Sequence record: MN695334.1
Length of the DNA stretch: 64,000 bases
Direction: 5' to 3' (one strand)
Made by a program: the position numbers and the translations under genes. The notes below the pieces were generated by a model. It worked only from the letters and a program-made list of their open reading frames with translations. It ran no database searches and had not been told where the DNA came from. Positions within the stretch are counted from its first letter, which is position 1; each line of letters opens with the position of its first letter. Positions 1 to 64,000 of this stretch are shown here, piece by piece.

Positions 1-2
1 TA

Positions 3-218
3 GCTTGGGAAGATTCTGGTGATGAGTGGTATGAATTGGTTTATGATGATCGGAGGTATGCAACTGTTCCACCAATAAGTGTTCGGGAATGGGCCGGAAC
101 AAATTCCGCCGACTCGAATTTTTATCCGAGAAATGGTTCGATAAATTTGATTAAACACAATGATGAGTTGGGCTCAGATTTTAATAAAATCGCTGATGTA
201 ATTGAGGCTTATTTTTGA
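3..218 (+). CDS. Hypothetical phage protein, 5' truncated by window edge
   Basis: Frame open from position 3 (AWEDSGDEWYELVYDDRR...) to TGA at 216-218; C-terminal LIKHNDELGSDFNKIADVIE motif is common in phage small proteins. Confidence 0.6.
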   Translation, partial: AWEDSGDEWYELVYDDRRYATVPPISVREWAGTNSADSNFYPRNGSINLIKHNDELGSDFNKIADVIEAYF

Positions 219-768
219 TATGCTTACTCCTAAAGATTTGATTGAAATTTACTGCGAGAAAATCACGGGTCGTGATATTCATTATTATCACAAAGAATAT
301 AATGATCTAGCAATAAATTTTTCTTTTGATATATATCCTTTACAATATTATCTCGATATGCCTGTAGAATTTTGGAGACCATATTGGGATAATATTGTAA
401 AAGTGTGTCAGGCTATTGCCAATAATCAAGAAAATTTTAACATGCAAGAATGGCATTGTGGATCTACACATTGTCTCGCTGGGTGGGCACAATGTCTATC
501 TGAACCAAAGAAAGTTTATGGCACAATTAATTACCTATATTATTACTTTGAACCAAATAAACTATACAAGAAAAGAAGTAAAGATGGTTTATTTGCTTCA
601 GATATTGTTCGGGATGCCGTTATTTTTCTATCACCAGTGATGTCTCCATTTTTTTATCTGACTGGCCGATCCTCTGAAATGATGAATGAATTCATTCTAC
701 CTGTCGCCAATATGTACCAGATGAAAAACCGGCATACCAACGAGGCACCAACGAGGATTTTACCCTAA
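202..768 (+). CDS. CGTxHCxAGW-motif family protein, copy 1 of 7
   Basis: WDNIVKVC...FNMQEWHCGSTHCLAGWA...LSPVMSPFF aligns by eye with six other ORFs in the window. Confidence 0.8.
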   Translation: MRLIFDMLTPKDLIEIYCEKITGRDIHYYHKEYNDLAINFSFDIYPLQYYLDMPVEFWRPYWDNIVKVCQAIANNQENFNMQEWHCGSTHCLAGWAQCLSEPKKVYGTINYLYYYFEPNKLYKKRSKDGLFASDIVRDAVIFLSPVMSPFFYLTGRSSEMMNEFILPVANMYQMKNRHTNEAPTRILP

Positions 769-872
769 GATATAAGGGTAAAGAGGACATACCACTCAAA
801 TACACTTTTCGAAACCATTCACCCAAATATCACAATAAACATAAATAATTATGGTCCATCGCCATAATTAAA

Positions 873-1094
873 ATGATCGAAATTCTAGGTGTAAAATTAA
901 CTTATGACGCTTTAGCATTTCTTGTGCTATTTGCGGCTTCCGAGCTACTTCCTTTCCTACCTATAAAAGGTAATGGTTTGGTAGATATAATTCTCCGTTT
1001 GGCTCATCTAACTAAGCCTCTTCGCACTGAAGATGAACAAATAGCCGAACTATCTGCAAAAGTTAAAGAACTAACTAAAATTGCTAAAAAATAA
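873..1094 (+). CDS. Small membrane protein, possibly holin-like, probably late-expressed
   Basis: Hydrophobic ALAFLVLFAASELLPFLPI followed by a coiled, basic C-terminus; ATAAATA late-promoter-like motif at 841-847. Confidence 0.5.
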   Translation: MIEILGVKLTYDALAFLVLFAASELLPFLPIKGNGLVDIILRLAHLTKPLRTEDEQIAELSAKVKELTKIAKK

Positions 1095-1142
1095 GACTAC
1101 TTTTAAATTATGAAAATTAGTGAAGTTTTTAAAAATGTATAT

Positions 1143-1174
1143 GCAGCCAGACTCATTGTAGCTGGCTGCCTTTT
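1143..1174 (+). terminator. Rho-independent terminator
   Basis: GCAGCCAG...CTGGCTGC 8-bp stem followed by CTTTT. Confidence 0.7.
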
Positions 1175-1247
1175 ACTATGTTTCAATTTACTTGCTCTTT
1201 ATGTCTGGGATCAAATTATCCTTACTTTCCAATAAAGCATACAAATT

Positions 1248-2162
1248 ATGACTGGAATTGATGATGTAGTATTCAATAGATTTTTGGAATTGTGTGATAG
1301 CCACGGCATTTCACCAATGGCTCAAAATGCGCTGGTAGAATTTTTATATGAGACTTATTATCTTGGTCATGATAATGCATGTAAACAAATGCAATACAAA
1401 CAGGATTTGAAGGTTGGAATTGAGAATTGGAAGAAAGAATTGAAGCAAAGAGAAGAAAACGAAAAAAGATGAAGAGAAATTATTATGTTAATTGAATCAC
1501 AAGAAAGTACTATTATGAGAAAATTTAATCTTGATTTTATTGGTGAAATTGTTTCAAGCCCCGCCGGAAAATCAACTTGGTGTGGGACAACAATCAGATT
1601 CTATGGTAAATTTAAAGAGCCTGAAATTGCTTATCAAAGATACCGCAGAGAAAATTTAATTGAGGCCATCGAAATAAAAGACAGGCCACCCGAAGGTTAT
1701 CATATGTGTTCGGCATTTCAAGTAATTCCTGAACAATATCTATATCTTAAGAACTGATGAAACTTATTGATAGATATAATCAATTTTACAACAATGAAGT
1801 TTCTGGACTTCCACATGGAATGCCTATCTCTATGGAACAACTACAAGCAATTTCTTTAGAGTGTATGGTGAAAGCGTTTGCTCGTAAATATAATTTTAAA
1901 GACACTATTCCAGTGGAAGATATTTTAAATCTAGCTCAACAAATTCATATTCAAGGAAAGAAAAGTAATGGAACCCTATGATCAATTTATCCGAATCGAT
2001 GAATTCGGTGGAAACATCGGATATATAAATTGGATAAATAGTGACTTATCGACCGCACACACTTATTGGTGGAGTGGCCTACCATATCCTAGTCAATATT
2101 GGGGAGATACTTTTTTCTACTGGCATAAACGATTACTACAATATATTCCTCCACATAACTGA
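1248..2162 (+). other. Run of four small hypothetical ORFs
   Basis: Closely packed or overlapping + strand ORFs (1248-1472, 1485-1757, 1757-1981, 1968-2162); no recognisable motifs. Confidence 0.6.
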
Positions 2163-2211
2163 AGAATAATAAATTTATATTCTTTTATTATATAATAACA
2201 TAAAAAACATC

Positions 2212-3837
2212 ATGAAACATTCAATATTTCACATATTATCCACTAAGATTTTTAAGCATATTAGATTACCACTTCTCGCTGCCACTATTATAGCTGGCAC
2301 TATATTCGATTATGATAATGGCGCTCAGGCGTCACCTGTAAACATTTCGTCTATTGTCGTTGGTGATGGTGGATTCACCATTAACGGGGATACTCAGTAT
2401 AGTTACAGTGGCTTCAGTGTTTCGGGGGTCGGAGATATCAATGGGGATGGTTTGCTGGATGTATTAGTAGGCGCCCCTGGAAAGGGTGTAAAAATTGGAA
2501 GAGATGTCGGACAGGCTTATGTGGTGTTCGGAAAAAAATCAAAAACACCAACTAACCTACGTGATGTTGCTGCAGGTATTGGTGGATATACCATCATTGG
2601 GCAGAATGGCCTTGACATGGCAGGATTCTCTGTCTCTAGATTAGGTGACGTGAATGGTGACGGTCTGGCCGATGTATTGGTTGGCGCACCATTTAGTGAT
2701 CCGGCTACTGGTGCTAATGCTGGTCGATCCTACGTGGTGTTTGGTCAACGCACAACAAGACCAGTTTTCCTAGCTGATGTTGCTAACGGAGTCGGTGGTT
2801 TCGTGATTAACGGACAATCGGCTGGAGATAGAAGCGGTACTAGTGTTTCTGCGGCTGGTGATGTTAATGGAGATGGCTTCGCGGATTTAATTATCGGCGC
2901 CCCATTCGCAAATGGTGGTGTTGGTCGATCTTATGTCGTGTTTGGAAGTAGAACTCGCACAGCTATTGACCTGTCTAATATTGCTGCTGGTAGGGGTGGT
3001 TTTGTTATCAATGGTGAGTCTATTGAAAATCAAAGTGGAATCAGTGTCACTGGTGCTGGTGATGTGAACGGTGATGGACTTGCTGATCTAGCTGTCGGGG
3101 CTCCTAAAAACAATGGTGGCGATGTCCGAAATGGTCGCTCCTATGTGGTGTTTGGGAGCAGAACTCCAGCGAATGTTAATCTATCCGATATCGCCGCCGG
3201 GAGAGGGGGATTCCGAATTGATGGATCTCAACTATTCAGTTACAGTGGTACGGTTGTCTCTGGTGCTGGTGATATCAACGGAGATGGTTTGGCTGATTTA
3301 CTAGTTGGTACACCTGGAGGTAAACCAAGTGACACCACATATAACGCTGGTCGCACCTATGTAGTTTTTGGTAAAAATACAACCACCCCGGTGCTATTGG
3401 CAGATCTTGACGCTGGTAGGAGTGGAGGATTTGTTATCAATGGTGAAGGGCGTGAAGATGCCTCTGGAAGAAGTGTTGTCGGTTTAGGTGACATAAATCG
3501 TGATGGATTGTCAGACATTGGTATTGGTGCACCAACGGCAAATACCACCAGAGTTGATGCGGGAAAGGCTTATGTCGTATATGGAAAAAAATCTTTTACA
3601 CCCGTTAATCTAGCGACTTTGGCCACCACAAATAGTGGTTTTGTTGTTCTCGGGAAGGCCAGTTTCGACTACACTGGAACCAGTATTGCACCCGCTGGAG
3701 ATGTCAATGGTGATGGGTTACCTGATATACTTGTTGGCGCTATTGGAGGAAATTCACGAGCAAACTCTAGTAATCTAAAGATTCGGGAACTTGGATACAG
3801 GTCAGGGCAGACCTTTGTTATTCTGGGTAAGCCATGA
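2212..3837 (+). CDS. FG-GAP / integrin-alpha-like seven-bladed beta-propeller with putative signal peptide
   Basis: Seven GD(I/V)N(G/R)DGxxD Ca-binding motifs, each followed by (V/I/A)G(A/T)(P/I) and G..YV(V/I)(F/Y/L)G; N-terminal hydrophobic stretch ending in AQA. Confidence 0.9.
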   Translation: MKHSIFHILSTKIFKHIRLPLLAATIIAGTIFDYDNGAQASPVNISSIVVGDGGFTINGDTQYSYSGFSVSGVGDINGDGLLDVLVGAPGKGVKIGRDVGQAYVVFGKKSKTPTNLRDVAAGIGGYTIIGQNGLDMAGFSVSRLGDVNGDGLADVLVGAPFSDPATGANAGRSYVVFGQRTTRPVFLADVANGVGGFVINGQSAGDRSGTSVSAAGDVNGDGFADLIIGAPFANGGVGRSYVVFGSRTRTAIDLSNIAAGRGGFVINGESIENQSGISVTGAGDVNGDGLADLAVGAPKNNGGDVRNGRSYVVFGSRTPANVNLSDIAAGRGGFRIDGSQLFSYSGTVVSGAGDINGDGLADLLVGTPGGKPSDTTYNAGRTYVVFGKNTTTPVLLADLDAGRSGGFVINGEGREDASGRSVVGLGDINRDGLSDIGIGAPTANTTRVDAGKAYVVYGKKSFTPVNLATLATTNSGFVVLGKASFDYTGTSIAPAGDVNGDGLPDILVGAIGGNSRANSSNLKIRELGYRSGQTFVILGKP

Positions 3838-4574
3838 ATATAAAAGATTACCACGACTTGTGCACTGAACTGCTATCCGAGCTTTCTGAACTATATTCAT
3901 TAGTTAATGGTGAATGCCCCTCTCTTCTGGATGAAGATAGTGGGGGAGACGCTAGACTAGATTTAGCGATTGACGACCTAATACCTAGGGCCAAAGCCTT
4001 TCTCTTTGCACCTGAGGCAGTGAATAGGGTATCCATGGCCGCTGAGACGATCACTGACGACCAGGGAACACCATGGCAACAAACCATGAATGGGTCGCTA
4101 TGGGCAAAAGCCTTCTGCTCTATGCATGGGGGTGATGAAGAATTGATGTTAGGTTGGTTTTGTAACGCTATTATGGCGGGGTGGGATCATCACCAATGGC
4201 TACTGGACGACGAAGCCACATTAGCAGGGATGGATGATATGTCGGATGAAGAGATTCTTCATATCTTTGATGTTGCTTGGGGGGAGGATATTCCAGAAAC
4301 GCCTATTCTGGAGCGACCTAATGCTCGATGCATTAGAGGTATTCGTGCCGTCATTGCCCACATTATCCGATCCTCTCCAATTCCAGTGAGCGAGAGATTG
4401 CCTGAGGCGAGCGATTGTGATGCGGAGGGAAAGTGTTGGTGGCGGACGGTAGCGGCAGCGGGAGGTGGAAGCAAACGCTCAGACTACTTCGTGTTCTGGA
4501 CATTCACCGAAAGTTGCCAGACTGCATCACACTGGTTGCCACACTGGGCGCTTCCGTTGGGGGTGAAGTCATGA
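3834..4574 (+). CDS. Mosaic hypothetical protein with C-terminal DUF551-like module
   Basis: C-terminal PIPVSERLP...CWW...SHWLPHWALP resembles the end of 10111-10596. Confidence 0.6.
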   Translation: MNIKDYHDLCTELLSELSELYSLVNGECPSLLDEDSGGDARLDLAIDDLIPRAKAFLFAPEAVNRVSMAAETITDDQGTPWQQTMNGSLWAKAFCSMHGGDEELMLGWFCNAIMAGWDHHQWLLDDEATLAGMDDMSDEEILHIFDVAWGEDIPETPILERPNARCIRGIRAVIAHIIRSSPIPVSERLPEASDCDAEGKCWWRTVAAAGGGSKRSDYFVFWTFTESCQTASHWLPHWALPLGVKS

Positions 4575-5097
4575 TTAAGACAATGATTCCGCTTGGTGCC
4601 CTTTGCTCTCAAGACTTTAGTGTATTTAATTGGCCAAGAGCGTCTGATCATCCTGAGACGGTATTCATGGGACAAAAGCTTCAAGGTGGTGGTTTCAGGC
4701 TCTCGGCTCCTGGATATGGTGAGCCTGGAAACTACGGATGTGGGGCCATCTTTGTGAGTAAAATGACTGCATTAATAGATTCTGAAGGTAATCGACTATG
4801 AGCAATGAAACANCAATGACTACTGACACTAACTCTTCCGACAATCGCCCAGACTGGAAACTTCTGTGCTATGATCTATTGGAGGCACTTTACCAATCAC
4901 AACACCCGGCATATTCATATCCCAGCTTCATTCTGAACAGGATGCAAGATGCTCGTGACGCACTATTATCCGATTCACTGTATGAGGGACCAAGTGATGA
5001 AGAAATCATTGCTTTCTGGAGTGAACATTGTGCTGGTGATGGTGACGCTGGAATTCTGCGCCTTGCCCGACATAACACACATAAACAAACACATTAA
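4571..5097 (+). other. Two small hypothetical ORFs (4571-4801, 4798-5097)
   Basis: ATGA overlaps; likely start of the first is ATG 4571, in frame with the tracked 4433 ORF. Confidence 0.55.
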
Positions 5098-5114
5098 ACA
5101 CAAAATTATAAATT

Positions 5115-5774
5115 ATGATGTCTTCTCAAATACAATCAAAAACTGATATGTTTGAACTACTTCCTTATGAGACATTCCGTAATACACCATCTGTTAAGTT
5201 TTATGACATTACGGTTGATAATTCAAATGCAAGGGATCTGGTGGTTCATAGTGGACGAGCAATCAGTCCCAATGACGATGAAACAGGCGCCTGGCAATTT
5301 TATATGCACCAACATCAAGTAGATAACTTACTTGCTGTGTCTGGGGGTAGAACCTTTTATCTAGTGAATCCAAATTGGAGTGAACCATATCATGAAGTTC
5401 GCATAGTAGCTGGTGGTGAAATTCTTCGGATTCCGCCTGGTACTTATCATCGATCAGTAAGTGATCCTGGTGGTTCTATTGTAATTAATCAGGCAGTACG
5501 TGACGATGTATTTGATGTTGTGAGTGAGTTTAAAATTCACAATAGTAAACAAATTCCGAACATTGAGAAATATTTGTCTTCCATGTATAACAATCTTGAG
5601 AGTCAAATAATGCACTTGTTTATTCATATGGAAACTCCACCGGATACAATCGAAGGTATTTACAACTGTCTGATGCGTAAACCATATATGTATGAAATCA
5701 GTAGTTGTGTTTGGCAATTAGCTTCCACAGGAAAATTAGTTGTAGAATCCGGTCATATTAAATTAAAAAATTAA
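5115..5774 (+). CDS. Cupin-fold (RmlC-like) protein with C-terminal extension
   Basis: FYMHQHQVDNL...LRIPPGTYHRS two-part cupin motif. Confidence 0.7.
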   Translation: MMSSQIQSKTDMFELLPYETFRNTPSVKFYDITVDNSNARDLVVHSGRAISPNDDETGAWQFYMHQHQVDNLLAVSGGRTFYLVNPNWSEPYHEVRIVAGGEILRIPPGTYHRSVSDPGGSIVINQAVRDDVFDVVSEFKIHNSKQIPNIEKYLSSMYNNLESQIMHLFIHMETPPDTIEGIYNCLMRKPYMYEISSCVWQLASTGKLVVESGHIKLKN

Positions 5775-5784
5775 GGAAAAAATT

Positions 5785-6288
5785 ATGAAAATTGTGAGTG
5801 GTGATTTAATTAAACTGGCAGAAGAAGGGTGTTTTGACGTAATCTTTCATGGTTGCAACTGCTTTCATGTTATGGGTGGTGGTATCGCCAGACAACTGGC
5901 AGATAAGTATCCTCAAGTAGCAAGAGCGGATAAACTGAGTGGATATGGAGATAAGAATAAACTAGGGACATTTTCACAGGTCAGGGTGAAGGCTAGTAAT
6001 GGTAATATTTTTACTGTTAAAAATGTTTATACTCAATACAGACCAAGTTATGGTAATGATGTATTTGTGTATGGGGCATTTAAAGAATTTTTAGACCTAC
6101 AAGTTGATTATCTTTCCTGTATGACAATTCCTAAAAGTAGACCAAAAGAACGATTAGGATTTCCTATGATTGGCGCTGGACTTGCTGGTGGTGATTGGAG
6201 TAGGATTCTTCCTATGATTGAAGACTTTGCAAATCAAGTCGAAGAATATGCTGATGTGACAATAGTTGAATATCTACCAAATACATAA
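5785..6288 (+). CDS. Macro domain (ADP-ribose binding/hydrolase) protein
   Basis: GDL...HGCNCFHVMGGGIA...FPMIGAGLAGGDW macro-domain signatures. Confidence 0.88.
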   Translation: MKIVSGDLIKLAEEGCFDVIFHGCNCFHVMGGGIARQLADKYPQVARADKLSGYGDKNKLGTFSQVRVKASNGNIFTVKNVYTQYRPSYGNDVFVYGAFKEFLDLQVDYLSCMTIPKSRPKERLGFPMIGAGLAGGDWSRILPMIEDFANQVEEYADVTIVEYLPNT

Positions 6289-6298
6289 GAGAAATAAA

Positions 6299-6851
6299 AT
6301 GGCAAAAATTAATCCGATCACTTATTATATTCATGATTGCATTCTCAGAGGATGGAGAAATGTAGGATACTCATTTCAGGCGTGGTCTAAACTAATGACT
6401 TCCAATTATTCTTCTTATGATATATTCGATGATACCAATTATCCTTATACACCAGAAGAAAAAGAAAAATCTACTTATCATGACTTCTGGGATAGTATGG
6501 AAGATGATATATACCCAAAAGAATTTATAGAATATCTTCTAGATTTATGTGAAGAAGTGCAGAATGGAACAGCACAACTAATTCCATGGGAAAAAGTTAG
6601 GGACGAGATAATGGTCGATATGGAGAAAAAACATGAATTATGATGATTTATGCGCTGCCACTCAAGCAGTAGAGGAAGCATTTCGTGGTCCATGGTGGTT
6701 GGAGTACCAAGTAATTTCACCGGAACGTGTTCGCCTAGTTGCTGCTATTCGCGCTTTAGTGAAGAACTGTGTTTACGTTGATGATTATGGTACTGAGTAC
6801 ATATCCCCAGAAGATATTATTGCCATCGCCGCACAATTAGAGAACAACTGA
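6299..6851 (+). other. Two hypothetical ORFs
   Basis: Tracked ORFs 6266-6643 (likely start ATG 6299) and 6633-6851. Confidence 0.55.
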
Positions 6852-6968
6852 ATTTATATAATAAACAAATATCTTCTCAAGCACGGAGATGGCTGACCAC
6901 TTGAAGAACTGTCCACTGGGAGAAATCTGGGTTGACTTTTTGGGTATTATACTAAGGTAAGAAAAGAA

Positions 6969-7745
6969 CTAACTGACTAATTTTAAAAATTCATCGTATT
7001 CCACTGCAATTCCAACGCCTCTTTTGGCACCCAGCGACTTCAATTTTTTGTTTACTCTGTAGTATAGGGACTTATACTTTTGATCCACATATATGATTTT
7101 GTACGTGTAATTGTATTTGTTTTTGAGAATACTAGATAATCTAGAGTGAGATTCAATCTGATCATCACTTAGTTGTCCCGATTTTATTTCAACTACCATC
7201 TTATCATTTACAATATAATCTGGTCGCCTACCTTCTAATGATTTTTGAAAAACGTAATTTATGTTATTCTTCTCTAAGATTAAATAATATAAAAATTCTG
7301 CACCAGAAGCAAACCAGAGTCCATTACACCAAATAGAATATCCTCTAGTTTTTATATTAGTGTCTGGAAAATATTCTTGACTATTGCTTCTATATCTTAC
7401 TGATGCTAATTTTTGTATTTCTTGAATACTTCTTTTTTGTATGTTGTGTTTGTTCAAATAATATGATATTGACTGATAAGACACATTTAGTATTTTAGAT
7501 AATTCATTCATGGATAACTTTTCTATGATGTATTTCTGATACAACCAATCTTTACTTCTCAGCTCTTTTCTCCTGCCATGAATATTATTTCTTTTCATAA
7601 TTGCGTGTATTGTTGCTGCAGAAGTTCCTAGATTTTTGGCTATTTCTGTCAGTGACATGTCCCGAAGGAGATAACTATCGATGGCAGATATCATATCTTC
7701 CTTGGTCTTGAAATTTTTCTTCCACCAGCCCTTGTTTTGATTCAT
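6969..7745 (-). CDS. Putative free-standing homing endonuclease: HTH repeats plus PD-(D/E)XK nuclease domain
   Basis: HTH-like LTEIAKNLGTSAATIH and MNELSKILNVSYQSIS; catalytic-like E...RPDYIVNDKMVVEIKSG; start ATG 7745 preceded by CTAAATA (7784-7778). Confidence 0.7.
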   Translation of the reverse strand: MNQNKGWWKKNFKTKEDMISAIDSYLLRDMSLTEIAKNLGTSAATIHAIMKRNNIHGRRKELRSKDWLYQKYIIEKLSMNELSKILNVSYQSISYYLNKHNIQKRSIQEIQKLASVRYRSNSQEYFPDTNIKTRGYSIWCNGLWFASGAEFLYYLILEKNNINYVFQKSLEGRRPDYIVNDKMVVEIKSGQLSDDQIESHSRLSSILKNKYNYTYKIIYVDQKYKSLYYRVNKKLKSLGAKRGVGIAVEYDEFLKLVS

Positions 7746-7788
7746 TATTTTTACGTTAAAAAACTTCTGATATATCTTATTTAGCAAA

Positions 7789-8982
7789 ATGTTAAATTAT
7801 CAATTTCCTACCATTGAAACTATCGGGGATGTATTACCTCACATTCAAGGTAGAACCGAGTTCCGAGTATTTCATAAAGATTGGTACTCTGTTGTCAACT
7901 ATGTAGTTGCCAACCCAGAAACTTTTGATTGGGATTATACTGATCCAATTGGGTCTGCTGTTAGGAGAGAGTGTCGTGGACTGATCTTTGATCATGTTGG
8001 CAATATCATTAGTAAAAGTTATCACAAGTTCTTCAACGTTGGTGAGAAGCCAGAAACTCAGAGCAACAAGATCAATCTCTATCAACCACATGTGATTCTG
8101 GAGAAGCTGGATGGTTCTATGATCCGTCCTATTCCTACTGGTCATGGTAAAGAGTTTCGTCTCGGTACTAAAGCTGGTATCACTGATGTTTCGATGAATG
8201 CAGAAGTATTCATTGCTGACAAGCCAGAGTACACTGAGTTCATTGAAGAATGCTTTAGAATTAACTGTACTGCAATTTTTGAATGGTGTTCTCGTAAGAA
8301 TCCTATCGTTATCGACTATCCAGAAGATAAACTGATTCTTACTGCTATCCGTGCAAATGATCATGGAGAATACATCAGATATCCTGCAATGAAGAGTCTT
8401 GCAGCAAGTTACACTATTCCAGTAGTAAAGGCAATCGATGGTCTTGCTATTCAAAACATTGATCTGTTCGTGAAGCAGATTCGTGAATGGGAAGACGCTG
8501 AGGGTGTAGTGATTCGTTTTGATGATGGCCACATGGTCAAAATTAAGGCAGATGATTATGTTCTTCGTCATAAGTCGAAGGATGCTATCAGCCAGGAAAA
8601 AAATGTGATCTCTACTATCGTCAACGACGAAGTTGATGATCTAATTCCTCTGCTGACCGAAGAGGACGCAAAAAGAATTCTAGCGTTTCAAAAAGTATTC
8701 TGGTACTGTGTTGATGAACTGGTAGTGGAACTTGAATCAGAGTATTCATTTGGATCTGCTCAGTTTCCCGAAAGAAAAGATTTTGCTGTAAATTTTGTTG
8801 GTCGAATGCTACAAAGCACTGAAAACAAGAAAAGGTATATACCAATCATGTATTCAATGAGGTCTGGCAAGACTGCTAGAGAAGCACTGGTAGCAATGAT
8901 TCAAAAATCAGTATCAAGTCAAACAAAAATTGATGAAAATCGCTGGTTGTTTGGAAATCTACAATGGAACCAGCCAGTCTAG
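7789..8982 (+). CDS. rnlA: T4-like RNA ligase 1
   Basis: RECRGLIFD, KFFNVGE, motif I EKLDGS, FEW and EGVV...MVKIKADDY. Confidence 0.92.
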   Translation: MLNYQFPTIETIGDVLPHIQGRTEFRVFHKDWYSVVNYVVANPETFDWDYTDPIGSAVRRECRGLIFDHVGNIISKSYHKFFNVGEKPETQSNKINLYQPHVILEKLDGSMIRPIPTGHGKEFRLGTKAGITDVSMNAEVFIADKPEYTEFIEECFRINCTAIFEWCSRKNPIVIDYPEDKLILTAIRANDHGEYIRYPAMKSLAASYTIPVVKAIDGLAIQNIDLFVKQIREWEDAEGVVIRFDDGHMVKIKADDYVLRHKSKDAISQEKNVISTIVNDEVDDLIPLLTEEDAKRILAFQKVFWYCVDELVVELESEYSFGSAQFPERKDFAVNFVGRMLQSTENKKRYIPIMYSMRSGKTAREALVAMIQKSVSSQTKIDENRWLFGNLQWNQPV

Positions 8983-9052
8983 TAACTGGCACACTCACAC
9001 CTAATTCCAGATCAATTCATGCTATACTTTAAAAGTAAAAGAGGACTATTCA

Positions 9053-9223
9053 ATGTTTGAAGCGATTTGTGTTGCTTATTATGAGGGAAGAGTATTGTGT
9101 GCTTTCGTTGATCGAGAGGAAGTAAAGAGGTATCTTAAAGAACATCATTCAACAATCGATCCGTTTGATGTCTCAATCAAATCTCAATTTCTTTCCGATT
9201 CAAACCCTAAATTTGGCCGATAA
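9053..9223 (+). CDS. Small hypothetical protein (56 aa), not in ORF track
   Basis: MFEAICVAYYEGRVLCAFVDREEV... directly downstream of the promoter at 8972-9028. Confidence 0.55.
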   Translation: MFEAICVAYYEGRVLCAFVDREEVKRYLKEHHSTIDPFDVSIKSQFLSDSNPKFGR

Positions 9224-9713
9224 TGAACAACGAACCCACTCTTGTAATGCTTTGTGNACCACCATGTTCTGGTAAATCCACTTATGTTCGCAAACTTTTA
9301 CTTGAAAACGACTACGGCTATAACAATCATGTAGTTTTATCCACAGATAACTACATTGAACGAATGGCTACCAAACTTAATAGCACTTATTCTCAAATCT
9401 TTGAAGAATATGTTGATGCTGCTTCTCGTGAACTTGATCTTGAGTTGAAGGAAGCTATTCGCGGAAATAAATCTATCATTTGGGATCAAACAAACCTTAC
9501 ATCAAAAGCACGTAAAAGAAAGCTGAATAAAATTCCAGCATATTACAGTAAAAGTGCTGCGTGGTTTTTGGCTTCTCTTGAGACTATTTTTCAAGAAATG
9601 AAAATCGCCCAGGAAAATATATTCCAAAGAGTATTCTTCGTAGGATGCATTCTCAGTTTGAACGACCTACCCTAGAGGAAGGCTTTGATTATGTAGTGGG
9701 TGAAACAAATTAA
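9223..9713 (+). pseudogene. AAA_33/polynucleotide-kinase-like P-loop kinase with apparent 1-nt deletion near 9592-9596 (real lesion or assembly error)
   Basis: Walker A CxPPCSGKST and WDQTNL; the canonical tail RNENRPGKYIPKSILRRMHSQFERPTLEEGFD continues in the shifted frame to TAA 9711-9713. Confidence 0.75.
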
Positions 9714-9733
9714 ACAACAATTTACAAAATACT

Positions 9734-11650
9734 ATGTTTTATAATATACAAGACAGAAACAGAGCTACAGGTAGAACAACCGCATTACGATTGAGTGCTA
9801 TATCAGAAGCACTATCAAATCCAGGCAAACAGATTGAATTTGTGGATCATTATCCACATACATTCGCATCTGCAAGAGATCATGCCCAAACATTAAGGAA
9901 TGTGATTGACCGCCTTGGACTTTTAAATATCAGAATATGGGTAAGGGGACATGCGGTCTTTCTTGTGAATGAACATGATCCATGGCCGAGAAGTGATGTA
10001 GAAAAAGCCTGGAAAAAACTTGAAGGTTCATATCCGAATATGGATGACTATTGTGATCATTCCTCATTTTACTATTTTTGTATGGGTTATAGCGGAGGAA
10101 AATCAAATAAATGAACCAAACAGAATCAAAGCTTGATTTGTGGCAAATTCTAGCCCCAATTCTTGATGAGTCTATCGCACAATCTCTGCGCGATATGGAT
10201 GATAATGAAGCCGAACCAGATTCATATGATTCAGAAAGACTTCAAGAAGTATATATGGTGTTTCGTGATTTGGCAGACTGGTTTGCTCCTGAAAAATTAC
10301 CATGGGGTGATTCTGCTATTGACCTAAAACGTTTATATTACGCAGAGATACGTGACAAAATTATCAAAGAAGCTGATTCTATCAGGAGAATCATGCACAG
10401 TGTTAATTCAACTCTGGTTCCAATTCCACTTACTGAAAGATCACCAACGGCTCAAGATTTTGATCCATCTAACACATATTCACAATGTTGGTGGTTTCGA
10501 TCAGTTGGAACTTGGAAAGGTTGGGTGCTTGATCAAAAAGAAATCTTTGATACTCATTGGCTTCCATACGATACTTTCCCGATTCCATCAAAATGAATTG
10601 TGTATCAACTATTTTGGAAATGCCCTGAGTGCGATTATTATATAGATGATATATGTAAGAAAAGAATTAGATACCCTATGCCATGTAGATGTGGTAGAAG
10701 CACCGATACATATGTACCTGAAGTTCTTAAACTAACTGAATGTGAAGATGAATAAATCCATTACTGTCGAGCAACTGTTGGCAAATATACAAGAAGCTGC
10801 CAAATTAATCCCAAAAGAACCACCAGGACCTAAACCAGGTCAAACTGTATTGTACCGAGGTGGCGAAATCTTATACTTTAATCAAGCACAACATGATTTA
10901 TTTTTATTCTAATCTAGGCGCAGTTTCATGTGTAATTTGCGCCGCATTGCTGGCTTATCATAATATGCCTGGATGGGGGTGGTTTTTGTTTAGTGGTGTA
11001 TTAATGACAAGTTATGCCAGTAGTAAAGAAACCACAACTGAAGATGATACAGACACAACTATAGAGGAATAAATGACAGACGCCCCGGATGATCGATTAT
11101 CAATCCAATCTAGATTCGGTAACAAATTTTCCACAAAAGATCTGATTCATCGAGCAAGAATTAAACTTGGATACGATTCACCTTAGAGCAGTTCAAAAAT
11201 TGGTACACGATTTTCCAATTAAATCAAAAAATACCTTATGTTATGGACATGACAACAAACGAAATTATGAAAAATATTGATCTCAGTCGCATTACACCTA
11301 GTGCTGATCTAAGAAAAAAATGGAACACAACTTTAAATACTGTTAAGATTAGTCATGTTAGGGAACATTCGATGGTTAACCTTGCATGTGAATATGGTGT
11401 TGAACAGGGGGCACTTGCGGCTATTGAGGCGGTAATCGAATACCTTGAAAGAGATCCTTACTGCCATACAATGATAGACACTGGTGTACCACAACGTATA
11501 CGCAAACATTTCCTACCGCCACCAACTCCCATCGAAAGGTTAGAGGAATCACTTAGTGCTTTGTCACGATATAGTCCAGACTTGGGCTATAGTGATATTC
11601 TCGGTGAGATTGCTATTGCTATCAACGACCTAAAGGCGGCAACTAAATGA
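9734..11650 (+). other. Cluster of small hypothetical ORFs
   Basis: Includes 9734-10114, 10111-10596 (DUF551-like tail), 10860-11072 (two TM segments), 11243-11650. Confidence 0.55.
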
Positions 11651-12009
11651 AACCATACCTACATGGCAGAATTCATGCCGCAAAATACGGGGGAAACCCC
11701 AATGATTATGCTGATATTGATGATTTTATTGATAGCAGTAAGGCAACATTTCCCGACTTTAGACACAGAGCAATTCTACATTCTGCCTTCGGCTGTTTTA
11801 TTGTAGAACAAATGTTTGGTCGGACCCGAGTAAATTCTGCGGGTCTTACATACTCTCCACGCGATGTTGCCGAAGATCACATTATTCAAGACCTGGGATT
11901 TATTCCTACGGTTGAAAGCTATCTTGAGAACATGACACCCCAATCATGGATGTCAGGAACAGGAAAGCAAAACAATAAAACCACTAAATTTATTTCACTT
12001 GTAGATTAA
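11647..12009 (+). CDS. DUF6915-like conserved phage protein
   Basis: HGRIHAAKYGG...IDDFIDSSK...DFRHRAILHS...VAEDHIIQDLG. Confidence 0.7.
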   Translation: MKPYLHGRIHAAKYGGNPNDYADIDDFIDSSKATFPDFRHRAILHSAFGCFIVEQMFGRTRVNSAGLTYSPRDVAEDHIIQDLGFIPTVESYLENMTPQSWMSGTGKQNNKTTKFISLVD

Positions 12010-12013
12010 ACTA

Positions 12014-12493
12014 ATGACAAATTCTATTGACACTTTTATTGAAGAATTCACTGAAATTCAAGCAGAATTTCAGAAACAGGCTCAAGTCAAACTGAAAGAA
12101 CTTTTTACTGAGTTCTGGGAAAAGAATCCCGGCGTGAAGGCCGCATTTTGGACACAATATGCACCCTATTTCAATGATGGAGATCCCTGTACATTTAGTG
12201 TACACGATACTCTTTTCACCAATGCCGAAGGTGAAGATCTTGATGATATCAATTGTGAAGATTATGAAGGAGAAAAGGAAGATATCTGGGTTGAATATTC
12301 ATTTGATCCCAGGTGGTGTAAAGTAGTACCAGAAGAAGCAGGGGTTGATGTCGAATCCTGCGATCATCTACGTAGACTACTGTGTTCTTCTGTTATGAAA
12401 GATGTCATGAAGGCTATGTTTGGTGAAGACAGTAAAGTTTACGCAACCCGCGAAGGATTTAAAATTGAAGAATATGGTGAGAATCATGATTGA
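12014..12493 (+). CDS. Conserved acidic phage hypothetical protein
   Basis: WTQYAPYFNDGDPCTFSVH motif, recognised from large-phage proteins. Confidence 0.6.
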   Translation: MTNSIDTFIEEFTEIQAEFQKQAQVKLKELFTEFWEKNPGVKAAFWTQYAPYFNDGDPCTFSVHDTLFTNAEGEDLDDINCEDYEGEKEDIWVEYSFDPRWCKVVPEEAGVDVESCDHLRRLLCSSVMKDVMKAMFGEDSKVYATREGFKIEEYGENHD

Positions 12494-12855
12494 GGCTCTT
12501 GAAAATTAAATAAGACAATTCAATAACCAACACATCACTTACAACGGTGTGTTGGTTTTTATCATATAATAATTAGAACTAAAATGATTAGTAGAAAAGA
12601 AGCAAGAGTTCAGAGTCTAAAAAAGCATTCAGTGTATCATTGGATTGTTAGTAAAATTGATGAGGCAATTAAAGAAGGAGAATTTGAGATTGCTATTACA
12701 AATGAACAAGGTCGATTTGATTGTTTTGTAGATTCCGATAACACATTAAGTAATGTTGCCAGTGCTATTTTCAATAAATTCAATGATGAAGGGTATCTCA
12801 TAAACTTTGATAAATGTAATAAATTTCTAAATGTTGGTTGGTGGTGAAATAAATC

Positions 12856-13728
12856 ATGCCTAAAATCAAAAAGCCACTTCTCGCTGAAAAATTTAATCCA
12901 AATAAGGCTAAGTTCCCGTATATCGCAACTCCAAAGATCGATGGTATTCGCTTCTTGATGGTGGATGGGGTCGCATTATCTCGAAAATTCAAACCCATTC
13001 GCAATATTCATATTCAAAATCTTCTTGTAAACCATCTACCCAATGGTATTGATGGTGAGTTGACTTCTGGTGATACTTTTCAATCATCTACTTCCGCAAT
13101 CATGCGAATTGAAGGAACTCCTGATTTCAAAGTGTGGATATTTGATTATGTAAATCCAGATGAAGACGACATTCTTCCATTCTATTTGAGAATGTTGAAC
13201 ATGCCTGCGCTAGATCTACCATTCAATCATCAAGTTCTTTCTGGTAATAATATAAAGTCAATTGAAGAAATTGATGAATATGAAAAGATTTGTTTGAATG
13301 AAGGTTATGAAGGTGTAATGCTCCGTGATCCATTTGGGACTTATAAGTTTGGTCGTTCCACTGTGAATGACAACATCTTACTCAAAGTCAAACGGTTTTT
13401 GGATGATGAAGCACGAGTAGTTGCCGTCATAGAGTTAATGAGTAATCAAAATATCGCGGAAAAAGATAATTTTGGGCGGACTAAAAGATCTTCATGTATC
13501 GAAGGAATGATTCCAATGGGTACCTGTGGATCACTACTTCTAGAAAGAAGTGATGGTGTACAGTTTTATTGTGGCATTGGAATGGATGATAAAATGAGAA
13601 AGGAAATTTGGGAGAACAAGGAATCCTACATCAATCAATTGGCGAAGTATAAATTTTTTCCACATGGAGTTAAAGATCTACCAAGGCATCCCGTACTTCT
13701 GGGATTTCGTCATCCAGATGACACCTGA
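12856..13728 (+). CDS. Minimal ATP-dependent DNA ligase with Chlorella-virus-like latch
   Basis: Motif I TPKIDGIR, DGEL, EGYEGVMLRDP, LLKVKRF, OB domain ending RHPVLLGFR; latch-like NIAEKDNFGRTKRSS. Confidence 0.9.
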   Translation: MPKIKKPLLAEKFNPNKAKFPYIATPKIDGIRFLMVDGVALSRKFKPIRNIHIQNLLVNHLPNGIDGELTSGDTFQSSTSAIMRIEGTPDFKVWIFDYVNPDEDDILPFYLRMLNMPALDLPFNHQVLSGNNIKSIEEIDEYEKICLNEGYEGVMLRDPFGTYKFGRSTVNDNILLKVKRFLDDEARVVAVIELMSNQNIAEKDNFGRTKRSSCIEGMIPMGTCGSLLLERSDGVQFYCGIGMDDKMRKEIWENKESYINQLAKYKFFPHGVKDLPRHPVLLGFRHPDDT

Positions 13729-16700
13729 CACTTAACACACTGGCACAGCGAGTCACCAGAAGCCCCCTCTATGCTTTATATTGTATCTGAGAACAAAAGG
13801 AGATTTATCAAATGAGTTCAGAATGTTACAAGGAACATAGTGTAGTCATTAATTCCTCTTATGGTGGATTCGGTCTTTCTAATGCTGCTATGGATCGTCT
13901 AGTTGAACTTGGATATGAACTGGATCCCAATCCATATTTCAAGCAATCAAGTTGGCGACCAAAATACTTAGGTGATACAGATATTCCTCGTCATCATCCT
14001 TTACTTGTTCAAGTTGTTCGGGAACTAGGAGAAAAGGCGAGTGGTAACTATGCCTGCCTTTCGATTGAAACAGTTCATGGACTTTATCGAATTGAAGATT
14101 ATGATGGCCTTGAACATATTGTTGAAAATGGACAAGATGATTGTATTGCTCCTGCATTTTATTAAATCATGACATTAACTATTACTCACCTCCGAACTGA
14201 TTATAGAAAAACCGAAAATTGGTTTAAAGCCAACATCCATTGTCCATATATTATTATTAATTGTTGCTTCAGAATTGACAGAAGTAAAGAGTCTTTTGCT
14301 TGGGAACAAGCCAAAGCCGATTCTGAGGAATATAAAAAAGTTATCACAATCGATAACCCTGAGCGTTATGATGAATGGTTAATGAGTGAAAGTTTCAATT
14401 TTTCAAGTCAATATGATGGCACGGGCAAGGCTTGGACATATAATGACTGCATCTGGCAATATATTGAGAAATTTGATACCTTTTGGTACCGTGAATGGAT
14501 AGCTGATTCTACTGTAACTCGGGCAATTATTTCAGAGCTAGAGTATTATAAAAACAATGGCAAATTACCATCAGTTTATCGAACAATTGAATCTCAAATT
14601 GTACTAGAACATCTACGTACACTTCATTCATATTGGGATTGAACCGAAGTAGTAAAATGCAACACACTTAAACTTTTATATTATGAAAAGCTTTTTTAAT
14701 TGGTTGGGAATGAAGTATCACAATCATAAGTGGGTGATCGTGAAAGAAATGCCTATTAAGATTGTGGAAACTGGCTGGTATCCATCAACAAAAGAAGGAG
14801 TTAAGATTATTTCACGTTGTGAAATTTGTGGAGCACTCAAACATAAGGACATTTATCCACATGCCACTTAAGGCATTCTATAAAATACAAAGAAACTAAA
14901 ATGAAACCTTTTATATATTATTCTAGTCCAACCACCAAACACCCAGATAAAAAATCATATACAACAATCTACGTTACAGATAAAGGTCAACTAGTTTGGC
15001 AAGGACCGGAAAAATCCTTCAATGGTTCTCTGTATCTCAATAAGTCAATTCAACGAGTATTTGATGAAGCGGAATATATTAAACACAGAAATCAACATGT
15101 AGAGGAGTTGCGTAAATTAGAAACAGAATTTAGACACGATGTTTTCGTTGCTCATGGTGTACAAAATAATCCCAAAAAAAATATATGTTTCAATTTAGCC
15201 TGGGAACGTAGTCGCTCAGAGGGGTGTGAAGCCGTTTATGATACTTTTGGGGATCTAGTCGTATTGATCGAATGAGGGCCTTCTATGAGCATCTGAACAA
15301 AAAAGGTTATCCTAAAATTGGATATGATAACTTAGAAGAAGCGGTAATAGCTGCTAATGAAGAAACAATGAGAATTAAGTCTTTTCGTATGGTTCCTTAT
15401 TCTTGCAGCTATTGTAATAAATTTCACATCGGTAAACCAAACTATAAAGTATAATGACTGAAACTAATTGTTGGGCTACATTTCATGGGAATGGTGGATA
15501 TGATATTCAACAAACACATGCTAAAAATCTATTAAATATTGGACAAAAATATAAAGTAACAGGCGCCAGTGTGGGATCTTGGATTACCTTTCTCAAGTTA
15601 GATGGGGTGGTAGGTTCTTTCAATTCCGTAATGTTCGACGTTGAAGGTGAGTTACCTCATGTGCCCATGCACGGATATTATCCTCATAAAGTTGCGAATG
15701 ATGCGACTCTACCCCGGACAATAGATATCGTTATGGTGGGATCTGGAGTTGGTACAAGTTCATTAACTTAAATTAGAAAAATGAAAGACTTCTTAGGTAA
15801 CAATTTGGAAGTGGGTGACATTGTTGTTATGATGCGCCCTAATTATAGAGAGTTTATGAAAGCCAAAATTGTACGTTTTACAAAATGTTTTGTGATCGTT
15901 ACATATGAAGAAAAATATGGACCTAATCGTGAATTTGTATCACATTATGAAATCAAACAAGATCCTTGTCAGTTAATTAAAATACCCTCTTATCCGAAAG
16001 ATTGATTATGGAAAAAAATGATACTTCTAGGTCAGTATATCTAAAAAACTTCTCTTGTTATCCAGGAGATACTGTTACGGATCCTCTTGTGTTGGCTGAT
16101 TACTTGGGAACTCTAATCACCCGAATTGAACAACTCGAATCTACTGTAAAGAGGCTTCAAAATGAAACAATGACTCTACTATAAATGGATATTCCTTCAT
16201 TAAAAAATGATCTTCTTTGTGAAGCATTGAATCACATCATACCATATGAACCAGAGCCACCTAAGGCCGAATTTGATTGTGAACCAACATTAAAAAACAA
16301 ATATGGTGAATTAAGATACGATTGGACTGCACATATGCGTAGACAATTTAAACAAGATGAGATCAACCTTCAGTGGAAAGAACGTCAACGCATCCGAGAG
16401 GAGTTTATTGAATATAATAAAAATCTTTCGGCTACTCAGGACAATTAAAAAACTGTCCACTATTGAGTCAACTCTCAAATAAAATCCCTTAAAATACTAA
16501 AAGTTACAACCGAATTAAAATGACCAATAAAGTTAAGCGAATTAAAGTTAGTGAAAAACATAACATTCTAAGTGGACGCTATGAAAAAGTTGAAATTGGT
16601 GACTTTATTAGCCAACTACAAAGGCTACAGAATCAAGGCTGGGAATTTGTAGAAACTGACGTGCATGGCGATTATGATGGTGGTGATATTTTTGAAGTCG

Positions 16701-17273
16701 ATGTGACAAGAATGCGCCCCGAAAATGATGTGGAATATAATACGAGAGTAGAACAACAGAAATATTATGAAAATATGCGAAGACAGCAATATGAGGATCT
16801 GAAAAAGGAATTTGGAAATGACTGACCGTATACAAAAAGAACTTGATCGTCTTCGTAGATATGATGAAGAACTCTCAAAGGTTATGCCACATGACTTTAA
16901 GGATTGGTGGCAAAATTCAAAAGAAGAGTATCCAGAAGTTGCAGCCGGAGTAATTACCAGTTTACGAGAACAACTTGATTTAGTATATACAATTATCGAA
17001 AAAATATCAAAATGAATGATGATCTCCTTGAAAAGTTAAGAAAAAATCCACCAGATTTCATGAAATTTGAGTTGGGTCAAACACTAGAAGATGTTGTTCA
17101 TGAGTGGTGGACGAACACTTTCACTGCTCAAAATGATATGAGTGTATCTGGATCTATACATAATCTATGTGAAAGGGTGGAAAATTGGTTGCCCGTATTT
17201 CAGAATGCCTCTGGTACTCAACGACTAGAAACTGAAATTGCAGTTGAGACACACAATCAACTTCTAAAAAAGA

Positions 17274-17612
17274 TTGTTGATAAAATATATGATGAAAATA
17301 TTAGATAAGGTTACCTGGATAAATCCGAATCTTTGTGATCCACCACATAAGGTAACTCATCTAGAAAAATTTCTAGAGCTTTGCGATATGTTCTATACGA
17401 TTGGGTGGGATATTTCTAAACCCCCGCTACTTGGATATCCAATTTATAAAAAAATTCAACTTATTTCGGGATCTCATCGCTGGGCCGCCGCAGTTCGGGC
17501 AAATATAAAAATTCCAGTTATTATCTATTCATATGAACAAATTTATGAAATTTGGGGTAGTGACACCTGGCTTTTAATTTTAGATACCGCAAAAAATATT
17601 AAATATAATTAA
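17274..17612 (+). CDS. ParB/sulfiredoxin-like N-terminal domain protein
   Basis: PPLLGY...QLISGSHRWAAAVRANIKIPV (GxHR motif). Confidence 0.6.
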   Translation: MLIKYMMKILDKVTWINPNLCDPPHKVTHLEKFLELCDMFYTIGWDISKPPLLGYPIYKKIQLISGSHRWAAAVRANIKIPVIIYSYEQIYEIWGSDTWLLILDTAKNIKYN

Positions 17613-18039
17613 AATTAATTATTATGAATAATCATTATAAAGAAGCAAAGGTAATAATGAGAAACTATTCTCCTCTATGGTTCTCCATTACCTTCTTAAT
17701 TAAGAAAATAAAGTTTGAAACTATTGATGAGTATTTGGAGTTTGAATATCAGATGATAAATTCACCTGAATTGATTTGTAAACAAGGTTCTAATAGACGA
17801 ACGGTTTTTGCCCTAAGAGATAGATATCAAAAAGAAACTGCTTGGTATATAAGAGTGTTATCTATACTTATGAATAAAATTATATGAATTACCATTGGTT
17901 AGATCCTTTGGTACAGGATACTGAAAGAATAAGACTAGAAAATGAAAATTTAATATTGGAAATAGAAAAGTTAAAAAGAGTGAGAAATCATGATGTTAAA
18001 CGCATCATAGAAGATATAATCAAAGGAGGTAATTGAAGA

Positions 18040-18195
18040 GTGTTAAATTTTATTTACCGCATCTTTATTGGATGTGAGCATAAATGGGAACTAGATGAAA
18101 GGGTTGAACTTAATTATACAGACGGAACACAGGGACTTAAAGTAATTCTTCGCTGTACTAAATGTGGTGACTACAAATCTAAGAAATTAATCTAA
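18040..18195 (+). CDS. Small Zn-ribbon protein (DUF1660-like), not in ORF track
   Basis: GTG start; CEHKW...RCTKCG; paralogous to 14683-14871 and 20910-21062. Confidence 0.55.
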   Translation: MLNFIYRIFIGCEHKWELDERVELNYTDGTQGLKVILRCTKCGDYKSKKLI

Positions 18196-20909
18196 TGCAA
18201 AAGAAAGATACTTTAAAATATATCACACAGAGCTTTCATAAAAATCATAAAGGAGAAACAGAAGGGGAATGTATACTGAAATCTACGTTAATGTAGATCT
18301 AAAAATAGAAACACCAGAGAATATAATTAATACACTAAAAGCAATGTGTGATATGTTCGACTATGAGAAAACAAATGATACATTAGCCGAGTTTCCACAA
18401 AGATGGCATTGTCTTTTTAGTAATATGAGTTATTATACTCCCAGCACTTACTGTAGATATTTGAACTTTGATAACATTAGTCATCAATGGTCTCTACTAG
18501 GTAAAGGTGATATTAAAAATTATGATAATGAAATTGAACAGTTTTTTACCTGGATTATGCCTTGGGTAGATGGATACCCTGGTGATTTTATTGGTTATTC
18601 TCGTTACGAAGAATCTAAGACACCAAAACTATATTTTATAGTCTAGGTCACTTGGACAACTGGCACAGAGGTCTTACCTGGTCCTGTTATTGGTATATAA
18701 TATTCACATACACAAAGGAGCAGCACCTCATGGCTTTTACCGCTGAAGGAACCATTGAAATTAACACAGAAGATTTCTTTGTTTGGCTTTATAATAATCA
18801 TGCTCCGGTTACGGGAGTATTGTATCAATACGGCGTTCCCCGTGTAAATAAATCCAATGGAACGATTGAGATTGATTTTGCCATGGATAGTGAATGCAAT
18901 CCGGTCGATTGGATTGAAAAGCCTAAAGTATGTAAACAGTGGGAAAATCTAAATGAGCACAGTTCGTAGACCTCTACGCAACCCAACACCATCAGACATA
19001 TCTCAACTTCAACATGAGATTGTTTGGTTGGAAGATAAAATCAGTGTGGTGCGTGAAGAAATGAAAAAACGACCATCCAAAATCAAACAACTGAACGATC
19101 TACAACGACAAGTTGATCATGCTAAAAATGTACTCTTTCATTACAACAAACTTAAATGACTATTAAAATTACTGATTTTTTGAAATTTCTAACTAACGCC
19201 ACAAAATTAGATATTGCTTTGAATGTTCGTGAAGATGAAGATGGTGATTATTTGATTCGTCTTAGTAAACTTTTTTCGGATGATTATAGAGAGAATATCG
19301 TTATTACTAAAGACGGTTTAAGTGATTGGAATAAAGGTGCATCGACCTTCGACTGTGTGGCAGAAGATTTTGAATGTTTTTTGGCCGAAGAAAACGCAAA
19401 TCGTATCAAAGAGGAAAAACGCAAACAATTGATCGAAAGTCTAACACCAGAACAAAGAGAGCTACTTGACCTCTAATAACATCTAAAATAATTATTATAT
19501 GAAACCCTATCTATTAATTGTAAATGATCAGTATTACCCTTCGCATGGTACTGGGGATTGGCACAATACCTATGAAACTGAAGATGAAGCACATTCACAA
19601 GGTGATCTACTGACAAAAGATGATAAATACAAATCATTTACCGTAGTCGATCTACGAAGTTGGCTATAACCTACTCATACACACAAAAGCAATCACAACA
19701 CTAAAATGGCACTAACTAAAAAGCAACTAATTGACGCTCTCACTAATCTTGATGTTTCCGATGAAACTCTAGTTGTACTTGAAAATGGAATCGGTTTTGA
19801 GGACATTTATGATGTCGAAATTCAAAATCTAGTAGAGACAAAGACAATGGAGGAAATGGTAGAAATCCCCGCAATTGTGCTGAAATGACTACTAACTTCA
19901 ATCAAAAGCGATTTGTCGATCTGGGACAAACGCTCTACACTACCTGGTTGGCTACTGCATCTGGTCTCGGTCAAGTAACCGAAGCCGAACGGCGAGAAGC
20001 ATTTAACAAAACAGCAATTTATGCTTTTGAGGCGGCTGAAGAGTTCGCTAAAGTATTTCAGCATCAAGAGGAGGATTGATATGGAAGATAAAGCAAAACA
20101 ATTTCTTTATTCTTATATGGATAAAGAAAAAGATTTGTCTCAACCCAAAATTCTTATTCATATGCTACAAGAACTCATCAATCAATATTCTTCTTCGCTT
20201 CCACCAGATCCTAATATGGATGAGTTTTATTCTAGAATGTATGGTGGTGAAAGTGTAATATATGTTGATGATATTCTTACATTGATAAATGATCTAAACA
20301 ATGTCTGAATTATTTCTTGTTTTAGCTTATCGATATGGTGATCTAAAGAGTTATCATTTTCCAGTTGGTATTTTTATCACATTTTTTGAAGCACAATCCG
20401 CAGCAAAAAGACACCGAAAATATAGAGGGTGTAAATACGATCATCGAATTTATTTAATTCCACCAGGTGAAGAATTTGATGGCGAACAATGCGAACTTGT
20501 TCAAGATTTTTTATATGTTTTGTGAACTTGCACATGAACCCCATTAAAAATATTTGGGAAAAAATTGTAATTAGCCAGTATGTTTCGGCTGGGCTTCATT
20601 GGGGCGATGCTACTTCATATGGCTTTTTAGGGGAAACTGTAAATTATAACTCACTTACAAAGAGACTCCAATATTGGGAAGCCAGATATGTGAATCTTGG
20701 TTATATTCCACTTAGACCTCAGCGATGGGTAGAATCCGGTGGTTATGGTTTAGAATATGAATCACAATTAAAAAAACGAAAAGAAAAATAAAATGGAAAT
20801 TTTACCACTTATTGTTGTCTCAATGGTTCTCGCGTTAATTATTGTAATTTTAAAAAATTCCTAATCATGTATTATATTTAACTCTAATACTGAAAATACC
20901 TAAATCGAT

Positions 20910-21062
20910 ATGAAAAAATTATGGAAACAACTATTATGTCATCATAAATGGCATCATTATAGAAACATTTATGGTGATGAAATTAATTTTCTGAACGCCA
21001 GATCTGAGTGGTTTTGTCCAAACTGTGGTAAGATTGCTTACGGGAAGAGCTTACATAAATGA
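20910..21062 (+). CDS. Small Zn-ribbon protein (DUF1660-like), not in ORF track
   Basis: LCHHKW...FCPNCG. Confidence 0.55.
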   Translation: MKKLWKQLLCHHKWHHYRNIYGDEINFLNARSEWFCPNCGKIAYGKSLHK

Positions 21063-24000
21063 GACAACCATTCATCACAATGTCGTCTGACGGCGGTAGT
21101 ATTGGTAGGATTGGTTGGCATAACTTCAATCTCTACAACAATGGGTTTGGTTATGTTTGGTGGGACCGTTCCTGGCCATGGATATTTGAAATTGAAAGTA
21201 TCATCGTTAACGCCAAACCCAGAGAAATTAAAGCAGAATATACTTTAGATCTAGAAGCTCACGCTTACCATATAAAAAATCACTGAGGAATTAAAAAATG
21301 ACAAAAGACGAATTTTATGAAAAGTACGGTCAAGTGAAAGTAAAGTTTTCTTCTTATTATAAGTACACTTTTACATTTGAAGGTACCCTTGATGCTGGTG
21401 GAAGAATTGTTGTTGAATCGGGTGGATGTTCTGACGACATTTATAAATTTGAAGTAGTCAGTGATTCAGAAGAAACTGTCGCTAGTGTATTCCCATATGC
21501 TGGAACAATCTACGGTAAAGATAATAAGGAAATTGAAAGCTTTTATGATTACTGAATAAAATGATTTAAAAATAAGGAGAAAAATAATGGGTTGTGATAT
21601 TCACATTAATAAAGAAAAACTGGTCGATGGTCAATGGGTTACCGCTGACGTATGGACACATCATCGAGAAGAATATGGTGATGGTGAAGTTGAAGAATAT
21701 TGGACGAACGATAACAGTGAAATTCGGCGGCGTAATTATTGCGCATTTAGTGTTCTTGCTGGAGTAAGAAGTTCTCCTGTTGCTTCATATAAACTAGAAC
21801 CAAAAGGTATTCCTTCTAACATGTCTGAAGAAACAGAAAGAGTATATAAAGTATGGTATGTTGATGCACATAGTGCAAGTTATCTTAACCTCACTGAGTT
21901 GAAAGAACTTCAAAAAATTGTAGAAACTGAAAAAACTCCAGTGAGTGGTTTTATTGAGTCAAATCGTTATGAACGACTTAAGGCAGCAGTAGAAGCAAAT
22001 GAAGATGATTGTTGGGAACATCTTTGGCCATTTGGTGGTTGGTCAGATAAAGTAGCCAAGTGGCATGAGCACTTAAACAATCTTAATTTTATTAAATACG
22101 AAATACAATTACAAGAATATGATGAATATTTTGAATAAAGACACCTATATCCAATTTCAATGGGAAGCTTCTCTGGAGGGAGATCCTGGGGGCGTTGCAA
22201 CCTTTACTTCTCCACATGAAGCAGTGACCGTTAATATGGATGATTTCAAGCAAGCTACGAAATTACACACAATGATTCAAAATGCGGTTTGTCAAAGTAG
22301 AATGGACGCACTTGATGGTGCTGTAAATGAGATTCATACTTTATTCAAAAAGATTAAATATGAGAGATTATTTCATGATTGAATCTCTCATTGAAATATC
22401 ATCGAATTATAGTAGAATTGGCTGAATTGCCTACAGAATCAAAAAAGCTCTGAAGAACACACAATCGTATGAAAATAAAACTAACTAAGATGATATTTGA
22501 CTACTGGAAAGTTCATATGTGCTGCCCAGTTGAGTCTATAGTGTGGAATCAAAGTTGCGAGAGCGATTGGTCACAAAAAAACAATATTTACCAGGCAGAA
22601 GGTCTCTTTTGGTATGATGGATATAATGCTAATTTTTGGTATATGTTGAATTTGAGTTGGTATGAAATGAATAACAAGCTTTTTGCTAATACATTTAGCA
22701 CACAATCATACGATCCTTATTTGCGTGACTTTGATGAAGATTACTTAGAAGAAAATGGTTATATTTAATGTAAGGACACTCGAAAAACTGGCACACCTAA
22801 CTCAAGAGTTGCTGTGCGTTGTTGTATAATATAGGTAAATCACAAAGGATTCGAAATGAAAATTACTGCTCATACAAAATATGGTGTATTTGAAGGCGTG
22901 TCGGCACCATATAATGAAGATGATTGGGAAAAACTCACGAACCTAATTAAAGAATCAAAAAACCTTTCTTATTTTTGTATGGTAACAAATACTGGTGAAA
23001 TTTACTTTACACCAGAAATGATTGAAGATACTCTTTTTGTTCTAGAAAAATGAATAATTATCGTATCAAAAAAATTACTCGGGGTAATGGTTGTGAATAT
23101 TATTATCCACAAAAAAGATTTATTTGTTTTTGGTTAAATTTAAAAGTTGACCCGCTTATGAACCAATCATGGGCCAATGATGTTATTATTGATGATTACA
23201 ATAAATCATTAAAAGATATAGTAGAATTTATAGAACCTAATATTCATATACAGGAGAACATATAATGCTAACAGGAAACGATCTACTTGAAAAAGTAAAG
23301 GAACTAAGAGAGCCTACAGATAAAATCTCCACGATTGAATTATTGAATTTTATATATAAACTTCATGATTTAAACGCAATTTATAGTGTGTCTCAAGATG
23401 CCACTGGTTATTGGTACACTGTATATTATGATTGGTATATTCCCAATGACTTTGTGAATATTAAGCTTCGTATTTGTAAAGATGGTACATGTGAAGAGTT
23501 TATATGTTTCAATGATTTATTAGATATAAAACTAAAAGAAAGACAGGAAAGTGATATTAGAGAGTCAAAGCGCCGAAAACTAATGGCAAGTCTTTCTAAA
23601 GAAGAAAAAGAATTATTGGGATTAAAATGAATACTACAACAGATCGTATTATAGTCAAAGAAACTTCCCAAATTTATTTGGAATTTTTAGAAAAGCCCAT
23701 CGATGAAATAATCACACAATTTCAAAAATATAAAGACGAGAGGTGGGAATCGATTGATATTGATTATGATTACGACAACACATATTATCATCTTTACAAA
23801 CATAGATTAGAAAACGATAAAGAATATGAAAACCGCATGAAGCTAATCGCAAAAGAAGAAGCCGCAGCAGAAAAAAGAAAAGTAAAGCGATATGAAGAAT
23901 ATCTAAGGCTAAAACAAGAGTTTGAGGTGGAATAATGCAAGTCAAAATGGATAAAGTGTATACTATCGAACTAACTGAGAATGAAGTAAAAGATCTTCTT

Positions 24001-24808
24001 CTCTTTATCGATAATGTTTATACGCCAGCAAGTTCAATTCAACCCCCAAGTATGTTTAATCTTTATGTCGCATTAGAGAAACTATTATGACTGATACTGA
24101 TGAAATCTATTATATCGGGAATGTTACACAGCCTCTAGATAAAAATACAATGTCTGATAATGAGTTAATTCTTAAAATTATAGATAATTTGAATTATTTG
24201 GATGCTAGAGAGGAATGGTGTGATTTTGCTGAAGAGGTTTATTCTCTGCTAAATAAGCATCGATCCGAATTGATCAAACAAAATTGTACCGTTGGGACTA
24301 ATCAATGAAAATCTTCGCACTTTATTACAACGAAACCTTTGTTGTTGCTTATCCAACAAGAGAGGACTGCGTTGCCTTTGGTAAGCAACATTACGATGGG
24401 TGGGACTGTACCATCATCGAAAAATTCATTGTTAATAGTATTACTGATACTTTTCCAATAAACAAACCAATTCCATATCCCTGGTCTATTCCACCTCACC
24501 CCCAACCCTATAAGAAATGGCCTCTACCGTGTACATATACTATTCATTGAGAAAGAATATATTATTGTGCCAATTCATTGAGTGGCACAATAGCTTTGGT
24601 GTAGTAACTGATCTGATGATACAATAAAGACACCAACATAAGAGGACAACCCAATGACTACAGCCGATAAAATGGAAAAAAATTATTGTTTGGCTTTACT
24701 TCGTGCTGGTAATGCGGTTCTGATACAACTACAAAAGAATACGGTTGTGTTGCCTTTGTGTGATAAAGGCGCTAAAAAAGTAAATCGTATTAATTCGATT
24801 ATAAAACA

Positions 24809-25165
24809 ATGAAAAGGAAAATTAACGGAAAAAAGTACTATATCGAGCCAAACACTAATCTTCGGGACGTTGATCTTCAAGGTGCAAATCTTGAAGATGC
24901 CATTCTCCAAAATGCTGATCTTCGACGTTCTAATCTTCGGAATGTTAATTTTCGACGTGCTAATCTTCGAGGCGCTATTCTTCGAGGTGTTAATTTTTAT
25001 TGTGCTGATCTTCGACGTGCCGATCTTCGGAATGCTGATCTTCGTGGGGCTGATCTTCGGAATGCTAGTCTCCAAGATGCAAATTTTGAAGGTGCTAATC
25101 TTCGGGGTGCTTTTTGGGATTATGCTAATGTAGTAGGAACTATTCTTCATGTGGAGAGCTATTGA
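24809..25165 (+). CDS. Pentapeptide-repeat protein (stand-alone)
   Basis: Tandem A(D/N)L(R/Q/E)x repeats. Confidence 0.9.
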   Translation: MKRKINGKKYYIEPNTNLRDVDLQGANLEDAILQNADLRRSNLRNVNFRRANLRGAILRGVNFYCADLRRADLRNADLRGADLRNASLQDANFEGANLRGAFWDYANVVGTILHVESY

Positions 25166-25470
25166 AAATGCAAAAACTCAATGAACAGGGAACAGAGATT
25201 GTACTTGAAGCAGAAGAACTAAGAGGTATTATTCAAGGAAAGATTGGCGTTCGTAAGTGCCCTGATTGTCAAGGACATGGGGAGAGTTGGTTTCTTCATT
25301 ATGTTCTTGTGGATGATGTAAATGAGAATGAAGATACGAAAGAGGTAAGTGACCAATTCGCGGCTGATTTCGATTTGAAGAATTATCCAGAGTATTCATA
25401 TGGTGAGTGTTATCTTTATGAATGTGATACGTGTAGTGGTGTAGGTTATCTTACTGTGGAGCAACGGTGA
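25162..25470 (+). CDS. DnaJ-type Zn-finger hypothetical protein
   Basis: Two CxxCxGxG motifs (CPDCQGHG, CDTCSGVG). Confidence 0.55.
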   Translation: MKMQKLNEQGTEIVLEAEELRGIIQGKIGVRKCPDCQGHGESWFLHYVLVDDVNENEDTKEVSDQFAADFDLKNYPEYSYGECYLYECDTCSGVGYLTVEQR

Positions 25471-25532
25471 TGATTGAATATGGAACGATCTATTATTCTT
25501 TCTACCAGAAAGTTTAGTGAATATTAATTATT

Positions 25533-26994
25533 ATGAAAATTATAAATGTAACTAAGTGTATTACTTATTACGTGGAAACCAATTCCGATGAATTCCCAGA
25601 TTATCGGACAGATGAAAACGGAGAAAATTGGGAGAATGCCATGGGTGAAAGTTGGGAGACTGTGTATTTCTACGGAAACAAAAATCACAACCAACTTCCC
25701 GAATTATTCCAACAATATTTGAAAACAATAAAGCCAGCTGAGAGTGATATTTTATGTAAATTTGAAGAATGGTTCAACGATTGGTATGGTAGATTCTCAC
25801 TTAGATCTGAATGGTTCTATGGTGATTGTAAGGTAGAAGATATAAAAGAAAGAGAGGATCTTATGGATCAATGGATGCTCTCTGCATTTATGGCTGGATA
25901 TAATGCAAATAAACAAAATGAAAAAATGTAATCATTATGATTGCGGTTGGTGTTACGCACATAAACACGTAAACACAAGTGCAACAAATGGTGCATGTAA
26001 ATCCCCAGAAACATGTGACTATTATAAAAAAATGAATGACGTAAAAAATAATGATATCATCGAAATCAACGGTGTAAAGTATAAGCGTATACAGGAAGAA
26101 CTACCCCAAACACTATATGAGAAATTCTGGGAAAGATATCTCAAATACGAGTCAATGAATACGGAAGAAACCACAAGTCAATTTATTGATGGTCTAGTAT
26201 CCGATGTTGAAGAATGGTTACCTAAAGAAAGATGGAGTGAGTGTATGGATGCATTTGATAGGGGATATAATAGAGCCCTTCATGACATGAAAACGACGAT
26301 GTAAATGATCAAAAATGGAAATTAAAATCAAACAGGATAGTTCAGGAACCGGAAGTATCACATGGGAATTGCATACAGGACCAGAAGAAATAGATGAATA
26401 TACTGGTATAGAAGATACTTTAGATGAATGTTTCAAAAAAATTAAGCAAAGCCTTCTTCTTAATTGTTTGGATTATGCGAATGTGGATGATTTATTGGAA
26501 AATATAACCAAAAAGCATTTTTCTGGTGTGAGTACATTAAAAGCAAGAAACTCAGATGATTTAGATTTTCATGATGTTTCAGTCTGGAGTATTAGGAGTG
26601 CATTATATGCTGCATTACGTGAAGGTGTCAAATGGAACTTATAGTGAGAAGTGCCCTAACGCCTCTCTGGGGCTGTCCTAGAGGCTCCTGTGGGCCCTTA
26701 TCGCGCCATTTACCACGCCATAATGGCACGATAGCCAATTGTGCCAGAAATGGAACTGTCCACCATCGTGGTGATAAGCGTCAAAAATTGATATAGTTAG
26801 ATCGAACCAAAACCCGGTTACCGTAAATCATGAAAAACCAAAAAACTTTCTATTCTCGCGCAATGATTGAAGATGCAGCCGAATTTCTTTGGGTGAATTG
26901 CGGTATTGCGGTAGATTCGTCTGAATATAGGTGGGATGATGATAAAACTATTGAAGAAGCAGTCAAGAAAGGCTGGAAATTCCACTTCTATTGA
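25533..26994 (+). other. Cluster of hypothetical ORFs
   Basis: 25533-25931, 25903-26304, 26315-26644 and an untracked 54-aa ORF 26830-26994 behind the promoter at 26742. Confidence 0.55.
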
Positions 26995-27043
26995 ACACAC
27001 ACAACAATCGCCATATACTATCTTTGTTCCCACTGAACCTCCA

Positions 27044-27859
27044 ATGAAAAAAACAATTAACGGAATAGAATACGATATCAACCCGAACGCAAATCTGCAG
27101 AACGCAAATCTTGCGGACGCAGATCTTCGGCTCGTAAATCTTCAGAACGCAAATCTTGATGGCGCAAATCTTGAGAGGGCTCGTCTCATGTATGCAAATC
27201 TTGTTGGCGCAAATCTTGAGAGGGCCCGTCTCATGTATGCAAATCTTGGTGGCGCAAATCTTGAGGGTGCATATCTTGAGGGTGCAAATCTTGATGGCGC
27301 AGATCTTTCGCGGGCAAATCTTCAGGGTGCAAGTCTTGAACGAGCCCGTCTCATGTATGCAAATCTTGTGGACGCAAATCTTGAGGGTGCATATCTTGAG
27401 GGTGCAAATCTTGAGGGTGCAAATCTTCGGAACGCAAATCTTGCGGCCGCAGATCTTCGGTTCGCATGTCTTCGGAACGCAAATCTTCGGAGTGCAAATC
27501 TTGAGGGTACAAATCTTGAGGACGCAAATCTTCAGGATGCTGCGCTACCTAATTTTCAAATTGTCCCAACTGAAGGTGCATTTATTGCATACAAAAAAGT
27601 TGATAGCGATGGTATAATTAAGATTGAGATTCCTGAAGATGCCCAACGGACCTCTTCTTTAATTGGTAGAAAATGTAGAGCATCACATGTTAAAGTCCTT
27701 GAAGATAGTGGACATTCACCAACTCATAAGCACAAATCAATTTACTACCTCAAAGGTGAGACCGTTTATGCTGATTCCTTCGATGCGGACATTCGGATTG
27801 AATGTACCAACGGCATTCATTTCTTCATGACAGAAAAAGAAGCACAAGAATGGCGTTGA
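27044..27859 (+). CDS. Pentapeptide-repeat protein with C-terminal DUF5758-like domain
   Basis: ANLxx repeats then AFIAYKK...IEIPEDA...RKCRAS...ECTNGIHFF; likely start ATG 27044 behind TATACT 27014-27019. Confidence 0.85.
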   Translation: MKKTINGIEYDINPNANLQNANLADADLRLVNLQNANLDGANLERARLMYANLVGANLERARLMYANLGGANLEGAYLEGANLDGADLSRANLQGASLERARLMYANLVDANLEGAYLEGANLEGANLRNANLAAADLRFACLRNANLRSANLEGTNLEDANLQDAALPNFQIVPTEGAFIAYKKVDSDGIIKIEIPEDAQRTSSLIGRKCRASHVKVLEDSGHSPTHKHKSIYYLKGETVYADSFDADIRIECTNGIHFFMTEKEAQEWR

Positions 27860-28077
27860 TTGAGTAAATTATGTATATTTCTCTTTCCATTTATTACCCC
27901 CTCATGAACTATGTCTGACAAAGAACTGACCATCTTTATTTCAATTGCCGCGAGTACAATAGTGATCTTGTTTGGAGCCACTAGCTATCTTAATCATCAA
28001 TCTTATAGGCAATGTCTAGAGATCACCAACGATATTGAATGTGTTCGCGTTATTAATCCCAACATAAACAATTCAAA

Positions 28078-29727
28078 ATGACCAAACAATATTACTATAC
28101 GGACAAGGGTTCATATTCATCCTCTTGGCACGATGAAGGTGCAGGGCCATTACCAACAATTCACCCAGGATCCAAAGTTGGTGGTTTTTCATTATTTTGG
28201 AGAGATAATGACTTATCCAATACCGATAAAACCGAACCTAAAGGTTTATATAGAAAGTATAACGTACTTCGCAAACATGATGCCAACCCTGTTCAATACC
28301 CATGCTTTGTGTTGAGAGTGGATGGGCAGGATAAGGCGGCAATTAAGGCACTCATCACCTATGCAAATAACTGTGATGAACCTCTTGCCACAGAACTTAG
28401 GGCCTACGTTACTTCAATTCTAGCACTGACGAATACCTGAATAACTACACCAGACATCCTTTAGGTGGGACAGTTTTTGAACTGTCCCATGACACTCCGG
28501 CTATGGGTTGAAATCGTTTATTATGATTTCAATGCAAAGGACCCCCAATGAATCCCGACATCAAAGACGCTGCCAATTTTGGCTTTTACTTCTTGCGAGA
28601 CGAATCAGCCAAGGATGAAAAATCTGCCTATGGTGCCTTCTACCGATCTTGTAGGAACCGCCTGCTCTCCCCTGGAATCGCTTCCAGTGCCTTTGTGGTG
28701 CGGTACTCTGGCCTCAGAGGTCGATATAATGATGTTAGCTACATTGATACCCAATATGTATATGCTAGCATCTATGATGCGATGCGACAAATTAAATCTT
28801 TCTTTCAGGAAGAGTATGAAGGTGAGATTGAACTTCTACTCTACACGGACGAATCTGGCATGAAAACTCTTCGCAAGTGGGAGTACAATATCGAAGGTTA
28901 TCGTGATTCTGATGGAAGTTGTGTAATTGAATCTTCTGGTTGGGATCGAGCCTGGTAATCACATAAACATAACAAACTACATTCTATACAAAATCATGGC
29001 TACTTGGCAAGCAATCGTTAAAGTTGGTGATTCTGGTTCTCCTTTCAAGGTTGAAGTTGTTGCGGGAAGTTATAATACCGCAAAAGAAACTATTGAAACT
29101 ATCTACAATCCGGTTTATATTCGAAATCTTCTTCAAGTTTCGACAAACGATGAATATAGTTCGGTAAAAACTAGGCGACCAAGATCAATCAATGGAAAAT
29201 ACCTGTTTGTTGGTTTTGTGTTTGCACTTTATGTGGCGACAACCTATTGGTACATTGTTGTACCTGCAGCCTTTATTCTTGCAATTTTATGGGTTTGGAC
29301 TAGAAATTCTTAATAAATAACGACAAACTTCTTCTTTTCTCTGATGTCATTCACCTTTTATTCTAATATCTTTGATCGTGATTTTACCGCTGAAGATATC
29401 GACAATCTTGGATTGGAACCACTCTATCTTCTTATGGATGAGATTGATGCCTGCAAAAAAGTTAATGATCGACAATGGCGGCGAGTTCCAAAGAGATTTT
29501 ATACTGACGAAGAAGATCTTGGCGACCTAATTCAAGAAACTAAAAGAATTGATACCTTATATCTTACTGCCAGGCGAAGAGCGCATTTGTTGAATCGAGC
29601 AACAGTAACTCACTTGATCACAGGCATCAAGGCATGGAAAAAACGTGCCTATATTTTAGGTAAACAATTGGGAATGACGCAAGAACAAGTCAAGGCCATT
29701 ACTCATGAGACTTCTGAGCCCACATAG
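28078..29727 (+). other. Four hypothetical ORFs
   Basis: 28078-28440, 28548-28958, 28996-29313 (C-terminal TM), 29344-29727. Confidence 0.6.
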
Positions 29728-29738
29728 GGCTCTTTTTT
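29716..29738 (+). terminator. Rho-independent terminator
   Basis: GAGCCC-ACATA-GGGCTC-TTTTTT. Confidence 0.75.
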
Positions 29739-29772
29739 ATTCAGAACTTTTAATTAAAAAAGCAGTAACAAA

Positions 29773-29839
29773 TATAAATAGTAAAAAACAAAATATCTTT
29801 AACAGTTCTTCAGTCATTATTAAATTTTAAGTATAAATA
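29773..29839 (+). promoter_or_regulatory. Two T4-type late promoters (TATAAATA)
   Basis: Exact TATAAATA at 29773-29780 and 29832-29839 upstream of ATG 29859. Confidence 0.7.
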
Positions 29840-29858
29840 TTTAGAAATACTACAAAAC

Positions 29859-30110
29859 ATGTACGACGAAATAATTGCACAAGAGGTTCTAAATCTACTA
29901 ATGGAATCTGGAGCTTATCGATCTGAAGAGATTGCGATTGAAGTTTTAGAGAATGCCCCAGAAGAATGGATGAAAAATCTCAAAGAGGAAGCTAGTTACA
30001 TTGCGATTGTGAATCTTCAAGAATCTATGAAAGAAGCTCTAGAGAATAGAGACTTTGATTTAGCAAGAGAAATTAAAGAGAAATTAAAGGGAATTATACA
30101 GAGCGAGTGA
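29859..30110 (+). CDS. Late acidic helical protein; shares a domain with 48247-48705
   Basis: EVLNLLMESGAYRSEEIAIEVLENAPEEWM vs AIVEYLIAEEFATSESSAILIMQHMSDEWL. Confidence 0.6.
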   Translation: MYDEIIAQEVLNLLMESGAYRSEEIAIEVLENAPEEWMKNLKEEASYIAIVNLQESMKEALENRDFDLAREIKEKLKGIIQSE

Positions 30111-30430
30111 CCAGTTCAGCATCTGGCACATAAGTAATCAAAAACTCCAAAAAAGCTGATACCTTAGATAGGTACTAACGAATTCTTCAGGGGATTCCGT
30201 TTCACTTAGTACATGGATCTTTCTTTATTGTGGAAGGTAAAGTAAGAGATTAAAAAACTGAATACTTTTGATTTTATAACTCAAGAGACCGCAAATCTCT
30301 TTCTCTAAATGTACACTTATAAGATTGAATCTACCTAGCAGGCCGAGTTCAATCTTGATGAAATAAGTGAACAATTTAGAACCCTATAAAAAACTAAACA
30401 ATTGAGTTGAAGCAGTTGTTTAGTTTTATT

Positions 30431-30514
30431 CCCCTTGTGTTGGAATTGGTAGACAAGGCGCACTCAAAATGCGCTGATCGCAAGATCGTACAAGTTCAAA
30501 TCTTGTCTGGGGGA
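30431..30514 (+). tRNA. trnL: tRNA-Leu(CAA), no encoded CCA
   Basis: D-arm TTGGAATTGGTAGACAA, anticodon arm GCGCA-CTCAAAA-TGCGC, long variable arm, T-arm ACAAG-TTCAAAT-CTTGT, discriminator A. Confidence 0.93.
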
Positions 30515-30597
30515 TTAGACACTTACTAAACTGGCACAAAAGCACTCATTTAATTGAGTGTAGAGGACTATGATATGAGAGTATCAACATTGTAATC

Positions 30598-31023
30598 TTG
30601 GCAACTAAATCACCACTCAAAAAGCAATTTCTTGATTCGGCAATTGCAGTTGCAATGGCATCAAATGCCCCCAAAAAAATGGGTGCAATTTTACTAAGGA
30701 GAAATAGAATTGTTTCTTCTGCTGTAAATAATTACAATCGCACTCACCCAATTCAATATTGGGCGGCTCAAAATGCGGCAATGATTTTTAATGAGCCACA
30801 ACTAGAGAAAAAAGTGTACCTTCATTCTGAAATTTCTGCTTTAATTAAAGCAAAAGAAGATGCAGATACGATTATTGTGTGTCGAGTAGGTGGTCATGGT
30901 GGAAAAGAATTGAGAAATTCCCGACCATGTTCTATCTGTTCTACTTACATTCGTAGTTGCAGTGATGTGGTTCATGTTCACTATTCTACACCAAATGGTT
31001 TTCTTTATGAGTACTGGGGTTGA
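30598..31023 (+). CDS. Zn-dependent cytidine/dCMP-deaminase-fold protein
   Basis: MGAILL...HSE...SRPCSIC (HxE and PCxxC); TTG start. Confidence 0.82.
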   Translation: MATKSPLKKQFLDSAIAVAMASNAPKKMGAILLRRNRIVSSAVNNYNRTHPIQYWAAQNAAMIFNEPQLEKKVYLHSEISALIKAKEDADTIIVCRVGGHGGKELRNSRPCSICSTYIRSCSDVVHVHYSTPNGFLYEYWG

Positions 31024-31249
31024 TTATGCGTATCAGTGAAGAACAGTTCTATTTACTTTGGCAACGATTTGCCGAATCCAATATCATCACAGAATTACCT
31101 GATGATGTGGAGAAGTTCTGTGATGAAAATGAAATCACAGTTTCATACTTTATTGAAGAGTTTATGTGACACTTCGAGAACTGACACAACCTCAGCCGCT
31201 GAGGGCCGCCCAGGCCCTACAATACATAAGTCGTCAAAGGAACTACCCA

Positions 31250-31878
31250 ATGAACAAAAACACTCTTATTCGCACTCTGATTAAAAATTCCGGTTCCACC
31301 ATCATTTCTATTGAATTTGTGAAAAAAGATGGTAACACCCGTAAAGTACAATTCAATCCCCTAGATCGTCAAGAACTCAAGGGTTTTTCTAGCACCACAC
31401 ATTCGAATGAAAATATCATTCGTATTCGTGACTTTTCAATTGCCAAGAAAAATGGTACTGGTGCATGGCGCTCATTCGATTGTAGCCGAGTGGTGAGTAT
31501 TACTACAAATGGCCAAAAGATCACTTTTTGATCAATCGCGCAATGGCGTAAAAGTTCTAGTTTATAAATCAGATAACGGATCTGTTGTTGATTATGATTG
31601 CCTTTGCTTTGGTAATCCCAATAGAGTCCATTCTAATCTAAAATGTCCTCTTCGCCTAACTCACCTTAAAAACAATGACTTGGCTTCCGATTGAAACTCA
31701 CCCCAAAGATCGTGAAATGTTTGCCGTGATCGCAAAAGATGTGGTCTTCACTGAAAATGGAGTTCCGTATACATCTGACCCCTACTATGTCTTTTGGCGC
31801 GAAAGTGAGGGTTTCGTTCGCTGGCCACACGAAAAACCCCCTACTCATTGGCATCCGATGCCGGAATTTGAATCATGA
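31250..31878 (+). other. Small hypothetical ORFs, including a conserved T4-like EFVKKDG protein and a DUF551-like protein
   Basis: 31250-31531 (SIEFVKKDGNTRK...WRSF), 31509-31694, 31675-31878 (WLPIETHPKD...PTHWHPMP). Confidence 0.6.
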
Positions 31879-32003
31879 TTTTCCGATCCGAAAAGCTGCA
31901 TCGTGAGGGGCCTGCTGTTTATCTTATTGTTTCTTACAATTTTCTGGGATTTATTCCTTTCTATATCAATAAAAAATTGATTCGTTAACAAATTAATTAA
32001 CTA

Positions 32004-32585
32004 ATGGCTCGCCCTAAGTGCTTCACATATAAACTCACCGAAGAGATTCCAGTGAGTTCACTTCAAACGAAATTCGCCAATCATCGTAGACTTGGTGTGT
32101 TCGCGCAGAAAGGTTGCGTATGCGTTTCATGTGGAAGAGTTGGTACTAGACTAATTAAAGGCATTGACAGTAAGGGTGGTGTCCATTGGGATTTGTACAC
32201 GGATGATCTTTTTCCAATCACTGTAGATCATATTGTGCCTAGATCGTTGGGCGGTCTAGATGATATGTCAAACTATCAACCAATGTGCTCTCCATGTAAC
32301 GGTAAGAAAGGTAATGGATTGCCTGGAAACTCAAGTCAACGAAAAAAATATGATTTAAAGGACTATACTAAACTAATCAATGTGGACATGCGATCTGTGG
32401 TGGGTAAAACTATCTGGAAGATCGTAGGTAAGCATTATCCTCGACACCTTGGAGTTGTGAATGCTATCTCCACTAATCCGCATACCGGCAATTATGCTGC
32501 CGCTATCATTAAAGGGGATAAAATTTCTTATTATGATTTCTGTAAATCTCTGTATCTAAAATTAGCCCAGGAGGCACACTCATGA
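32004..32585 (+). CDS. HNH endonuclease
   Basis: CVSCG...TVDHIVPRSLGGLDDMSNYQPMCSPCNGKKG. Confidence 0.88.
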   Translation: MARPKCFTYKLTEEIPVSSLQTKFANHRRLGVFAQKGCVCVSCGRVGTRLIKGIDSKGGVHWDLYTDDLFPITVDHIVPRSLGGLDDMSNYQPMCSPCNGKKGNGLPGNSSQRKKYDLKDYTKLINVDMRSVVGKTIWKIVGKHYPRHLGVVNAISTNPHTGNYAAAIIKGDKISYYDFCKSLYLKLAQEAHS

Positions 32586-34439
32586 TTACACTCAAACCAC
32601 ACTACAGCGGAAAGTTTGAGGCTTTTCGTTGTGCAGACGGCACACAATATGCTCGTCTTGAATTCCCTAGTGGATCTTATGTCTGGTTCAGATTTGATTA
32701 CACTACCGAGACATATCAGAGTTTTGATAATGAACTATTTGAGCCAAGTGGAGTTAAGACGCTATTACAAAAATGTCTCGAAAAATCTTATCGAGATTCT
32801 AAAACGGAGGTTTAATATGATTATTAATGATGTAATTGATGTTATGGCCATCGTAGCCATTATGATTGGCCTTATGGTTTTTACCGTCCAGATCGCTAAG
32901 ATCAAGGGCACCCGATAAATTGTATTAAAATCAAATGAAAACGACTATCAACATTCAATTGACACATGAAGAGGCACGTGCGCTTGCCGAATTTCTCCCG
33001 TACAACGATTTTTGGAATGAAGAACCCAACAAAACGATGGGTAAACTGAAAGAACAACTTTGCGAAATTCTTGGCGTCAAAGCACACGATATGTAATAAT
33101 TATGAAAGAATATGAACGTCACATCATACGAACTAAAGGTGCAGCCTGGTGTGGGGCTAGATTATCAAGTTTTGATTGGTATTTCCAGTCTATTGATCAT
33201 GCTGTTTTAGAAATGGAATCAGGAAGTCTTTTGCCATGTAAAAAATGTTTAACGACGGCTAGTCTTGAAGTAAACGAAAAACTATCCCAACTATAAAATG
33301 AAAGCATATAAATTTGAAATTATCTGTTTTGATCCAAACGGGGATTGTGATTATGATTCTATGTTCTATGAATTGAAAAACCAGAAATACTTTTGTGTCC
33401 AAATTATTTCCACACAATCCACTGAAATTGGAGAGTGGGAAGATGATCATCCTCTAAATAGGCACTCAACCTCAGAAGAATTTATTAGATCTGCTGATTG
33501 GGTGAAGGAGGAATTATGAGTGATAAAGTTACAGTTGCAGTCACATTGGAGCATAAAAAAGAATTAGAACGAGCCGCCGCCTTACTAAATTGTGAAGATT
33601 GGTTCGAAGTACTTGGAATCGCTGGAGAACTAATTATAAAATACGCAGAGCAATATATCAAAGGTAAGGAGGCCATCATGTTTTGTAAACCAGAACTTGG
33701 GAAACTCTACAGTGAAAACGAAGAGTTTTTTAATGCCCTGTGTGAAGAGGGCGTCGTTGAATGTTTAACGCCGTTTGTATTAATCAAGTCAAGCCAGGTA
33801 CAGCCATGACCCCAACCACTCTCTTAACTCTCATTACCATGAAAAACAAACTGTACGTGTTTTTAAACAAACATAGAGCGATTATCTTAGTCCTAATGAT
33901 TACGTCTTGGTTATTTACTATTTTTCAACTTAGCAATAGTTCGCTATCTGGGGTAGGACTAATTTTTATGACTGTACTTGCGGGTTTAGCTATTTTCCTA
34001 ATGATTGAAGACACGAACAGGAAACATGAAAAAGCCACACAGTTCCTTATGGATCAACGCAATAGCTCGTCTCCACATTGGGACGGTTGTGTGCGATACG
34101 CCAAAGACATTGAACCTCGATTGATGTTACTCCGAGATCGGATAGAAAAAGACCGACATGAAGTAAATCGTCTTGAGCAGACAAAAAATGACTGATATTC
34201 TTCTATTAGAAGGCCCAGATGGAAATAGATATAAAGCGACACAATGTCCTGGTGATATATGGTACGTTGAGGATTTCTTAAACATGAGGTCTTCTGATTG
34301 GGCACTAAGTCAACGTTCTGCTCTCTGGTGGAGTGGTGCAACATATACTACTGAAAAATTAAAAGAAACGTTTTCTATTTTGGCAGCAGGTAAAACTGAT
34401 AAAAATACTATCGGGGAATCTATTCACAATGCTTATTAA
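32582..34439 (+). other. Cluster of small hypothetical ORFs
   Basis: Packed + strand ORFs; 33761-34195 has two TM segments. Confidence 0.55.
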
Positions 34440-34704
34440 AGGAACTTATCAAAAACTACTTCTTGTGGAATCAATATCAAGTTTTAACTCAGAAATCAAT
34501 TGAAGAACCACTCAAATAGTCCAGTTCGATAACTGTCACATAAACTGGACCACACAACCTTCTCATGCACCATAATAAGATCACACCCAACCAAAGCAAA
34601 CATGAAAATCTGGCAAACCTATCGTAATGTTGATGGAGTGACACTAGGACTGGATATTGATTGATACTGTTTTTAAAACTATTCTTTACTACACCAATTA
34701 AAAA

Positions 34705-35283
34705 ATGATTACTACAACTCATCTTACCGAATATTACAACAATATCCTCAAACGGGTTCAAGGTTCGGAGAAGGCTCCATATCCTTTCACAAAAGATCTT
34801 CCACTCAGTCAATTTGAATGGAAAAATCTAGTGGAGGTGTGTTCAATTATTAAAGCCAACTCTAATAGGTTCAATATGGCTACGTGGCACGATAAAAAAG
34901 AGTCATGTGGTACTGTACATTGTATCGCGGGTTGGGCCGCATCACTTATGGTAGCAGATACAAATACAAATACATTCAGTTATAATGTAGAAGAAATTCC
35001 AGAACAACATTATGAGTCTATTATGAATACAAACATGTCATATGCTCCAGGTATCTTTGCCGTTTCAACAATTGCAAGTTACATGCTTTCGAATTATCTA
35101 TATCCATTCTTCTTTCTGACCACTGCCCATCTTGGTCTTCCTTTAGATTATGATATCGAGACTGTCATTATGGAAGAACTAATTGAACCCATTCTTGAAA
35201 TTGCAAGTCAAGAATGCCTGACTCTCTCACAAGAAGTCACACAATTTATTGAGAAAGCAAAACAAGAAACCTGTTTGGCGTAA
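34705..35283 (+). CDS. CGTxHCxAGW family protein, copy 2
   Basis: WKNLVEVC...FNMATWH...CGTVHCIAGWA...LSNYLYPFF. Confidence 0.85.
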   Translation: MITTTHLTEYYNNILKRVQGSEKAPYPFTKDLPLSQFEWKNLVEVCSIIKANSNRFNMATWHDKKESCGTVHCIAGWAASLMVADTNTNTFSYNVEEIPEQHYESIMNTNMSYAPGIFAVSTIASYMLSNYLYPFFFLTTAHLGLPLDYDIETVIMEELIEPILEIASQECLTLSQEVTQFIEKAKQETCLA

Positions 35284-35673
35284 CGGCCCAAAAACTGACA
35301 CACTGTAACCTCTGTTAGTCTCACTTATGAAGAAAAAAGAATCACCTAAATCCTACTGAATTACAATATGACAGCACAATTATTTGAATATAAGAACACC
35401 TGGAGTACTCCACGACTAGGCTTCTTCACTGAATTTCTCTATCCAGATATTGGGCACTATGTAAGTGCTCATTCTCTTGTCTCTGGTCTATCCCTAGATG
35501 AATTTAGTGAAGAGAAAACATTTCTTCGCTCTTTGGGTTCATTTAAAGTTACAGGTGAATATTCTGATGTTCGACTATTCGCCCAATCTCTAGAAAAAGA
35601 TTACAAGGACTACATCAGTTTCTTTTGTGACTGGGATCAAACTGACTCTATTTTCAACTAATTATTATTATTC

Positions 35674-36480
35674 ATGATTGAAATCGTTCTGGCTACACTT
35701 CTAAACACAAATACACCTGTTCTTTCCACAATCGAGATGGAAAGTGTCCCACATGTAAGTACTAGTTCTGTTCACATTTCTAGTCCTCACATTAGTGAAC
35801 AACTTCACGCCAGCCCAAGCATTCCGGCGCCATCTACTTTTAGTATTGGGCGTACAAGTTCTGCTGGTGTGGATATCGCCCGCACCTACAGCAGCCGCCC
35901 CTACAGCCCTCCTAGCCGCACCTACAGCCCTCCTAGCCCCCAAAGTCGTCCTACAGTTAATCTGAATACCTATAATGTTGCTCGACCTTCAACACCACTT
36001 AGTCCTAGTCAAAGGTCTTTGAGAATCGAGAGTGCCCCAAGAACACCTTCTGGTGCAATCAATCTATCTAATTATCCTGTTGCGACACCTAAACCAAAGG
36101 TTTCTCCTCCGACTCCTGCACCTGCAAAAGTTTATGTTCCTCGAACAAATCCGGCACCACCTGCACCTACGAGGGTATATGCAAATCCAGCACCTTATAG
36201 GGAACGACCTGTAATCATTCGTGAGAACAACTCTATCATTGATAATCCTTGGTTTTGGATGTCAATGTTTAACAACAATCAACGGCCACAAACTGTCATT
36301 CAACAACCGGCTCCTATCATTCAACAAGCACCGAATGGTAGTATTGTTGCACAACCAGCAACTCAACAACCTATTGTACAACGAGCCTCTACTGGCAACT
36401 TCTTTCTCAATTTTATGGTTGTAGTTTTGATTGTAGTTGTGATCGGCATGGGTATCGCTCTTCTTAAACTTCGCCGTTGA
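35674..36480 (+). CDS. Pro/Ser-rich membrane-anchored protein
   Basis: Low-complexity P/S/T middle with internal tandem repeat (35881-35940), NPWFWMSMF motif, C-terminal TM followed by KLRR. Confidence 0.7.
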   Translation: MIEIVLATLLNTNTPVLSTIEMESVPHVSTSSVHISSPHISEQLHASPSIPAPSTFSIGRTSSAGVDIARTYSSRPYSPPSRTYSPPSPQSRPTVNLNTYNVARPSTPLSPSQRSLRIESAPRTPSGAINLSNYPVATPKPKVSPPTPAPAKVYVPRTNPAPPAPTRVYANPAPYRERPVIIRENNSIIDNPWFWMSMFNNNQRPQTVIQQPAPIIQQAPNGSIVAQPATQQPIVQRASTGNFFLNFMVVVLIVVVIGMGIALLKLRR

Positions 36481-37226
36481 TTTTCAATGATCGAAAAAGA
36501 AATTACTTACAAACTTACTCTCAGTGATATTGAAGCCATCAAACTTCTTCGCCTTCTTATGTCTAATTGTGATGGTGTCTGGTGGGATAATGATTTGGAA
36601 ACAATTTATTATGAGTTGAAAGAATGTGTTGATACTGAAAAGTTCAACCAATACATGGAAACTGGCGAATGACATATAGTGCAGACGAAATTCTAGTTGG
36701 TTCTCGTTGGATTGGTGTTTCAGGTGACATTGTAACTGTTGAAGGTCTCAATAGTTATGGGAGTTTAGATCCTTGGATTACAGTTGTGTATTCTTGGCAA
36801 GAGAAAGGTCAAACAGTAACTCACGAAAAGGATGTTTTTTCTTTTCAAGTAAGATATAGTTTGATTGTTGACTCACCCACCCTTAGTGATGTGGTATGAT
36901 CCAGAGGCACACGCGAGAAGCGAATGACCCAACCACCCTCAGCATTTTTCATCAACAGAGCTGCTACCAGAATCCTGGCCCTACCCCACGTACAGAGCCT
37001 AGAAAGGGAGCCTGATGGTTGGTGCTGCTACTTGCATCCAGGGCTCACCACCGAAGCACTGGGGGGCAGTGGGACCATTATTGATACGTCTCTATCTGTG
37101 ATTTGGTCATTTGTCAAAGGGCCAGCACAACAAATGTGAAATCAAAGACACTTAAACAACTGGCACAAGGGCACTTCATAGGTGCCCCTTTTGTCTTATT
37201 ATACTTTCATACGCAAAGGAACTCAA

Positions 37227-37958
37227 ATGTTTCAATTCGCAGAGGTCGGCGGTGCAGTTCGTGACAAGTTTCTAGGTGTTGAATCTAAAGATGTTGACTT
37301 TGTTGCGATTGCAGAAAATCCCGAAAACTTTGAAAGTGCGGAGCAAGCATTCGCCGCATTGGTGGGCTTTATTAAAGAAAGTGGTTTTAAAGTATTTCTG
37401 GAAACTCCACAATTCTTTACTGTACGGGCACAAGTTCCTGACAACCACCCTCTGAAGCAACGTACTAATGTTGCTGACTTTGTTCTGGCGCGGAAAGATG
37501 GCCCCAGTTCGGATGGTCGTCGGCCAGACTTTGTTCTGCCCGGTACTCTTTTTGATGATCTTCAGCGTAGGGATTTTACTGTTAACGCCATGGCAATTCT
37601 GAATGGTGAACTAATCGATCCTTTTGGGGGTTGTCAAGACCTAAAAGATAAAATATTGGATTTTGTGGGAGATTCTAGAGAACGAATTGCAGAGGATGGC
37701 CTAAGAGTTATGCGAGCACTTCGGTTTCATATCACCAAAGGATTCGACTTTGACTCTTTTGTTTGGGATGAATTAAATACCGAATTTGCGGCAGAAATGC
37801 TGATGAAAGTTTCTGTTGAGCGTATCAGGGAAGAACTTGATAAAATGTTTCTCCTTGATACTTTGAGTAGTATCAAATTGATTCAAGACCTGGAAGAATC
37901 TGTTCAAAAAGCAATCTTCCGCGATGGTCTTCGCTTGGCACCCACTCTTAAAAAGTAA
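37227..37958 (+). CDS. cca: Class II tRNA nucleotidyltransferase (CCA-adding / poly(A) polymerase family)
   Basis: VGGAVRD...KDVDF, DDLQRRDFTVNAM, DPFGG, EDGLRVMRALRF, VSVERIREEL; likely start ATG 37227. Confidence 0.88.
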   Translation: MFQFAEVGGAVRDKFLGVESKDVDFVAIAENPENFESAEQAFAALVGFIKESGFKVFLETPQFFTVRAQVPDNHPLKQRTNVADFVLARKDGPSSDGRRPDFVLPGTLFDDLQRRDFTVNAMAILNGELIDPFGGCQDLKDKILDFVGDSRERIAEDGLRVMRALRFHITKGFDFDSFVWDELNTEFAAEMLMKVSVERIREELDKMFLLDTLSSIKLIQDLEESVQKAIFRDGLRLAPTLKK

Positions 37959-38328
37959 ACCTTCTTACCTACAATCATGTCTACACTCACTATGAATGAA
38001 AAACTACTTGATCTGGACAAAGATGATCCTAATTATGGGACTAAAAGAATGAAACTTATGGTAGAGTATATGCAACACTACATGACGACTTACACACAAC
38101 AATACAATTATCAAGAATACACCGATGAAACATTCATTCGGGATGTTCTTTATGGTCTAGGAGTAGCAATCAATCCTCAAGATCATCGTGGGCCTGACGG
38201 TTTCGCCCGCTGGAAAGAAACTTTAAAGACTCAATATCTCTATGTTTCCAAAGATTCTGAAAATGAGGAACTGAAATTGACATGTAAAGCTGTTCGGGCT
38301 CTTCTGAAACTAGTGCAGGACGAAGAAA

Positions 38329-38676
38329 ATGCCTAAAACTCAACATGAACTGACACTCAAGCAAATTGAACTGACATTAAAAGGCTTTGATGAACGAATT
38401 ACTCTCTTGGCCAGGTATTACCATGAAATGGTAATTGTTCCACTTGAAAAGAAGTACAACCTGAAGTTCTGGTCAGGTATGGGTAATGTTTTCTTTGAAG
38501 ATCTAACTACAAATGAAAATATTAACGATGATTCTGTATTTTTTGTTCTCTCTGGCCCCTTTGAGGACGATGATGATGAAGAACAACCTAACTATGAAAT
38601 GTATGAAGAACTAAATGATGTCTTCGGTGTACTAAACAGTGAGATTCATGATAGTACCTTCGCTTATTGGTTCTAA
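38329..38676 (+). CDS. YY..PLEKKY family protein, copy 1 of 3
   Basis: RYYHEMVIVPLEKKYNLKF; paralogs at 43625-44011 and 44008-44364. Confidence 0.7.
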   Translation: MPKTQHELTLKQIELTLKGFDERITLLARYYHEMVIVPLEKKYNLKFWSGMGNVFFEDLTTNENINDDSVFFVLSGPFEDDDDEEQPNYEMYEELNDVFGVLNSEIHDSTFAYWF

Positions 38677-38682
38677 CACCCC

Positions 38683-40697
38683 ATGATTAAAACTACGCCT
38701 TGGCTTATTATTGACAATTATTGTGCATTTCGTGCAATAGAAGGAACTGATCCAAATCTAATTGAGAATAGAATTGCTTTTATCGAAAAAACACCAAGAG
38801 TAAGAATTTCTTCCTATCATCATAACGAGAATAGGTTAGAAGACTTTAAAAATTGGGAATGTGGCCCATCAGGAACCGGTGGTAGTGGATCACCGGAAGA
38901 AGAAGAAACTTATGGTTTTTATCAACCTTCTAGGGAATGGTGTGACGAAAAACTAATTTCCATGGGATACGAGTTAGGGTAATTTTAATTAACAATTCAT
39001 TTCAAACATTTTAACACCATGGCATTTGTTTATCTGCGCTTTTGTGACAACGATTTCGGAACCGAAATGCAACATTTTGGTGATGATTTTCTCTATAATT
39101 GGGGAACACAAATTCTCGAAATGAGTGAAGAGAAAATCAAGCAATGTGCTGTGGTTTTTATGGCAGGATATTATACATATCATGGCACTTTTAGGAAGAA
39201 TCTTCTTAAAAACGGTTTATTGGATTATGTGTCATGTGCAGAGGAAAATTACTCTAGAATGTTGAAATATTTTGATCATTCTATCAAAGTGTATCATTCA
39301 AAACACTGGCCAAATGAAGTATATGAAAAATATGGATCTAATGATGATATGGGAAGTCTATTGCTCGATGTTTATGATAAAAAATGTTATTTGGTGTGAC
39401 ACTTATCTTACTGGCACAAGGACTTCCGAAAGGGAGTCTTTTTTTGTATAATAATCACAGTTAACAACTTCAAAACAAATGGGCTGCTGGAATAAAACTT
39501 GTGCTCTGAGTAATCTACACATTTATGCTGGGGAACCAGTATATGTGTTTATTCTGGAAAATACACCAGAAACTTCTCACTGCTATTCAACGCATTTCTA
39601 TAGGCCAATTCTTATTCCTTTCTATAGTCAATATGATGATTATGGTACTGGTGAAAATAGTAGTGGTGTAGGACTTCAAATTATTATTGATAGTATCAAA
39701 GAGAAACTTGTCGAAAAAAAAGTCGGAGAAAATGAATATCACGATATTGCAGTAAAGAAAGAGAATTTTGGTGAAGATCTTTTGTTTGAATCTATGCGAG
39801 AGAATCGGCTGGAAGTTAAGAACAATAGCTTGTTTAGCAATACAACAACTCTCCAATTCGTAATGATGCGAGCAGATATTGTAGATGGTATTCTTTCAAA
39901 ATATAAGCCAGAAATTTTTCGAAGAAATGAGTCTGGGTATTATAATAATGATGAAGATTCACTGAATGATCTGATTGATGAGGTTGATTCGGCTATTGAA
40001 ATTATTCAAAAGGAATTGAAGTCTATTGAAGGACTTGAATTGGATTACATGGTGCTTTCTTATTCTTATGCCTCTACACATGAGCACATTTTTCGGAAAA
40101 ACGAAAATAAACTAGCTGAATGGATTCGGTGGTTTGATAACACCAGTTTTGGTCAAACCGTGAATCCAATCAAAGTGTTGCTGGCCTTTATTCACAATAA
40201 TCAAATTGAAGAAGCCAGAGAATTCTTTATTGATATGCTTAAGGGGTGCTTTATCGCAAGTTTCATGGAAAGGACTCGACGTAGCTGGATTCCACAAAGT
40301 GGTGAAGGTAGCCAAGATACTGAACTCAAAAATCATAAACTTCTGGCACAAACTATTCTGAATGCAATCGAAGTCGAAGAAAAAATGTTCGTCGATGATG
40401 AAGACTGAAATGAAACTATATCTTATTTGTGAAGATGTTGATTTAGGTTGTCATGTTATTGCGGTATTTGACACGCCAGAGCAAGCCGAGGCTGAATATG
40501 CCGCCATTGTCGATGCATGGGCAAAGTATTATTATGCAATGATTGGCATAGAAGTTCCAGAGAATGTACACGAAATGAGTCCACAACCACACAACTTCTG
40601 GATTGACGAACATACTCTGAATGATACAGACTCAACTCACACTGAAGTTCTACGATATGATGAGTATTATCTAAGATACAAAAAATGCACAGAATAA
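38683..40697 (+). other. Hypothetical ORFs including a 309-aa conserved phage protein
   Basis: 39479-40408 begins MGCWNKTCALSNLHI, a recurring large-phage N-terminus. Confidence 0.6.
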
Positions 40698-41215
40698 GTC
40701 TAACTGAACATCTAAAACAGAGACACCTGAACATAGAACTACATAGACCCATTATATGTGAGAGTGAATATGTAGCCACATTTCTTATTTACAATTTATC
40801 TGGGCAAATTGTTGGTTATCAAAAATATCGCCCACAAGGTTGTAAAAAAACATTTAATTGTGCTGAAAAAAGCAAGTATTATACCTATAGAAAACTCCCC
40901 ACAGTGACTATATGGGGAGTTGAAAGTCTTAAATTTCACAGTAAATGCATCTTTCTTACTGAAGGAATTTTTGATGCTGCAAGAATGACTAATATCGAAA
41001 GATCTGCACTTGCCGTTCTATCTAATGATTGCCCAAAGGATTATGTAAATTGGCTTCAGATGTTAAATCGACCCATTGTTTCTGTTTGCGATAATGATTC
41101 TGCCGGTAAAAAACTTTCCAAGTTTGGTAATTATGTAGAGATTGTCCCAGATATTAAGGATTTGGGTGAATCGAGCGATGATTATGTTTCATACTTAATT
41201 GATAAGTATGATTAG
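40685..41215 (+). CDS. Stand-alone TOPRIM (primase-like) protein
   Basis: FLTEGIFDAAR and VCDNDSAG (E plus DxD). Confidence 0.75.
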   Translation: MHRISLTEHLKQRHLNIELHRPIICESEYVATFLIYNLSGQIVGYQKYRPQGCKKTFNCAEKSKYYTYRKLPTVTIWGVESLKFHSKCIFLTEGIFDAARMTNIERSALAVLSNDCPKDYVNWLQMLNRPIVSVCDNDSAGKKLSKFGNYVEIVPDIKDLGESSDDYVSYLIDKYD

Positions 41216-41633
41216 TGGACACTTTATAAACTGGCACAAGAACCACCAGAACAGGGTCTTTTGTTTTATAATAATCACAGTTAACAAATTTAAATCAAAT
41301 GAACTTTAACACAAAAGAAGGACACATTAGAGTTTATCTTGACAAAAAAGAAGCAGTTGCATTTTATAATGATTTTTTTATTGTAAAAGAGCTTGGATAT
41401 GATCATAATGAGGTTGTTGAGTTTGTTTATGATAATCTAGTAAAATCAGTTCATAAAAATCAAGGATTTGAAGTTACTATCTCCCCAGTTTTTGTAAAAG
41501 AACTTCTAGAGGACTTGAATTATAAACTTAGCCGAACGATGCATATTACCAGAGTTACAAGAAATCTGATTGATAATCTGACTTATTATATTATGTCGGA
41601 TAATCAGAAAACTTCAATCATTCCCCCATTAAA

Positions 41634-42101
41634 ATGAAAGCTCACGAACTCGGACTAAAACTTCTTAACGGCCCCAATCATGATGTTTTGATCGAAGATC
41701 CTGTTGGTTGTCTTCGTTCACCACTATCCACATTTGAGAGTAATATCAACGGACAAAATGAAGAAATGTGTGGGGATGCAGAGGGTAGATTGGGCGAAAC
41801 AATCGTCAAAATCGTATTGTAAATACACTTCTCTGAACAGTCTGATAACTGGCACAAGAACCCGAATCTGCGCCCACAACCAGGATACAATTCTTTTATT
41901 CCAACCGAATTTCTCATGAAAGCTCACGAACTCGCTCAAGTTTTGTTGACTGGTCCTAATGTTGAAGTAGTATTCAGTGATAGTATTGGACCTATTGATA
42001 TTGAGAGTTGTTTTGAAAGTAAAATCACTGAAAATGATGCAGACAATTGTGGTAACTGCGAGGGTCGCGTTGGCGAAACTGTAATTGCTCTGTCTAACTG
42101 A
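41634..42101 (+). repeat. Tandem paralog pair of ~61-aa MKAHEL proteins separated by a promoter box
   Basis: MKAHEL...GPN...FES...CG..EGR.GET shared by 41634-41822 and 41916-42101. Confidence 0.8.
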
Positions 42102-42132
42102 TACAAAAATCAATTCATCGGAATGTATTCCA

Positions 42133-42564
42133 ATGGCAAATTCTTTAATTAAATATCCCGCTGATATGAACGCGGAAAACTCACCTGAACTGAATGTAAT
42201 TGAGTATTGCCATGATTTGATTATGTGGCTCGAAGATGATTATATAGAAAATTGCATTAAAGAACTTTCGCGTCGGGGTGTAGGTGAATCTCAGATTGAT
42301 TCACAAATTCTAAAGATGAAGAATAAAATCGAGTTTGAATATATTATCGAATCAGGTAGAAAGTATCACAAAATTATTGAAATCTCATATAGCAATCGAA
42401 GTGTTCATTGTTTTGTAGATATGAAAACTGGTGATGTATATAAAGCCGCCTCGTGGAAATCTCCAGCACAACGACCACGATTTAATTTACTTTCTGAAAA
42501 TGATCGTGAATGGTTAAGGAATCATGCTGATTATGCTGGAAGATATCTTTATCTCAGACTATGA
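42133..42564 (+). CDS. Conserved cyanophage early hypothetical protein
   Basis: GRKYHKI...SVHCFVDMKTGDVYKAASWKSPA. Confidence 0.65.
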   Translation: MANSLIKYPADMNAENSPELNVIEYCHDLIMWLEDDYIENCIKELSRRGVGESQIDSQILKMKNKIEFEYIIESGRKYHKIIEISYSNRSVHCFVDMKTGDVYKAASWKSPAQRPRFNLLSENDREWLRNHADYAGRYLYLRL

Positions 42565-43067
42565 AAAAGCCATAGTTGGTTTCACTCCGAGACAGATATC
42601 AAAACTTTAAACAAAACACTTAAAAACCCCACTCAAATGAAAATCTCACGCAAATCCATTATTGATGATCGTAGCGCAATTGGTCATTTTATTCTTTCCG
42701 CCATCACTGAAGTCAGACCCGAAGTTTTTGAAACAATCGACAGGGGTGATGACGAATTTGAAGTGTGTATGACCTTTAATGGAGTAGAAATTCCTATTGA
42801 TGTTGTGATTAACAAATGGGTTGAACGAAATCGACAAGGTATTAACAAAGCAGCCGTAAATCTAATTGCAGAAAAACTAGATGTAATAAACGATAAGATT
42901 CGACAGGCCGAAGAAGAAATTCAAGAAAAACTATCTGATCTGAAATCAGATATTGCAGAAAGTTTCAATCTTCAGTATAATTCATGGGACGATTATTTCT
43001 ATGAGAATGATGATCATGCATAAAAACTAATATTCTCGACTTCATAACAAACACAAAATTACACATC

Positions 43068-43628
43068 ATGTTTTCTATTAAAAAGCTCAGTCAAATTTAC
43101 AACAAAATCTATAACGAAATCTGTGATATTTCGTTCTTTGGCCGAATGCTAGACAACCCATATCGTCAGAGGGTTGGATACAACAAATACGAGAGTCTGA
43201 CTGAACAACAGTGGCAGAATCTGTTTGATGTTTGTTCTGTCGTTCATGCAAATTCTCATCTATTTGATATGAACTACTTCCATAATATTAATGAGTGTGG
43301 CACAACTCATTGTCTAGCTGGTTGGGCAGTAGCAATCGAAATGAATGATTATAGACATACTTACATCGATTACGGCAATAGCGCATGGTTAAATCTTGTA
43401 GAAAAGTATGGCCTTCAAGGATTTCCTAGTTCTGGTGATATTGCGAGGGCTATGTTGTCTGAATACATAGAACCATTCTTCTATCTGTGTAGAGGTATGC
43501 GTACGTCGGAGAATATGATTCTACATGAATTGATTTTGCCGATGATTGCAGAAGGCAAGAAAGATGGATTGATTGTATCGCCACATGTACAAGATTTCAT
43601 TACCAAAACTATCAATCATCAATCATGA
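43068..43628 (+). CDS. CGTxHCxAGW family protein, copy 3
   Basis: CGTTHCLAGWA; termini near-identical to copy 4. Confidence 0.85.
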   Translation: MFSIKKLSQIYNKIYNEICDISFFGRMLDNPYRQRVGYNKYESLTEQQWQNLFDVCSVVHANSHLFDMNYFHNINECGTTHCLAGWAVAIEMNDYRHTYIDYGNSAWLNLVEKYGLQGFPSSGDIARAMLSEYIEPFFYLCRGMRTSENMILHELILPMIAEGKKDGLIVSPHVQDFITKTINHQS

Positions 43629-44364
43629 CTATCAGTACGGAAGAATACAATCAGGTGATGAGTCTGTTGTTGGAAGATGCACGGAAAGTGTATGACAACA
43701 AAATCAATCAGGCTGCCCGTGCATATTATGTAATTATCATTGAGCCACTTGAGAAGAAGTATGGTATTAAGTTTAGGCAGGGTAATTGTCATTATTGTTT
43801 CGTGATTAACGAGACGAATGAGACAATCGATTATTTTGATGTGAACAGGTATGATGAACAGGATTATGTGAATCGTGTTTATGACGATGATAACGTAGAT
43901 CACGAAGAAGTTCATTATCGGTCTTCGCTGATGAAGGATCTTGTACCGGTGTTTGATATGCTCAACACTCAAATCTTTGTTAGAGACCAGTTCGGGTATT
44001 TTGTGCCATGAAACGAACTGAACTGCTGAAATACAATGGAGGTATAGCGGCCTCTCTTGATTATGCCAAGTCCAAGTATCAAGAAAGTCTGGAGAATTTG
44101 GGTAATCAGTATTATCGTGATGTGATTGTTCCACTTGAAAGTAAGTACAATCTGAAGTTCTTCTGTGGCAATGGTGACTGGTTCTTTGTACATGTTCCCA
44201 CTGAGATTTTAATTCACCCCACAGACATTGAATTGTATGGTGTAGCAAATCTGGCGTGTGATGAGATTCTGAGTACAGAAATGTACGATGATCTTACAGT
44301 AGTATTTGATGCATGTAGCATTGAACTGGAGTATAACAATTTCTTCGGTTATTGCATCGGATGA
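43625..44364 (+). CDS. YY..PLEKKY family, copies 2 and 3 (43625-44011, 44008-44364)
   Basis: AYYVIIIEPLEKKYGIKF and QYYRDVIVPLESKYNLKF. Confidence 0.7.
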
Positions 44365-44505
44365 ATAAGAAAGTATTCATCATCATTCAAATTGTCACAT
44401 TGATTATTAACTTGATCGTTTTGTCACTTCAGATCTACAATCTTAATGTGCAAAATCGCACTCTAGAGAATCTAAAACAAAAACAAACACAAAAAATTAC
44501 TCATC

Positions 44506-45039
44506 ATGTTTTCTATTAAAAAGCTCAACAAGATTTACAATAAAATTCATAATCAAATCAATAATCTTCATTGGACTGATCATTGGTTTGATAATCAATA
44601 CCCCAATCGTTATAACAGTTACGACAGTCTGACTGAACGACAGTGGCAGAATCTGTTTGATGTTTGCTGTATCATCGAAGCAAACTATGATCGATTTGAT
44701 ATGGCAGAATATCATAGCTACAATGAGTGTGGCACAACTCATTGTCTCGCGGGATGGGCCGTGGCATTAGAGGCCAATGATCCTGATTTTAGCTATACAT
44801 ATAGTCTTGATTATCTCCTAGAAAAGTACAATTTGAGATACCGTGCAGCTACTTCTGATATTGCTGCCGCTATTCTATCGGAGTACATTAAGCCATTCTT
44901 CTATCTTTATCAGGGACGGAATCCCGAAAATGTCATGTATAGAGAGTTCATTCTACCTGTGATTGAAGAAGGCAAGAAAGATGGATTGATTGTATCGCCA
45001 CATGCACAAGATTTCATTACCAAAACTACATACAAATGA
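44506..45039 (+). CDS. CGTxHCxAGW family protein, copy 4
   Basis: CGTTHCLAGWA. Confidence 0.85.
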   Translation: MFSIKKLNKIYNKIHNQINNLHWTDHWFDNQYPNRYNSYDSLTERQWQNLFDVCCIIEANYDRFDMAEYHSYNECGTTHCLAGWAVALEANDPDFSYTYSLDYLLEKYNLRYRAATSDIAAAILSEYIKPFFYLYQGRNPENVMYREFILPVIEEGKKDGLIVSPHAQDFITKTTYK

Positions 45040-45566
45040 TTACTAAAGAAAGACTTTTAGACCTTTATACTAATTGCTATGATAAGATCTATTATGATGA
45101 CATAACTGATGCCGTAGAATATTATCTAGCAGAACTTCTAGGATGTGCTATAATTCAATCTGATCATGATCTAGAAATGTCGAAGGCACAGTGGGACAAT
45201 CTAGTAAAAGTATGTCAGACTATTGTTACTCATGAGCAACAATTCAACATGAGTGCTTATCATAAACCCAATATGTGTGGCACTTCTCATTGTATTGCTG
45301 GCTGGGCGGTTTGTGTTGAATTGAATAATTTCAATATCACTAATTACATGCTAGTGAGTGGAATAGAAGCCAAGTATGGATATAAATTTGATGATATGTT
45401 TACCACGAATTGCACTATAGCTTCTGCTGTTCTATCGCCATTAGTATATCCGTTCTTTTTTCTTCTTGGTGGTGATATTAAAGTAACCAATCAAATTATG
45501 ATGAATGAATTTATCAAACCAGTACTTCAGATTGCCAAAGAACAAAATGTTGTGACAGTTGAGTAA
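45036..45566 (+). CDS. CGTxHCxAGW family protein, copy 5
   Basis: CGTSHCIAGWA. Confidence 0.85.
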   Translation: MITKERLLDLYTNCYDKIYYDDITDAVEYYLAELLGCAIIQSDHDLEMSKAQWDNLVKVCQTIVTHEQQFNMSAYHKPNMCGTSHCIAGWAVCVELNNFNITNYMLVSGIEAKYGYKFDDMFTTNCTIASAVLSPLVYPFFFLLGGDIKVTNQIMMNEFIKPVLQIAKEQNVVTVE

Positions 45567-45632
45567 CCGACACAATCCCAGACCCTGCGGCTTTAACCGA
45601 GACTACAATAGTGGTAACTCAAAACTTTTATC

Positions 45633-46229
45633 ATGACAAAAATCATCAACAATCACGAAATCAGGCCAGGCGCAAATCTCAAAGGTGCCGATCTGTTTAA
45701 TGCAGATCTTTCGCGGGCAAATCTTCAAGGCGCATGTCTTGAACGAGCCCGTCTCATGTATGCAAATCTTGGTGGCGCAAATCTTCGTGGTGTTGATTTT
45801 GATTCTGCCTTGCTTATGAATGCAAATCTTCAAGATGCAGATCTTTCTGGCGCAAATCTCTTTGGTGCAAATCTTGTTGGCGCAAATCTTGATGGCGCAA
45901 ATCTTGTGGACGCGAATTTGTATAAGGCAAATCTCGAAGGTGCCGATCTTCAAGGAGCAAATCTTCAGGGCGCATCACTACTGGATGCAAAACTCAGAGG
46001 TGCAAATCTAAAAGGAACTATTCTTGAATACAATGAAGAATTAGTCACGACAGAACATGATCCTAAGTTGGTCTTTTTTATTGATGAATCTATCAAAAGT
46101 CTAGAGGCTAAGCAAGGATATCGATCCGCATTTTATACAAGAGCCGCATATGACTACATTCATAAAATTCACAGTACCACACTAGAAATTGCTGTAGAAA
46201 GTTATGATCAGCAACTTGAACAAGCATGA
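45633..46229 (+). CDS. Pentapeptide-repeat protein with unrelated C-terminal domain
   Basis: ANL/ADL repeats then a ~65-aa helical tail. Confidence 0.88.
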   Translation: MTKIINNHEIRPGANLKGADLFNADLSRANLQGACLERARLMYANLGGANLRGVDFDSALLMNANLQDADLSGANLFGANLVGANLDGANLVDANLYKANLEGADLQGANLQGASLLDAKLRGANLKGTILEYNEELVTTEHDPKLVFFIDESIKSLEAKQGYRSAFYTRAAYDYIHKIHSTTLEIAVESYDQQLEQA

Positions 46230-46533
46230 CAGCAAAAAACAACTCAAACAATGAGGTATTTAAAAGGGCATCATCTTTCAATAGCATCATTCCTTCAACT
46301 GATATGAGTATCGAAGAATATGAGACCTTTTTAAATTGTGCAAAACCACATGAATTAGAATTGGATGTAGTAAGTCAAGATACTTATTATAAAATTTGTA
46401 ATATACTTAATATACCCACAGTAAAGCCAAAATTTCCACATTTTAGATGTGCCACATAATCAACTGGCACAAGCCCGACCTTCAGGGTCTCTAGCAGACA
46501 CTACAATAGGGGAGTCGCCAGGGAAACCTCATC

Positions 46534-48015
46534 ATGAAACTCTCTTCTCAACAAGTCGTGGCAGTCGATGCTATTGAAAATGGGAAAGATTCGATTGTAC
46601 TTGAGGCCGTGGCCGGGAGTGGTAAAACTAGCACTCTGATTGAAATGTTGAAAGTCACCATGGGTTCGGTGAGATTTTGTGCATTTAATAAGGCAATTGC
46701 ACAGGAAATTAAGGCAAAGATTGCAAATCAAAATCTTTCTCATGTGAGAGTAGGAACTCTTCATAGTTTTGGTTTCGAAGCACTTCGTGGTGCAGTCTCC
46801 AGAGTGAATGTGAATGGAAATAAGCTTCAGGATCTTGCACAACAAGAATTTAATGGTGAATATCAAATTCTCAGGCAGTTTGTGTCTTCGGCTGTTGCAA
46901 TGGCCAAGGAGGTTGGCATTGGGGCATGTGTAGAGAATACTTATGAAAATTGGATTCAGATGTTCGATCATTATGATCTGTGGGAATCTCTTTCTATAGA
47001 AGTTCCTAATGAGTCTGCGGTTGATGCTTGTCAATATCTTCTGAATCTATCAAATGAAATCACAGATACCATTGACTTTGCAGACATGATTTATCTGCCG
47101 ATTCTGAAAAAATATAAAATCTCTCAGTGTGATAATGTCTTTCTGGATGAGGCCCAGGATACAAATGGTCCACGTAGAGAACTNGTCAGAATGATGTTGA
47201 AGCCGGGTGGTAGACTGGTTGCTGTGGGTGATTCTCATCAGGCCATCTATGGTTTCACAGGTGCAGATCACAATGCCCTGAAACTCATTCAAGAACAATT
47301 CAATGCCAAATCTTTGCCTCTTTCGGTGACATTTCGTTGTCCCAAAAATGTAGTCAAGGTGGCACAACAATGGGTAAATCATATTGAATCTCACGAATCT
47401 TCTCCTGAAGGTATTGTGGATGAGTGTGAAATCGCACAACTTCCCAGTATTGTAACTCAGAAAGATGCTATTATCTGCCGAAACACCAAGCCACTTATCG
47501 AGGTCGCCTATACTCTCATTCGCAACAACGTTCCTTGTAAAGTAGAGGGTCGTAAGATTGGNGAAGGTCTGATTAAACTCGCACAACGATGGAAAGTCAA
47601 GACTGTACAACAACTTGCGGATAAACTGGAAGATTGGAAAGAAAAAGAAATTCTCAANTATCGTGAGAAGGGNAATGATACCAAGTGNCAAATTATCGAA
47701 GATCAGGCAGATACTTTGTTTGTCTTTATTGATCANTGTAAGGCTGATGATTTCATTCCTGTGTTGATTGAAAAAATCAAGGCTCTCTTTGATGATACTC
47801 AGAACAAGGAAATTCTGACTCTTTCGACCATTCATAAGTCCAAGGGTCGTGAATGGAATCGAGTTTTTGCACTTGGAATGACTACATATTCTCCTTCCAA
47901 ATGGGCCAAAAAGAGTTGGGAAATGCAACAAGAGAATAATCTTCTTTATGTTCAAGTCACTCGGGCCAAGGCACATCTGACTCGCGTAAATGTTCCCACA
48001 GTGAATTCCAAATGA
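46534..48015 (+). CDS. UvrD/Rep-like SF1 helicase
   Basis: AVAGSGKTST, LDEAQD, VGDSHQAIYGF, TIHKSKGREW, LYVQVTRAK. Confidence 0.92.
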   Translation: MKLSSQQVVAVDAIENGKDSIVLEAVAGSGKTSTLIEMLKVTMGSVRFCAFNKAIAQEIKAKIANQNLSHVRVGTLHSFGFEALRGAVSRVNVNGNKLQDLAQQEFNGEYQILRQFVSSAVAMAKEVGIGACVENTYENWIQMFDHYDLWESLSIEVPNESAVDACQYLLNLSNEITDTIDFADMIYLPILKKYKISQCDNVFLDEAQDTNGPRREXVRMMLKPGGRLVAVGDSHQAIYGFTGADHNALKLIQEQFNAKSLPLSVTFRCPKNVVKVAQQWVNHIESHESSPEGIVDECEIAQLPSIVTQKDAIICRNTKPLIEVAYTLIRNNVPCKVEGRKIXEGLIKLAQRWKVKTVQQLADKLEDWKEKEILXYREKXNDTKXQIIEDQADTLFVFIDXCKADDFIPVLIEKIKALFDDTQNKEILTLSTIHKSKGREWNRVFALGMTTYSPSKWAKKSWEMQQENNLLYVQVTRAKAHLTRVNVPTVNSK

Positions 48016-48246
48016 AATGGTCTAAATTCCCTCAAAGTGAACCAGAACAATCTGGATACTATATGACTCGGTATCTAGATGTAATTCAAAACAAGAGATT
48101 CTACAAACGTATCTACTGGCGAGAAGATTTACGAAAATGGATGTCATGGAGACCACCACATTTCGAACATGTCTTTACAGTTGAATGTTTTAAATTAAAC
48201 TCCAGAACCGATCTTTATGTCTAAATAATTTAAATTATACATTTAA

Positions 48247-48705
48247 ATGGGCAAGAAAAAGGACAAAAAGAAAAAAGAAGTTGATGTCACCATACGAAAT
48301 CGAGAGGTTGTTTATGGTGACACAGCGCCTAATTCAAAAGAAAGAAAAGCCGCAATTCAACATATGCTGAGAAATTATACCGGAGGCAGAGCAGTGAAGC
48401 GTTATGTTAATGGCAAAATGCCAGAGCTAAATGAAAATGCAATTGTTGAATATCTAATCGCAGAAGAGTTTGCCACAAGCGAATCTTCTGCGATTTTGAT
48501 TATGCAGCATATGAGTGATGAATGGCTAGAGCATATTCTTTCTGAATCCAAGAGAGGCGAGGCTTATGCTAAAGCACTTCAAAAACTTAGAAAATCAATT
48601 GAGTCTGGTGAAGAAGAATCCAAGGCCAAAGTAGAACCAACACCAGAAAAGAAATACATTCCAACTAAAAGAGTCACACAACTATCCAAGGTAGCAATTC
48701 GATGA
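48247..48705 (+). CDS. Late hypothetical protein with acidic helical domain
   Basis: CTAAATA upstream (~48222-48228); shares a domain with 29859-30110. Confidence 0.6.
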   Translation: MGKKKDKKKKEVDVTIRNREVVYGDTAPNSKERKAAIQHMLRNYTGGRAVKRYVNGKMPELNENAIVEYLIAEEFATSESSAILIMQHMSDEWLEHILSESKRGEAYAKALQKLRKSIESGEEESKAKVEPTPEKKYIPTKRVTQLSKVAIR

Positions 48706-48956
48706 AAACATTTCAAACATTCACAGAAGAAGCCGAAGTCATGAATCTTCTACAATTAGAAGAAAGTGAGATTTATGCATTAATAGAGTCAGATAGTATT
48801 CGGGCAAATATTGCTAGAACCGCAGCCCAAAAATTACCAGCATCACAACTAAAGAAAAAACTTCTTCTTTATGCAACATTAAAGTATGCAGATAAGAATA
48901 AGAAAAAAAGTTATAAATTAGCAGACACACAACAAGGTGTAACAAAAGCGAAATAA
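48702..48956 (+). CDS. Putative capsid-internal protein with T4-type capsid-targeting sequence
   Basis: N-terminus MKTFQTFTEE resembles T4 internal-protein leader MKTYQEFIAE. Confidence 0.55.
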   Translation: MKTFQTFTEEAEVMNLLQLEESEIYALIESDSIRANIARTAAQKLPASQLKKKLLLYATLKYADKNKKKSYKLADTQQGVTKAK

Positions 48957-48963
48957 GTTTTTT

Positions 48964-49479
48964 TTATTGAACACCATTTACATGTAGTAACTTACGTAGA
49001 CCATATCTCTGTATATGTTCTTCTAAACCAACCAATAAAAGTTGTTCAATAAAATCATGCTCATTCGGAAGATTCAATCCTTTACGTATAGTTGCCTCTC
49101 TGACCATATTACACTTCTTAAGTAATTCGTTAGGTGGGCTTATTTTTTCTTTATTCCCAGGAATATACCATTCAAGATTTTCTATATTATTTTCTACACC
49201 ATTTTTATGCATTACTGGTTTGGAAATATCATCAGATTTAATGAATGCCATAGAGACTAATCTATGAACATAAACTTTCTTTGGTTTTCTTTTATTGTAA
49301 AGAGTAACAGTAAAATATCTTCCTTTTTCTTTTGCCCAACTAGGCTTTAGTTTCTTTATGTACTTGCCGCCCTTAGTAGACCAAACAATACCATTCACAT
49401 CTACAATATAATCTTCGAATTCTTCGAATCCAGGTATAACACTAACTTGCTTCCATCTGGTATTATTAAAGTAATCCAT
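48964..49479 (-). CDS. NUMOD4-like/HNH endonuclease (possibly degenerate)
   Basis: YIVDVNGIVWS...VYVHRLVSMAFI...VMHKNGVENNIENLEW; two CTAAATA late motifs upstream. Confidence 0.75.
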   Translation of the reverse strand: MDYFNNTRWKQVSVIPGFEEFEDYIVDVNGIVWSTKGGKYIKKLKPSWAKEKGRYFTVTLYNKRKPKKVYVHRLVSMAFIKSDDISKPVMHKNGVENNIENLEWYIPGNKEKISPPNELLKKCNMVREATIRKGLNLPNEHDFIEQLLLVGLEEHIQRYGLRKLLHVNGVQ

Positions 49480-49610
49480 GGTAGATATAATGATAGTGTG
49501 GTAGGTATATATTTAGGATATTTAGGGTATTTTGGACGAATTTGGTATATCAAATATTAAAATTGCATTAGAGTTTTATTATAGGTATATTAGATATTAA
49601 ATTCTTATAC

Positions 49611-49749
49611 TTTTTTAATGTTTATTCTTTTTATTTTTATGATTTTTTAATGTTTATTCCTTTTATTTTGTTTATTATTTTATGATTTTTTAATGTTTAT
49701 TCCTTTTATTTTTATGATTTTTTAATGTTTATTCCTTTTATTTTTATGA
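49611..49749. repeat. Four tandem copies of a 32-bp AT-rich unit
   Basis: TTTTTTAATGTTTATTC(C/T)TTTTATTTTTATGA at 49611, 49643 (+11-nt insert), 49686, 49718. Confidence 0.9.
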
Positions 49750-50027
49750 TTTTTATGTAGCAACCTAGGACCGCAATAACTAACAAAAATATTTTTAATT
49801 ATAAAAAGAAAAAAATTGTAAAAATACCCATAACCAAAAAATAAACATAAAGGCCGTGAGAGGCACCTAGAAGCCCCTATAAGGCATCTCTAACCGCTGT
49901 TAGGTACCCTAGGATGGTCAACCGTATAAGACAGCCTCTGAGGCGATTAGCCAATCATAAAACTGTCCACTCATAAGAAATTTTAGCGTCTTATGTTGTA
50001 TTCTGTATAAGTAATCGAAAGATACAT

Positions 50028-50111
50028 GCATCTGTGGCGGAATTGGTAGACGCAACGGACTTAAAATCCGTAGCCTTTCGAGGCGTGAGAGTTCGAGTCT
50101 CTCCTGATGTA
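50028..50111 (+). tRNA. trnL: tRNA-Leu(TAA), no encoded CCA
   Basis: D-arm GCGGAATTGGTAGACGC, anticodon arm ACGGA-CTTAAAA-TCCGT, T-arm GAGAG-TTCGAGT-CTCTC; no intron. Confidence 0.93.
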
Positions 50112-50475
50112 TTACAACAAATCGCATAACTTATGTCACCGATTGATTATATTGTAAACTTCATGTTTTACACAATATTTGGCATTTTGTTGTCTGTGAT
50201 TATAAAGTTTGTAAGATAGTATTTGTATAAATAATAAAGTGAATCAATTCTTTTTCATTAGAAGTACCCAGGAATCATAGATTCGGTCACTGCTTCAAAC
50301 AAAAAGAATCGTTATTTTAATCATAAACCTCTTACATTCTCCTGCGGGATAAAGAATTAAAGTTTATTTCTTAAAATAATAATATATCATAAACAATAGA
50401 ATAAGAAAAAGGTTATTTCCAATTTGAATGTAAAAATTCAAAATCCTTAAGGAATTATTCTCATGCGATAAAATA

Positions 50476-51141
50476 ATGTTACTTACACTTCTGACTTGCA
50501 TACAATTAGAAACAATCACAAATAATATACAAAAGAATTTTACTCTTACTCAGACTCAGCGCACTGAGTTAATCTCTCAAGTAAGACAATCGGCACCTCC
50601 AACATGTTGGCCGATGAAACGTGCAGAGGATCCTGTAACATTCGTGGGAGATTCAATTACAGCATTTAATAATTGGCAGGCTGCTTTTCCTGAAAGAATT
50701 ACATATAATCAAGGTGTTCCTGGTGATACTTCTTATCATATTGCAGTTCGGGCGAATACTATAAAAAACACTGGAGCCAAAACATATATTATGATGATGG
50801 GAATTAATGATATCTTATGGTGGAAATTTGACCCACAAAATATTCGTGATAGAATCGTAATGATTCGAGATTATTTAAAATCAACCACAGGATCTAGAGT
50901 TGTAGTACAATCTACAATTACATGTACCCGATCACTTTGTGGTTCTGAATCATTAAATAAAGTCAACGAATTAAATCGTCTTCTGAGAGATAGAATACCT
51001 AAAGAAGATTTTCTTGATATAAACACCGTGTTATCTGATAGAAATGGTTTAAGACCAGAATATACTTATGACGGCATACATTTAAATGCTGTTGGTTATT
51101 CTGTATGGCAACAAAAACTTAGATCTAGTGGATTACTATAG
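50476..51141 (+). CDS. SGNH/GDSL hydrolase with short N-terminal helical module
   Basis: VGDSIT, NQGVPGD, MMGIND, YDGIHLN - all four catalytic blocks. Confidence 0.9.
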   Translation: MLLTLLTCIQLETITNNIQKNFTLTQTQRTELISQVRQSAPPTCWPMKRAEDPVTFVGDSITAFNNWQAAFPERITYNQGVPGDTSYHIAVRANTIKNTGAKTYIMMMGINDILWWKFDPQNIRDRIVMIRDYLKSTTGSRVVVQSTITCTRSLCGSESLNKVNELNRLLRDRIPKEDFLDINTVLSDRNGLRPEYTYDGIHLNAVGYSVWQQKLRSSGLL

Positions 51142-51294
51142 ATAATTAACTACAGAAACCCTTCAAAAGCGACAAACACACTCTAGACACATAAAAAATA
51201 AAAGTCAAGTGTCTGTGGTACAGTTATTCAACTGTCACACTATATGGTATGAAGACATTATCCGTGATACATTTTTGGTGTTGAATAAAACATC

Positions 51295-52096
51295 ATGAAA
51301 ACTCTAGACTTTACGGATACTGAATTAGAGAAACTTCGTGCTCTGATTTATCGAGAAATGATGGTATGTTGTCGCAATAAGGATCAAATTTATCAGAATG
51401 AACTACAAATGATCTTTGATAAACTTAAGCCTTAAGTTTGTCTCAACTACGTATCAATCACGAATTATTACATCATGCAAACTGATCAGAACGAAAATCG
51501 TATTATCTGGGTGATTGGCGCGATGGAGCGTCTATCATGGCTTGGATATTTTAAGGCGATTGGTTATATTGTAAGTGAAGACGATATAGATCTTTATTAT
51601 GATCTAGATGATGCTCGTGAGTATCTTTTTGATTATGATGAACAGATCATGAGTTATCTGGAAGGCGTTTTTTATGGTAAAAACATGTCTCCGACAACGA
51701 TGCACGAAATATATACGTTACTTGTAACTTATAAGAATGACAGAAATCGCGTATTCTCCTATGGTATGAATCATTTGGTGGGAGCAATTTAAAATGTCAC
51801 ACCTAAATCTACATGAATTTGCAAAAACATTCATTCAACAATGTTGCGATCATGTTCCTTATCAGTTAGATTTTAATTCAGTATGTCAAGAAATTGAAGA
51901 TATATTGAATGAGAAGACTATCTGTGGTGATGATGATGTCACAGGATACTGGGAAATTCGTTATTTTTTTGGTCCACATGATTTGAGCTTTATTAATAAG
52001 AATTGGTGGGATACTTATAATAACCTATCATATGATCAACAAAAAGAAGTTCATGAATATTTAAAGAATGTTTGGCCTGATACTTGGAGACGATAA
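51295..52096 (+). other. Three small early hypothetical ORFs
   Basis: 51295-51435 (untracked, 46 aa), 51475-51792, 51794-52096, behind the box at 51218. Confidence 0.6.
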
Positions 52097-52405
52097 CATA
52101 TTAAATATTAGAATTTCATTAGAATCTCATTAGAGTTTTATAATGGAGTTCTTATTATACTATAATATAATATTGCAGGGTGAGTGACGATCTTTTTTAT
52201 CATAAAGGTTACATCACCTCTCGTTCAATTTTTATATTAAACAAGCATAAGAAGAATTTCTTTTAACTGAAGTCAGTCTAGCAGGTTTTGATGGCATTTG
52301 GGTATAAGCATCGCTTATCTGTCACATCAGCAGGACTTATTGATGAATGGTCGCAGTGGCGCTTTGAGTGTGCTATTCTATGGGAGTCACCAACAAATCC
52401 CGGTC

Positions 52406-53161
52406 ATGCTCAAGTTTTCCTTTGGTAACAGCAAACTTGCTAATGACACTCTGATCTTTAGTCTTCCTGCTGGTCAGTCTTGTCCCGGTGCAGATAAATG
52501 TCTTGCATTTGTGAATATGAATGGGGAAGGAAAGCGATCTATTGTGGATGGTCCACAAATGGAATTTCGTTGTTTTGCTGCTTCTAGTGAGGCAACATAT
52601 CCTCCTGTTTATAATTCTCGTCAGCATAATTGGACTACAATCAAAAATCTTATTAAGAATTTTGGTGTAGGTAAGGCTGGTAGTATGGTTGCAGAGTATA
52701 TTCAATCGATTCGTAAAAAATCTACCAAACTGGTTCGTATTCACGAATCTGGTGATTTTTATTCGGCGGATTACTTTGCGATGTGGATGCATGTTTGTCG
52801 TTTGATTCCTGATCTGAAGTTTTATGCTTATTCTAAGAATCTTTCTATGATTCTTGATTATGGCATGGACATGTTGCCTCAGAATTTCTATCTGACAGCA
52901 TCAAAAGGTGGTAAGTTTGATCACCTGATTGATGAAGGATTCTTTCCACGTTATTCTGTGGTAGTAAAGAATGATGCTGAGGCAGAGGCAATGGGTCTGG
53001 AAGTGGACCATGATGATTCACATTGCTATAAGCAAGATGGGCCATTTGCTCTTCTTGTGCATGGCATTCAGGCGGCTGGAAGTGAATGGGGCAAGGCAAT
53101 TCGTGAGCGTAAGAATAACAAACAGTTCACCGGATATAATAAAAATAAAGTCGCAGCATAG
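52406..53161 (+). CDS. GP88 (mycobacteriophage gene 88)-like protein
   Basis: GNSKL...FSLPAGQSCPGADKC...RCFAAS...VRIHESGDFYS...FYAYSK; likely start ATG 52406. Confidence 0.75.
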   Translation: MLKFSFGNSKLANDTLIFSLPAGQSCPGADKCLAFVNMNGEGKRSIVDGPQMEFRCFAASSEATYPPVYNSRQHNWTTIKNLIKNFGVGKAGSMVAEYIQSIRKKSTKLVRIHESGDFYSADYFAMWMHVCRLIPDLKFYAYSKNLSMILDYGMDMLPQNFYLTASKGGKFDHLIDEGFFPRYSVVVKNDAEAEAMGLEVDHDDSHCYKQDGPFALLVHGIQAAGSEWGKAIRERKNNKQFTGYNKNKVAA

Positions 53162-53254
53162 TATGTGATAACTGTGCCAGTGATACAACTGGCACATAAA
53201 TCTCCCATTCGCTTTTCCTTTCCCGTATATTATTCAAGTAAGCAACTGAAACAC

Positions 53255-54104
53255 ATGAACCGGTCACTCATTGTTGTTCAAATCAAGCCCAAAATGTTTT
53301 GTTCGATTGGACTGCATTGGGAGTATGGTCAAAAAATTGAAGATTGGTTGAATAGTCTGAATCTATCTGAGATTCATGGTCTCATTTCTGTAGGACATCG
53401 ATCCACAATTAAAGAATCTTATCGAGCACTTCCTTATACTTTGCCTGATGTTGATTGTAAGCATTGGACACATAAAACACTAAAGGAAGCAGTTCTTAAC
53501 ATTGAACATAAAACTCTTGCTTATCATAATGGCAAGACATGGAAATTCACTCATAATAATAATTAAATTTTAGGAAGGAGTTTGCCTTAAAAGTTACTCA
53601 ATGTGTAGATGTTAATATAAAGTAGTATGCCTCATTTTTATCGTCTATTGTCGAGGGTTGTTGTTTTAGGAAAGGATTGCCCCTTTCCTTTTTTTTATGT
53701 TTATAAAATTATAAATTTGCAGGGGAATTGTCGATCATTTAATCATAAAGCCTACTTCGGCTCTCCTTTCCTTGTGACATCATTCTAGCACCTTCCAGCG
53801 GCTTCTGTGAGCCTCTGGTGATCAGTGTTGCTTATGAGTCGAATCAGCAATGCTTATGAATAAATGCTTGACTTTGGAATCGTTATGCCTTATTCTATGA
53901 ATGTAGAAACGCATCAGATTCATGAATCAATCATTCTGCATGGCTTCGGATATTGAAACTCGTGCCACGATGTGGGCCGCGATTCATACTGACGGCACAC
54001 CGATTTACGTACAGCCTTGTGAACCACTTCTGTTTGATTCGGTGTGTTTAGCAAGTCTTTATGCAAATCTTCACACTCGCTTCAATTACGATCCTTTTTC
54101 GTAA
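53255..54104 (+). other. Two hypothetical ORFs (53255-53566, 53922-54104)
   Basis: Each sits directly behind its own promoter cassette; 53255 is the in-frame ATG downstream of the -10 at 53226. Confidence 0.6.
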
Positions 54105-54144
54105 TCAAAAAGTTTAATTCTAATTCAACTATTCCTTATTTGTC

Positions 54145-54774
54145 ATGCTTACTCCTATTCAATTCAAGCAAAACTTCTACCAAATGATGAAGGAAATTGA
54201 AGACAAAACTCTTGATGTCCTTTATGAATATGCGGAGGAACTTGCTTCTGAAATTTATCTCCGTGCTCATACACAAATCACTCAATTTCAGTGGAACAAT
54301 CTAGTTAAAACTTGTTCGGTAATTGCGGCCAATACAGATCGCTTTTATATGAACTCATATCATGATGCTTACAGGTCTGAGTGTGGTACAACTCATTGTC
54401 TTGCAGGTTGGTCAATCTCGTTGCTGTTGAAGGATACTAACTATGAGGATTCCCAAGTAGGCAAACTATTGATGGTACTGGAGAATTACACTGCTGACAT
54501 GGAACGATTTTTTTGTGAATATTCCGGTCCGAATAACTCTCAAATTGGTGCATTTTTGTTGTCGGAATATGTAAAGCCTTTCTTTTATATTACCAACAGA
54601 ACTATGTGGAAAGATAATCAACTTGTACTTAACAATACGGCTGAGGAATTGGTTACCAAATATCTCATCAATCCTGTGCTGGAAGAAGCTAAACGTGAAA
54701 GTCATGAATTGACTACTGAAGTACAACAATTCATCGAACGTGCCGGAAACAAAATTGAATGTGGTATTAAATGA
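54145..54774 (+). CDS. CGTxHCxAGW family protein, copy 6
   Basis: CGTTHCLAGWS...LSEYVKPFF. Confidence 0.85.
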   Translation: MLTPIQFKQNFYQMMKEIEDKTLDVLYEYAEELASEIYLRAHTQITQFQWNNLVKTCSVIAANTDRFYMNSYHDAYRSECGTTHCLAGWSISLLLKDTNYEDSQVGKLLMVLENYTADMERFFCEYSGPNNSQIGAFLLSEYVKPFFYITNRTMWKDNQLVLNNTAEELVTKYLINPVLEEAKRESHELTTEVQQFIERAGNKIECGIK

Positions 54775-54815
54775 AATAAAGAATCGGCAAGAATGAATCA
54801 CAATTAAAACAATCG

Positions 54816-54840
54816 GGAGCCAAATTTGGCTCCTTTTTTT
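54816..54840 (+). terminator. Rho-independent terminator
   Basis: Perfect palindrome GGAGCCAAATTTGGCTCC followed by T7; similar hairpins close other cassettes (~53669, 56465, 57052, 57988, 58612). Confidence 0.8.
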
Positions 54841-55043
54841 ATTGTTTATATCTTATAATTCTGCAGGCGAAGTGTCCTGTTTTGTATTATCACGCTTCTG
54901 CGCTTTCCTTGTTTGTTGAATACAGTCTAGCACGGCACAGGCGGCCCCGTGACCAACCCGACCAGTTTTCTAACTGTCCACCACCAGCCCCGGTTGCTAG
55001 TTTCTAGGTTGTATAATAATTATGTCGTCAAGGATTTTCTCTC

Positions 55044-55577
55044 GTGCTTACTCCTCTTGATTTTCGCAACAGTTTTAATAAAATTATGGCAGAAATTGAG
55101 GTGAAAGATCTTCCCGTCAACATTTTTATCCAACAAGAGAATTACAAAAAGATTCTTGCTGATGTAGATAAAACAGATACTTTCACTGAATATCAGTGGA
55201 GGAAGCTGGTCAGAGTTTGCCGGGCGATCAAAGAATATGAAACTCGGTTTTCAATGGACGATTGGCATTATAAAAAAGGTTGCGGAACAACACATTGTCT
55301 GGCTGGTTGGACACTTGCTCTAGAATATGGTGATATCGATATTGATGATATTAATGTGGATGATCGCAGGATGCTTGTTCCTGATGATTATATGAATGAT
55401 GAATATTTGAGCACACCCAAGACTGCTGAGTTTTTTCTATCAAAATATACTCGACCATTCTTTTTCTTCACGAATCGAGTTGATGGTGTTAATAAAGACG
55501 CAGAGAGGCTGGTCATGAAATACTTTATCGAGCCCATTCTTCAAGAAGACGATAAAGATAAGCTCAACAGCTTCTGA
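55044..55577 (+). CDS. CGTxHCxAGW family protein, copy 7
   Basis: CGTTHCLAGWT...LSKYTRPFF. Confidence 0.85.
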   Translation: MLTPLDFRNSFNKIMAEIEVKDLPVNIFIQQENYKKILADVDKTDTFTEYQWRKLVRVCRAIKEYETRFSMDDWHYKKGCGTTHCLAGWTLALEYGDIDIDDINVDDRRMLVPDDYMNDEYLSTPKTAEFFLSKYTRPFFFFTNRVDGVNKDAERLVMKYFIEPILQEDDKDKLNSF

Positions 55578-55663
55578 ACCACTTCAATAACTGTCTACCG
55601 GTAATCACGGTTGCCGGTTTCATTTTCTAGAATAACCAAGTCAACCACGTTTCTTTCGAAAAA

Positions 55664-56095
55664 ATGCTCATCAATCCTCAAGCCATGGAAAATCTGACCA
55701 AAAATGTAGATTGGGCCGAAACGATTCAAGAACTGAATAAGAATAATCCTGCATCTTATGAATCTCTTCTTAATCTTCTGTTTTCTTCAGTTCAACCAGT
55801 TTACAAAATCGAAATCGAACAAGACTACAATCCAGTAAAAACTATTGATTCTCGGTTGATTCGAACTTACGACTTCGTCGTAACTGCTGTTAAAAATACC
55901 GTGAATGGTAGTTGTACCGATAACTCCAAGATCTCCGCAATTAAGGCTCTTCGTTCTGAGTTTGATGTGAATCTCAAGAATGCGAAAGACTGCGTTGAGA
56001 AAATGATGCAAATGTATAAAAATAATCCTGACTGTAGTTTTATGTTTTATTATAAAACCGGTGGTGATCTCGACATTAGCTGCTATGTCCAGTAA
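55664..56095 (+). CDS. Protein with ribosomal bL12 C-terminal-like motif
   Basis: KISAIKALRSEFDVNLKNAKDCVE vs bL12 consensus KIxVIKxVRxxTGLGLKEAKDLVE. Confidence 0.6.
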   Translation: MLINPQAMENLTKNVDWAETIQELNKNNPASYESLLNLLFSSVQPVYKIEIEQDYNPVKTIDSRLIRTYDFVVTAVKNTVNGSCTDNSKISAIKALRSEFDVNLKNAKDCVEKMMQMYKNNPDCSFMFYYKTGGDLDISCYVQ

Positions 56096-56269
56096 AAGCC
56101 TCTAGAAGGCCCTTCTACGCTGAATCATGGGCCATCCTGTCTAGGGTGGCTTTTTCATGCCTTCTAGAGGCTTCTAGAGGCCATGTGCCAATTCTGAAAG
56201 TGCACACAAATCACCTGGCTTCACCGTCAACATGCTGTAGAATAAGGGAGTCCCAGACAAATTCGGATC

Positions 56270-58594
56270 ATGAGTAACAACCTTTATCTGGAAAATGGAT
56301 ACGCTAATCGTCGAGAGTATCTTGATTCTCTTCGAGAAGATTATGGTGATCTGGTTGATGTTTTGATTAGTGTTCTTCCTGCATCGGAAGATTTTGATGG
56401 GTTGATTACTGAACTGGAAGATGCAATGGAGTCGGGATTATATGATGATTTGATCTGATTCTTTACCCCGAGTTTCTTATACTCGGGGTTCGCACTATTC
56501 TTTATAGTGTAACATAACTGCAGGAGAAGTTTCTTATTTTTTATCATAGAGCTTTCCGGCTCTCTTTTTCGTTTGTTGAATATAGTATAATACAGCATAA
56601 GCGGCAGCCGTGAGCACCGTGGGACAGTTCGCTAACTGGCACAAGGACAACCGAGGTTCAGGTTTTCGTGTTCTATACTAATAAAGTCCCAAAGACAACT
56701 GATCATGGCTTACAAGGATTATCGTCCTGAAACTCGCAGCCTGTTCAAGAGACTCAAAGAGCATGATTTCTCTCTGAGCGCCGTCAACAATGGCGAAGAA
56801 TGGGTGAAACTCAGTGATGTCGGTGATAGGGAGTTTCTGGAAGAAACTGTTGCTGCTGATGATGCAGTTGTCACGGTTCGTTATACCGATGGCAAGCGTT
56901 ACAAACTGTACCTGGTTTTCGGAAACTGTCCAGGTGAATTGGTTTGTGATTGTTCGTCTTTTGATCCACTAAGTGTGGTTGTTGATCAACATGCTGATAA
57001 GTGGGAAAATCGCAAACAACCCACACGATGAATTAAAATCAAATAATAAACATCCCCGAAAGGGGATTTATTTTGTATTCTTTATAGTATTATTAAAGTG
57101 CAGGTAAAGTGTCCTGTTTTATGTTATCACGCTTCTGCGCTTTCCTTGTTTGTTGAATACAGTCTAGCACGCCGGAAGCCCAACTGCGAGTCACCGTGGC
57201 CAGTTTTCTGACTGTCCACCAGCAGCCACGGTCGGTGGTTTCGGTGCTCTATGATATCGGAGTAGCAAACAACCGGCCATGAAAAAGTTTTCTGTTACGC
57301 TTCGTGAACATGAAGAATACGGCGAAATTGGCCTAGTTGTAGATACTCAACGGGATTACTTCGAGCCTGCTACATCTGGATTGCAGTGTGCTCACGATAT
57401 AATCGAGCACACCGTAAAACCTCATTATGATGGATATATTGACGAACTAATGGCTCTGGGTGGAGTTATTGCTGGAAGAATTACCTATGGTTGGTCTTTT
57501 AAGTATGGCACAATCAATCTGGATGATATTAAATCAGACATCTCTTCTCTGGCTACTTCTGCTTATCACGAGCAGTGCGATTTCGTGAATGATGAATGCA
57601 AGAATACACTGAAAGATAAAGATTTCGTTCAATCTATCCGAAACATGGTTCGTGATGGATTAATTGAAGCAATGGGAGAATATAATGACGACTACCTTAA
57701 TCCTGTCGTGAATGAGTCCGACTTTCAACAATTAGTGGAAGAGAAGTATAACATAAATCGCATTGTTGCATGGATTTGTAAGGGTTATCAGACATACAAA
57801 AAGAGATTCGCTAACATACAAGAATATACGATTCAACATATTTTCACTCAGATTGAGCGAGTGTGCGATAAATTTATCAAGACTGGAAAAGAGTATCAGC
57901 AAGCTACTTTGTGTGTTGATTTTACCAACGGTCGTGTATATTTACAAGAAGAATATGAAGATGATTATTGATAACAATCAATATCAAAGACTCTGAGATT
58001 GTTATGCTCAGAGTTTTTTTGTATTCTTTATAATGTAACATAACTGCAGGAGAAGTGTCCTGTTTTATGTAATCACGCTTCTGCGCTTTCCTTGTTTGTT
58101 GAATACAGTCTAGCATAGCCACAAGGGAAACGGGGGAATTCATTGATCAGCATTGCTTATCAATTCAATTTCGTTTTATGTAGCAGTTGATACCGTTACA
58201 TGCTTGCGGCATTCAAACCAGTCGGTTATGCTTGGGGAGTCCAAAACAAAAAAGCGTCATGACTTTCACTCTTCCTTCCGTACTGGTTTCGGATACGATT
58301 GAACAGCTTATGAGCCACTTGGCTACAGCTGAGAAAGCAAAAAAAGAAGCTGAGGCAGAATATGAACGGCTGCGTAAAGAATTGAAGGAAATTATGATTG
58401 CTGGGAAAGTAACTACACAAAAAACTGTTTGGGGCACCGTTACTCTATGTGAAGGCCGCAAAAGTGTAGCTTACTCTCAAGCAATTATATTGCGAGAGGC
58501 TAAGTTGAAGGCGGCAAAAGAGATCGAAGAACTAAAAGGTAAGGCTAAAGTCACGCACGGTGAAAAATCAATTCGTGCAACTTGGGTGAAGTGA
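56270..58594 (+). other. Single-gene early cassettes (56270-56458, 56705-57031, 57279-57971, 58259-58594)
   Basis: Each ORF has its own upstream promoter and downstream hairpin. Confidence 0.7.
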
Positions 58595-58865
58595 AATATA
58601 ACTAAAATGACTGAATGGCTGTGGGTGTTATACTCACAGCCATTCTTGTTTGTTATTGTTTATATTATTAAAGGGCAGGAGAAGTGTCCTGATTTATATG
58701 ATTGCGGTCTTCCGCTTTCTTGAATACAGTCTAGCACAGCACAAGCGGCAGCGGCGAGGCATCGTAACAATCTGTAACAATAGAAATTTTATAGTGTCTT
58801 AAGATTTGGACCCGCTGAACCGGTTTCCGATAGTGTAGAATATGAGGGCACCAAACATCAATCCG

Positions 58866-59270
58866 ATGAACACCAAAATCACCGGTCAAGATCTCATCAA
58901 TTATCGGGAACATTGGAAGGCCCAAGGTGCAACCAATGCCGACATTGTTCGTGGTGCAGGTTATATCACGATTCGTAAAGATGGCACTCAGCGGCTAAAC
59001 TTTACTGAATTTTACGAAAACATTCTCATTGCAAGGGGTAGAATGTGGAGAATCACTGTAAACGTAGCCGAAAATACTTCGGCTGGAGCACAACCAATCT
59101 GGAGTGATTCGTTCACCACAAGTAGCCGAAGTGCAAGAAGTGTCGCCCATAAAGTAAGGGCATTGACTCATCTTACTGGGGCTCGTTGTAAGCGAGTCGT
59201 GGAGAATGGCGTGGTGAAACTTTATCCTTACCGTTCGAATCAAATGGTAGCCTACAATCTGCCTGCATGA
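58866..59270 (+). CDS. Cyanobacterial AbrB-like N-terminal domain fused to an unknown C-terminal domain
   Basis: ITGQDLI...DIVRGAGYITIRKDGTQRLNFTEFYENILIARG matches the cyanobacterial/cyanophage AbrB-like pattern. Confidence 0.7.
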   Translation: MNTKITGQDLINYREHWKAQGATNADIVRGAGYITIRKDGTQRLNFTEFYENILIARGRMWRITVNVAENTSAGAQPIWSDSFTTSSRSARSVAHKVRALTHLTGARCKRVVENGVVKLYPYRSNQMVAYNLPA

Positions 59271-59336
59271 TGTAAACAATCGTGGCCCACAGTATAATGT
59301 ACTTGGGCCACACAATCGTTTTTTTCTCTATTAATT

Positions 59337-59708
59337 ATGAAAGGCATTCTCTGGTTAGCACTCAATTCACCCACTTTCCCGGTTGAGTGTATCTACAATC
59401 CCGTACAACATCTGCACGTCACACTTGAATACGGGGTGAATTACGAGAGTTGTGACTTTTTAATTGGCCGTAAAGTAGAAGTAATTGCAGTTGCTAACTG
59501 TTGGAATGATAAGGTACAAGCACTTCAAGTCAATCTTCCTCCTGAGTATGCGGCTATCTGCAACAATGTGCACCCTCATATGACTATCTCAACCGCTGAT
59601 AATGTTCGCCCGGTTGAGTCTAACAATATGTTGAGTGGTGAATATAATGAACTCACAGTACAAATCGTGATGCAGACTACCGTAGATTTTATTACGTTGA
59701 TGAAGTGA
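59337..59708 (+). CDS. 2H phosphoesterase
   Basis: Two HxT motifs: HLHVTLEYG and HPHMTIST...RPVESNNML. Confidence 0.75.
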   Translation: MKGILWLALNSPTFPVECIYNPVQHLHVTLEYGVNYESCDFLIGRKVEVIAVANCWNDKVQALQVNLPPEYAAICNNVHPHMTISTADNVRPVESNNMLSGEYNELTVQIVMQTTVDFITLMK

Positions 59709-60033
59709 GTGTGAGCAATTGTATTTGATTCTTTATGCTTATGTCAGTGTATTTGAGGGTTTCGTATAATTATTTCAATGTGTAACAAGCAGTTGACAGT
59801 AGGCCCGTTCCATGTTATGATGTAAGCCTGAGCCTAAGCGGTTCATAAGGGGATTGACCCTTTTAAAATAATATTCGACTTTTATCATAAGAATTCCCCT
59901 CATTTTATAAAGAACTAATTTTTTATAAAAAACCGATTTCAAAAATCGAAATCATATTTCCGAATTTCAAAAAAATCCGCGCCGGCAAAAATGCCCCAAA
60001 TAGGTCGCATATATAGAGGGAGTTTCATAAAAA

Positions 60034-60225
60034 TTGAAATTGACTAAAAAATATCACATATACATCAACGGATATTGTCATTATCCGAATCTTGATGAAG
60101 AGATATTTCATAAAACATGGAATAGACTCATNGACAATAATCCACATTTTCTACATGAGCAAATTTCTTATGAAGAAGTGATTGACAATAAAGAAGAATA
60201 TTCTTTAGAAGGAAAAATTTATTAA
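60034..60225 (+). CDS. Conserved cyanophage small protein
   Basis: KYHIY...NLDEEIF; similar to untracked ORF 61641-61796. Confidence 0.55.
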   Translation: MKLTKKYHIYINGYCHYPNLDEEIFHKTWNRLXDNNPHFLHEQISYEEVIDNKEEYSLEGKIY

Positions 60226-60245
60226 ACATTTATTAGGAAATAAAA

Positions 60246-61130
60246 ATGGCAAAAGGTTTTAGTGTGAAGGCGAATAATCCCACTCCTCAGGATGAACCAT
60301 GGGATTATGGGAAAATCAAAGAAAAGATGAGAGGTAAAAAAATCGTTTTTTGTTTACCTGGTAGAAATTGCTCTTATACTTTCTTAAAGAGTTTTGTTCA
60401 ACTTTGTTTTGATCTAGTACAAAATCAAATGAGTATTCAGATCTCTCAAGATTATAGTTCCATGGTAAACTTTGCTAGATGTAAAGTTCTAGGAGCAAAC
60501 GTAACAAAAGGCCCATGGCAAGATCCTTGGCAAGGACAACTTGAATATGACTATCAGTTATGGATTGATAATGACATTGTTTTCAATTCTGAAAAGTTTT
60601 GGCAATTGTGTGATCTAATGGTAAAAGATTCTCCAGTTGAAAAAGAATTTGATGTGAAAGAATATCCGCTATGGGATATTTCTGATGAAGAATTATACAA
60701 TATGAATAAATCAGACTTTACTGTAAGAAGAGAGAGAATTCGTCGGTTGAATAAACTGGCAAATCCAATCGTAAGTGGTTGGTATTCTACTGAAGACGGT
60801 AGAACTACTTCCTGTGCTCATTGGTTAGAGGCTGATGACTTCATTAAAAATGGTGGAGTTATGAATCACGAAACCATAGAAAGTATCAGTAAGAGAAATA
60901 AACCTTTCACGGTTGATTATGTGGGTGGTGGTTGGATGATGGTAGCCAAAGGAGTTTTTGAATGTATGGAATATCCTTGGTGGGGACCAAAGCTACAGAC
61001 GTTTGAAAATGGTATTCAAGACTTTTGTGGAGAAGACGTTTCATTCTGTCTAGATGCAAAAGACCTAGGCATTGATATTATTGTAGATCCTCGTGTTCGT
61101 GTTGGTCATGAAAAAACAAGAATTCTGTGA
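60246..61130 (+). CDS. Conserved cyanomyovirus GT-A-like glycosyltransferase
   Basis: MAKGFSVKA...DYQLWIDNDIVF (DxD)...GEDVSFC...RVGHEK. Confidence 0.75.
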   Translation: MAKGFSVKANNPTPQDEPWDYGKIKEKMRGKKIVFCLPGRNCSYTFLKSFVQLCFDLVQNQMSIQISQDYSSMVNFARCKVLGANVTKGPWQDPWQGQLEYDYQLWIDNDIVFNSEKFWQLCDLMVKDSPVEKEFDVKEYPLWDISDEELYNMNKSDFTVRRERIRRLNKLANPIVSGWYSTEDGRTTSCAHWLEADDFIKNGGVMNHETIESISKRNKPFTVDYVGGGWMMVAKGVFECMEYPWWGPKLQTFENGIQDFCGEDVSFCLDAKDLGIDIIVDPRVRVGHEKTRIL

Positions 61131-61644
61131 TTTCGGCGCTCTGCGCGAAATTAAAAACTGGCCTGGGTATTTCCTTCATATTAGTGAAACTGGAATTGAC
61201 ATTTATTCCACTCGGCATAAACCAAACTCATATTATAAAATGAAGCTTCAGGTGAATACAGGGGGATACCTGATAGTGGGGCTAACTCGTACGGATACAA
61301 CCCAAAAAAAAGTGAGACTTCATCGCTTGATTGCGGAAACTCTAATTCCTAATCCACATAATCTAGAATGTGTAGACCATATTGATGGAAATAAATTAAA
61401 TAATTTTCCATCAAATCTCCAATGGATTACCAATAGAGATAACACATTAAAAGCCAATGCAATGGGTTTATGGGGAACTCCTCCCAAAAAGTATCAAATT
61501 CATCATGAAGATGGAAGAGTTCAAATCATAGAAAATGCACGTAAATTTGCAAGAGATCATGGCTACGATAATTCGAGCATTATTTCGATTGCCAATGGCC
61601 GTCGAAATCGACACTACGATATTATAAAAGTAATTACATTATGA
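61108..61644 (+). CDS. HNH homing endonuclease
   Basis: RLHRLIAETLIPNPHNLECVDHIDGNKLNNFPSNLQWIT; C-terminal NUMOD1-like segment; start overlaps GT 3' end. Confidence 0.85.
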   Translation: MKKQEFCDFGALREIKNWPGYFLHISETGIDIYSTRHKPNSYYKMKLQVNTGGYLIVGLTRTDTTQKKVRLHRLIAETLIPNPHNLECVDHIDGNKLNNFPSNLQWITNRDNTLKANAMGLWGTPPKKYQIHHEDGRVQIIENARKFARDHGYDNSSIISIANGRRNRHYDIIKVITL

Positions 61645-61796
61645 TAAATATCCTATATGATGGAAGAATCATTTATCACAACATAAATGAGGAAGAAATT
61701 TCACAAATACTTCTTGAATTGGCATCCGACGAAACTATTGACCAAACNAAAATTGAAATTGAGGAAATTGAATACGGAAGATCAGGTAAGAATTGA
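61641..61796 (+). CDS. Small acidic hypothetical protein (51 aa), not in ORF track
   Basis: MINILYDGRIIYHNINEEEISQILLEL...; ATGA overlap with the HNH stop. Confidence 0.55.
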   Translation: MINILYDGRIIYHNINEEEISQILLELASDETIDQXKIEIEEIEYGRSGKN

Positions 61797-62217
61797 TATA
61801 GNAGAATGGTTAATCAGAGTCTCTGAAGTTCGTCCCGAACTCGGAGGCTTTTCTATATGTCCTTTTGCCAAAAAAGCAAAATATAAGATATTGAATATCG
61901 ATATTGATAAAATTTATCCTATTGAAAACTATGACGTTATCATTTATGTGATACAAGAAGAGAACTTAGATATCATTAATTCATGGACTCAATTTTATAA
62001 TCAAAAATATTCGGAATGGCTTTTCTTTGAGGACTGTGCTTCTTATGATACATTCATAAATGGCGTTCAGACAAATAATGACCTACACAATTTAATTCTA
62101 GGGCAACCTAAAGAAGAACTTAAAAAATTTAGAGAAATATTGAAGAAGACGAATTACTACTCCTATTGGTCTGAAGAATACTATAACGAAATTATGAGTT
62201 CGGCTTCCGAATCATAG
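61768..62217 (+). CDS. Conserved cyanophage hypothetical protein (start uncertain)
   Basis: EWLIRVSEVRPELGGFSICPFAK; probable TTG start near 61768. Confidence 0.55.
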   Translation: MNTEDQVRIDIXEWLIRVSEVRPELGGFSICPFAKKAKYKILNIDIDKIYPIENYDVIIYVIQEENLDIINSWTQFYNQKYSEWLFFEDCASYDTFINGVQTNNDLHNLILGQPKEELKKFREILKKTNYYSYWSEEYYNEIMSSASES

Positions 62218-62584
62218 GATGAGGTGCGATATCTTTAGTCTTGTTATCTTGAAATCCATGATTATTATACCAAGTATTCAACTTTTTTTTATATCCTCTT
62301 TCTGCTACTGGTTTTACACTAACGGGTAGTTTATTTTTGTCGGCATATCTTGTGATGCCCTTAACAAATCTTGATCCCTTTTTCTTTCCTCTCTCTTTCT
62401 TATTTACATTAATTAGACCAATATATACATGCTCTTTTTGTTTTCCGTCTTGAGTGGCTGGACGGTGCTGTACATTAAAATTGGAACCTGGATTTTTCCT
62501 ATCCCAATTTCTTGTGATGGTCTTCATTACCTCATCATGTGACTTTTTCTCGGCTTCTGTAATAAACTGGGAATATGTTTTCAT
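62192..62584 (-). CDS. Capsid-targeted GNAT-fold-like protein
   Basis: Leader MKTYSQFITE; IGLINVNKKERGKKKGS and WYNNHGF resemble GNAT motifs A and B. Confidence 0.6.
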   Translation of the reverse strand: MKTYSQFITEAEKKSHDEVMKTITRNWDRKNPGSNFNVQHRPATQDGKQKEHVYIGLINVNKKERGKKKGSRFVKGITRYADKNKLPVSVKPVAERGYKKKLNTWYNNHGFQDNKTKDIAPHPMIRKPNS

Positions 62585-62793
62585 GACTCAGATGTTCTTT
62601 TAACACTATAGATATTTGCCCCATACTCTTGATTCAATTTATCGGCTTTTCTACCAGCACTTTTTCTGGTTTTATATGAAGATTTATTTACTCTAACTGC
62701 TTCAGATGATCCAACTTTTGTCCCATCAATAGTTGTGTTTCCGCGATAAATGTCAAAGGGCGCCTCGGAGATGAATTCTCTATATGTCTTCAT
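62581..62793 (-). CDS. Capsid-targeted small basic internal protein
   Basis: Leader MKTYREFISE; late promoter ATAAATA on the minus strand at 62824-62818. Confidence 0.65.
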   Translation of the reverse strand: MKTYREFISEAPFDIYRGNTTIDGTKVGSSEAVRVNKSSYKTRKSAGRKADKLNQEYGANIYSVKRTSES

Positions 62794-62896
62794 TTCTCTT
62801 GTAGTATCACATAAAAGTATTTATGAATTCCTAAATATCCTCGGTGATTTAGAAACCACCAAAAAAAAGTTTCTCTTAACCCATTAAGGAGACAAA

Positions 62897-63088
62897 ATGA
62901 CTGATCGTAACGTAAAATTTATGCAAGAAACCTGGGGAACTACCAGTCTTGTGACTGACTATTCTCACCCAAAAAAGAAAATGCTTCGGGAAGTTTCAAC
63001 TGAAAAATTCCTAGATGAAAAGCTGAATGAGGAGACTGAAATTTTTGATAATTGGGATTATGGACTTGAATCTTTTCACGCTAAATAA
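62897..63088 (+). CDS. Conserved cyanophage hypothetical protein upstream of gp25
   Basis: FMQETWGTTSLVTDY...KMLREV. Confidence 0.55.
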   Translation: MTDRNVKFMQETWGTTSLVTDYSHPKKKMLREVSTEKFLDEKLNEETEIFDNWDYGLESFHAK

Positions 63089-63109
63089 ATAATAAAACAT
63101 TAATTTAAA

Positions 63110-63502
63110 ATGGCGATTAGGTCCAGTCGAGGTTTCAAAGATATTAGTGCAACATTTCAAATTAATCCTCTAAATCGGGATGCGATTGCAATTAAAAATG
63201 AGACCGCAATCTCTAGGGCCGTTCGTAATCTGATTTTTACTATTGTAGGTGAGGTTCCATATTCTGATGTTGGAAGTTCGGTAAACAAACTTCTTTTTGA
63301 GAATATGGATTCTCTCACCTCATCAGTATTAGAATCAGAAATACAAAATACATTAAGACTTGAACCTAGAATTAGAGTTATAGATGTTAAAGTATTTCCG
63401 AATTATGAAAATAATGAGTTCAATGTTACTCTCACATATAATATCGTTGGAATCGATGTTCCGGCTCAACAATTAACCCTAGCACTCGTTTCGGCAAGAT
63501 AA
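63110..63502 (+). CDS. gp25: Baseplate wedge subunit gp25
   Basis: FKDISATFQINP...AISRAVRNLIFT...EPRIRVIDV; CTAAATAAATA late promoter upstream. Confidence 0.9.
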   Translation: MAIRSSRGFKDISATFQINPLNRDAIAIKNETAISRAVRNLIFTIVGEVPYSDVGSSVNKLLFENMDSLTSSVLESEIQNTLRLEPRIRVIDVKVFPNYENNEFNVTLTYNIVGIDVPAQQLTLALVSAR

Positions 63503-64000
63503 TGTCTCTTACTCAATTTACAAATTTAGATTTTGACCAAATTAAGGAATCTATACGAGATTATTTAAGAGCTAGTAGTGATTTTACTGACTATGATTTT
63601 GAGGGATCNAATTTTACNGTCTTAATCAATACTCTTGCATACAATACCTACATTAATTCCTATAATGCCACTGCAATTTGTAATGAGGTATTTTTAGATA
63701 GTGCTACTCTACGTGAAAANGTAATCTTNAGAGCAAAAGAAATAGGTTATTTGCCTAGATCCAGAACCGCAGCCAGAGCAAATATTTCTTTTTTTGTAGA
63801 TACCACAAATTTAACCACAAATCCACTAACACTAACTCTAAAAAGAGGAACGGTTGCTGTTACTTCGGCCCGATTTAACTCAACTAATTATACATTTTCA
63901 ATTTTAGAAGATATTACAGTACCTGTAGTAGATGGTTTGGCATTTTTTGACAATATTACTGTATATGAAGGCAACTATATTGTTCAAAATTACACTTTTA
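63502..64000 (+). CDS. gp6: Baseplate wedge protein gp6, 3' truncated by window edge
   Basis: MSLTQFTNLDFDQIKESIRDYL...FTDYDFEGSN...LAYNTY...NEVFLDSATLRE; open to the window end, so absent from the ORF track. Confidence 0.9.
   Translation, partial: MSLTQFTNLDFDQIKESIRDYLRASSDFTDYDFEGXNFXVLINTLAYNTYINSYNATAICNEVFLDSATLREXVIXRAKEIGYLPRSRTAARANISFFVDTTNLTTNPLTLTLKRGTVAVTSARFNSTNYTFSILEDITVPVVDGLAFFDNITVYEGNYIVQNYTF

Follow-up and report, generated by a model that had tools for sequence, protein, structure and literature searches.

By sequence comparison, the core of a protein family encoded in the 64,000-nucleotide stretch of DNA analysed here (the window; record positions 62001-126000 of the freshwater Synechococcus phage B3, MN695334) is a widespread, unnamed and phage-borne domain. 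In the window a single family is formed by seven intact + strand open reading frames, gp113, gp206, gp224, gp228, gp229, gp245 and gp246 (Table 1), which are alignable over their full length. A sequence-only reading had proposed seven paralogs sharing a set of conserved blocks, and this was borne out: searched against the six-frame ORFs of the window, a family profile recovered all seven where they had been placed, with E-values from 2e-69 to 6e-50, while the next ORF reached 0.28, and the window therefore holds exactly seven copies, far above chance. An independent profile, A3, built from distant standalone relatives only, selected the same seven alone (E 3e-19 to 1e-15). Twenty columns are invariant across the seven (including the blocks W, C, F-x-M, H, C-G-x-x-H-C-x-A-G-W, L-S, P-F-F and I-x-P), despite pairwise identities of 25-36% for all but the closer gp224/gp228 pair. 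The seven all share the upstream Cys (the 'VC' column), which is not invariant across the wider family.

An eighth, more diverged copy of the phage, gp102, is located some 3 kb ahead of where the window begins (record 58994-59560, E 2e-25). All eight reading frames are intact, and all eight proteins are acidic (pI 4.65-6.2, net charge -2 to -14); the B3 family proteins range from 176 to 209 residues and contain no hydrophobic segment. The gene for which the sequence-only reading gave a start at 202 is real, its start being most likely ATG 220 instead, as annotated for gp113 and as aligned to the other N-termini; the mechanical ORF begins at TTG 202. The GTG start proposed for gp246 is backed by N-terminal alignment with the other copies.

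Table 1. Family genes and neighbouring elements in the window (window coordinates).
Feature	Coordinates	Strand	Remarks
gp113 (b3_0113)	220..768	+	182 aa from ATG 220; HMM E 6e-50
gp206	34705..35283	+	192 aa; HMM E 6e-57; first sizeable gene after box 34522
gp224	43068..43628	+	186 aa; AlphaFold pLDDT 84.3, pTM 0.86
gp228	44506..45039	+	177 aa; 62% identity to gp224
gp229	45036..45566	+	176 aa; start overlaps gp228 stop
gp230, pentapeptide-repeat gene	45633..46229	+	directly 3' of the gp224-gp229 cluster
gp245	54145..54774	+	209 aa
gp246	55044..55577	+	177 aa; GTG start; directly after box 54963
Palindromic box of recurrent promoter-like module	34522..34535	.	upstream of gp206
Palindromic box	41838..41851	.	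nearest upstream of gene run gp221-gp229, which holds three family copies
Palindromic box of recurrent promoter-like module	54963..54976	.	81 nt upstream of gp246 start
Strong intrinsic-terminator-like hairpin	54815-54834		3' of gp245

The family is without a name, a characterised relative or a solved fold. None of the seven proteins came near any curated cut-off in Pfam or NCBIfam or matched a defence family of PADLOC-DB at E up to 1, and PDB sequences searched with profiles A1 and A3 gave best E-values of only 1.8-5.4. Similarly, the distant relatives returned no Pfam family apart from pentapeptide repeats where these are fused. Weak matches, confined to the motif region, linked 7/7, 6/7 and 6/7 members to PHROGs 30739, 889 and 31265, none of which has an assigned function (best E 1.9e-5, 6.3e-5 and 1.3e-4, respectively). 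Neither the AlphaFold model of gp224 (best E 1.2, TM below 0.25) nor that of a standalone domain (best E 1.4) found a fold match in the PDB with Foldseek, and against BFVD the search returned nothing but members of the family itself, from B3, B23 and S-CRM01. All relatives are named 'hypothetical protein' in their sources, and the papers found by a literature search mention neither the family nor its PHROG numbers. Profile HMM and AlphaFold/Foldseek comparisons thus matched no characterised family or PDB fold, and the earlier statement that no named family can be assigned holds.

Several specific candidates were set aside. An AhpD or carboxymuconolactone-decarboxylase-like fold appeared only through 6ohi and 3lvy at Foldseek E 2-3.5 and TM about 0.2, with no sequence match. 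A Cys-X5-Arg phosphatase, considered for the His-Cys-x-Ala-Gly element, disagrees with the column six positions after the second Cys, where Val, Ile, Gln or Cys are found and Arg ranks outside the four most frequent residues, and also with the predicted folds, all helices for gp224 and helices with one short hairpin for the standalone protein, neither with a central beta-sheet. Zinc-binding anti-sigma domains and papain-like proteases were dropped, the searches having returned no match of any kind.

The central ~50-120 residues of the B3 proteins belong to a large unnamed domain superfamily of 856 cluster representatives, found both as standalone proteins of ~110-145 residues and as a domain at the C-terminus of pentapeptide-repeat proteins. 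The standalone 'Cys-Gly-Thr-x-x-Cys' phage proteins (PHROGs 889, 30739 and 31265), exemplified by hypothetical proteins of Gordonia phage Yvonnetastic and Mycobacterium phages Courthouse, MiaZeal and Ariel, have a homologous core (hhalign probability 99.6% over 53 columns); profile A3 matches all seven B3 copies, some HMMER alignments reach the C-terminal helix, and the genes share the same setting amid small early or accessory genes. The B3 type differs in an extra variable N-terminal extension of about 45-55 residues, in its own conserved L-S...P-F-F and I-x-P blocks, in reaching eight copies per genome, and in always having both His, which many standalone members lack. In the pentapeptide-repeat proteins (Pfam PF00805), likewise encoded on phage contigs, the same motif and flanking helices occupy the C-terminal ~80 residues. 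B3 has a separate pentapeptide-repeat gene, gp230, right after the gp224-gp229 cluster, an adjacency retained in B23 and L009; unlike the fusions, the seven family proteins have no PF00805 match or repeat pattern, and the motif is absent from the three pentapeptide-repeat proteins of B3. This widespread domain, often fused to pentapeptide repeats, had been overlooked in the sequence-only reading.

Each context examined is an early or accessory region of a phage or prophage, where the relatives occur among tiny ORFs with DNA methylases, RecT/PDDEXK, S24 repressor and HNH genes as neighbours, one neighbour giving a weak Tad2-like match. Phages of Actinobacteria commonly carry the domain, as do prophages of many non-photosynthetic bacteria, and orthologs of the B3 genes are retained in B23, L009, S-CRM01 and further metagenomic phages. 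The IMG/VR scan employed one narrow peptide pattern, so relatives are undercounted in it.

Turning to the motif, both Cys are present in 206/206 motif-bearing relatives counted, and even between very distant relatives the surrounding Gly, Thr, Ala, Gly and Trp hardly vary. The two His co-vary (152/192 versus 4/111, odds ratio about 100), a count over related sequences that overstates independence, and about one in three distant relatives has other residues in place of the pair; a four-ligand site is therefore not universal in the superfamily. In the model of a standalone relative (pLDDT 90), the His are predicted to face each other from opposite strands of a single beta-hairpin, one Cys occupying the hairpin turn and the other coming just ahead of the next helix, while in the mostly helical gp224 model the hairpin loop is of low confidence (pLDDT about 55). 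The only two His and three Cys of gp246 all sit at invariant columns. Collectively, the universal Cys, the His covariation, the hairpin model and the His/Cys content of gp246 indirectly support the earlier proposal that the invariant H/C/H/C bind a metal or cofactor, and co-varying His that face each other across the predicted hairpin, combined with universal Cys, fit a His2Cys2 metal knuckle. As in zinc-knuckle and treble-clef sites, the candidate ligands number four, two His and two Cys, and as predicted would lie on a beta-hairpin and the start of the following helix. The spacing is however unusual, with the last His directly next to the last Cys and 0-7 residues separating the first His from the first Cys after it, and no zinc-finger family was matched by sequence or fold. 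In gp113 the upstream His immediately adjoins the first Cys.

The near-invariant residues around the two Cys go beyond the usual requirement of a purely structural metal site, a hint that the site may be catalytic or hold a cofactor. The domain could accordingly be an enzyme, whose second Cys, beside a His and at a helix N-terminus in both predicted models, would act as nucleophile on a host or phage molecule while the variable segments set substrate specificity. The near-invariance of the small residues at the Cys pair extends superfamily-wide, and carboxymuconolactone-decarboxylase/AhpD-like and DinB-like thiol enzymes are among the noise-level Foldseek matches; these matches however have E above 1 and TM below 0.25, roughly one relative in three has Ala, Gly, Tyr or another residue in place of the neighbouring His, and no further invariant polar residue is at hand to complete a catalytic site. 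As the Pfam, NCBIfam and PDB searches also produced no enzyme family, we consider catalysis possible, yet unlikely.

Improbable, in our view, is a redox role, in which the Cys-x4-Cys pair would be a redox centre or an iron-sulfur cluster ligand, possibly across a dimer, the proteins sensing or altering the redox state of the photosynthetic host. The host of B3 is indeed a cyanobacterium, the two Cys are the only universal residues, and His2Cys2 ligand sets occur in iron-sulfur proteins too. Nevertheless, the prevalence of the domain in Actinobacteria phages and in prophages of non-photosynthetic bacteria speaks against this role, no known redox or iron-sulfur family is similar, and one redox function would not need eight fast-diverging copies.

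Some copies are associated with a recurrent promoter-like module, a 14-bp palindromic box and a -10-like hexamer at fixed spacing to start codons, which occurs 21 times against about 2 expected. The observation that gp206 and gp246 are each the first sizeable gene behind such a box was confirmed, the box lying upstream of gp246 at its standard distance, whereas a 20-codon mini-ORF intervenes between box and gp206. The module contains no sigma-70-type -35 element, sigma-70-type sites are not enriched (52 found versus 58.7 expected), and none is present in the gaps before gp206 and gp246, which lends no support to an early promoter of the sigma-70 type ahead of the copies. A 14-bp palindrome recurring 21 times needs a dimeric reader, and the family proteins might be DNA-binding regulators, for example readers of this box. 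The helix-turn-helix-like helix pair predicted after the motif in standalone relatives would be congruent with such a role, as would the fusion to pentapeptide repeats, which can mimic DNA (Qnr/MfpA). We nonetheless hold this to be more improbable still than a redox role, with all eight proteins acidic, no DNA-binding family matched, the changes falling in variable segments rather than a recognition helix, and the box being B3-specific whereas the domain is present in unrelated phages.

We compared B3 with a close metagenomic relative, assessing four family genes against 23 neighbouring genes of equal synonymous divergence. The pN/pS was 0.83 in the family genes versus 0.21 in the neighbours (Fisher P=2e-8). 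Substitutions are concentrated in three variable segments, the N-terminal ~45 residues, an insert after the motif helix and a linker before the C-terminal helix, with a pN/pS of 1.58 compared to 0.39 in the conserved blocks. The former value (59 non-synonymous versus 9 synonymous changes) is not significantly above 1, and relaxed constraint would account for it just as well. Close orthologs differ at 15-36% of amino acids in the variable segments versus 8-9% in the core; paralog-to-paralog dN/dS is unusable, since synonymous sites are saturated at 25-36% identity. Copy number varies between close relatives: the island bearing gp206 is absent from L009, and B23 has a recombinant gene with its 5' part from gp224 and its 3' part from gp228. 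The expansion plus diversification suggested by the sequence-only reading is thus upheld. That the copies are functionless or decaying duplicates, spread via recombination between promoter-terminator cassettes, would suit the variable-segment pN/pS and the shifting copy number, and is nevertheless scarcely credible against eight of eight intact frames, 20 invariant columns, the constrained blocks and the orthologs kept in other phages.

We tentatively favour the domain as a metal-stabilised scaffold with variable surfaces that bind host targets, a reading supported by the conservation pattern, the fast variable segments, the paralog recombination and the phage-only contexts, and for which no known homolog supports any activity. 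The eight B3 genes would then encode small, soluble, mildly acidic and mostly helical proteins on an undescribed phage-borne domain, comprising a helix, a short beta-hairpin with His...Cys-Gly-Thr-x-His-Cys, the following helix and another two hydrophobic blocks. The most likely role of the two His and two Cys is to coordinate a metal ion, probably zinc, which would lock the hairpin onto the helix, and the three segments that are free in sequence and length probably make up a partner-binding surface. We infer that the proteins bind, and so block or redirect, variable host proteins in infection, as counter-defence or takeover, with every paralog adapted to its own target or host variant. This inference extends to the bound metal, to binding as the way the proteins act and to the host origin of their targets, and an anti-defence or host-takeover role, as previously proposed, is suggested only by context. 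Accessory genes that evolve fast and occur in several copies are known from the variable arms of large phages and make a productive hunting ground for counter-defence proteins. A bolder version, which we deem rather unlikely, is that the domain founds a new fold class of phage-encoded metal-dependent inhibitors, available alone, fused to DNA-mimicking pentapeptide repeats or with a variable N-terminal extension, the eight B3 paralogs being a diversified counter-defence arsenal in which each neutralises its own host protein, of immunity or of housekeeping.

With the B3 paralogs connected to a domain that hundreds of proteins from phages and prophages share, eight orphan genes become an entry to an uncharacterised superfamily, in which model actinophages are represented along with many pentapeptide-repeat fusions. 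Should the domain be a metal-stabilised binding scaffold, this would be the first functional clue for the many phage pentapeptide-repeat proteins that bear it.

The arrangement of the B3 genes partly resembles that in T4-like phages, where ORFan genes are flanked by composite promoter/stem-loop cassettes (PeSL, PmSL) in hyperplastic regions (PMC2839356, PMC4122927). The B3 genes are likewise small, of unknown function, positioned in the variable arm of a T4-like genome and behind a recurrent intergenic cassette at fixed distance to the start codon, and gene content varies among near-identical phages. The B3 cassette however has a palindromic box where the -35 hexamer would be, and a hairpin accompanies it in only about a third of cases (a stable one in 5/20). 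Moreover, the one resolved rearrangement between B3 and B23 ran through the paralogs themselves and not the cassettes. The B23 recombinant is a clean natural example of tandem paralogs reshuffling N- and C-terminal parts, and is the probable reason for the 'four CDSs present only in B3' that the genome announcement recorded without explanation.

The seven ORFs that the sequence-only reading had grouped by common blocks form a real family, far past what chance would produce. Their full-length alignment has 20 invariant columns, covering each block named in that reading, and when every ORF of the window was scanned in six frames with a family profile, the seven copies came out at E 2e-69 to 6e-50, the best other ORF scoring no better than E 0.28. 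A profile built from distant standalone relatives only picked the same seven and none else (E 3e-19 to 1e-15). Pairwise identity between copies is 25-36%, with the exception of gp224 and gp228 at 62%. An eighth and more diverged member with the His/Cys motif kept, gp102 (HMM E 2e-25), lies outside the window, ~3 kb ahead of its start. Indeed, tblastn places the family at eight sites in B3, in agreement with the seven window copies plus gp102, and at seven in the near-twin phage B23 and three in S-CRM01.

The window is part of the genome of Synechococcus phage B3 (MN695334.1; 244,930 bp, circular, Kyanoviridae), to which it is identical. B3 and B23 are T4-like cyanomyoviruses that were isolated from a subarctic lake by use of a Synechococcus/Cyanobium host, and the window covers a long arm of small plus-strand genes up to the baseplate module. 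The seven ORFs are annotated in the database as hypothetical proteins gp113, gp206, gp224, gp228, gp229, gp245 and gp246. As anticipated from the sequence alone, no named family could be assigned: Pfam, NCBIfam and PADLOC scans of the seven proteins returned no match, the PHROGs matches were weak and limited to three families without an assigned function, and profile searches of all PDB sequences were likewise empty. An AlphaFold model of gp224 from 28 family sequences (pLDDT 84.3, pTM 0.86) comprises ten helices, with low confidence confined to the loop bearing the His/Cys motif. Foldseek found no PDB match to this model (best E 1.2, TM below 0.25), and its search of predicted viral structures led back to the family itself, in B3, B23 and S-CRM01, and to nothing else. 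A model of a standalone relative (pLDDT 90, pTM 0.85) had no PDB neighbour either, and no description of the family, domain or fold was found in the literature. The genes are public yet annotated only as hypothetical, and the protein domain is uncharacterised, while the type of phenomenon, a diversifying accessory multigene family in the hyperplastic region of a T4-like phage, is already known.

From sequence comparison, the family core can be recognised as a domain that is widespread among phages. When 1.84 billion cluster representatives were searched exhaustively with HMMER, 856 matched at E up to 1e-3 and only 27 at E up to 1e-10. The strong matches are of the full-length B3 type (~25 representatives), found in B23, in S-CRM01 and on metagenomic contigs from freshwater that reach 250 kb, and the remainder are restricted to the central region and occur in two forms, a standalone protein of ~110-145 aa or the C-terminal domain of a pentapeptide-repeat protein. 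The B3 family and the standalone set match profile to profile with 99.6% probability across 53 columns, and no relative has a Pfam domain over the core region or an informative name. All contexts inspected are phage or prophage, in an early or accessory region. Standalone relatives are embedded in series of tiny ORFs; one locus also has Dam and a weak Tad2-like match, another has AIPR and endonuclease VII close by, and at a third a C5 DNA methylase lies immediately 5'. The pentapeptide-repeat fusions have Sipho_Gp157, DUF932, GP88 and HNH genes as neighbours. Bacterial genomes contributed 35 loci, in Streptomyces, Nocardia, Sphingomonas and Bradyrhizobium among others, and cyanobacteria had none; of two inspected, one is beside an S24 repressor and the other beside RecT and a PDDEXK nuclease. 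Single-sequence tblastn also detected the domain in cultured Gordonia, Mycobacterium and Streptomyces phages, every match being a hypothetical protein. Furthermore, since the domain is fused to pentapeptide repeats in many other phages, and since a pentapeptide-repeat gene adjoins the gp224-gp229 cluster in B3, in B23 and in the closely related metagenomic contig L009 alike, the data point to a functional link between the motif domain and pentapeptide-repeat proteins.

The two Cys are present in 100% of 206 relatives that carry the motif, as are the Gly that follows the first Cys and the Gly at the third position after the second; Thr and Trp of the same motif stand at 99% each and Ala at 96%. 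In the standalone model, the two His face each other across a hairpin of two strands (residues 26-29 and 32-35), whose turn holds one Cys; the other Cys lies directly ahead of the next helix. Of 192 proteins with the inner His, 152 have the upstream aromatic-His pair, as compared to 4 of 111 that lack this His; the counts were taken over mutually related sequences, which overstates their independence. Moreover, gp246 contains just two His and three Cys, each at an invariant column. Together, conservation, co-variation, predicted hairpin geometry and the composition of gp246 are compatible with a His2Cys2 metal knuckle in the B3-type motif. Metal binding cannot be what the motif does in every member of the superfamily; the His before the second Cys is found in 192 of 303 motif-bearing proteins of the wider set, with mostly Ala in its place in the others. 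The main rival explanation is an enzyme or cofactor site, favoured by the small residues flanking the Cys pair, which are conserved beyond the needs of a structural metal site.

Contig L009 (204,864 bp) is syntenic with window 33,300-55,000 at a synonymous divergence of ~5%. The four family genes common to B3 and L009 carry 83 non-synonymous and 25 synonymous changes (pN/pS 0.83), as compared to 111 and 137 (pN/pS 0.21) in 23 neighbouring genes (Fisher P=2e-8). The changes are concentrated in the variable segments, namely the extension at the N-terminus, the insert that follows the motif helix and the linker that leads to the last helix (59 and 9, pN/pS 1.58, at or over neutrality yet not significantly above 1), versus 24 and 16 in the conserved blocks (pN/pS 0.39), and six pairs of close orthologs differ at 15-36% of amino acids in the variable segments and at 8-9% in the core. 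Gene content is also in flux. The gp206 island is missing from L009, where a cassette-type swap has put two unrelated genes (112 and 162 aa) in place of the block gp204-gp208, within a neighbourhood that is otherwise 96-100% identical. B23 has a single gene, its gp222, in place of B3 gp224 through gp228: it matches gp224 at 98-100% identity in its 5' part and gp228 at 98-100% in the remainder, with the switch point within a stretch where the two are 96% identical. Judged by this mosaic, B23 gp222 is the product of recombination between tandem paralogs, and B23 therefore lacks gp225-gp227. This recombination is probably the reason why the genome announcement counts four CDSs found in B3 only. 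The expansion and diversification proposed earlier are borne out by these comparisons.

The best-supported reading, drawn from sequence and models, is that the conserved and probably metal-locked part of the protein would act as a scaffold that presents three hypervariable segments as a surface for binding, its targets being variable host proteins. We favour it because core and variable segments contrast so clearly, copy number is in flux and the superfamily as a whole lies in phage-accessory contexts. An anti-defence role, as the sequence-only reading had suggested, is plausible. A DNA-binding role is disfavoured, as the family proteins are soluble and acidic (pI 4.65-6.2).

The putative early-promoter box described earlier is real as a motif, a 14-bp palindrome followed by a short conserved tail, which occurs 21 times in the window at up to one mismatch versus ~2 in shuffles, with 20 of 21 occurrences intergenic. 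A -10-like hexamer follows ~45-50 nt downstream, and for 16 of the 21 boxes the next start codon is at +74 to +84 nt. A -35 hexamer is missing from the module, there is no enrichment of sigma-70-type sites, and only 5 of 20 modules have a stable hairpin between the box and the -10-like hexamer. It is similar to the PeSL/PmSL composite promoter/stem-loop cassettes of T4-like hyperplastic regions (PMC2839356, PMC4122927), from which the palindromic box distinguishes it; the palindrome suggests a dimeric activator. Of the two copies placed as first sizeable gene behind a box, gp246 follows directly, whereas gp206 does so with a 20-codon mini-ORF between; gp224-gp229 fall within the gene run downstream of box 41838. 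Given the strong intrinsic-terminator-like hairpin between them (8 pairs, 5 G-C, then a T run), the adjacent copies gp245 and gp246 appear to be separate transcription units.

Features of the B3 window and related loci (window coordinate = MN695334.1 record coordinate minus 62,000, unless stated otherwise)
Feature	Position	Remark
gp102	record 58994-59560 (L007:18994-19560, B3 record locus)	eighth member
gp113	start 220	ATG most likely, rather than TTG at 202 (alignment of copies and annotation)
gp182	24809-25165	pentapeptide-repeat gene, same arm
gp187	26939-27859	pentapeptide-repeat gene, same arm; separate C-terminal domain of ~100 residues
gp204-gp208	33761-36480	swapped for L009:514-2189
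Mini-ORF	34603-34665	standard distance behind box 34522
gp222	42133-42564	DUF7717 protein
gp224 through gp228	43068-45039	single gene in B23 (gp222, L008:10071-10610)
gp230	45633-46229	pentapeptide-repeat gene, same arm
gp232	46534-48015	UvrD-type helicase
gp238	50476-51141	GDSL-like lipase/esterase
gp242	52406-53161	GP88-family
Terminator-like hairpin	54815-54834	
gp246	start 55044	GTG, agrees with N-terminus common to family (alignment)
gp25-like gene	from 63110	
Box sites (examples)	8975, 16442, 18649, 28471, 30520, 31170, 34522, 37149, 41220, 41838, 45556, 51221, 53178, 54963, 55580, 56625, 57201	

The mini-ORF upstream of gp206 could encode a leader peptide or be a micro-gene missed by the annotation. 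The B3 annotation lists gp222, gp232, gp238 and gp242 as hypothetical proteins, and their names in the table were transferred from precomputed Pfam matches on the syntenic contig L009.

Follow-up and report, generated by a model that had tools for sequence, protein, structure and literature searches.

A repeated PeSL-like spacer module of Synechococcus phage B3 that probably carries an oppositely oriented small-RNA gene

Introduction

Why should the spacers of a phage genome carry seven copies of one non-coding sequence, all pointing against the surrounding genes? The question arose from the window analysed here, a 64,000-nucleotide stretch of Synechococcus phage B3 (positions 62001-126000 of record MN695334.1). 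The original prediction, made from this sequence, described a divergently transcribed, structurally covarying element and offered two readings, a multi-copy early small RNA that might act as a decoy, or several R-loop-primed replication origins. The observation itself is confirmed, down to each coordinate given, and overall we find the interpretation partly supported: the conservation pattern fits the small RNA, which enters the reading that we prefer, whereas the origins appear unlikely.

Results and Discussion

Seven copies of one module in the cassette spacers

The element is a ~120-bp non-coding module located in the spacers that separate the single-gene cassettes of B3 (Table 1). A profile search (nhmmer) returned exactly seven copies in the window and the same seven, all within 52153-58756, in the whole B3 genome (244,930 bp; 35% G+C), with E-values from 1e-28 to 7e-11. 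A 17-mer core, searched in the window with up to three mismatches (<=3), gave five matches versus 0.26 expected, and a covariance-model search of 536 kb of DNA retrieved 94 copies, with none in B3 outside those already known. The GCAGG of every copy (CCTGC on the minus strand) lies where it had been predicted, and the 44-mer announced as identical in three copies, ATCACGCTTCTGCGCTTTCCTTGTTTGTTGAATACAGTCTAGCA, was recovered at 54889, 57126 and 58072; copies 3, 5 and 6 share 44-105 bp of identical or almost identical sequence.

Table 1. Coordinates, in the window, of the seven element copies and of the neighbouring signals.
Feature	Position	Strand	-10 box	Predicted +1	CCTGC	Hairpin	Remarks
Copy 1	52153..52301	-	TAGACT 52275-52280	52268	52175-52179	AGAGGT-GATGTA-ACCTTT, 52204-52221	nhmmer E=7e-11; divergent, ~37-nt leader insertion
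Copy 2	53688..53810	-	TGCTAGAAT 53782-53787	53775	53719-53723	AGAGCC-GAAGTA-GGCTTT, 53747-53764	nhmmer E=1e-15; internal G·U pair in hairpin
Copy 3	54832..54951	-	TGCTAGACT 54924-54929	54917	54863-54867	GCGC-AGAA-GCGU, 54892-54903	nhmmer E=8e-25; covariance model 79.1 bits
Copy 4	56496..56609	-	TATACT 56584-56589	56577	56520-56524	AGAGC-CGGAAA-GCUCU, 56548-56563	nhmmer E=5e-19; covariance model 64.2 bits; no TGn
Copy 5	57068..57189	-	TGCTAGACT 57161-57166	57154	57100-57104	GCGC-AGAA-GCGU, 57129-57140	nhmmer E=1e-28; covariance model 84.3 bits
Copy 6	58013..58135	-	TGCTAGACT 58107-58112	58100	58046-58050	GCGC-AGAA-GCGU, 58075-58086	nhmmer E=2e-26; covariance model 83.5 bits
Copy 7	58647..58756	-	TGCTAGACT 58728-58733	58721	58675-58679	GCGG-AAGA-CCGC, 58704-58715	nhmmer E=3e-21; covariance model 60.5 bits; leader 8 nt shorter
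Intrinsic terminator of gene upstream of copy 2	53668..53689	+					terminator scan
gp245 terminator, upstream of copy 3	54815..54834	+					terminator scan; terminator-like on minus strand too
gp248 terminator, upstream of copy 4	56469..56492	+					terminator scan; loop is the conserved GTTTCTTATAC
gp249 terminator, upstream of copy 5	57052..57067	+					terminator scan; terminator-like on minus strand too
gp250 terminator hairpin, upstream of copy 6	57990..58014	+					read from sequence and hairpin listings
gp251 terminator, upstream of copy 7	58613..58645	+					terminator scan; inside annotated 38-aa 'gp252'
Palindrome CAGTT-N4-AACTG	54963..54976	.					between divergent promoters of copy 3 and gp246
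Palindrome CAGTT-N4-AACTG, further sites	56625, 57201	.					same type as 54963
Palindrome AT(A/C)AG-N5-CTTAT	52304, 52326, 53821, 53843, 58146	.					second type
gp244 forward sigma-70-type promoter	53868..53896	+					TTGACT-17-TATTCT; promoter scan
Other forward -10 boxes	52374-52379, 55012-55017, 56674-56679, 57250-57255, 58227-58232, 58836-58841	+					

The family comprises 91 distinct copies (105 profile hits) in about 20 viral contigs (metagenomic relatives), B3 and B23; none of the cellular genomes searched matched. In these relatives, B3-like cyanomyoviruses, the element always lies in the one variable region that precedes the baseplate genes, at loci syntenic with B3 108-125.5 kb. The proteins of these relatives are only 45-60% identical to those of B3, whereas the element blocks are >85-95% identical, which argues for selection and not for recent copying. 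Two observations point to an autonomous unit: the B3 junctions gp246/gp247 and gp247/gp248 lack the element although both a terminator and a promoter are present, and in contig L006 an inverted copy, standing head to head with another, has retained its UAUAAA block. The element-free junctions, which the original prediction did not mention, also make its wording 'each cassette' too broad.

A predicted promoter on the strand opposite to the genes

The -10 boxes of the minus strand read as predicted (TGCTAGACT in five copies, TGCTAGAAT in copy 2 and TATACT in copy 4), and each predicted start coincides with a CA located five bases after the box. Comparison of the 91 family members supported this promoter, which lies on the strand opposite to the flanking genes in 24/24 loci. 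In 88/91 copies its -10 matches TAnnnT: T1, A2 and T6 are conserved, and the bases between them vary freely. The CA is found five bases past the box in 78/91. One start site is common to three distinct upstream designs, namely TGn (50 of 91 copies), TTGACn at 17 bp (22 of 91) and an NtcA box, GTA-N8-TAC, at 22-23 bp (18 copies; about 0.04 by chance). The -35-type and NtcA-type versions, which occur in relatives, were absent from the original prediction. In copy 2, a consensus promoter scan picked out a minus-strand CTCACA-18-TAGAAT that includes TG; a generic promoter scan of this A+T-rich region showed no enrichment (21 found versus 21.1 expected in shuffles). From the conservation across the family, we regard it as likely that the minus-strand promoter is active.

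A covarying hairpin on the minus strand

All five hairpin variants (5/5) read as originally listed, and the proposed covariation held across the family: 99.3% of 303 cells were paired versus 80.0 +/- 1.5% in shuffles (0/500), with a covariation score of 0.546 versus 0.194 (0/500). The pair counts, obtained from sequences related to each other in an alignment fitted to the structure, are GC 41, AU 23 and GU 11 for the outer pair, and CG 40, GC 31, UA 3 and AU 1 for the inner one. There are 39 distinct stem-loop combinations, and all 4-nt loops consist of purines only.

The assignment of the G·U pairs to the minus strand was likewise borne out. Beside the Watson-Crick core, the antisense strand shows 11 G·U (3.1 expected) and 2 A·C, and five of the 11 G·U are followed by one more pair. 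In an internal control, the opposite bias was seen in 66 distinct upstream-gene terminators (38 A·C versus 6 G·U on the antisense strand), which indicates that these fold on the gene strand. The comparison supports the view that the covarying hairpin belongs to the minus strand. As G·T pairs are tolerated in single-stranded DNA too, the folded strand could be DNA instead of RNA, and the T-rich tract that follows the hairpin on the gene strand makes a secondary role as back-up terminator possible.

RNAalifold, run on an alignment made without structure guidance, predicted nothing, and outside its 4-6-bp hairpin the predicted RNA is almost unstructured. Its first 25 nt are 76% purine and 4.7% U, in a genome that is roughly one-third T. 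A second hairpin ahead of the U-rich stretch, CAGGA/UCCUG, which was not part of the original prediction, was paired no better than in shuffles (74.2% versus 73.2%) and had no double changes; the CCUGC in which it ends is a sequence motif and not part of a conserved helix. No conserved reading frame was found in the 91 family members, in keeping with what had been noted for the seven copies: the longest frames that open within the first 70 nt run to 3, 39, 15, 0, 68, 9 and 21 codons, respectively, and such frames are shorter than 10 codons in 67/91 members. Rfam held no match to the element. Comparisons with phage start regions yielded no target or partner: the complementary GCAGG is not in excess at phage start sites (2 seen versus 6.4 expected), and RNA duplex energies were no better with start regions than with random windows.

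Gain and loss of cassettes between element copies

Copy number and cassette content differ between relatives. Contig L005, which is 93-97% identical to B3, has an extra cassette of ~490 bp (3446-3931) flanked by two element copies where B3 has one, as anticipated by the suggestion that the repeats allow cassette shuffling. PeSLs are known recombination linkers (PMC2839356, PMC4122927), and the PeSL cassettes of T4-type phages, a concept absent from the original prediction, are the closest published one. They follow the same pattern as the cassette indel between B3 and L005, and their spacers, like that of B3, hold the terminator of the upstream gene followed by a host-type promoter that serves the next one. 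The B3-type spacer differs in carrying, in addition, a predicted autonomous small-RNA gene in the opposite orientation.

Proposed function and alternative explanations

We propose, with slightly better than even confidence, that the element combines a PeSL-like module with an autonomous small-RNA gene. Each copy probably makes a short structured RNA that is absent from RNA databases; transcription, both termini of the RNA, its action in trans and its partner are all inferred from sequence comparison. Transcription would be driven by a sigma-70-type promoter that opposes the genes and would initiate at the fixed CA. The RNA would open with a U-poor, purine-rich leader of ~17 nt, form a G+C hairpin of 4-6 bp whose loop consists of purines, and continue, unpaired, through the near-invariant AU.A.AAA.C, G..AC and CCUGC to a distal A/U-rich stretch including UAUAAA. 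The RNA may end in the U-rich stretch (~60 nt) or at the reverse face of the upstream-gene terminator (105-120 nt). This reverse face shows just a mild enrichment in U (3.4 of 9 nt); the gp245 terminator, being terminator-like on the minus strand too, is a possible 3' end. Early in infection, the many copies would yield one common RNA species, which in some relatives would be placed by NtcA under nitrogen-status control, and which would act, by way of its invariant unpaired segment and its hairpin, on one shared partner, protein or RNA. That a discrete functional RNA is made seems reasonably probable; its action in trans is more tentative and somewhat doubtful. In a separate role, the repeated DNA is best read as a homology patch for cassette gain and loss.

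The reverse promoter might instead act in cis, as an insulator that fires into the upstream terminator and whose RNA has no partner in trans; converging polymerases, or antisense/read-through pairing followed by RNase III cleavage, would then block leakage into the next cassette. The element is always found immediately behind a terminator, towards which it is oriented, and any read-through transcript is necessarily complementary to its antisense RNA. Two of the upstream terminators obtained a bidirectional score, and transcriptional interference through antisense RNA is documented in cyanobacteria (PMC13283749). Such pairing, however, needs no particular sequence, whereas CCUGC and AU.A.AAA.C are near-invariant across genomes with ~50%-identical proteins and the stem drifts with compensating changes. 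The element is also missing from two B3 cassette junctions, and the inverted copies in L006 and L002 have no terminator facing them, so we consider an insulator unlikely. The same compensating changes weigh against a module that works as DNA only, i.e. a recombination linker with back-up forward terminators, homogenised by gene conversion and endowed with incidental promoter features but no functional RNA. The PeSL precedent (PMC2839356, PMC4122927), the near-identity of copies 3, 5 and 6, and the cassette indel with an element copy at both bounds speak for it, as do several terminator-like plus-strand GCAGG..CCTG hairpins with a T-rich tail. The covarying hairpin itself is terminator-like on the plus strand in copy 4 only, and in copies 3, 5 and 6 its plus-strand stem is just 3 bp and an A·C mismatch. 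Gene conversion does not explain the selective conservation of T1, A2 and T6 of the -10 and of the +1 CA, a DNA-only role leaves unexplained the minus-strand -35 and NtcA boxes at canonical spacing in different sub-families, and the G·U association, confined to the minus strand, is opposite to that of real forward terminators. We judge this explanation quite improbable.

The R-loop model, for replication origins or recombination-initiating R-loops, supposes that the purine-rich transcript stays hybridised while the downstream A+T-rich stretch unwinds, so that the RNA primes DNA synthesis. The T4 origins oriF and oriG consist of a promoter and an unwinding element; here, the promoter is followed by a ~40-bp stretch of nearly pure A+T, and the purine-rich, U-poor RNA start would favour a stable RNA:DNA hybrid. 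Yet such A+T richness is nothing unusual at a genome-wide 35% G+C, seven copies are crowded into 6.6 kb of a dispensable region that varies in copy number and cassette content between relatives, and cumulative GC skew has no inflection at the locus. The promoters are of sigma-70 or NtcA type and not MotA-dependent. Cyanomyoviruses have neither motA nor the MotA middle-mode promoters that T4 origins use (PMC2984593). With the covarying hairpin and CCUGC left unexplained, this model is very unlikely. Hardly any credence goes to a forward leader or attenuator. This reading takes the conserved TATTCTTTATAnT just behind each terminator as a forward -10 and makes the element a 5' leader for the gene that follows. 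On the plus strand TATAnT and TATTCT are conserved and both match TAnnnT, TATTCT doubles as the -10 of the relatives' cassette promoters, and a T-rich tract follows the hairpin, but no consistent -35 or TGn precedes the candidate -10 and every cassette is already served by a proximal promoter of its own. The G·U evidence places the hairpin on the other strand, and in the inverted copy the block travels with the antisense unit.

Predicted divergent promoters and operator-like palindromes

At the position equivalent to that of the forward cassette promoter, the relatives have TTGACn-N17-TAnnnT. The single operator palindrome originally described proved to be two operator-like motif types, and the distance from the reverse -10, given as 30-33 bp, came to 33-35 bp for five of the copies and to 23 bp for copy 1. 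Both palindrome types are found again in the relatives.

Genomic context and distribution of the element

The sequence is 100% identical to both Synechococcus phage B3 (MN695334.1, 244,930 bp, Kyanoviridae) and its near-twin B23; adding 62000 to a window position gives the record position. B3 encodes gp55, gp33, gp45, RegA and the baseplate proteins gp25/gp6, as a T4-like cyanomyovirus does, with nearly all genes on the plus strand. The element, a non-coding module of about 120 bp, lies in a long run of small genes that ends at the gp25/gp6 baseplate genes; none of these cassette genes has a recognised function, except gp242, which matches Pfam GP88. Profile searches found exactly seven copies, both in the window and in the whole genome, all within 52153-58756. 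On re-reading the sequence, the seven GCAGG anchors, the 44-mer common to three copies and the variants of both the -10 box and the hairpin (five of the latter) were all as described in the original prediction, and the seven minus-strand starts that it proposed (Table) agree with sequence features. The element does occupy cassette junctions, as had been claimed, but not every one, since two B3 junctions have a terminator and a promoter only. Nothing is annotated beneath the copies, except gp252, a probably spurious gene call of 38 amino acids that overlaps both a terminator hairpin and copy 7. The annotated start of gp253 comes immediately after a -10 box, and comparison with relatives suggests that the true start of this gene is the downstream in-frame ATG.

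About 20 IMG/VR contigs were retrieved with an exact 17-mer and a gapped pattern. Profile searches gave 105 matches, corresponding to 91 distinct copies, and the covariance model gave 94 matches in 536 kb. The related loci are syntenic with B3 108-125.5 kb and variable in gene content. Their proteins are only 45-60% identical to those of B3 (91% in L005, a close relative), whereas the element blocks are >85-95% identical at the same phylogenetic distance, which argues that specific positions are under selection. Among isolated phages (50,697 records), the element occurs only in B3 and B23. A known Rfam family, the outcome that the original prediction had named as contrary to it, was looked for with the Rfam 15 covariance models (E<=1), and none matched any copy, whether in window 45-64 kb or in four related loci. 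Two core patterns had no match in cellular genomes (185,579 bacterial and archaeal species, one genome each). The absence of a cellular match, together with a stem that varies between copies, unlike single-repeat mimicry, led us to reject a host origin and the mimicry of a host small RNA or CRISPR repeat.

The element runs parallel to the flanking genes in every locus, its promoter-like side being turned against them, except for one inverted copy in the viral contig L006 and the related L002. In L006, this copy stands head to head with another one, and it keeps the UAUAAA block with no adjacent terminator. As judged from these arrangements, the element is an add-on unit, optional and autonomous. 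Its copies form a real, conserved and previously unannotated non-coding family. Five copies from related loci (Table) form a sub-family with a leader insertion of about 30 nt, which folds into an additional hairpin (CAAGG..CCTTG). An unrelated insertion of about 37 nt occupies this place of the leader in copy 1 of B3.

Features of the window and of related viral loci (window positions, unless a locus is named)
Feature	Location	Remark
Predicted minus-strand starts	52268, 53775, 54917, 56577, 57154, 58100, 58721	
Palindrome CAGTT-N4-AACTG	54963-54976, 56625-56638, 57201-57214	operator-like
Palindrome AT(A/C)AG-N5-CTTAT	52304, 52326, 53821, 53843, 58146	operator-like
Forward promoter	53868	TTGACT-17-TATTCT
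Cassette-gene terminators	56469-56492, 58613-58645	also in many related loci
gp245	54145-54774	
gp246	55044-55577	
gp252	58607-58723	overlaps a terminator hairpin and copy 7
gp253, annotated start	58842	immediately after a TAGAAT -10 box
gp253, in-frame ATG	58866	
Tandem repeats	49573-49754	copy-start spacing 11-43 nt
tRNA-Leu(TAA)	50028-50111	
Extra cassette, ~490 bp	L005 3446-3931	cf. window 57076-57175
Second extra segment, ~600 bp	L005 429-1029	after gp245 (cf. window 54774)
Sub-family copies	L008:1259-1360, L010:1504-1605, L006:6357-6458, L022:3197-3298, L024:4150-4251	
tRNA and group I intron match	L006 11120-11415	

A predicted promoter on the strand opposite to the genes

A -10 hexamer TAnnnT is present in 88 of the 91 copies, its first, second and sixth bases (T, A and T) being conserved and its inner bases variable, and it is followed five bases later by CA in 78/91 copies. 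Upstream of it, three designs were found: TTGACn at 17 bp (22/91 copies); an NtcA box, GTA-N8-TAC, 22-23 bp upstream of TAnnnT (18/91 copies, for about 0.04 expected by chance); and the TGn of an extended -10 (50/91 copies, a class that overlaps the other two, TGn standing alone in 30). The seven B3 copies are of the TGn type and none has the NtcA box, the 18 occurrences of which are in relatives. Several upstream designs thus serve one start point, a convergence not easily accounted for if selection does not act on transcription from there. The element is best read as bearing a predicted sigma-70, NtcA or extended -10 promoter on the strand opposite to the genes.

Two other promoter readings were rejected. 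The TATTCTTTATAnT block, though itself conserved, has neither -35 nor TGn support as a forward promoter. The minus-strand TATAAA(G/C/A)AA block was considered as a T4-type late promoter, for which NATAAATA stands at -10, and B3 late genes use NATAAATA instead; B3 has TATAAATA at 18 places on its plus strand and at two on its minus strand.

The stretch between the divergent promoters is G+C-rich (46-64%) and carries two kinds of palindromic operator-like motifs (Table), both found again in relatives, e.g. as CCAGTT..AACTGGCACAAGG and GATAAG-N5-CTTATC. This layout suggests one or two dimeric regulators acting on both promoters. The close spacing originally reported between the -10 and the operator-like motif is real, but it measures 33-35 bp in five copies, not 30-33 bp.

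The predicted RNA and its hairpin

The first 25 nucleotides of the predicted RNA comprise 46% A, 30% G, 19% C and 4.7% U, with the first U at a median position of +26. Being almost devoid of U, the leader has no start codon; a comparison of the family copies found no conserved ORF, in agreement with the original prediction, and we rejected the small-peptide reading on both counts.

The leader is followed by a hairpin, for which 39 distinct stem-loop combinations were counted. That its stem changes in sequence while it keeps pairing, as originally noticed, is borne out by the covariance-model alignment, in which 99.3% of cells are paired, versus 80.0% in shuffles (0/500) and <=59% in slid controls; since the structure guided this alignment and its sequences share ancestry, such figures are supportive rather than proof. 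Compensating changes occur in both the outer pair (GC 41, AU 23, GU 11) and the inner pair (CG 40, GC 31, UA 3, AU 1). RNAalifold found no structure on a plain MAFFT alignment because the short stem shifts register between sub-families, and the covariance-model alignment was used instead for this reason. The loops of 4 nt consist of purines only, in all cases. A second helix or terminator stem, CAGGA..UCCUG, was rejected (74.2% paired versus 73.2% in shuffles, zero double changes); CCUGC is a conserved sequence motif, not a helix.

The strand that folds can be read from the pairs lying beyond the Watson-Crick core. All 11 copies with a 3' T have a 5' G (3.1 expected), five of these 11 G·U pairs are followed by a further pair, and A·C was seen twice. 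As a control, 66 distinct terminator hairpins of upstream genes, read on the antisense strand, gave 38 A·C and 6 G·U, i.e. their G·U pairs form on the gene strand, where terminators are expected to fold. From these opposite biases, it follows that the element hairpin and the neighbouring terminators belong to opposite strands. The folded antisense strand may also be single-stranded DNA, in which G·T is tolerated too.

Three candidate 3' ends can be proposed: the U-rich stretch after CCUGC, yielding an RNA of about 60 nt; the upstream terminator read from its reverse side, yielding 105-120 nt, which has a terminator-like score for copies 3 and 5 and is just mildly U-rich family-wide; or read-through into the upstream gene.

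Relation to the PeSL cassettes of T4-type phages

In T4-type phages, the small genes of variable regions are separated by promoter-early stem-loop (PeSL) cassettes, consisting of a repeated stem-loop terminator and a sigma-70 promoter (Arbiol et al. 2010, PMC2839356; Comeau et al. 2014, PMC4122927). Similarly, the B3 spacers recur between the small, functionally uncharacterised genes of a hyperplastic region, and in them a stem-loop terminator precedes a sigma-70-like promoter for the next gene. Terminator-like sites, the predicted terminators of the upstream genes, number 20 for 5.0 expected. Forward promoters in the relatives read TTGACn-N17-TAnnnT ahead of the cassette genes; one such B3 promoter is listed in the Table, the other B3 cassettes having -10 boxes with weak -35 regions. 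The copies share 44-105 bp of identical or nearly identical sequence in B3, and homology between copies delimits cassette insertions and deletions between close relatives. Thus, L005 (93-97% identical to B3) has an extra cassette with two flanking copies of the element, where B3 has one. This difference, bounded by two copies as expected from the proposal that the repeats permit cassette shuffling, is the PeSL signature of cassette gain or loss. L005 also has a second extra segment (Table).

The element spacers therefore share with PeSLs their location, predicted terminator, forward promoter, copy homology and indel. They differ in that PeSLs, as described, have one promoter and one terminator, whereas the element adds, optionally, a unit of about 120 bp, inserted after the terminator and ahead of the forward promoter, with a predicted converging promoter of its own. 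PMC2839356 and PMC4122927 are both silent on antisense promoters, on conserved hairpins that are transcribed and on cyanophages, and dense PeSLs were not found in the cyanophage S-PM2 (PMC4503421). The best reading of the sequence data is a PeSL-like inter-cassette module with a predicted antisense small-RNA gene, by which the PeSL model of cassette shuffling would reach the cyanophages, with a linker able to hold its own gene.

In B3 and in many related loci, the loop of the cassette-gene terminators is long and conserved, reading GTTTCTTATAC or nearly so, while the stems covary; this loop motif resembles the TATTCTTTATA block located after the terminator. In relatives, the 5' UTRs of many cassette genes have a short leader AGTC(A/G)NC...GGGA....TCCC-ATG, in which pairing is possible between the Shine-Dalgarno-like GGGA and the TCCC immediately 5' of the start codon.

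Possible functions of the element

Origins of T4 such as oriF(uvsY) and oriG(34) are few, occupy fixed loci and use MotA middle promoters. The second proposal of the original prediction was multiple R-loop-primed origins. As in T4 origins, an A+T-rich region (about 40 bp, a possible DNA unwinding element, in a genome of 35% G+C) follows the predicted element promoter, and the predicted early transcript is purine-rich. The proposal is nevertheless unlikely, since the many copies lie in a cluster, are dispensable and differ in number between relatives, and since the GC skew shows no inflection, and no compositional sign of an origin occurs, at the locus. Over the whole B3 genome, the cumulative GC skew rises steadily from about 2 kb to about 242 kb. 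Furthermore, the promoters are host-type (-35/-10, NtcA or extended -10) rather than MotA-type, and cyanomyoviruses lack motA and asiA (PMC2984593). An integron attC-like site, evoked by the single-gene cassettes and strand-specific folding, was set aside, there being no paired R/L inverted repeats and the hairpin having just 4-6 bp. A purely cis-acting insulator would not need a fixed sequence. We favour a common RNA acting in trans on one partner, because distant genomes keep the unpaired motifs unchanged but let the stem diverge through compensating changes, and because the unit is optional and autonomous. A partner recognised by base pairing finds no echo in the phage start sites, which have no excess of complementary GCAGG and duplex energies no better than random. 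The hairpin geometry would suit recognition by a small RNA-binding protein, by analogy with boxB of the lambda nut site, likewise a short G+C stem capped by a purine-rich loop and located some tens of nucleotides past an early promoter, although the element (stem of 4-6 bp, loops of 4-6 nt) has no fixed GNRNA pattern. We know of no N-like protein in T4-like phages.

NtcA, the nitrogen regulator of cyanobacteria, activates small RNAs in these organisms, e.g. the NsiR family. The GTA-N8-TAC spacing of the 18/91 copies is the canonical NtcA activation arrangement (for the NtcA regulon, see PMC5714215), placed ahead of a predicted short non-coding RNA; the B3 copies differ, having an extended -10 and lacking the box, and no sequence match to host small RNAs was found in Rfam.

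As a tentative proposal that we consider rather improbable as a whole, the element could be a new class of multi-gene phage small RNA, which the host polymerase would begin to transcribe within minutes of infection and which would titrate or redirect one protein. Each genome would have up to a dozen or more near-identical genes, responding in some phages to the host nitrogen status through NtcA, and the purine-loop hairpin and invariant CCUGC tail would act on one host or phage protein, such as a ribonuclease, an RNA chaperone, a defence sensor or the polymerase itself. In a stranger variant, the folded strand would be single-stranded DNA, on which an enzyme of recombination or priming would act to move the cassettes.

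T4-like cyanophages have very few known non-coding RNAs, and the literature searched yielded nothing specific on small RNAs of cyanophages or on antisense promoters at the ends of cassettes. According to a 2010 review (PMC2984593), no antisense RNA had been reported in a T4-like phage before CfrI of S-PM2, there summarised from Millard et al. 2010 as a single-copy RNA of about 225 nt overlapping psbA and a homing endonuclease gene. As far as this summary goes, CfrI and the predicted element RNA are both non-coding RNAs of T4-like cyanophages opposed to the direction of neighbouring genes, but the element is multi-copy and intergenic, its conserved part overlapping no coding sequence. The family would represent an early RNA made from many copies and shared by a clade of large cyanomyoviruses. 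Its conservation exceeds that of the surrounding proteins, and part of it would tie phage non-coding transcription to NtcA. Our analysis provides a defined set of predicted start sites for testing and a covariance model for annotating the genomes of uncultured phages.

Other features of the loci

With a gene start region common to both, the adjacent gp245 and gp246 appear to be paralogues that have diverged. Just 5' of tRNA-Leu(TAA) lie A+T-rich tandem repeats of the unit TTTTATGATTTTTTAATGTTTATTCC. In L006, a tRNA (68.8 bits) adjoins a near-threshold group I intron match (47.9 bits, for a gathering score of 50).

Follow-up and report, generated by a model that had tools for sequence, protein, structure and literature searches.

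What is known of the CNPase/Trl1-CPD branch of the 2H phosphoesterase superfamily comes from eukaryotic tRNA splicing and myelin CNPase. Acb1 (the T4 gp57B family; FBB1), a small phage 2H enzyme, cleaves the 3'-5' bonds of cyclic oligonucleotides, an activity that we know of in no enzyme of the CNPase/Trl1 clade. Every characterised member of the clade opens a 2',3'-cyclic phosphate, leaving a 2'-phosphate next to a 3'-OH (PMC7145591, PMC4643303). In the Candida CPD, the phosphate site comprises Asn763 (-4), His767, Thr769 and Asn782 (+15), and contacts to the terminal nucleoside are imputed to His687 (+5 of the first His) and to Tyr647 in strand beta1; the essential Arg of ThpR is absent from the Trl1 clade (PMC7145591). 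CNPase holds its substrate with Y168, F235 (+5) and V321 (+12 of the second His) (PMC4643303).

The DNA analysed here (the window, 64,000 nucleotides) corresponds to bases 62001-126000 of record MN695334, the 244,930-bp genome of Synechococcus phage B3 (Kyanoviridae); a compared stretch of 1.2 kb was 100% identical. The window contains a short gene whose product is annotated in that record as 'hypothetical protein':

59337..59708, plus strand: gp254 (b3_0254), a 123-aa open reading frame encoding a minimal 2H phosphoesterase of the CNPase/Trl1-CPD clade

The initial annotation described this frame as a stand-alone 2H phosphoesterase with two HxT motifs, a description upheld by sequence, family conservation and fold. 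The motifs, H27-V-T29 and H81-M-T83, are the conserved, paired H-x-T motifs that mark the 2H superfamily and lie within its spacing of about 50-90 residues. In an alignment of 99 family members, H27 never varies and T29, H81, T83, S85 and S95 each reach a conservation of 90% or more, so that the HxT motifs are not chance tripeptides. Both motifs occur in 161 of the 171 proteins collected, a set with a handful each of short fragments and long fusion proteins. In the close family, H25, H27, N57, C75, N77, P80, H81, T83, S85 and the string V-R-P-V-E-S-N (90-96) are invariant or nearly so.

A Pfam match, the ranking of fold matches, an N-x3-HxT...VESN signature and the offsets of the substrate-contacting residues together establish gp254 as a member of the CNPase/Trl1-CPD branch. 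The protein scores 34 bits against PF08302 (tRNA_lig_CPD, fungal tRNA ligase; cut-off 23, E 2.8e-8), in an alignment that spans only residues 53-103 and model positions 170-221 of 250. PF08302 is also found in all 22 close homologues (121-158 aa) retrieved from a word-indexed database. An exhaustive profile search recovered 685 clusters (50% identity, E up to 1e-3), nearly all of them stand-alone proteins of 115-140 aa, and about 75-78% of the protein-atlas clusters with this small domain (hereafter mini-CPD) are viral. The motifs of the clade appear in gp254 as N77 (-4 of H81), N96 (+15, within VESN at 93-96) and Y32 (+5 of H27), the last of which is F in most family members; N77 and N96 are invariant in the close-family alignment, and W6 in strand 1 is likewise invariant. 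HMMER aligns the N77, N96 and Y32 positions to Asn763, Asn782 and His687 of Candida Trl1. This protein is also the best, though weak (E 0.06), match of the broader family profile among PDB sequences, with HVTL falling on HVTL and N-x3-H-I-T-I-x10-VESN on the same string; the close-family profile had no match among PDB sequences. Within PHROGs, gp254 matched only phrog_36523 (unknown function, E 0.043) and no named Acb1 family, and it had no match in NCBIfam.

The predicted structure points in the same direction. The AlphaFold2 model of gp254 (pLDDT 95, pTM 0.86) has only three short helices, and the two HxT motifs begin strands E27-35 and E81-86. In an exhaustive search of 48,161 PDB representatives, the catalytic domain of mouse CNPase stood alone at the top, with Acb1 next (Z 7.9). 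CNPase superposes on the model (VIA-align) with Z 12.7-13.1 and an rmsd of 2.2 Å over 121 of the 123 residues, and the Candida albicans Trl1 KIN-CPD structure (6u05), taken from a re-examined Foldseek list, with Z 11.8 and 2.7 Å over 120 residues. Goldfish RICH follows at Z 10.6, and Acb1 (7t26/7t27) at Z 7.9-8.0 with an rmsd of 3.8 Å over about 110 residues. Lower matches include rotavirus VP3 (Z 7.4), a Deinococcus CPDase (7.3), the Arabidopsis Appr>p CPDase 1fsi (7.0-7.2) and the ThpR/LigT-type structures 1vgj, 2d4g and 4qak (6-7); the top 50 PDB fold matches (Z >5) are all 2H proteins except three topoisomerase III chains (Z 5.1-5.3). Among predicted viral structures (BFVD), the best matches were Trl1-like 'RNA ligase' proteins of giant viruses, and Acb1 entries reached a TM of 0.43-0.46. 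For the choice between an Acb1-like enzyme and an RNA cyclic phosphodiesterase, the initial annotation had proposed, among other checks, a Foldseek comparison with Acb1 and Trl1 CPD. That comparison places Trl1 CPD (Z 11.8) above Acb1 (Z 8.0), and the CNPase/Trl1 fold and VESN signature favor the second choice, while membership in the Acb1 family itself was rejected on the fold ranking (Z 8.0 versus 13.1) and the PHROGs and NCBIfam searches.

Residues N77, H81, T83 and N96 of gp254 are those of the Candida phosphate site at identical spacing, both HxT motifs are shared with Trl1 CPD, and in each protein family an aromatic residue lies five positions after the first His. The architecture differs: gp254 is a stand-alone protein of 123 aa, whereas the Trl1 CPD is the ~190-aa C-terminal domain of a ligase-kinase-CPD polypeptide, most of its helical elements are absent from gp254, and where it has Gln and Glu (positions -4 and -2 relative to the first His), the gp254 family has V/A and an invariant His. 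Trl1 is eukaryotic (fungal, plant), whereas the gp254 family is viral or bacterial, and the presumed ligase partner of gp254 is of the T4 Rnl1 type, in a phage without Tpt1. For CNPase, Y168, F235 and V321 correspond by offset to W6, Y32 and V93, but identity is about 15%, the Arg307 position is not conserved, and the vertebrate catalytic domain (for example 2xmi and 2ydd), of about 215 aa, has extra helices and a beta5-alpha7 loop and is joined to a membrane anchor and, on its N-terminal side, to a PNK-like domain. At only about 60% the size of any characterised catalytic domain of the CNPase/Trl1 clade, gp254 has neither the full-size domain (about 190-215 aa, with helical lobes) nor the linkage to a kinase module. 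The near-complete superposition on CNPase and the motif alignment with Trl1 predict that the two HxT motifs form one active site.

Other enzymes resemble gp254 in part. Acb1 is likewise a small stand-alone phage 2H protein with two HxT motifs and the superfamily fold, but it differs in motif context as well as in its 3.8 Å rmsd. The ThpR/LigT enzymes (PF02834/PF13563) are stand-alone prokaryotic 2H proteins that turn RNA>p into RNA 2'-phosphate, but they form a separate 2H branch, and PF13563 had no match in B3. The phosphatase of T4 Pnkp (HAD, PF25109) has the task proposed here for gp254, readying cut tRNA 3' ends for Rnl1, but performs it with an unrelated fold, as a DxDxT acyl-phosphatase that removes the phosphate fully.

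Sequenced phage isolates with a mini-CPD number only three: B3, phage B23, whose homologue is 100% identical to gp254, and Aphanizomenon phage vB_AphaS-CL131, whose gp125 shares 34% identity; tblastn against 50,697 phage genomes returned no match beyond these. Our literature search found no paper describing this phage family. The region around gp254 is hypervariable and composed of shuffled single-gene cassettes: relative to the CPD gene, the gp253 homologue is on the upstream side in B3 and on the downstream side in a relative with 73% identity, in another the two are 1.4 kb apart, and no conserved neighbor or operon partner of the mini-CPD was found in the phage contigs or cellular loci examined. 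Of 301 genomes sampled from a single bacterial phylum, which we infer to be cyanobacterial from neighbors such as DUF4079, only 4 have a cellular homologue, in ordinary chromosomal contexts. These homologues are surrounded by housekeeping rather than RNA-repair genes. A 1056-aa fusion is a singleton, and a reading of the family as virion-delivered fusions was rejected.

The intergenic region between gp253 and gp254 contains two features:

59282..59311, plus strand: GC-rich hairpin of 13 pairs with one bulge and a 3-nt loop
59293..59298, plus strand: TATAAT hexamer within the hairpin stem; a promoter role is not supported

The initial annotation placed the hexamer in the hairpin loop and suggested that gp254 has its own promoter inside the preceding terminator. 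The hexamer and the hairpin arms (GTGGCCCA at 59282-59289 and TGGGCCAC at 59304-59311) lie where it put them, and the hairpin itself is confirmed (MFE -21 kcal/mol, z -3.5, equalled by 0 of 200 shuffles), followed after a 7-nt spacer by a run of seven Ts (59319-59325). The supposed 14-nt loop, however, pairs with itself (AGUAU/GUACU) and leaves a loop of 3 nt, so TATAAT is located in the stem. The promoter suggestion was rejected as well, since a sigma-70 consensus scan called no promoter at the hexamer, promoter-like sites across the region occur at chance level (18 found versus 16.8 expected), and TATAAT is not kept upstream of homologues in other phages, where GC-rich hairpins of unrelated sequence precede T-rich tracts. 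The hairpin is probably a terminator or attenuator of the preceding cassette.

Several genes of phage B3 putatively encode RNA-repair enzymes:

7789..8982, plus strand: gp129, T4 Rnl1-type tRNA repair ligase (PF09511 8e-33, T4_Rnl1_C 2e-8, phrog_562 3e-72)
9223..9675, plus strand: gp131, 150-aa P-loop kinase (AAA_33) matching the kinase part of the phrog_505 polynucleotide kinase
37227..37958, plus strand: gp211, short CCA-adding enzyme with a PolyA_pol head domain and without an HD domain
Record 56071-56856, just outside the window: gp93, calcineurin-like metallophosphoesterase

The kinase-only PNK noted in the initial annotation is real: gp131 lies two genes downstream of the Rnl1 ligase gp129, in an arrangement that is kept in unrelated phages. 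The ligase carries the tRNA-specific C-domain of T4 Rnl1, and B3 has about twenty tRNA genes. Searches of the whole B3 record found no PNK3P, HAD_PNKP, HD or Tpt1 domain and no fused 5' kinase/3' phosphatase Pnkp, and the sole HAD domain in B3 is fused to a sugar nucleotidyltransferase; two HAD_SAK searches had no match anywhere, controls included, and are hence uninformative. The 2'-phosphatase of B3 could possibly be gp93; some enzymes of the metallophosphoesterase superfamily heal RNA ends that bear a cyclic phosphate (PMC1920235). Neither gp131 nor gp93 has sequence relatives in the PDB.

The following phages and contigs relate the mini-CPD to this gene set:

B3, 245 kb, complete: mini-CPD, Rnl1 and short AAA_33 kinase present; no Pnkp-type phosphatase; gp93
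G004, G005 and G006 (IMG/VR), 190-277 kb, 67-98% complete: mini-CPD, Rnl1 and AAA_33 kinase present; stand-alone HAD_PNKP phosphatase about 4 kb from the kinase
CL131, 113 kb, complete: mini-CPD present; Rnl1 and kinase absent; PNK3P 2 kb from the mini-CPD
Cr30 and BUCT-ZZ01, complete: mini-CPD absent; Rnl1-kinase pair present; PNK3P and HAD_PNKP searched for, none found
DSS3P8, complete: mini-CPD absent; Rnl1-kinase pair present; stand-alone HAD_PNKP
Eleven contigs with a B3-like gp25 (five at 47-100%, one of them a complete 250-kb genome): mini-CPD and Rnl1 absent

Gene co-occurrence, like the fold, family membership and motif conservation of gp254, is a direct observation: Rnl1 is present in 4 of 5 mini-CPD carriers (at least 67% complete) versus 0 of 5 gp25 controls (at least 47% complete; one-sided Fisher p about 0.02, hand calculation). 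The Rnl1 proteins of G004-G006 share only about 23-27% identity with that of B3. These three contigs are probably one lineage, which reduces the effective sample to about three lineages, and at that size the association between mini-CPD and Rnl1 is suggestive.

The reading we prefer, in which we place about as much belief as doubt, is that gp254 is an active stand-alone 2',3'-cyclic phosphodiesterase that carries out the first 3'-healing step on host-cut tRNA or mRNA. The targets would be tRNAs and mRNAs, of phage or host origin, that metal-independent RNases (anticodon nucleases, HEPN or toxin RNases) have cut. Binding of the cyclic phosphate at the terminal nucleotide would fall to H27 and H81 along with T29 and T83, while W6, Y32 and V93 would pack against the sugar and base of that nucleotide; hydrolysis would yield a 2'-phosphate beside a free 3'-OH. 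Next, a different phosphomonoesterase would strip the 2'-phosphate (HAD_PNKP in G004-G006, PNK3P in CL131, possibly gp93 in B3), the 5'-OH would receive a phosphate from gp131, and gp129 would seal the ends. Such a sequence of four steps is the simplest model consistent with the gene sets. We infer the activity of gp254, its product, its RNA substrate and its partnership with the repair enzymes. Two healing steps are proposed because T4 Rnl1 does not seal 2'-phosphate ends: in a direct test, a 2'-P/3'-OH substrate was not ligated (PMC12440814). The phosphatase domain of T4 Pnkp has RNA 2'-phosphatase activity, and a Pnkp-type phosphatase could also heal cyclic ends alone (PMC3592404). Such a scheme, combining a CPD with a separate phosphatase, a kinase and a ligase, has been proposed for jumbo phages on the basis of comparative genomics (PMC7824862).

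The initial annotation suggested that gp254 supplies the 3'-healing activity missing from the kinase-only PNK. A contribution to healing is retained in our reading, but sufficiency is not, since a 2'-phosphate would be left and the mini-CPD coexists with a phosphatase in other genomes. Treating gp254 as a plain stand-in for the missing Pnkp phosphatase was likewise rejected as a general rule, as G004-G006 have both enzymes and T4 Rnl1 rejects 2'-P ends. Because those three contigs already carry a Pnkp-type phosphatase that could heal cyclic ends by itself, a CPD would not be obligatory there.

Some observations speak against an RNA-repair role. Within B3, gp254 lies 50 kb from both the Rnl1 gene and the kinase gene and has no conserved neighbor. 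Rnl1-kinase pairs exist without a mini-CPD in Cr30, DSS3P8 and BUCT-ZZ01, and the cellular homologues are not found among RNA-repair genes. The ORFs flanking the Rnl1-kinase pair in B3, Cr30, DSS3P8 and BUCT-ZZ01 showed no paired HxT motifs, mutual similarity or Pfam match, and the idea of a hidden 2H enzyme beside the pair was rejected on these grounds.

Alternatively, gp254 may erase a defense second messenger (the cyclic di- or trinucleotides of CBASS, the cyclic oligoadenylates of type III CRISPR or another cyclic-phosphate signal), serving an Acb1-like function without belonging to the Acb1 family. We consider this unlikely, though the versatility of 2H chemistry leaves some room for it. 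With 123 aa, gp254 is near the size of Acb1 (about 140-150 aa) and is likewise a stand-alone phage 2H protein, Acb1 is the second-best family in the exhaustive fold search (Z 7.9), and the gene sits in the kind of hypervariable cassette region that is typical of counter-defense genes. In addition, the pared-down, open active site could take larger ligands, and phage 2H enzymes have been proposed for both roles (PMC7824862). The model is, however, nearer to CNPase and Trl1 CPD (Z 13.1 and 11.8; rmsd 2.2-2.7 Å) than to Acb1, the clade-specific N...HxT...VESN signature is present, and no named Acb1 family is matched in PHROGs or NCBIfam. The characterised members of the clade act on 2',3'-cyclic phosphates rather than on 3'-5' bonds (PMC7145591, PMC4643303), and the mini-CPD co-occurs with RNA-repair genes.

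An improbable reading is that gp254 has no role at RNA ends and turns free 2',3'-cNMPs into 2'-NMPs, in nucleotide salvage or the removal of a stress signal. Genes of nucleotide metabolism are common in cyanophages, a general feature with which such an enzyme would be consistent. The conserved contacts of gp254 span one nucleoside only, and two of the three cellular homologues examined lie beside a nucleotide-biosynthesis gene (purH or CTP synthase), but with n = 2 such neighbor hints are weak. CNPase, the closest structure, has been assayed on free 2',3'-cNMPs (PMC4643303), yet both Trl1 CPD and CNP work on RNA>p ends in yeast in vivo, where mammalian CNP rescues a trl1 allele whose CPD is dead (PMC7145591). 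Moreover, 2'-NMPs are no direct salvage intermediate and would require a further nucleotidase, and the genes found together with the mini-CPD (Rnl1, kinase and phosphatase) are more in keeping with a substrate at RNA ends.

It is highly unlikely that gp254 hydrolyses Appr>p. Some 2H enzymes do process this compound, among them the Arabidopsis CPDase 1fsi, and B3 carries an NAD+ salvage cassette (NadM-Nudix, NADAR and NAMPT); 2H and Macro domains have also been tied to the Appr>p step (PMC7824862). However, searches of B3 and the other carriers turned up no Tpt1/KptA, the source of Appr>p, the fold match to 1fsi is distant (Z 7.0-7.2), and gp254 lies about 77 kb from the NAD genes. We give equally little credence to a yeast-type repair in which the B3 Rnl1 accepts the 2'-phosphate left by gp254 and the junction phosphate stays in place in a phage and host without Tpt1; if true, the 2'-OH on which transesterifying anticodon nucleases depend would be blocked and the mended tRNA would resist re-cutting, so that a phosphate would play the part that Hen1 methylation plays in bacterial Pnkp/Hen1 repair.

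The gp254 family indicates that the CNPase/Trl1-CPD branch also exists as a stand-alone protein of ~120 aa, in hundreds of mostly viral, uncharacterised clusters. If active, gp254 would be among the smallest 2H catalysts and would offer a minimal scaffold for studies of mechanism. Activity would also caution against labelling every small phage 2H protein 'Acb1-like'. For phage B3 itself, gp254 points to a further 2'-phosphatase or to an unusual ligase specificity. An active gp254 would lend substance to a modular, two-step healing of RNA 3' ends in phages, so far a proposal from comparative genomics only (PMC7824862).

The Rnl1 ligase (gp129) and kinase-only PNK (gp131), the proposed RNA-repair partners of the mini-CPD gp254, are kept as a unit in Synechococcus phage B3, Caulobacter phage Cr30, Roseobacter phage DSS3P8 and Synechococcus phage BUCT-ZZ01, with 33-41% identity across the pairs and unrelated flanking ORFs:

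B3 window, 7789-9675, Rnl1 ligase and kinase-only PNK
L024, 2803-4486, the same pair
L025, 2739-4495, the same pair
L026, 2788-4468, the same pair

In DSS3P8, the Pnkp phosphatase is split off as a stand-alone gene 3 kb upstream of the pair. Searches for PNK3P and HAD_PNKP revealed no recognizable 3'-end healing enzyme in Cr30 or BUCT-ZZ01. For B3, just one candidate was found that could take a 2'- or 3'-phosphate off RNA ends, and it lies about 5.9 kb ahead of the window start:

MN695334 56071-56856, gp93, calcineurin-like metallophosphoesterase (phrog_1649)

The gp254 gene (59337-59708, + strand) lies in a region of cassettes. Related phages differ in how the gp253 and gp254 cassettes are ordered, and consecutive single-gene cassettes just upstream are each preceded by a copy of an intergenic repeat module with the core CAGGAGAAGTGTCCTG plus TTGAATACAGTCTAGCAC; the module is not present in the 66-nt gap before gp254 itself. 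GC content is 0.41 at 56-60 kb of the window versus 0.33 to each side.

54831-58749, intergenic repeat module of 77-105 nt, copies starting at 54831, 56488, 57068, 58014 and 58643
61093-61644, gp257, HNH homing-endonuclease gene overlapping the 3' end of gp256

In near and distant relatives alike, the gene for the conserved 294-aa gp256 (phrog_1574, function unknown) and the CPD gene are separated by no more than ~3 kb. Scattered ambiguous bases, confined to the window's final 4 kb (~60030-64000), introduce X into the translations of gp255, gp258, the ORF at 61687-62217 and gp6.

Cellular homologues of the mini-CPD are rare: in one phylum, 4 of the 301 genomes sampled carry one. Three were placed among housekeeping genes, with no defense or RNA-repair locus around any of them:

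L034, 6001-6357, neighbors purH and a LysR regulator
L128, 7644-8039, neighbors alpha-amylase and an M48 peptidase
L129, 7875-8396, neighbors GH38 and CTP synthase

The domain may also occur in a fused form, on a Logan contig of a T4-like cyanophage:

L039, 5485-8655, ORF of 1056 aa, mini-CPD at the N-terminus fused to a long protein that carries a GH19 lysozyme-like domain

This fusion is a singleton cluster, and it could be an artifact of assembly or gene calling. The ORF has baseplate genes on one side and the gene for a gp5-like tail lysozyme on the other, a setting that hints at a CPD delivered with the virion. Beyond phages, Env polyproteins of two fish retroviruses, walleye epidermal hyperplasia virus and walleye dermal sarcoma virus (Q9WHI8 and A4GTG3), are among the best predicted-structure matches to gp254 in BFVD, which suggests that these proteins contain a CNPase-like 2H domain.
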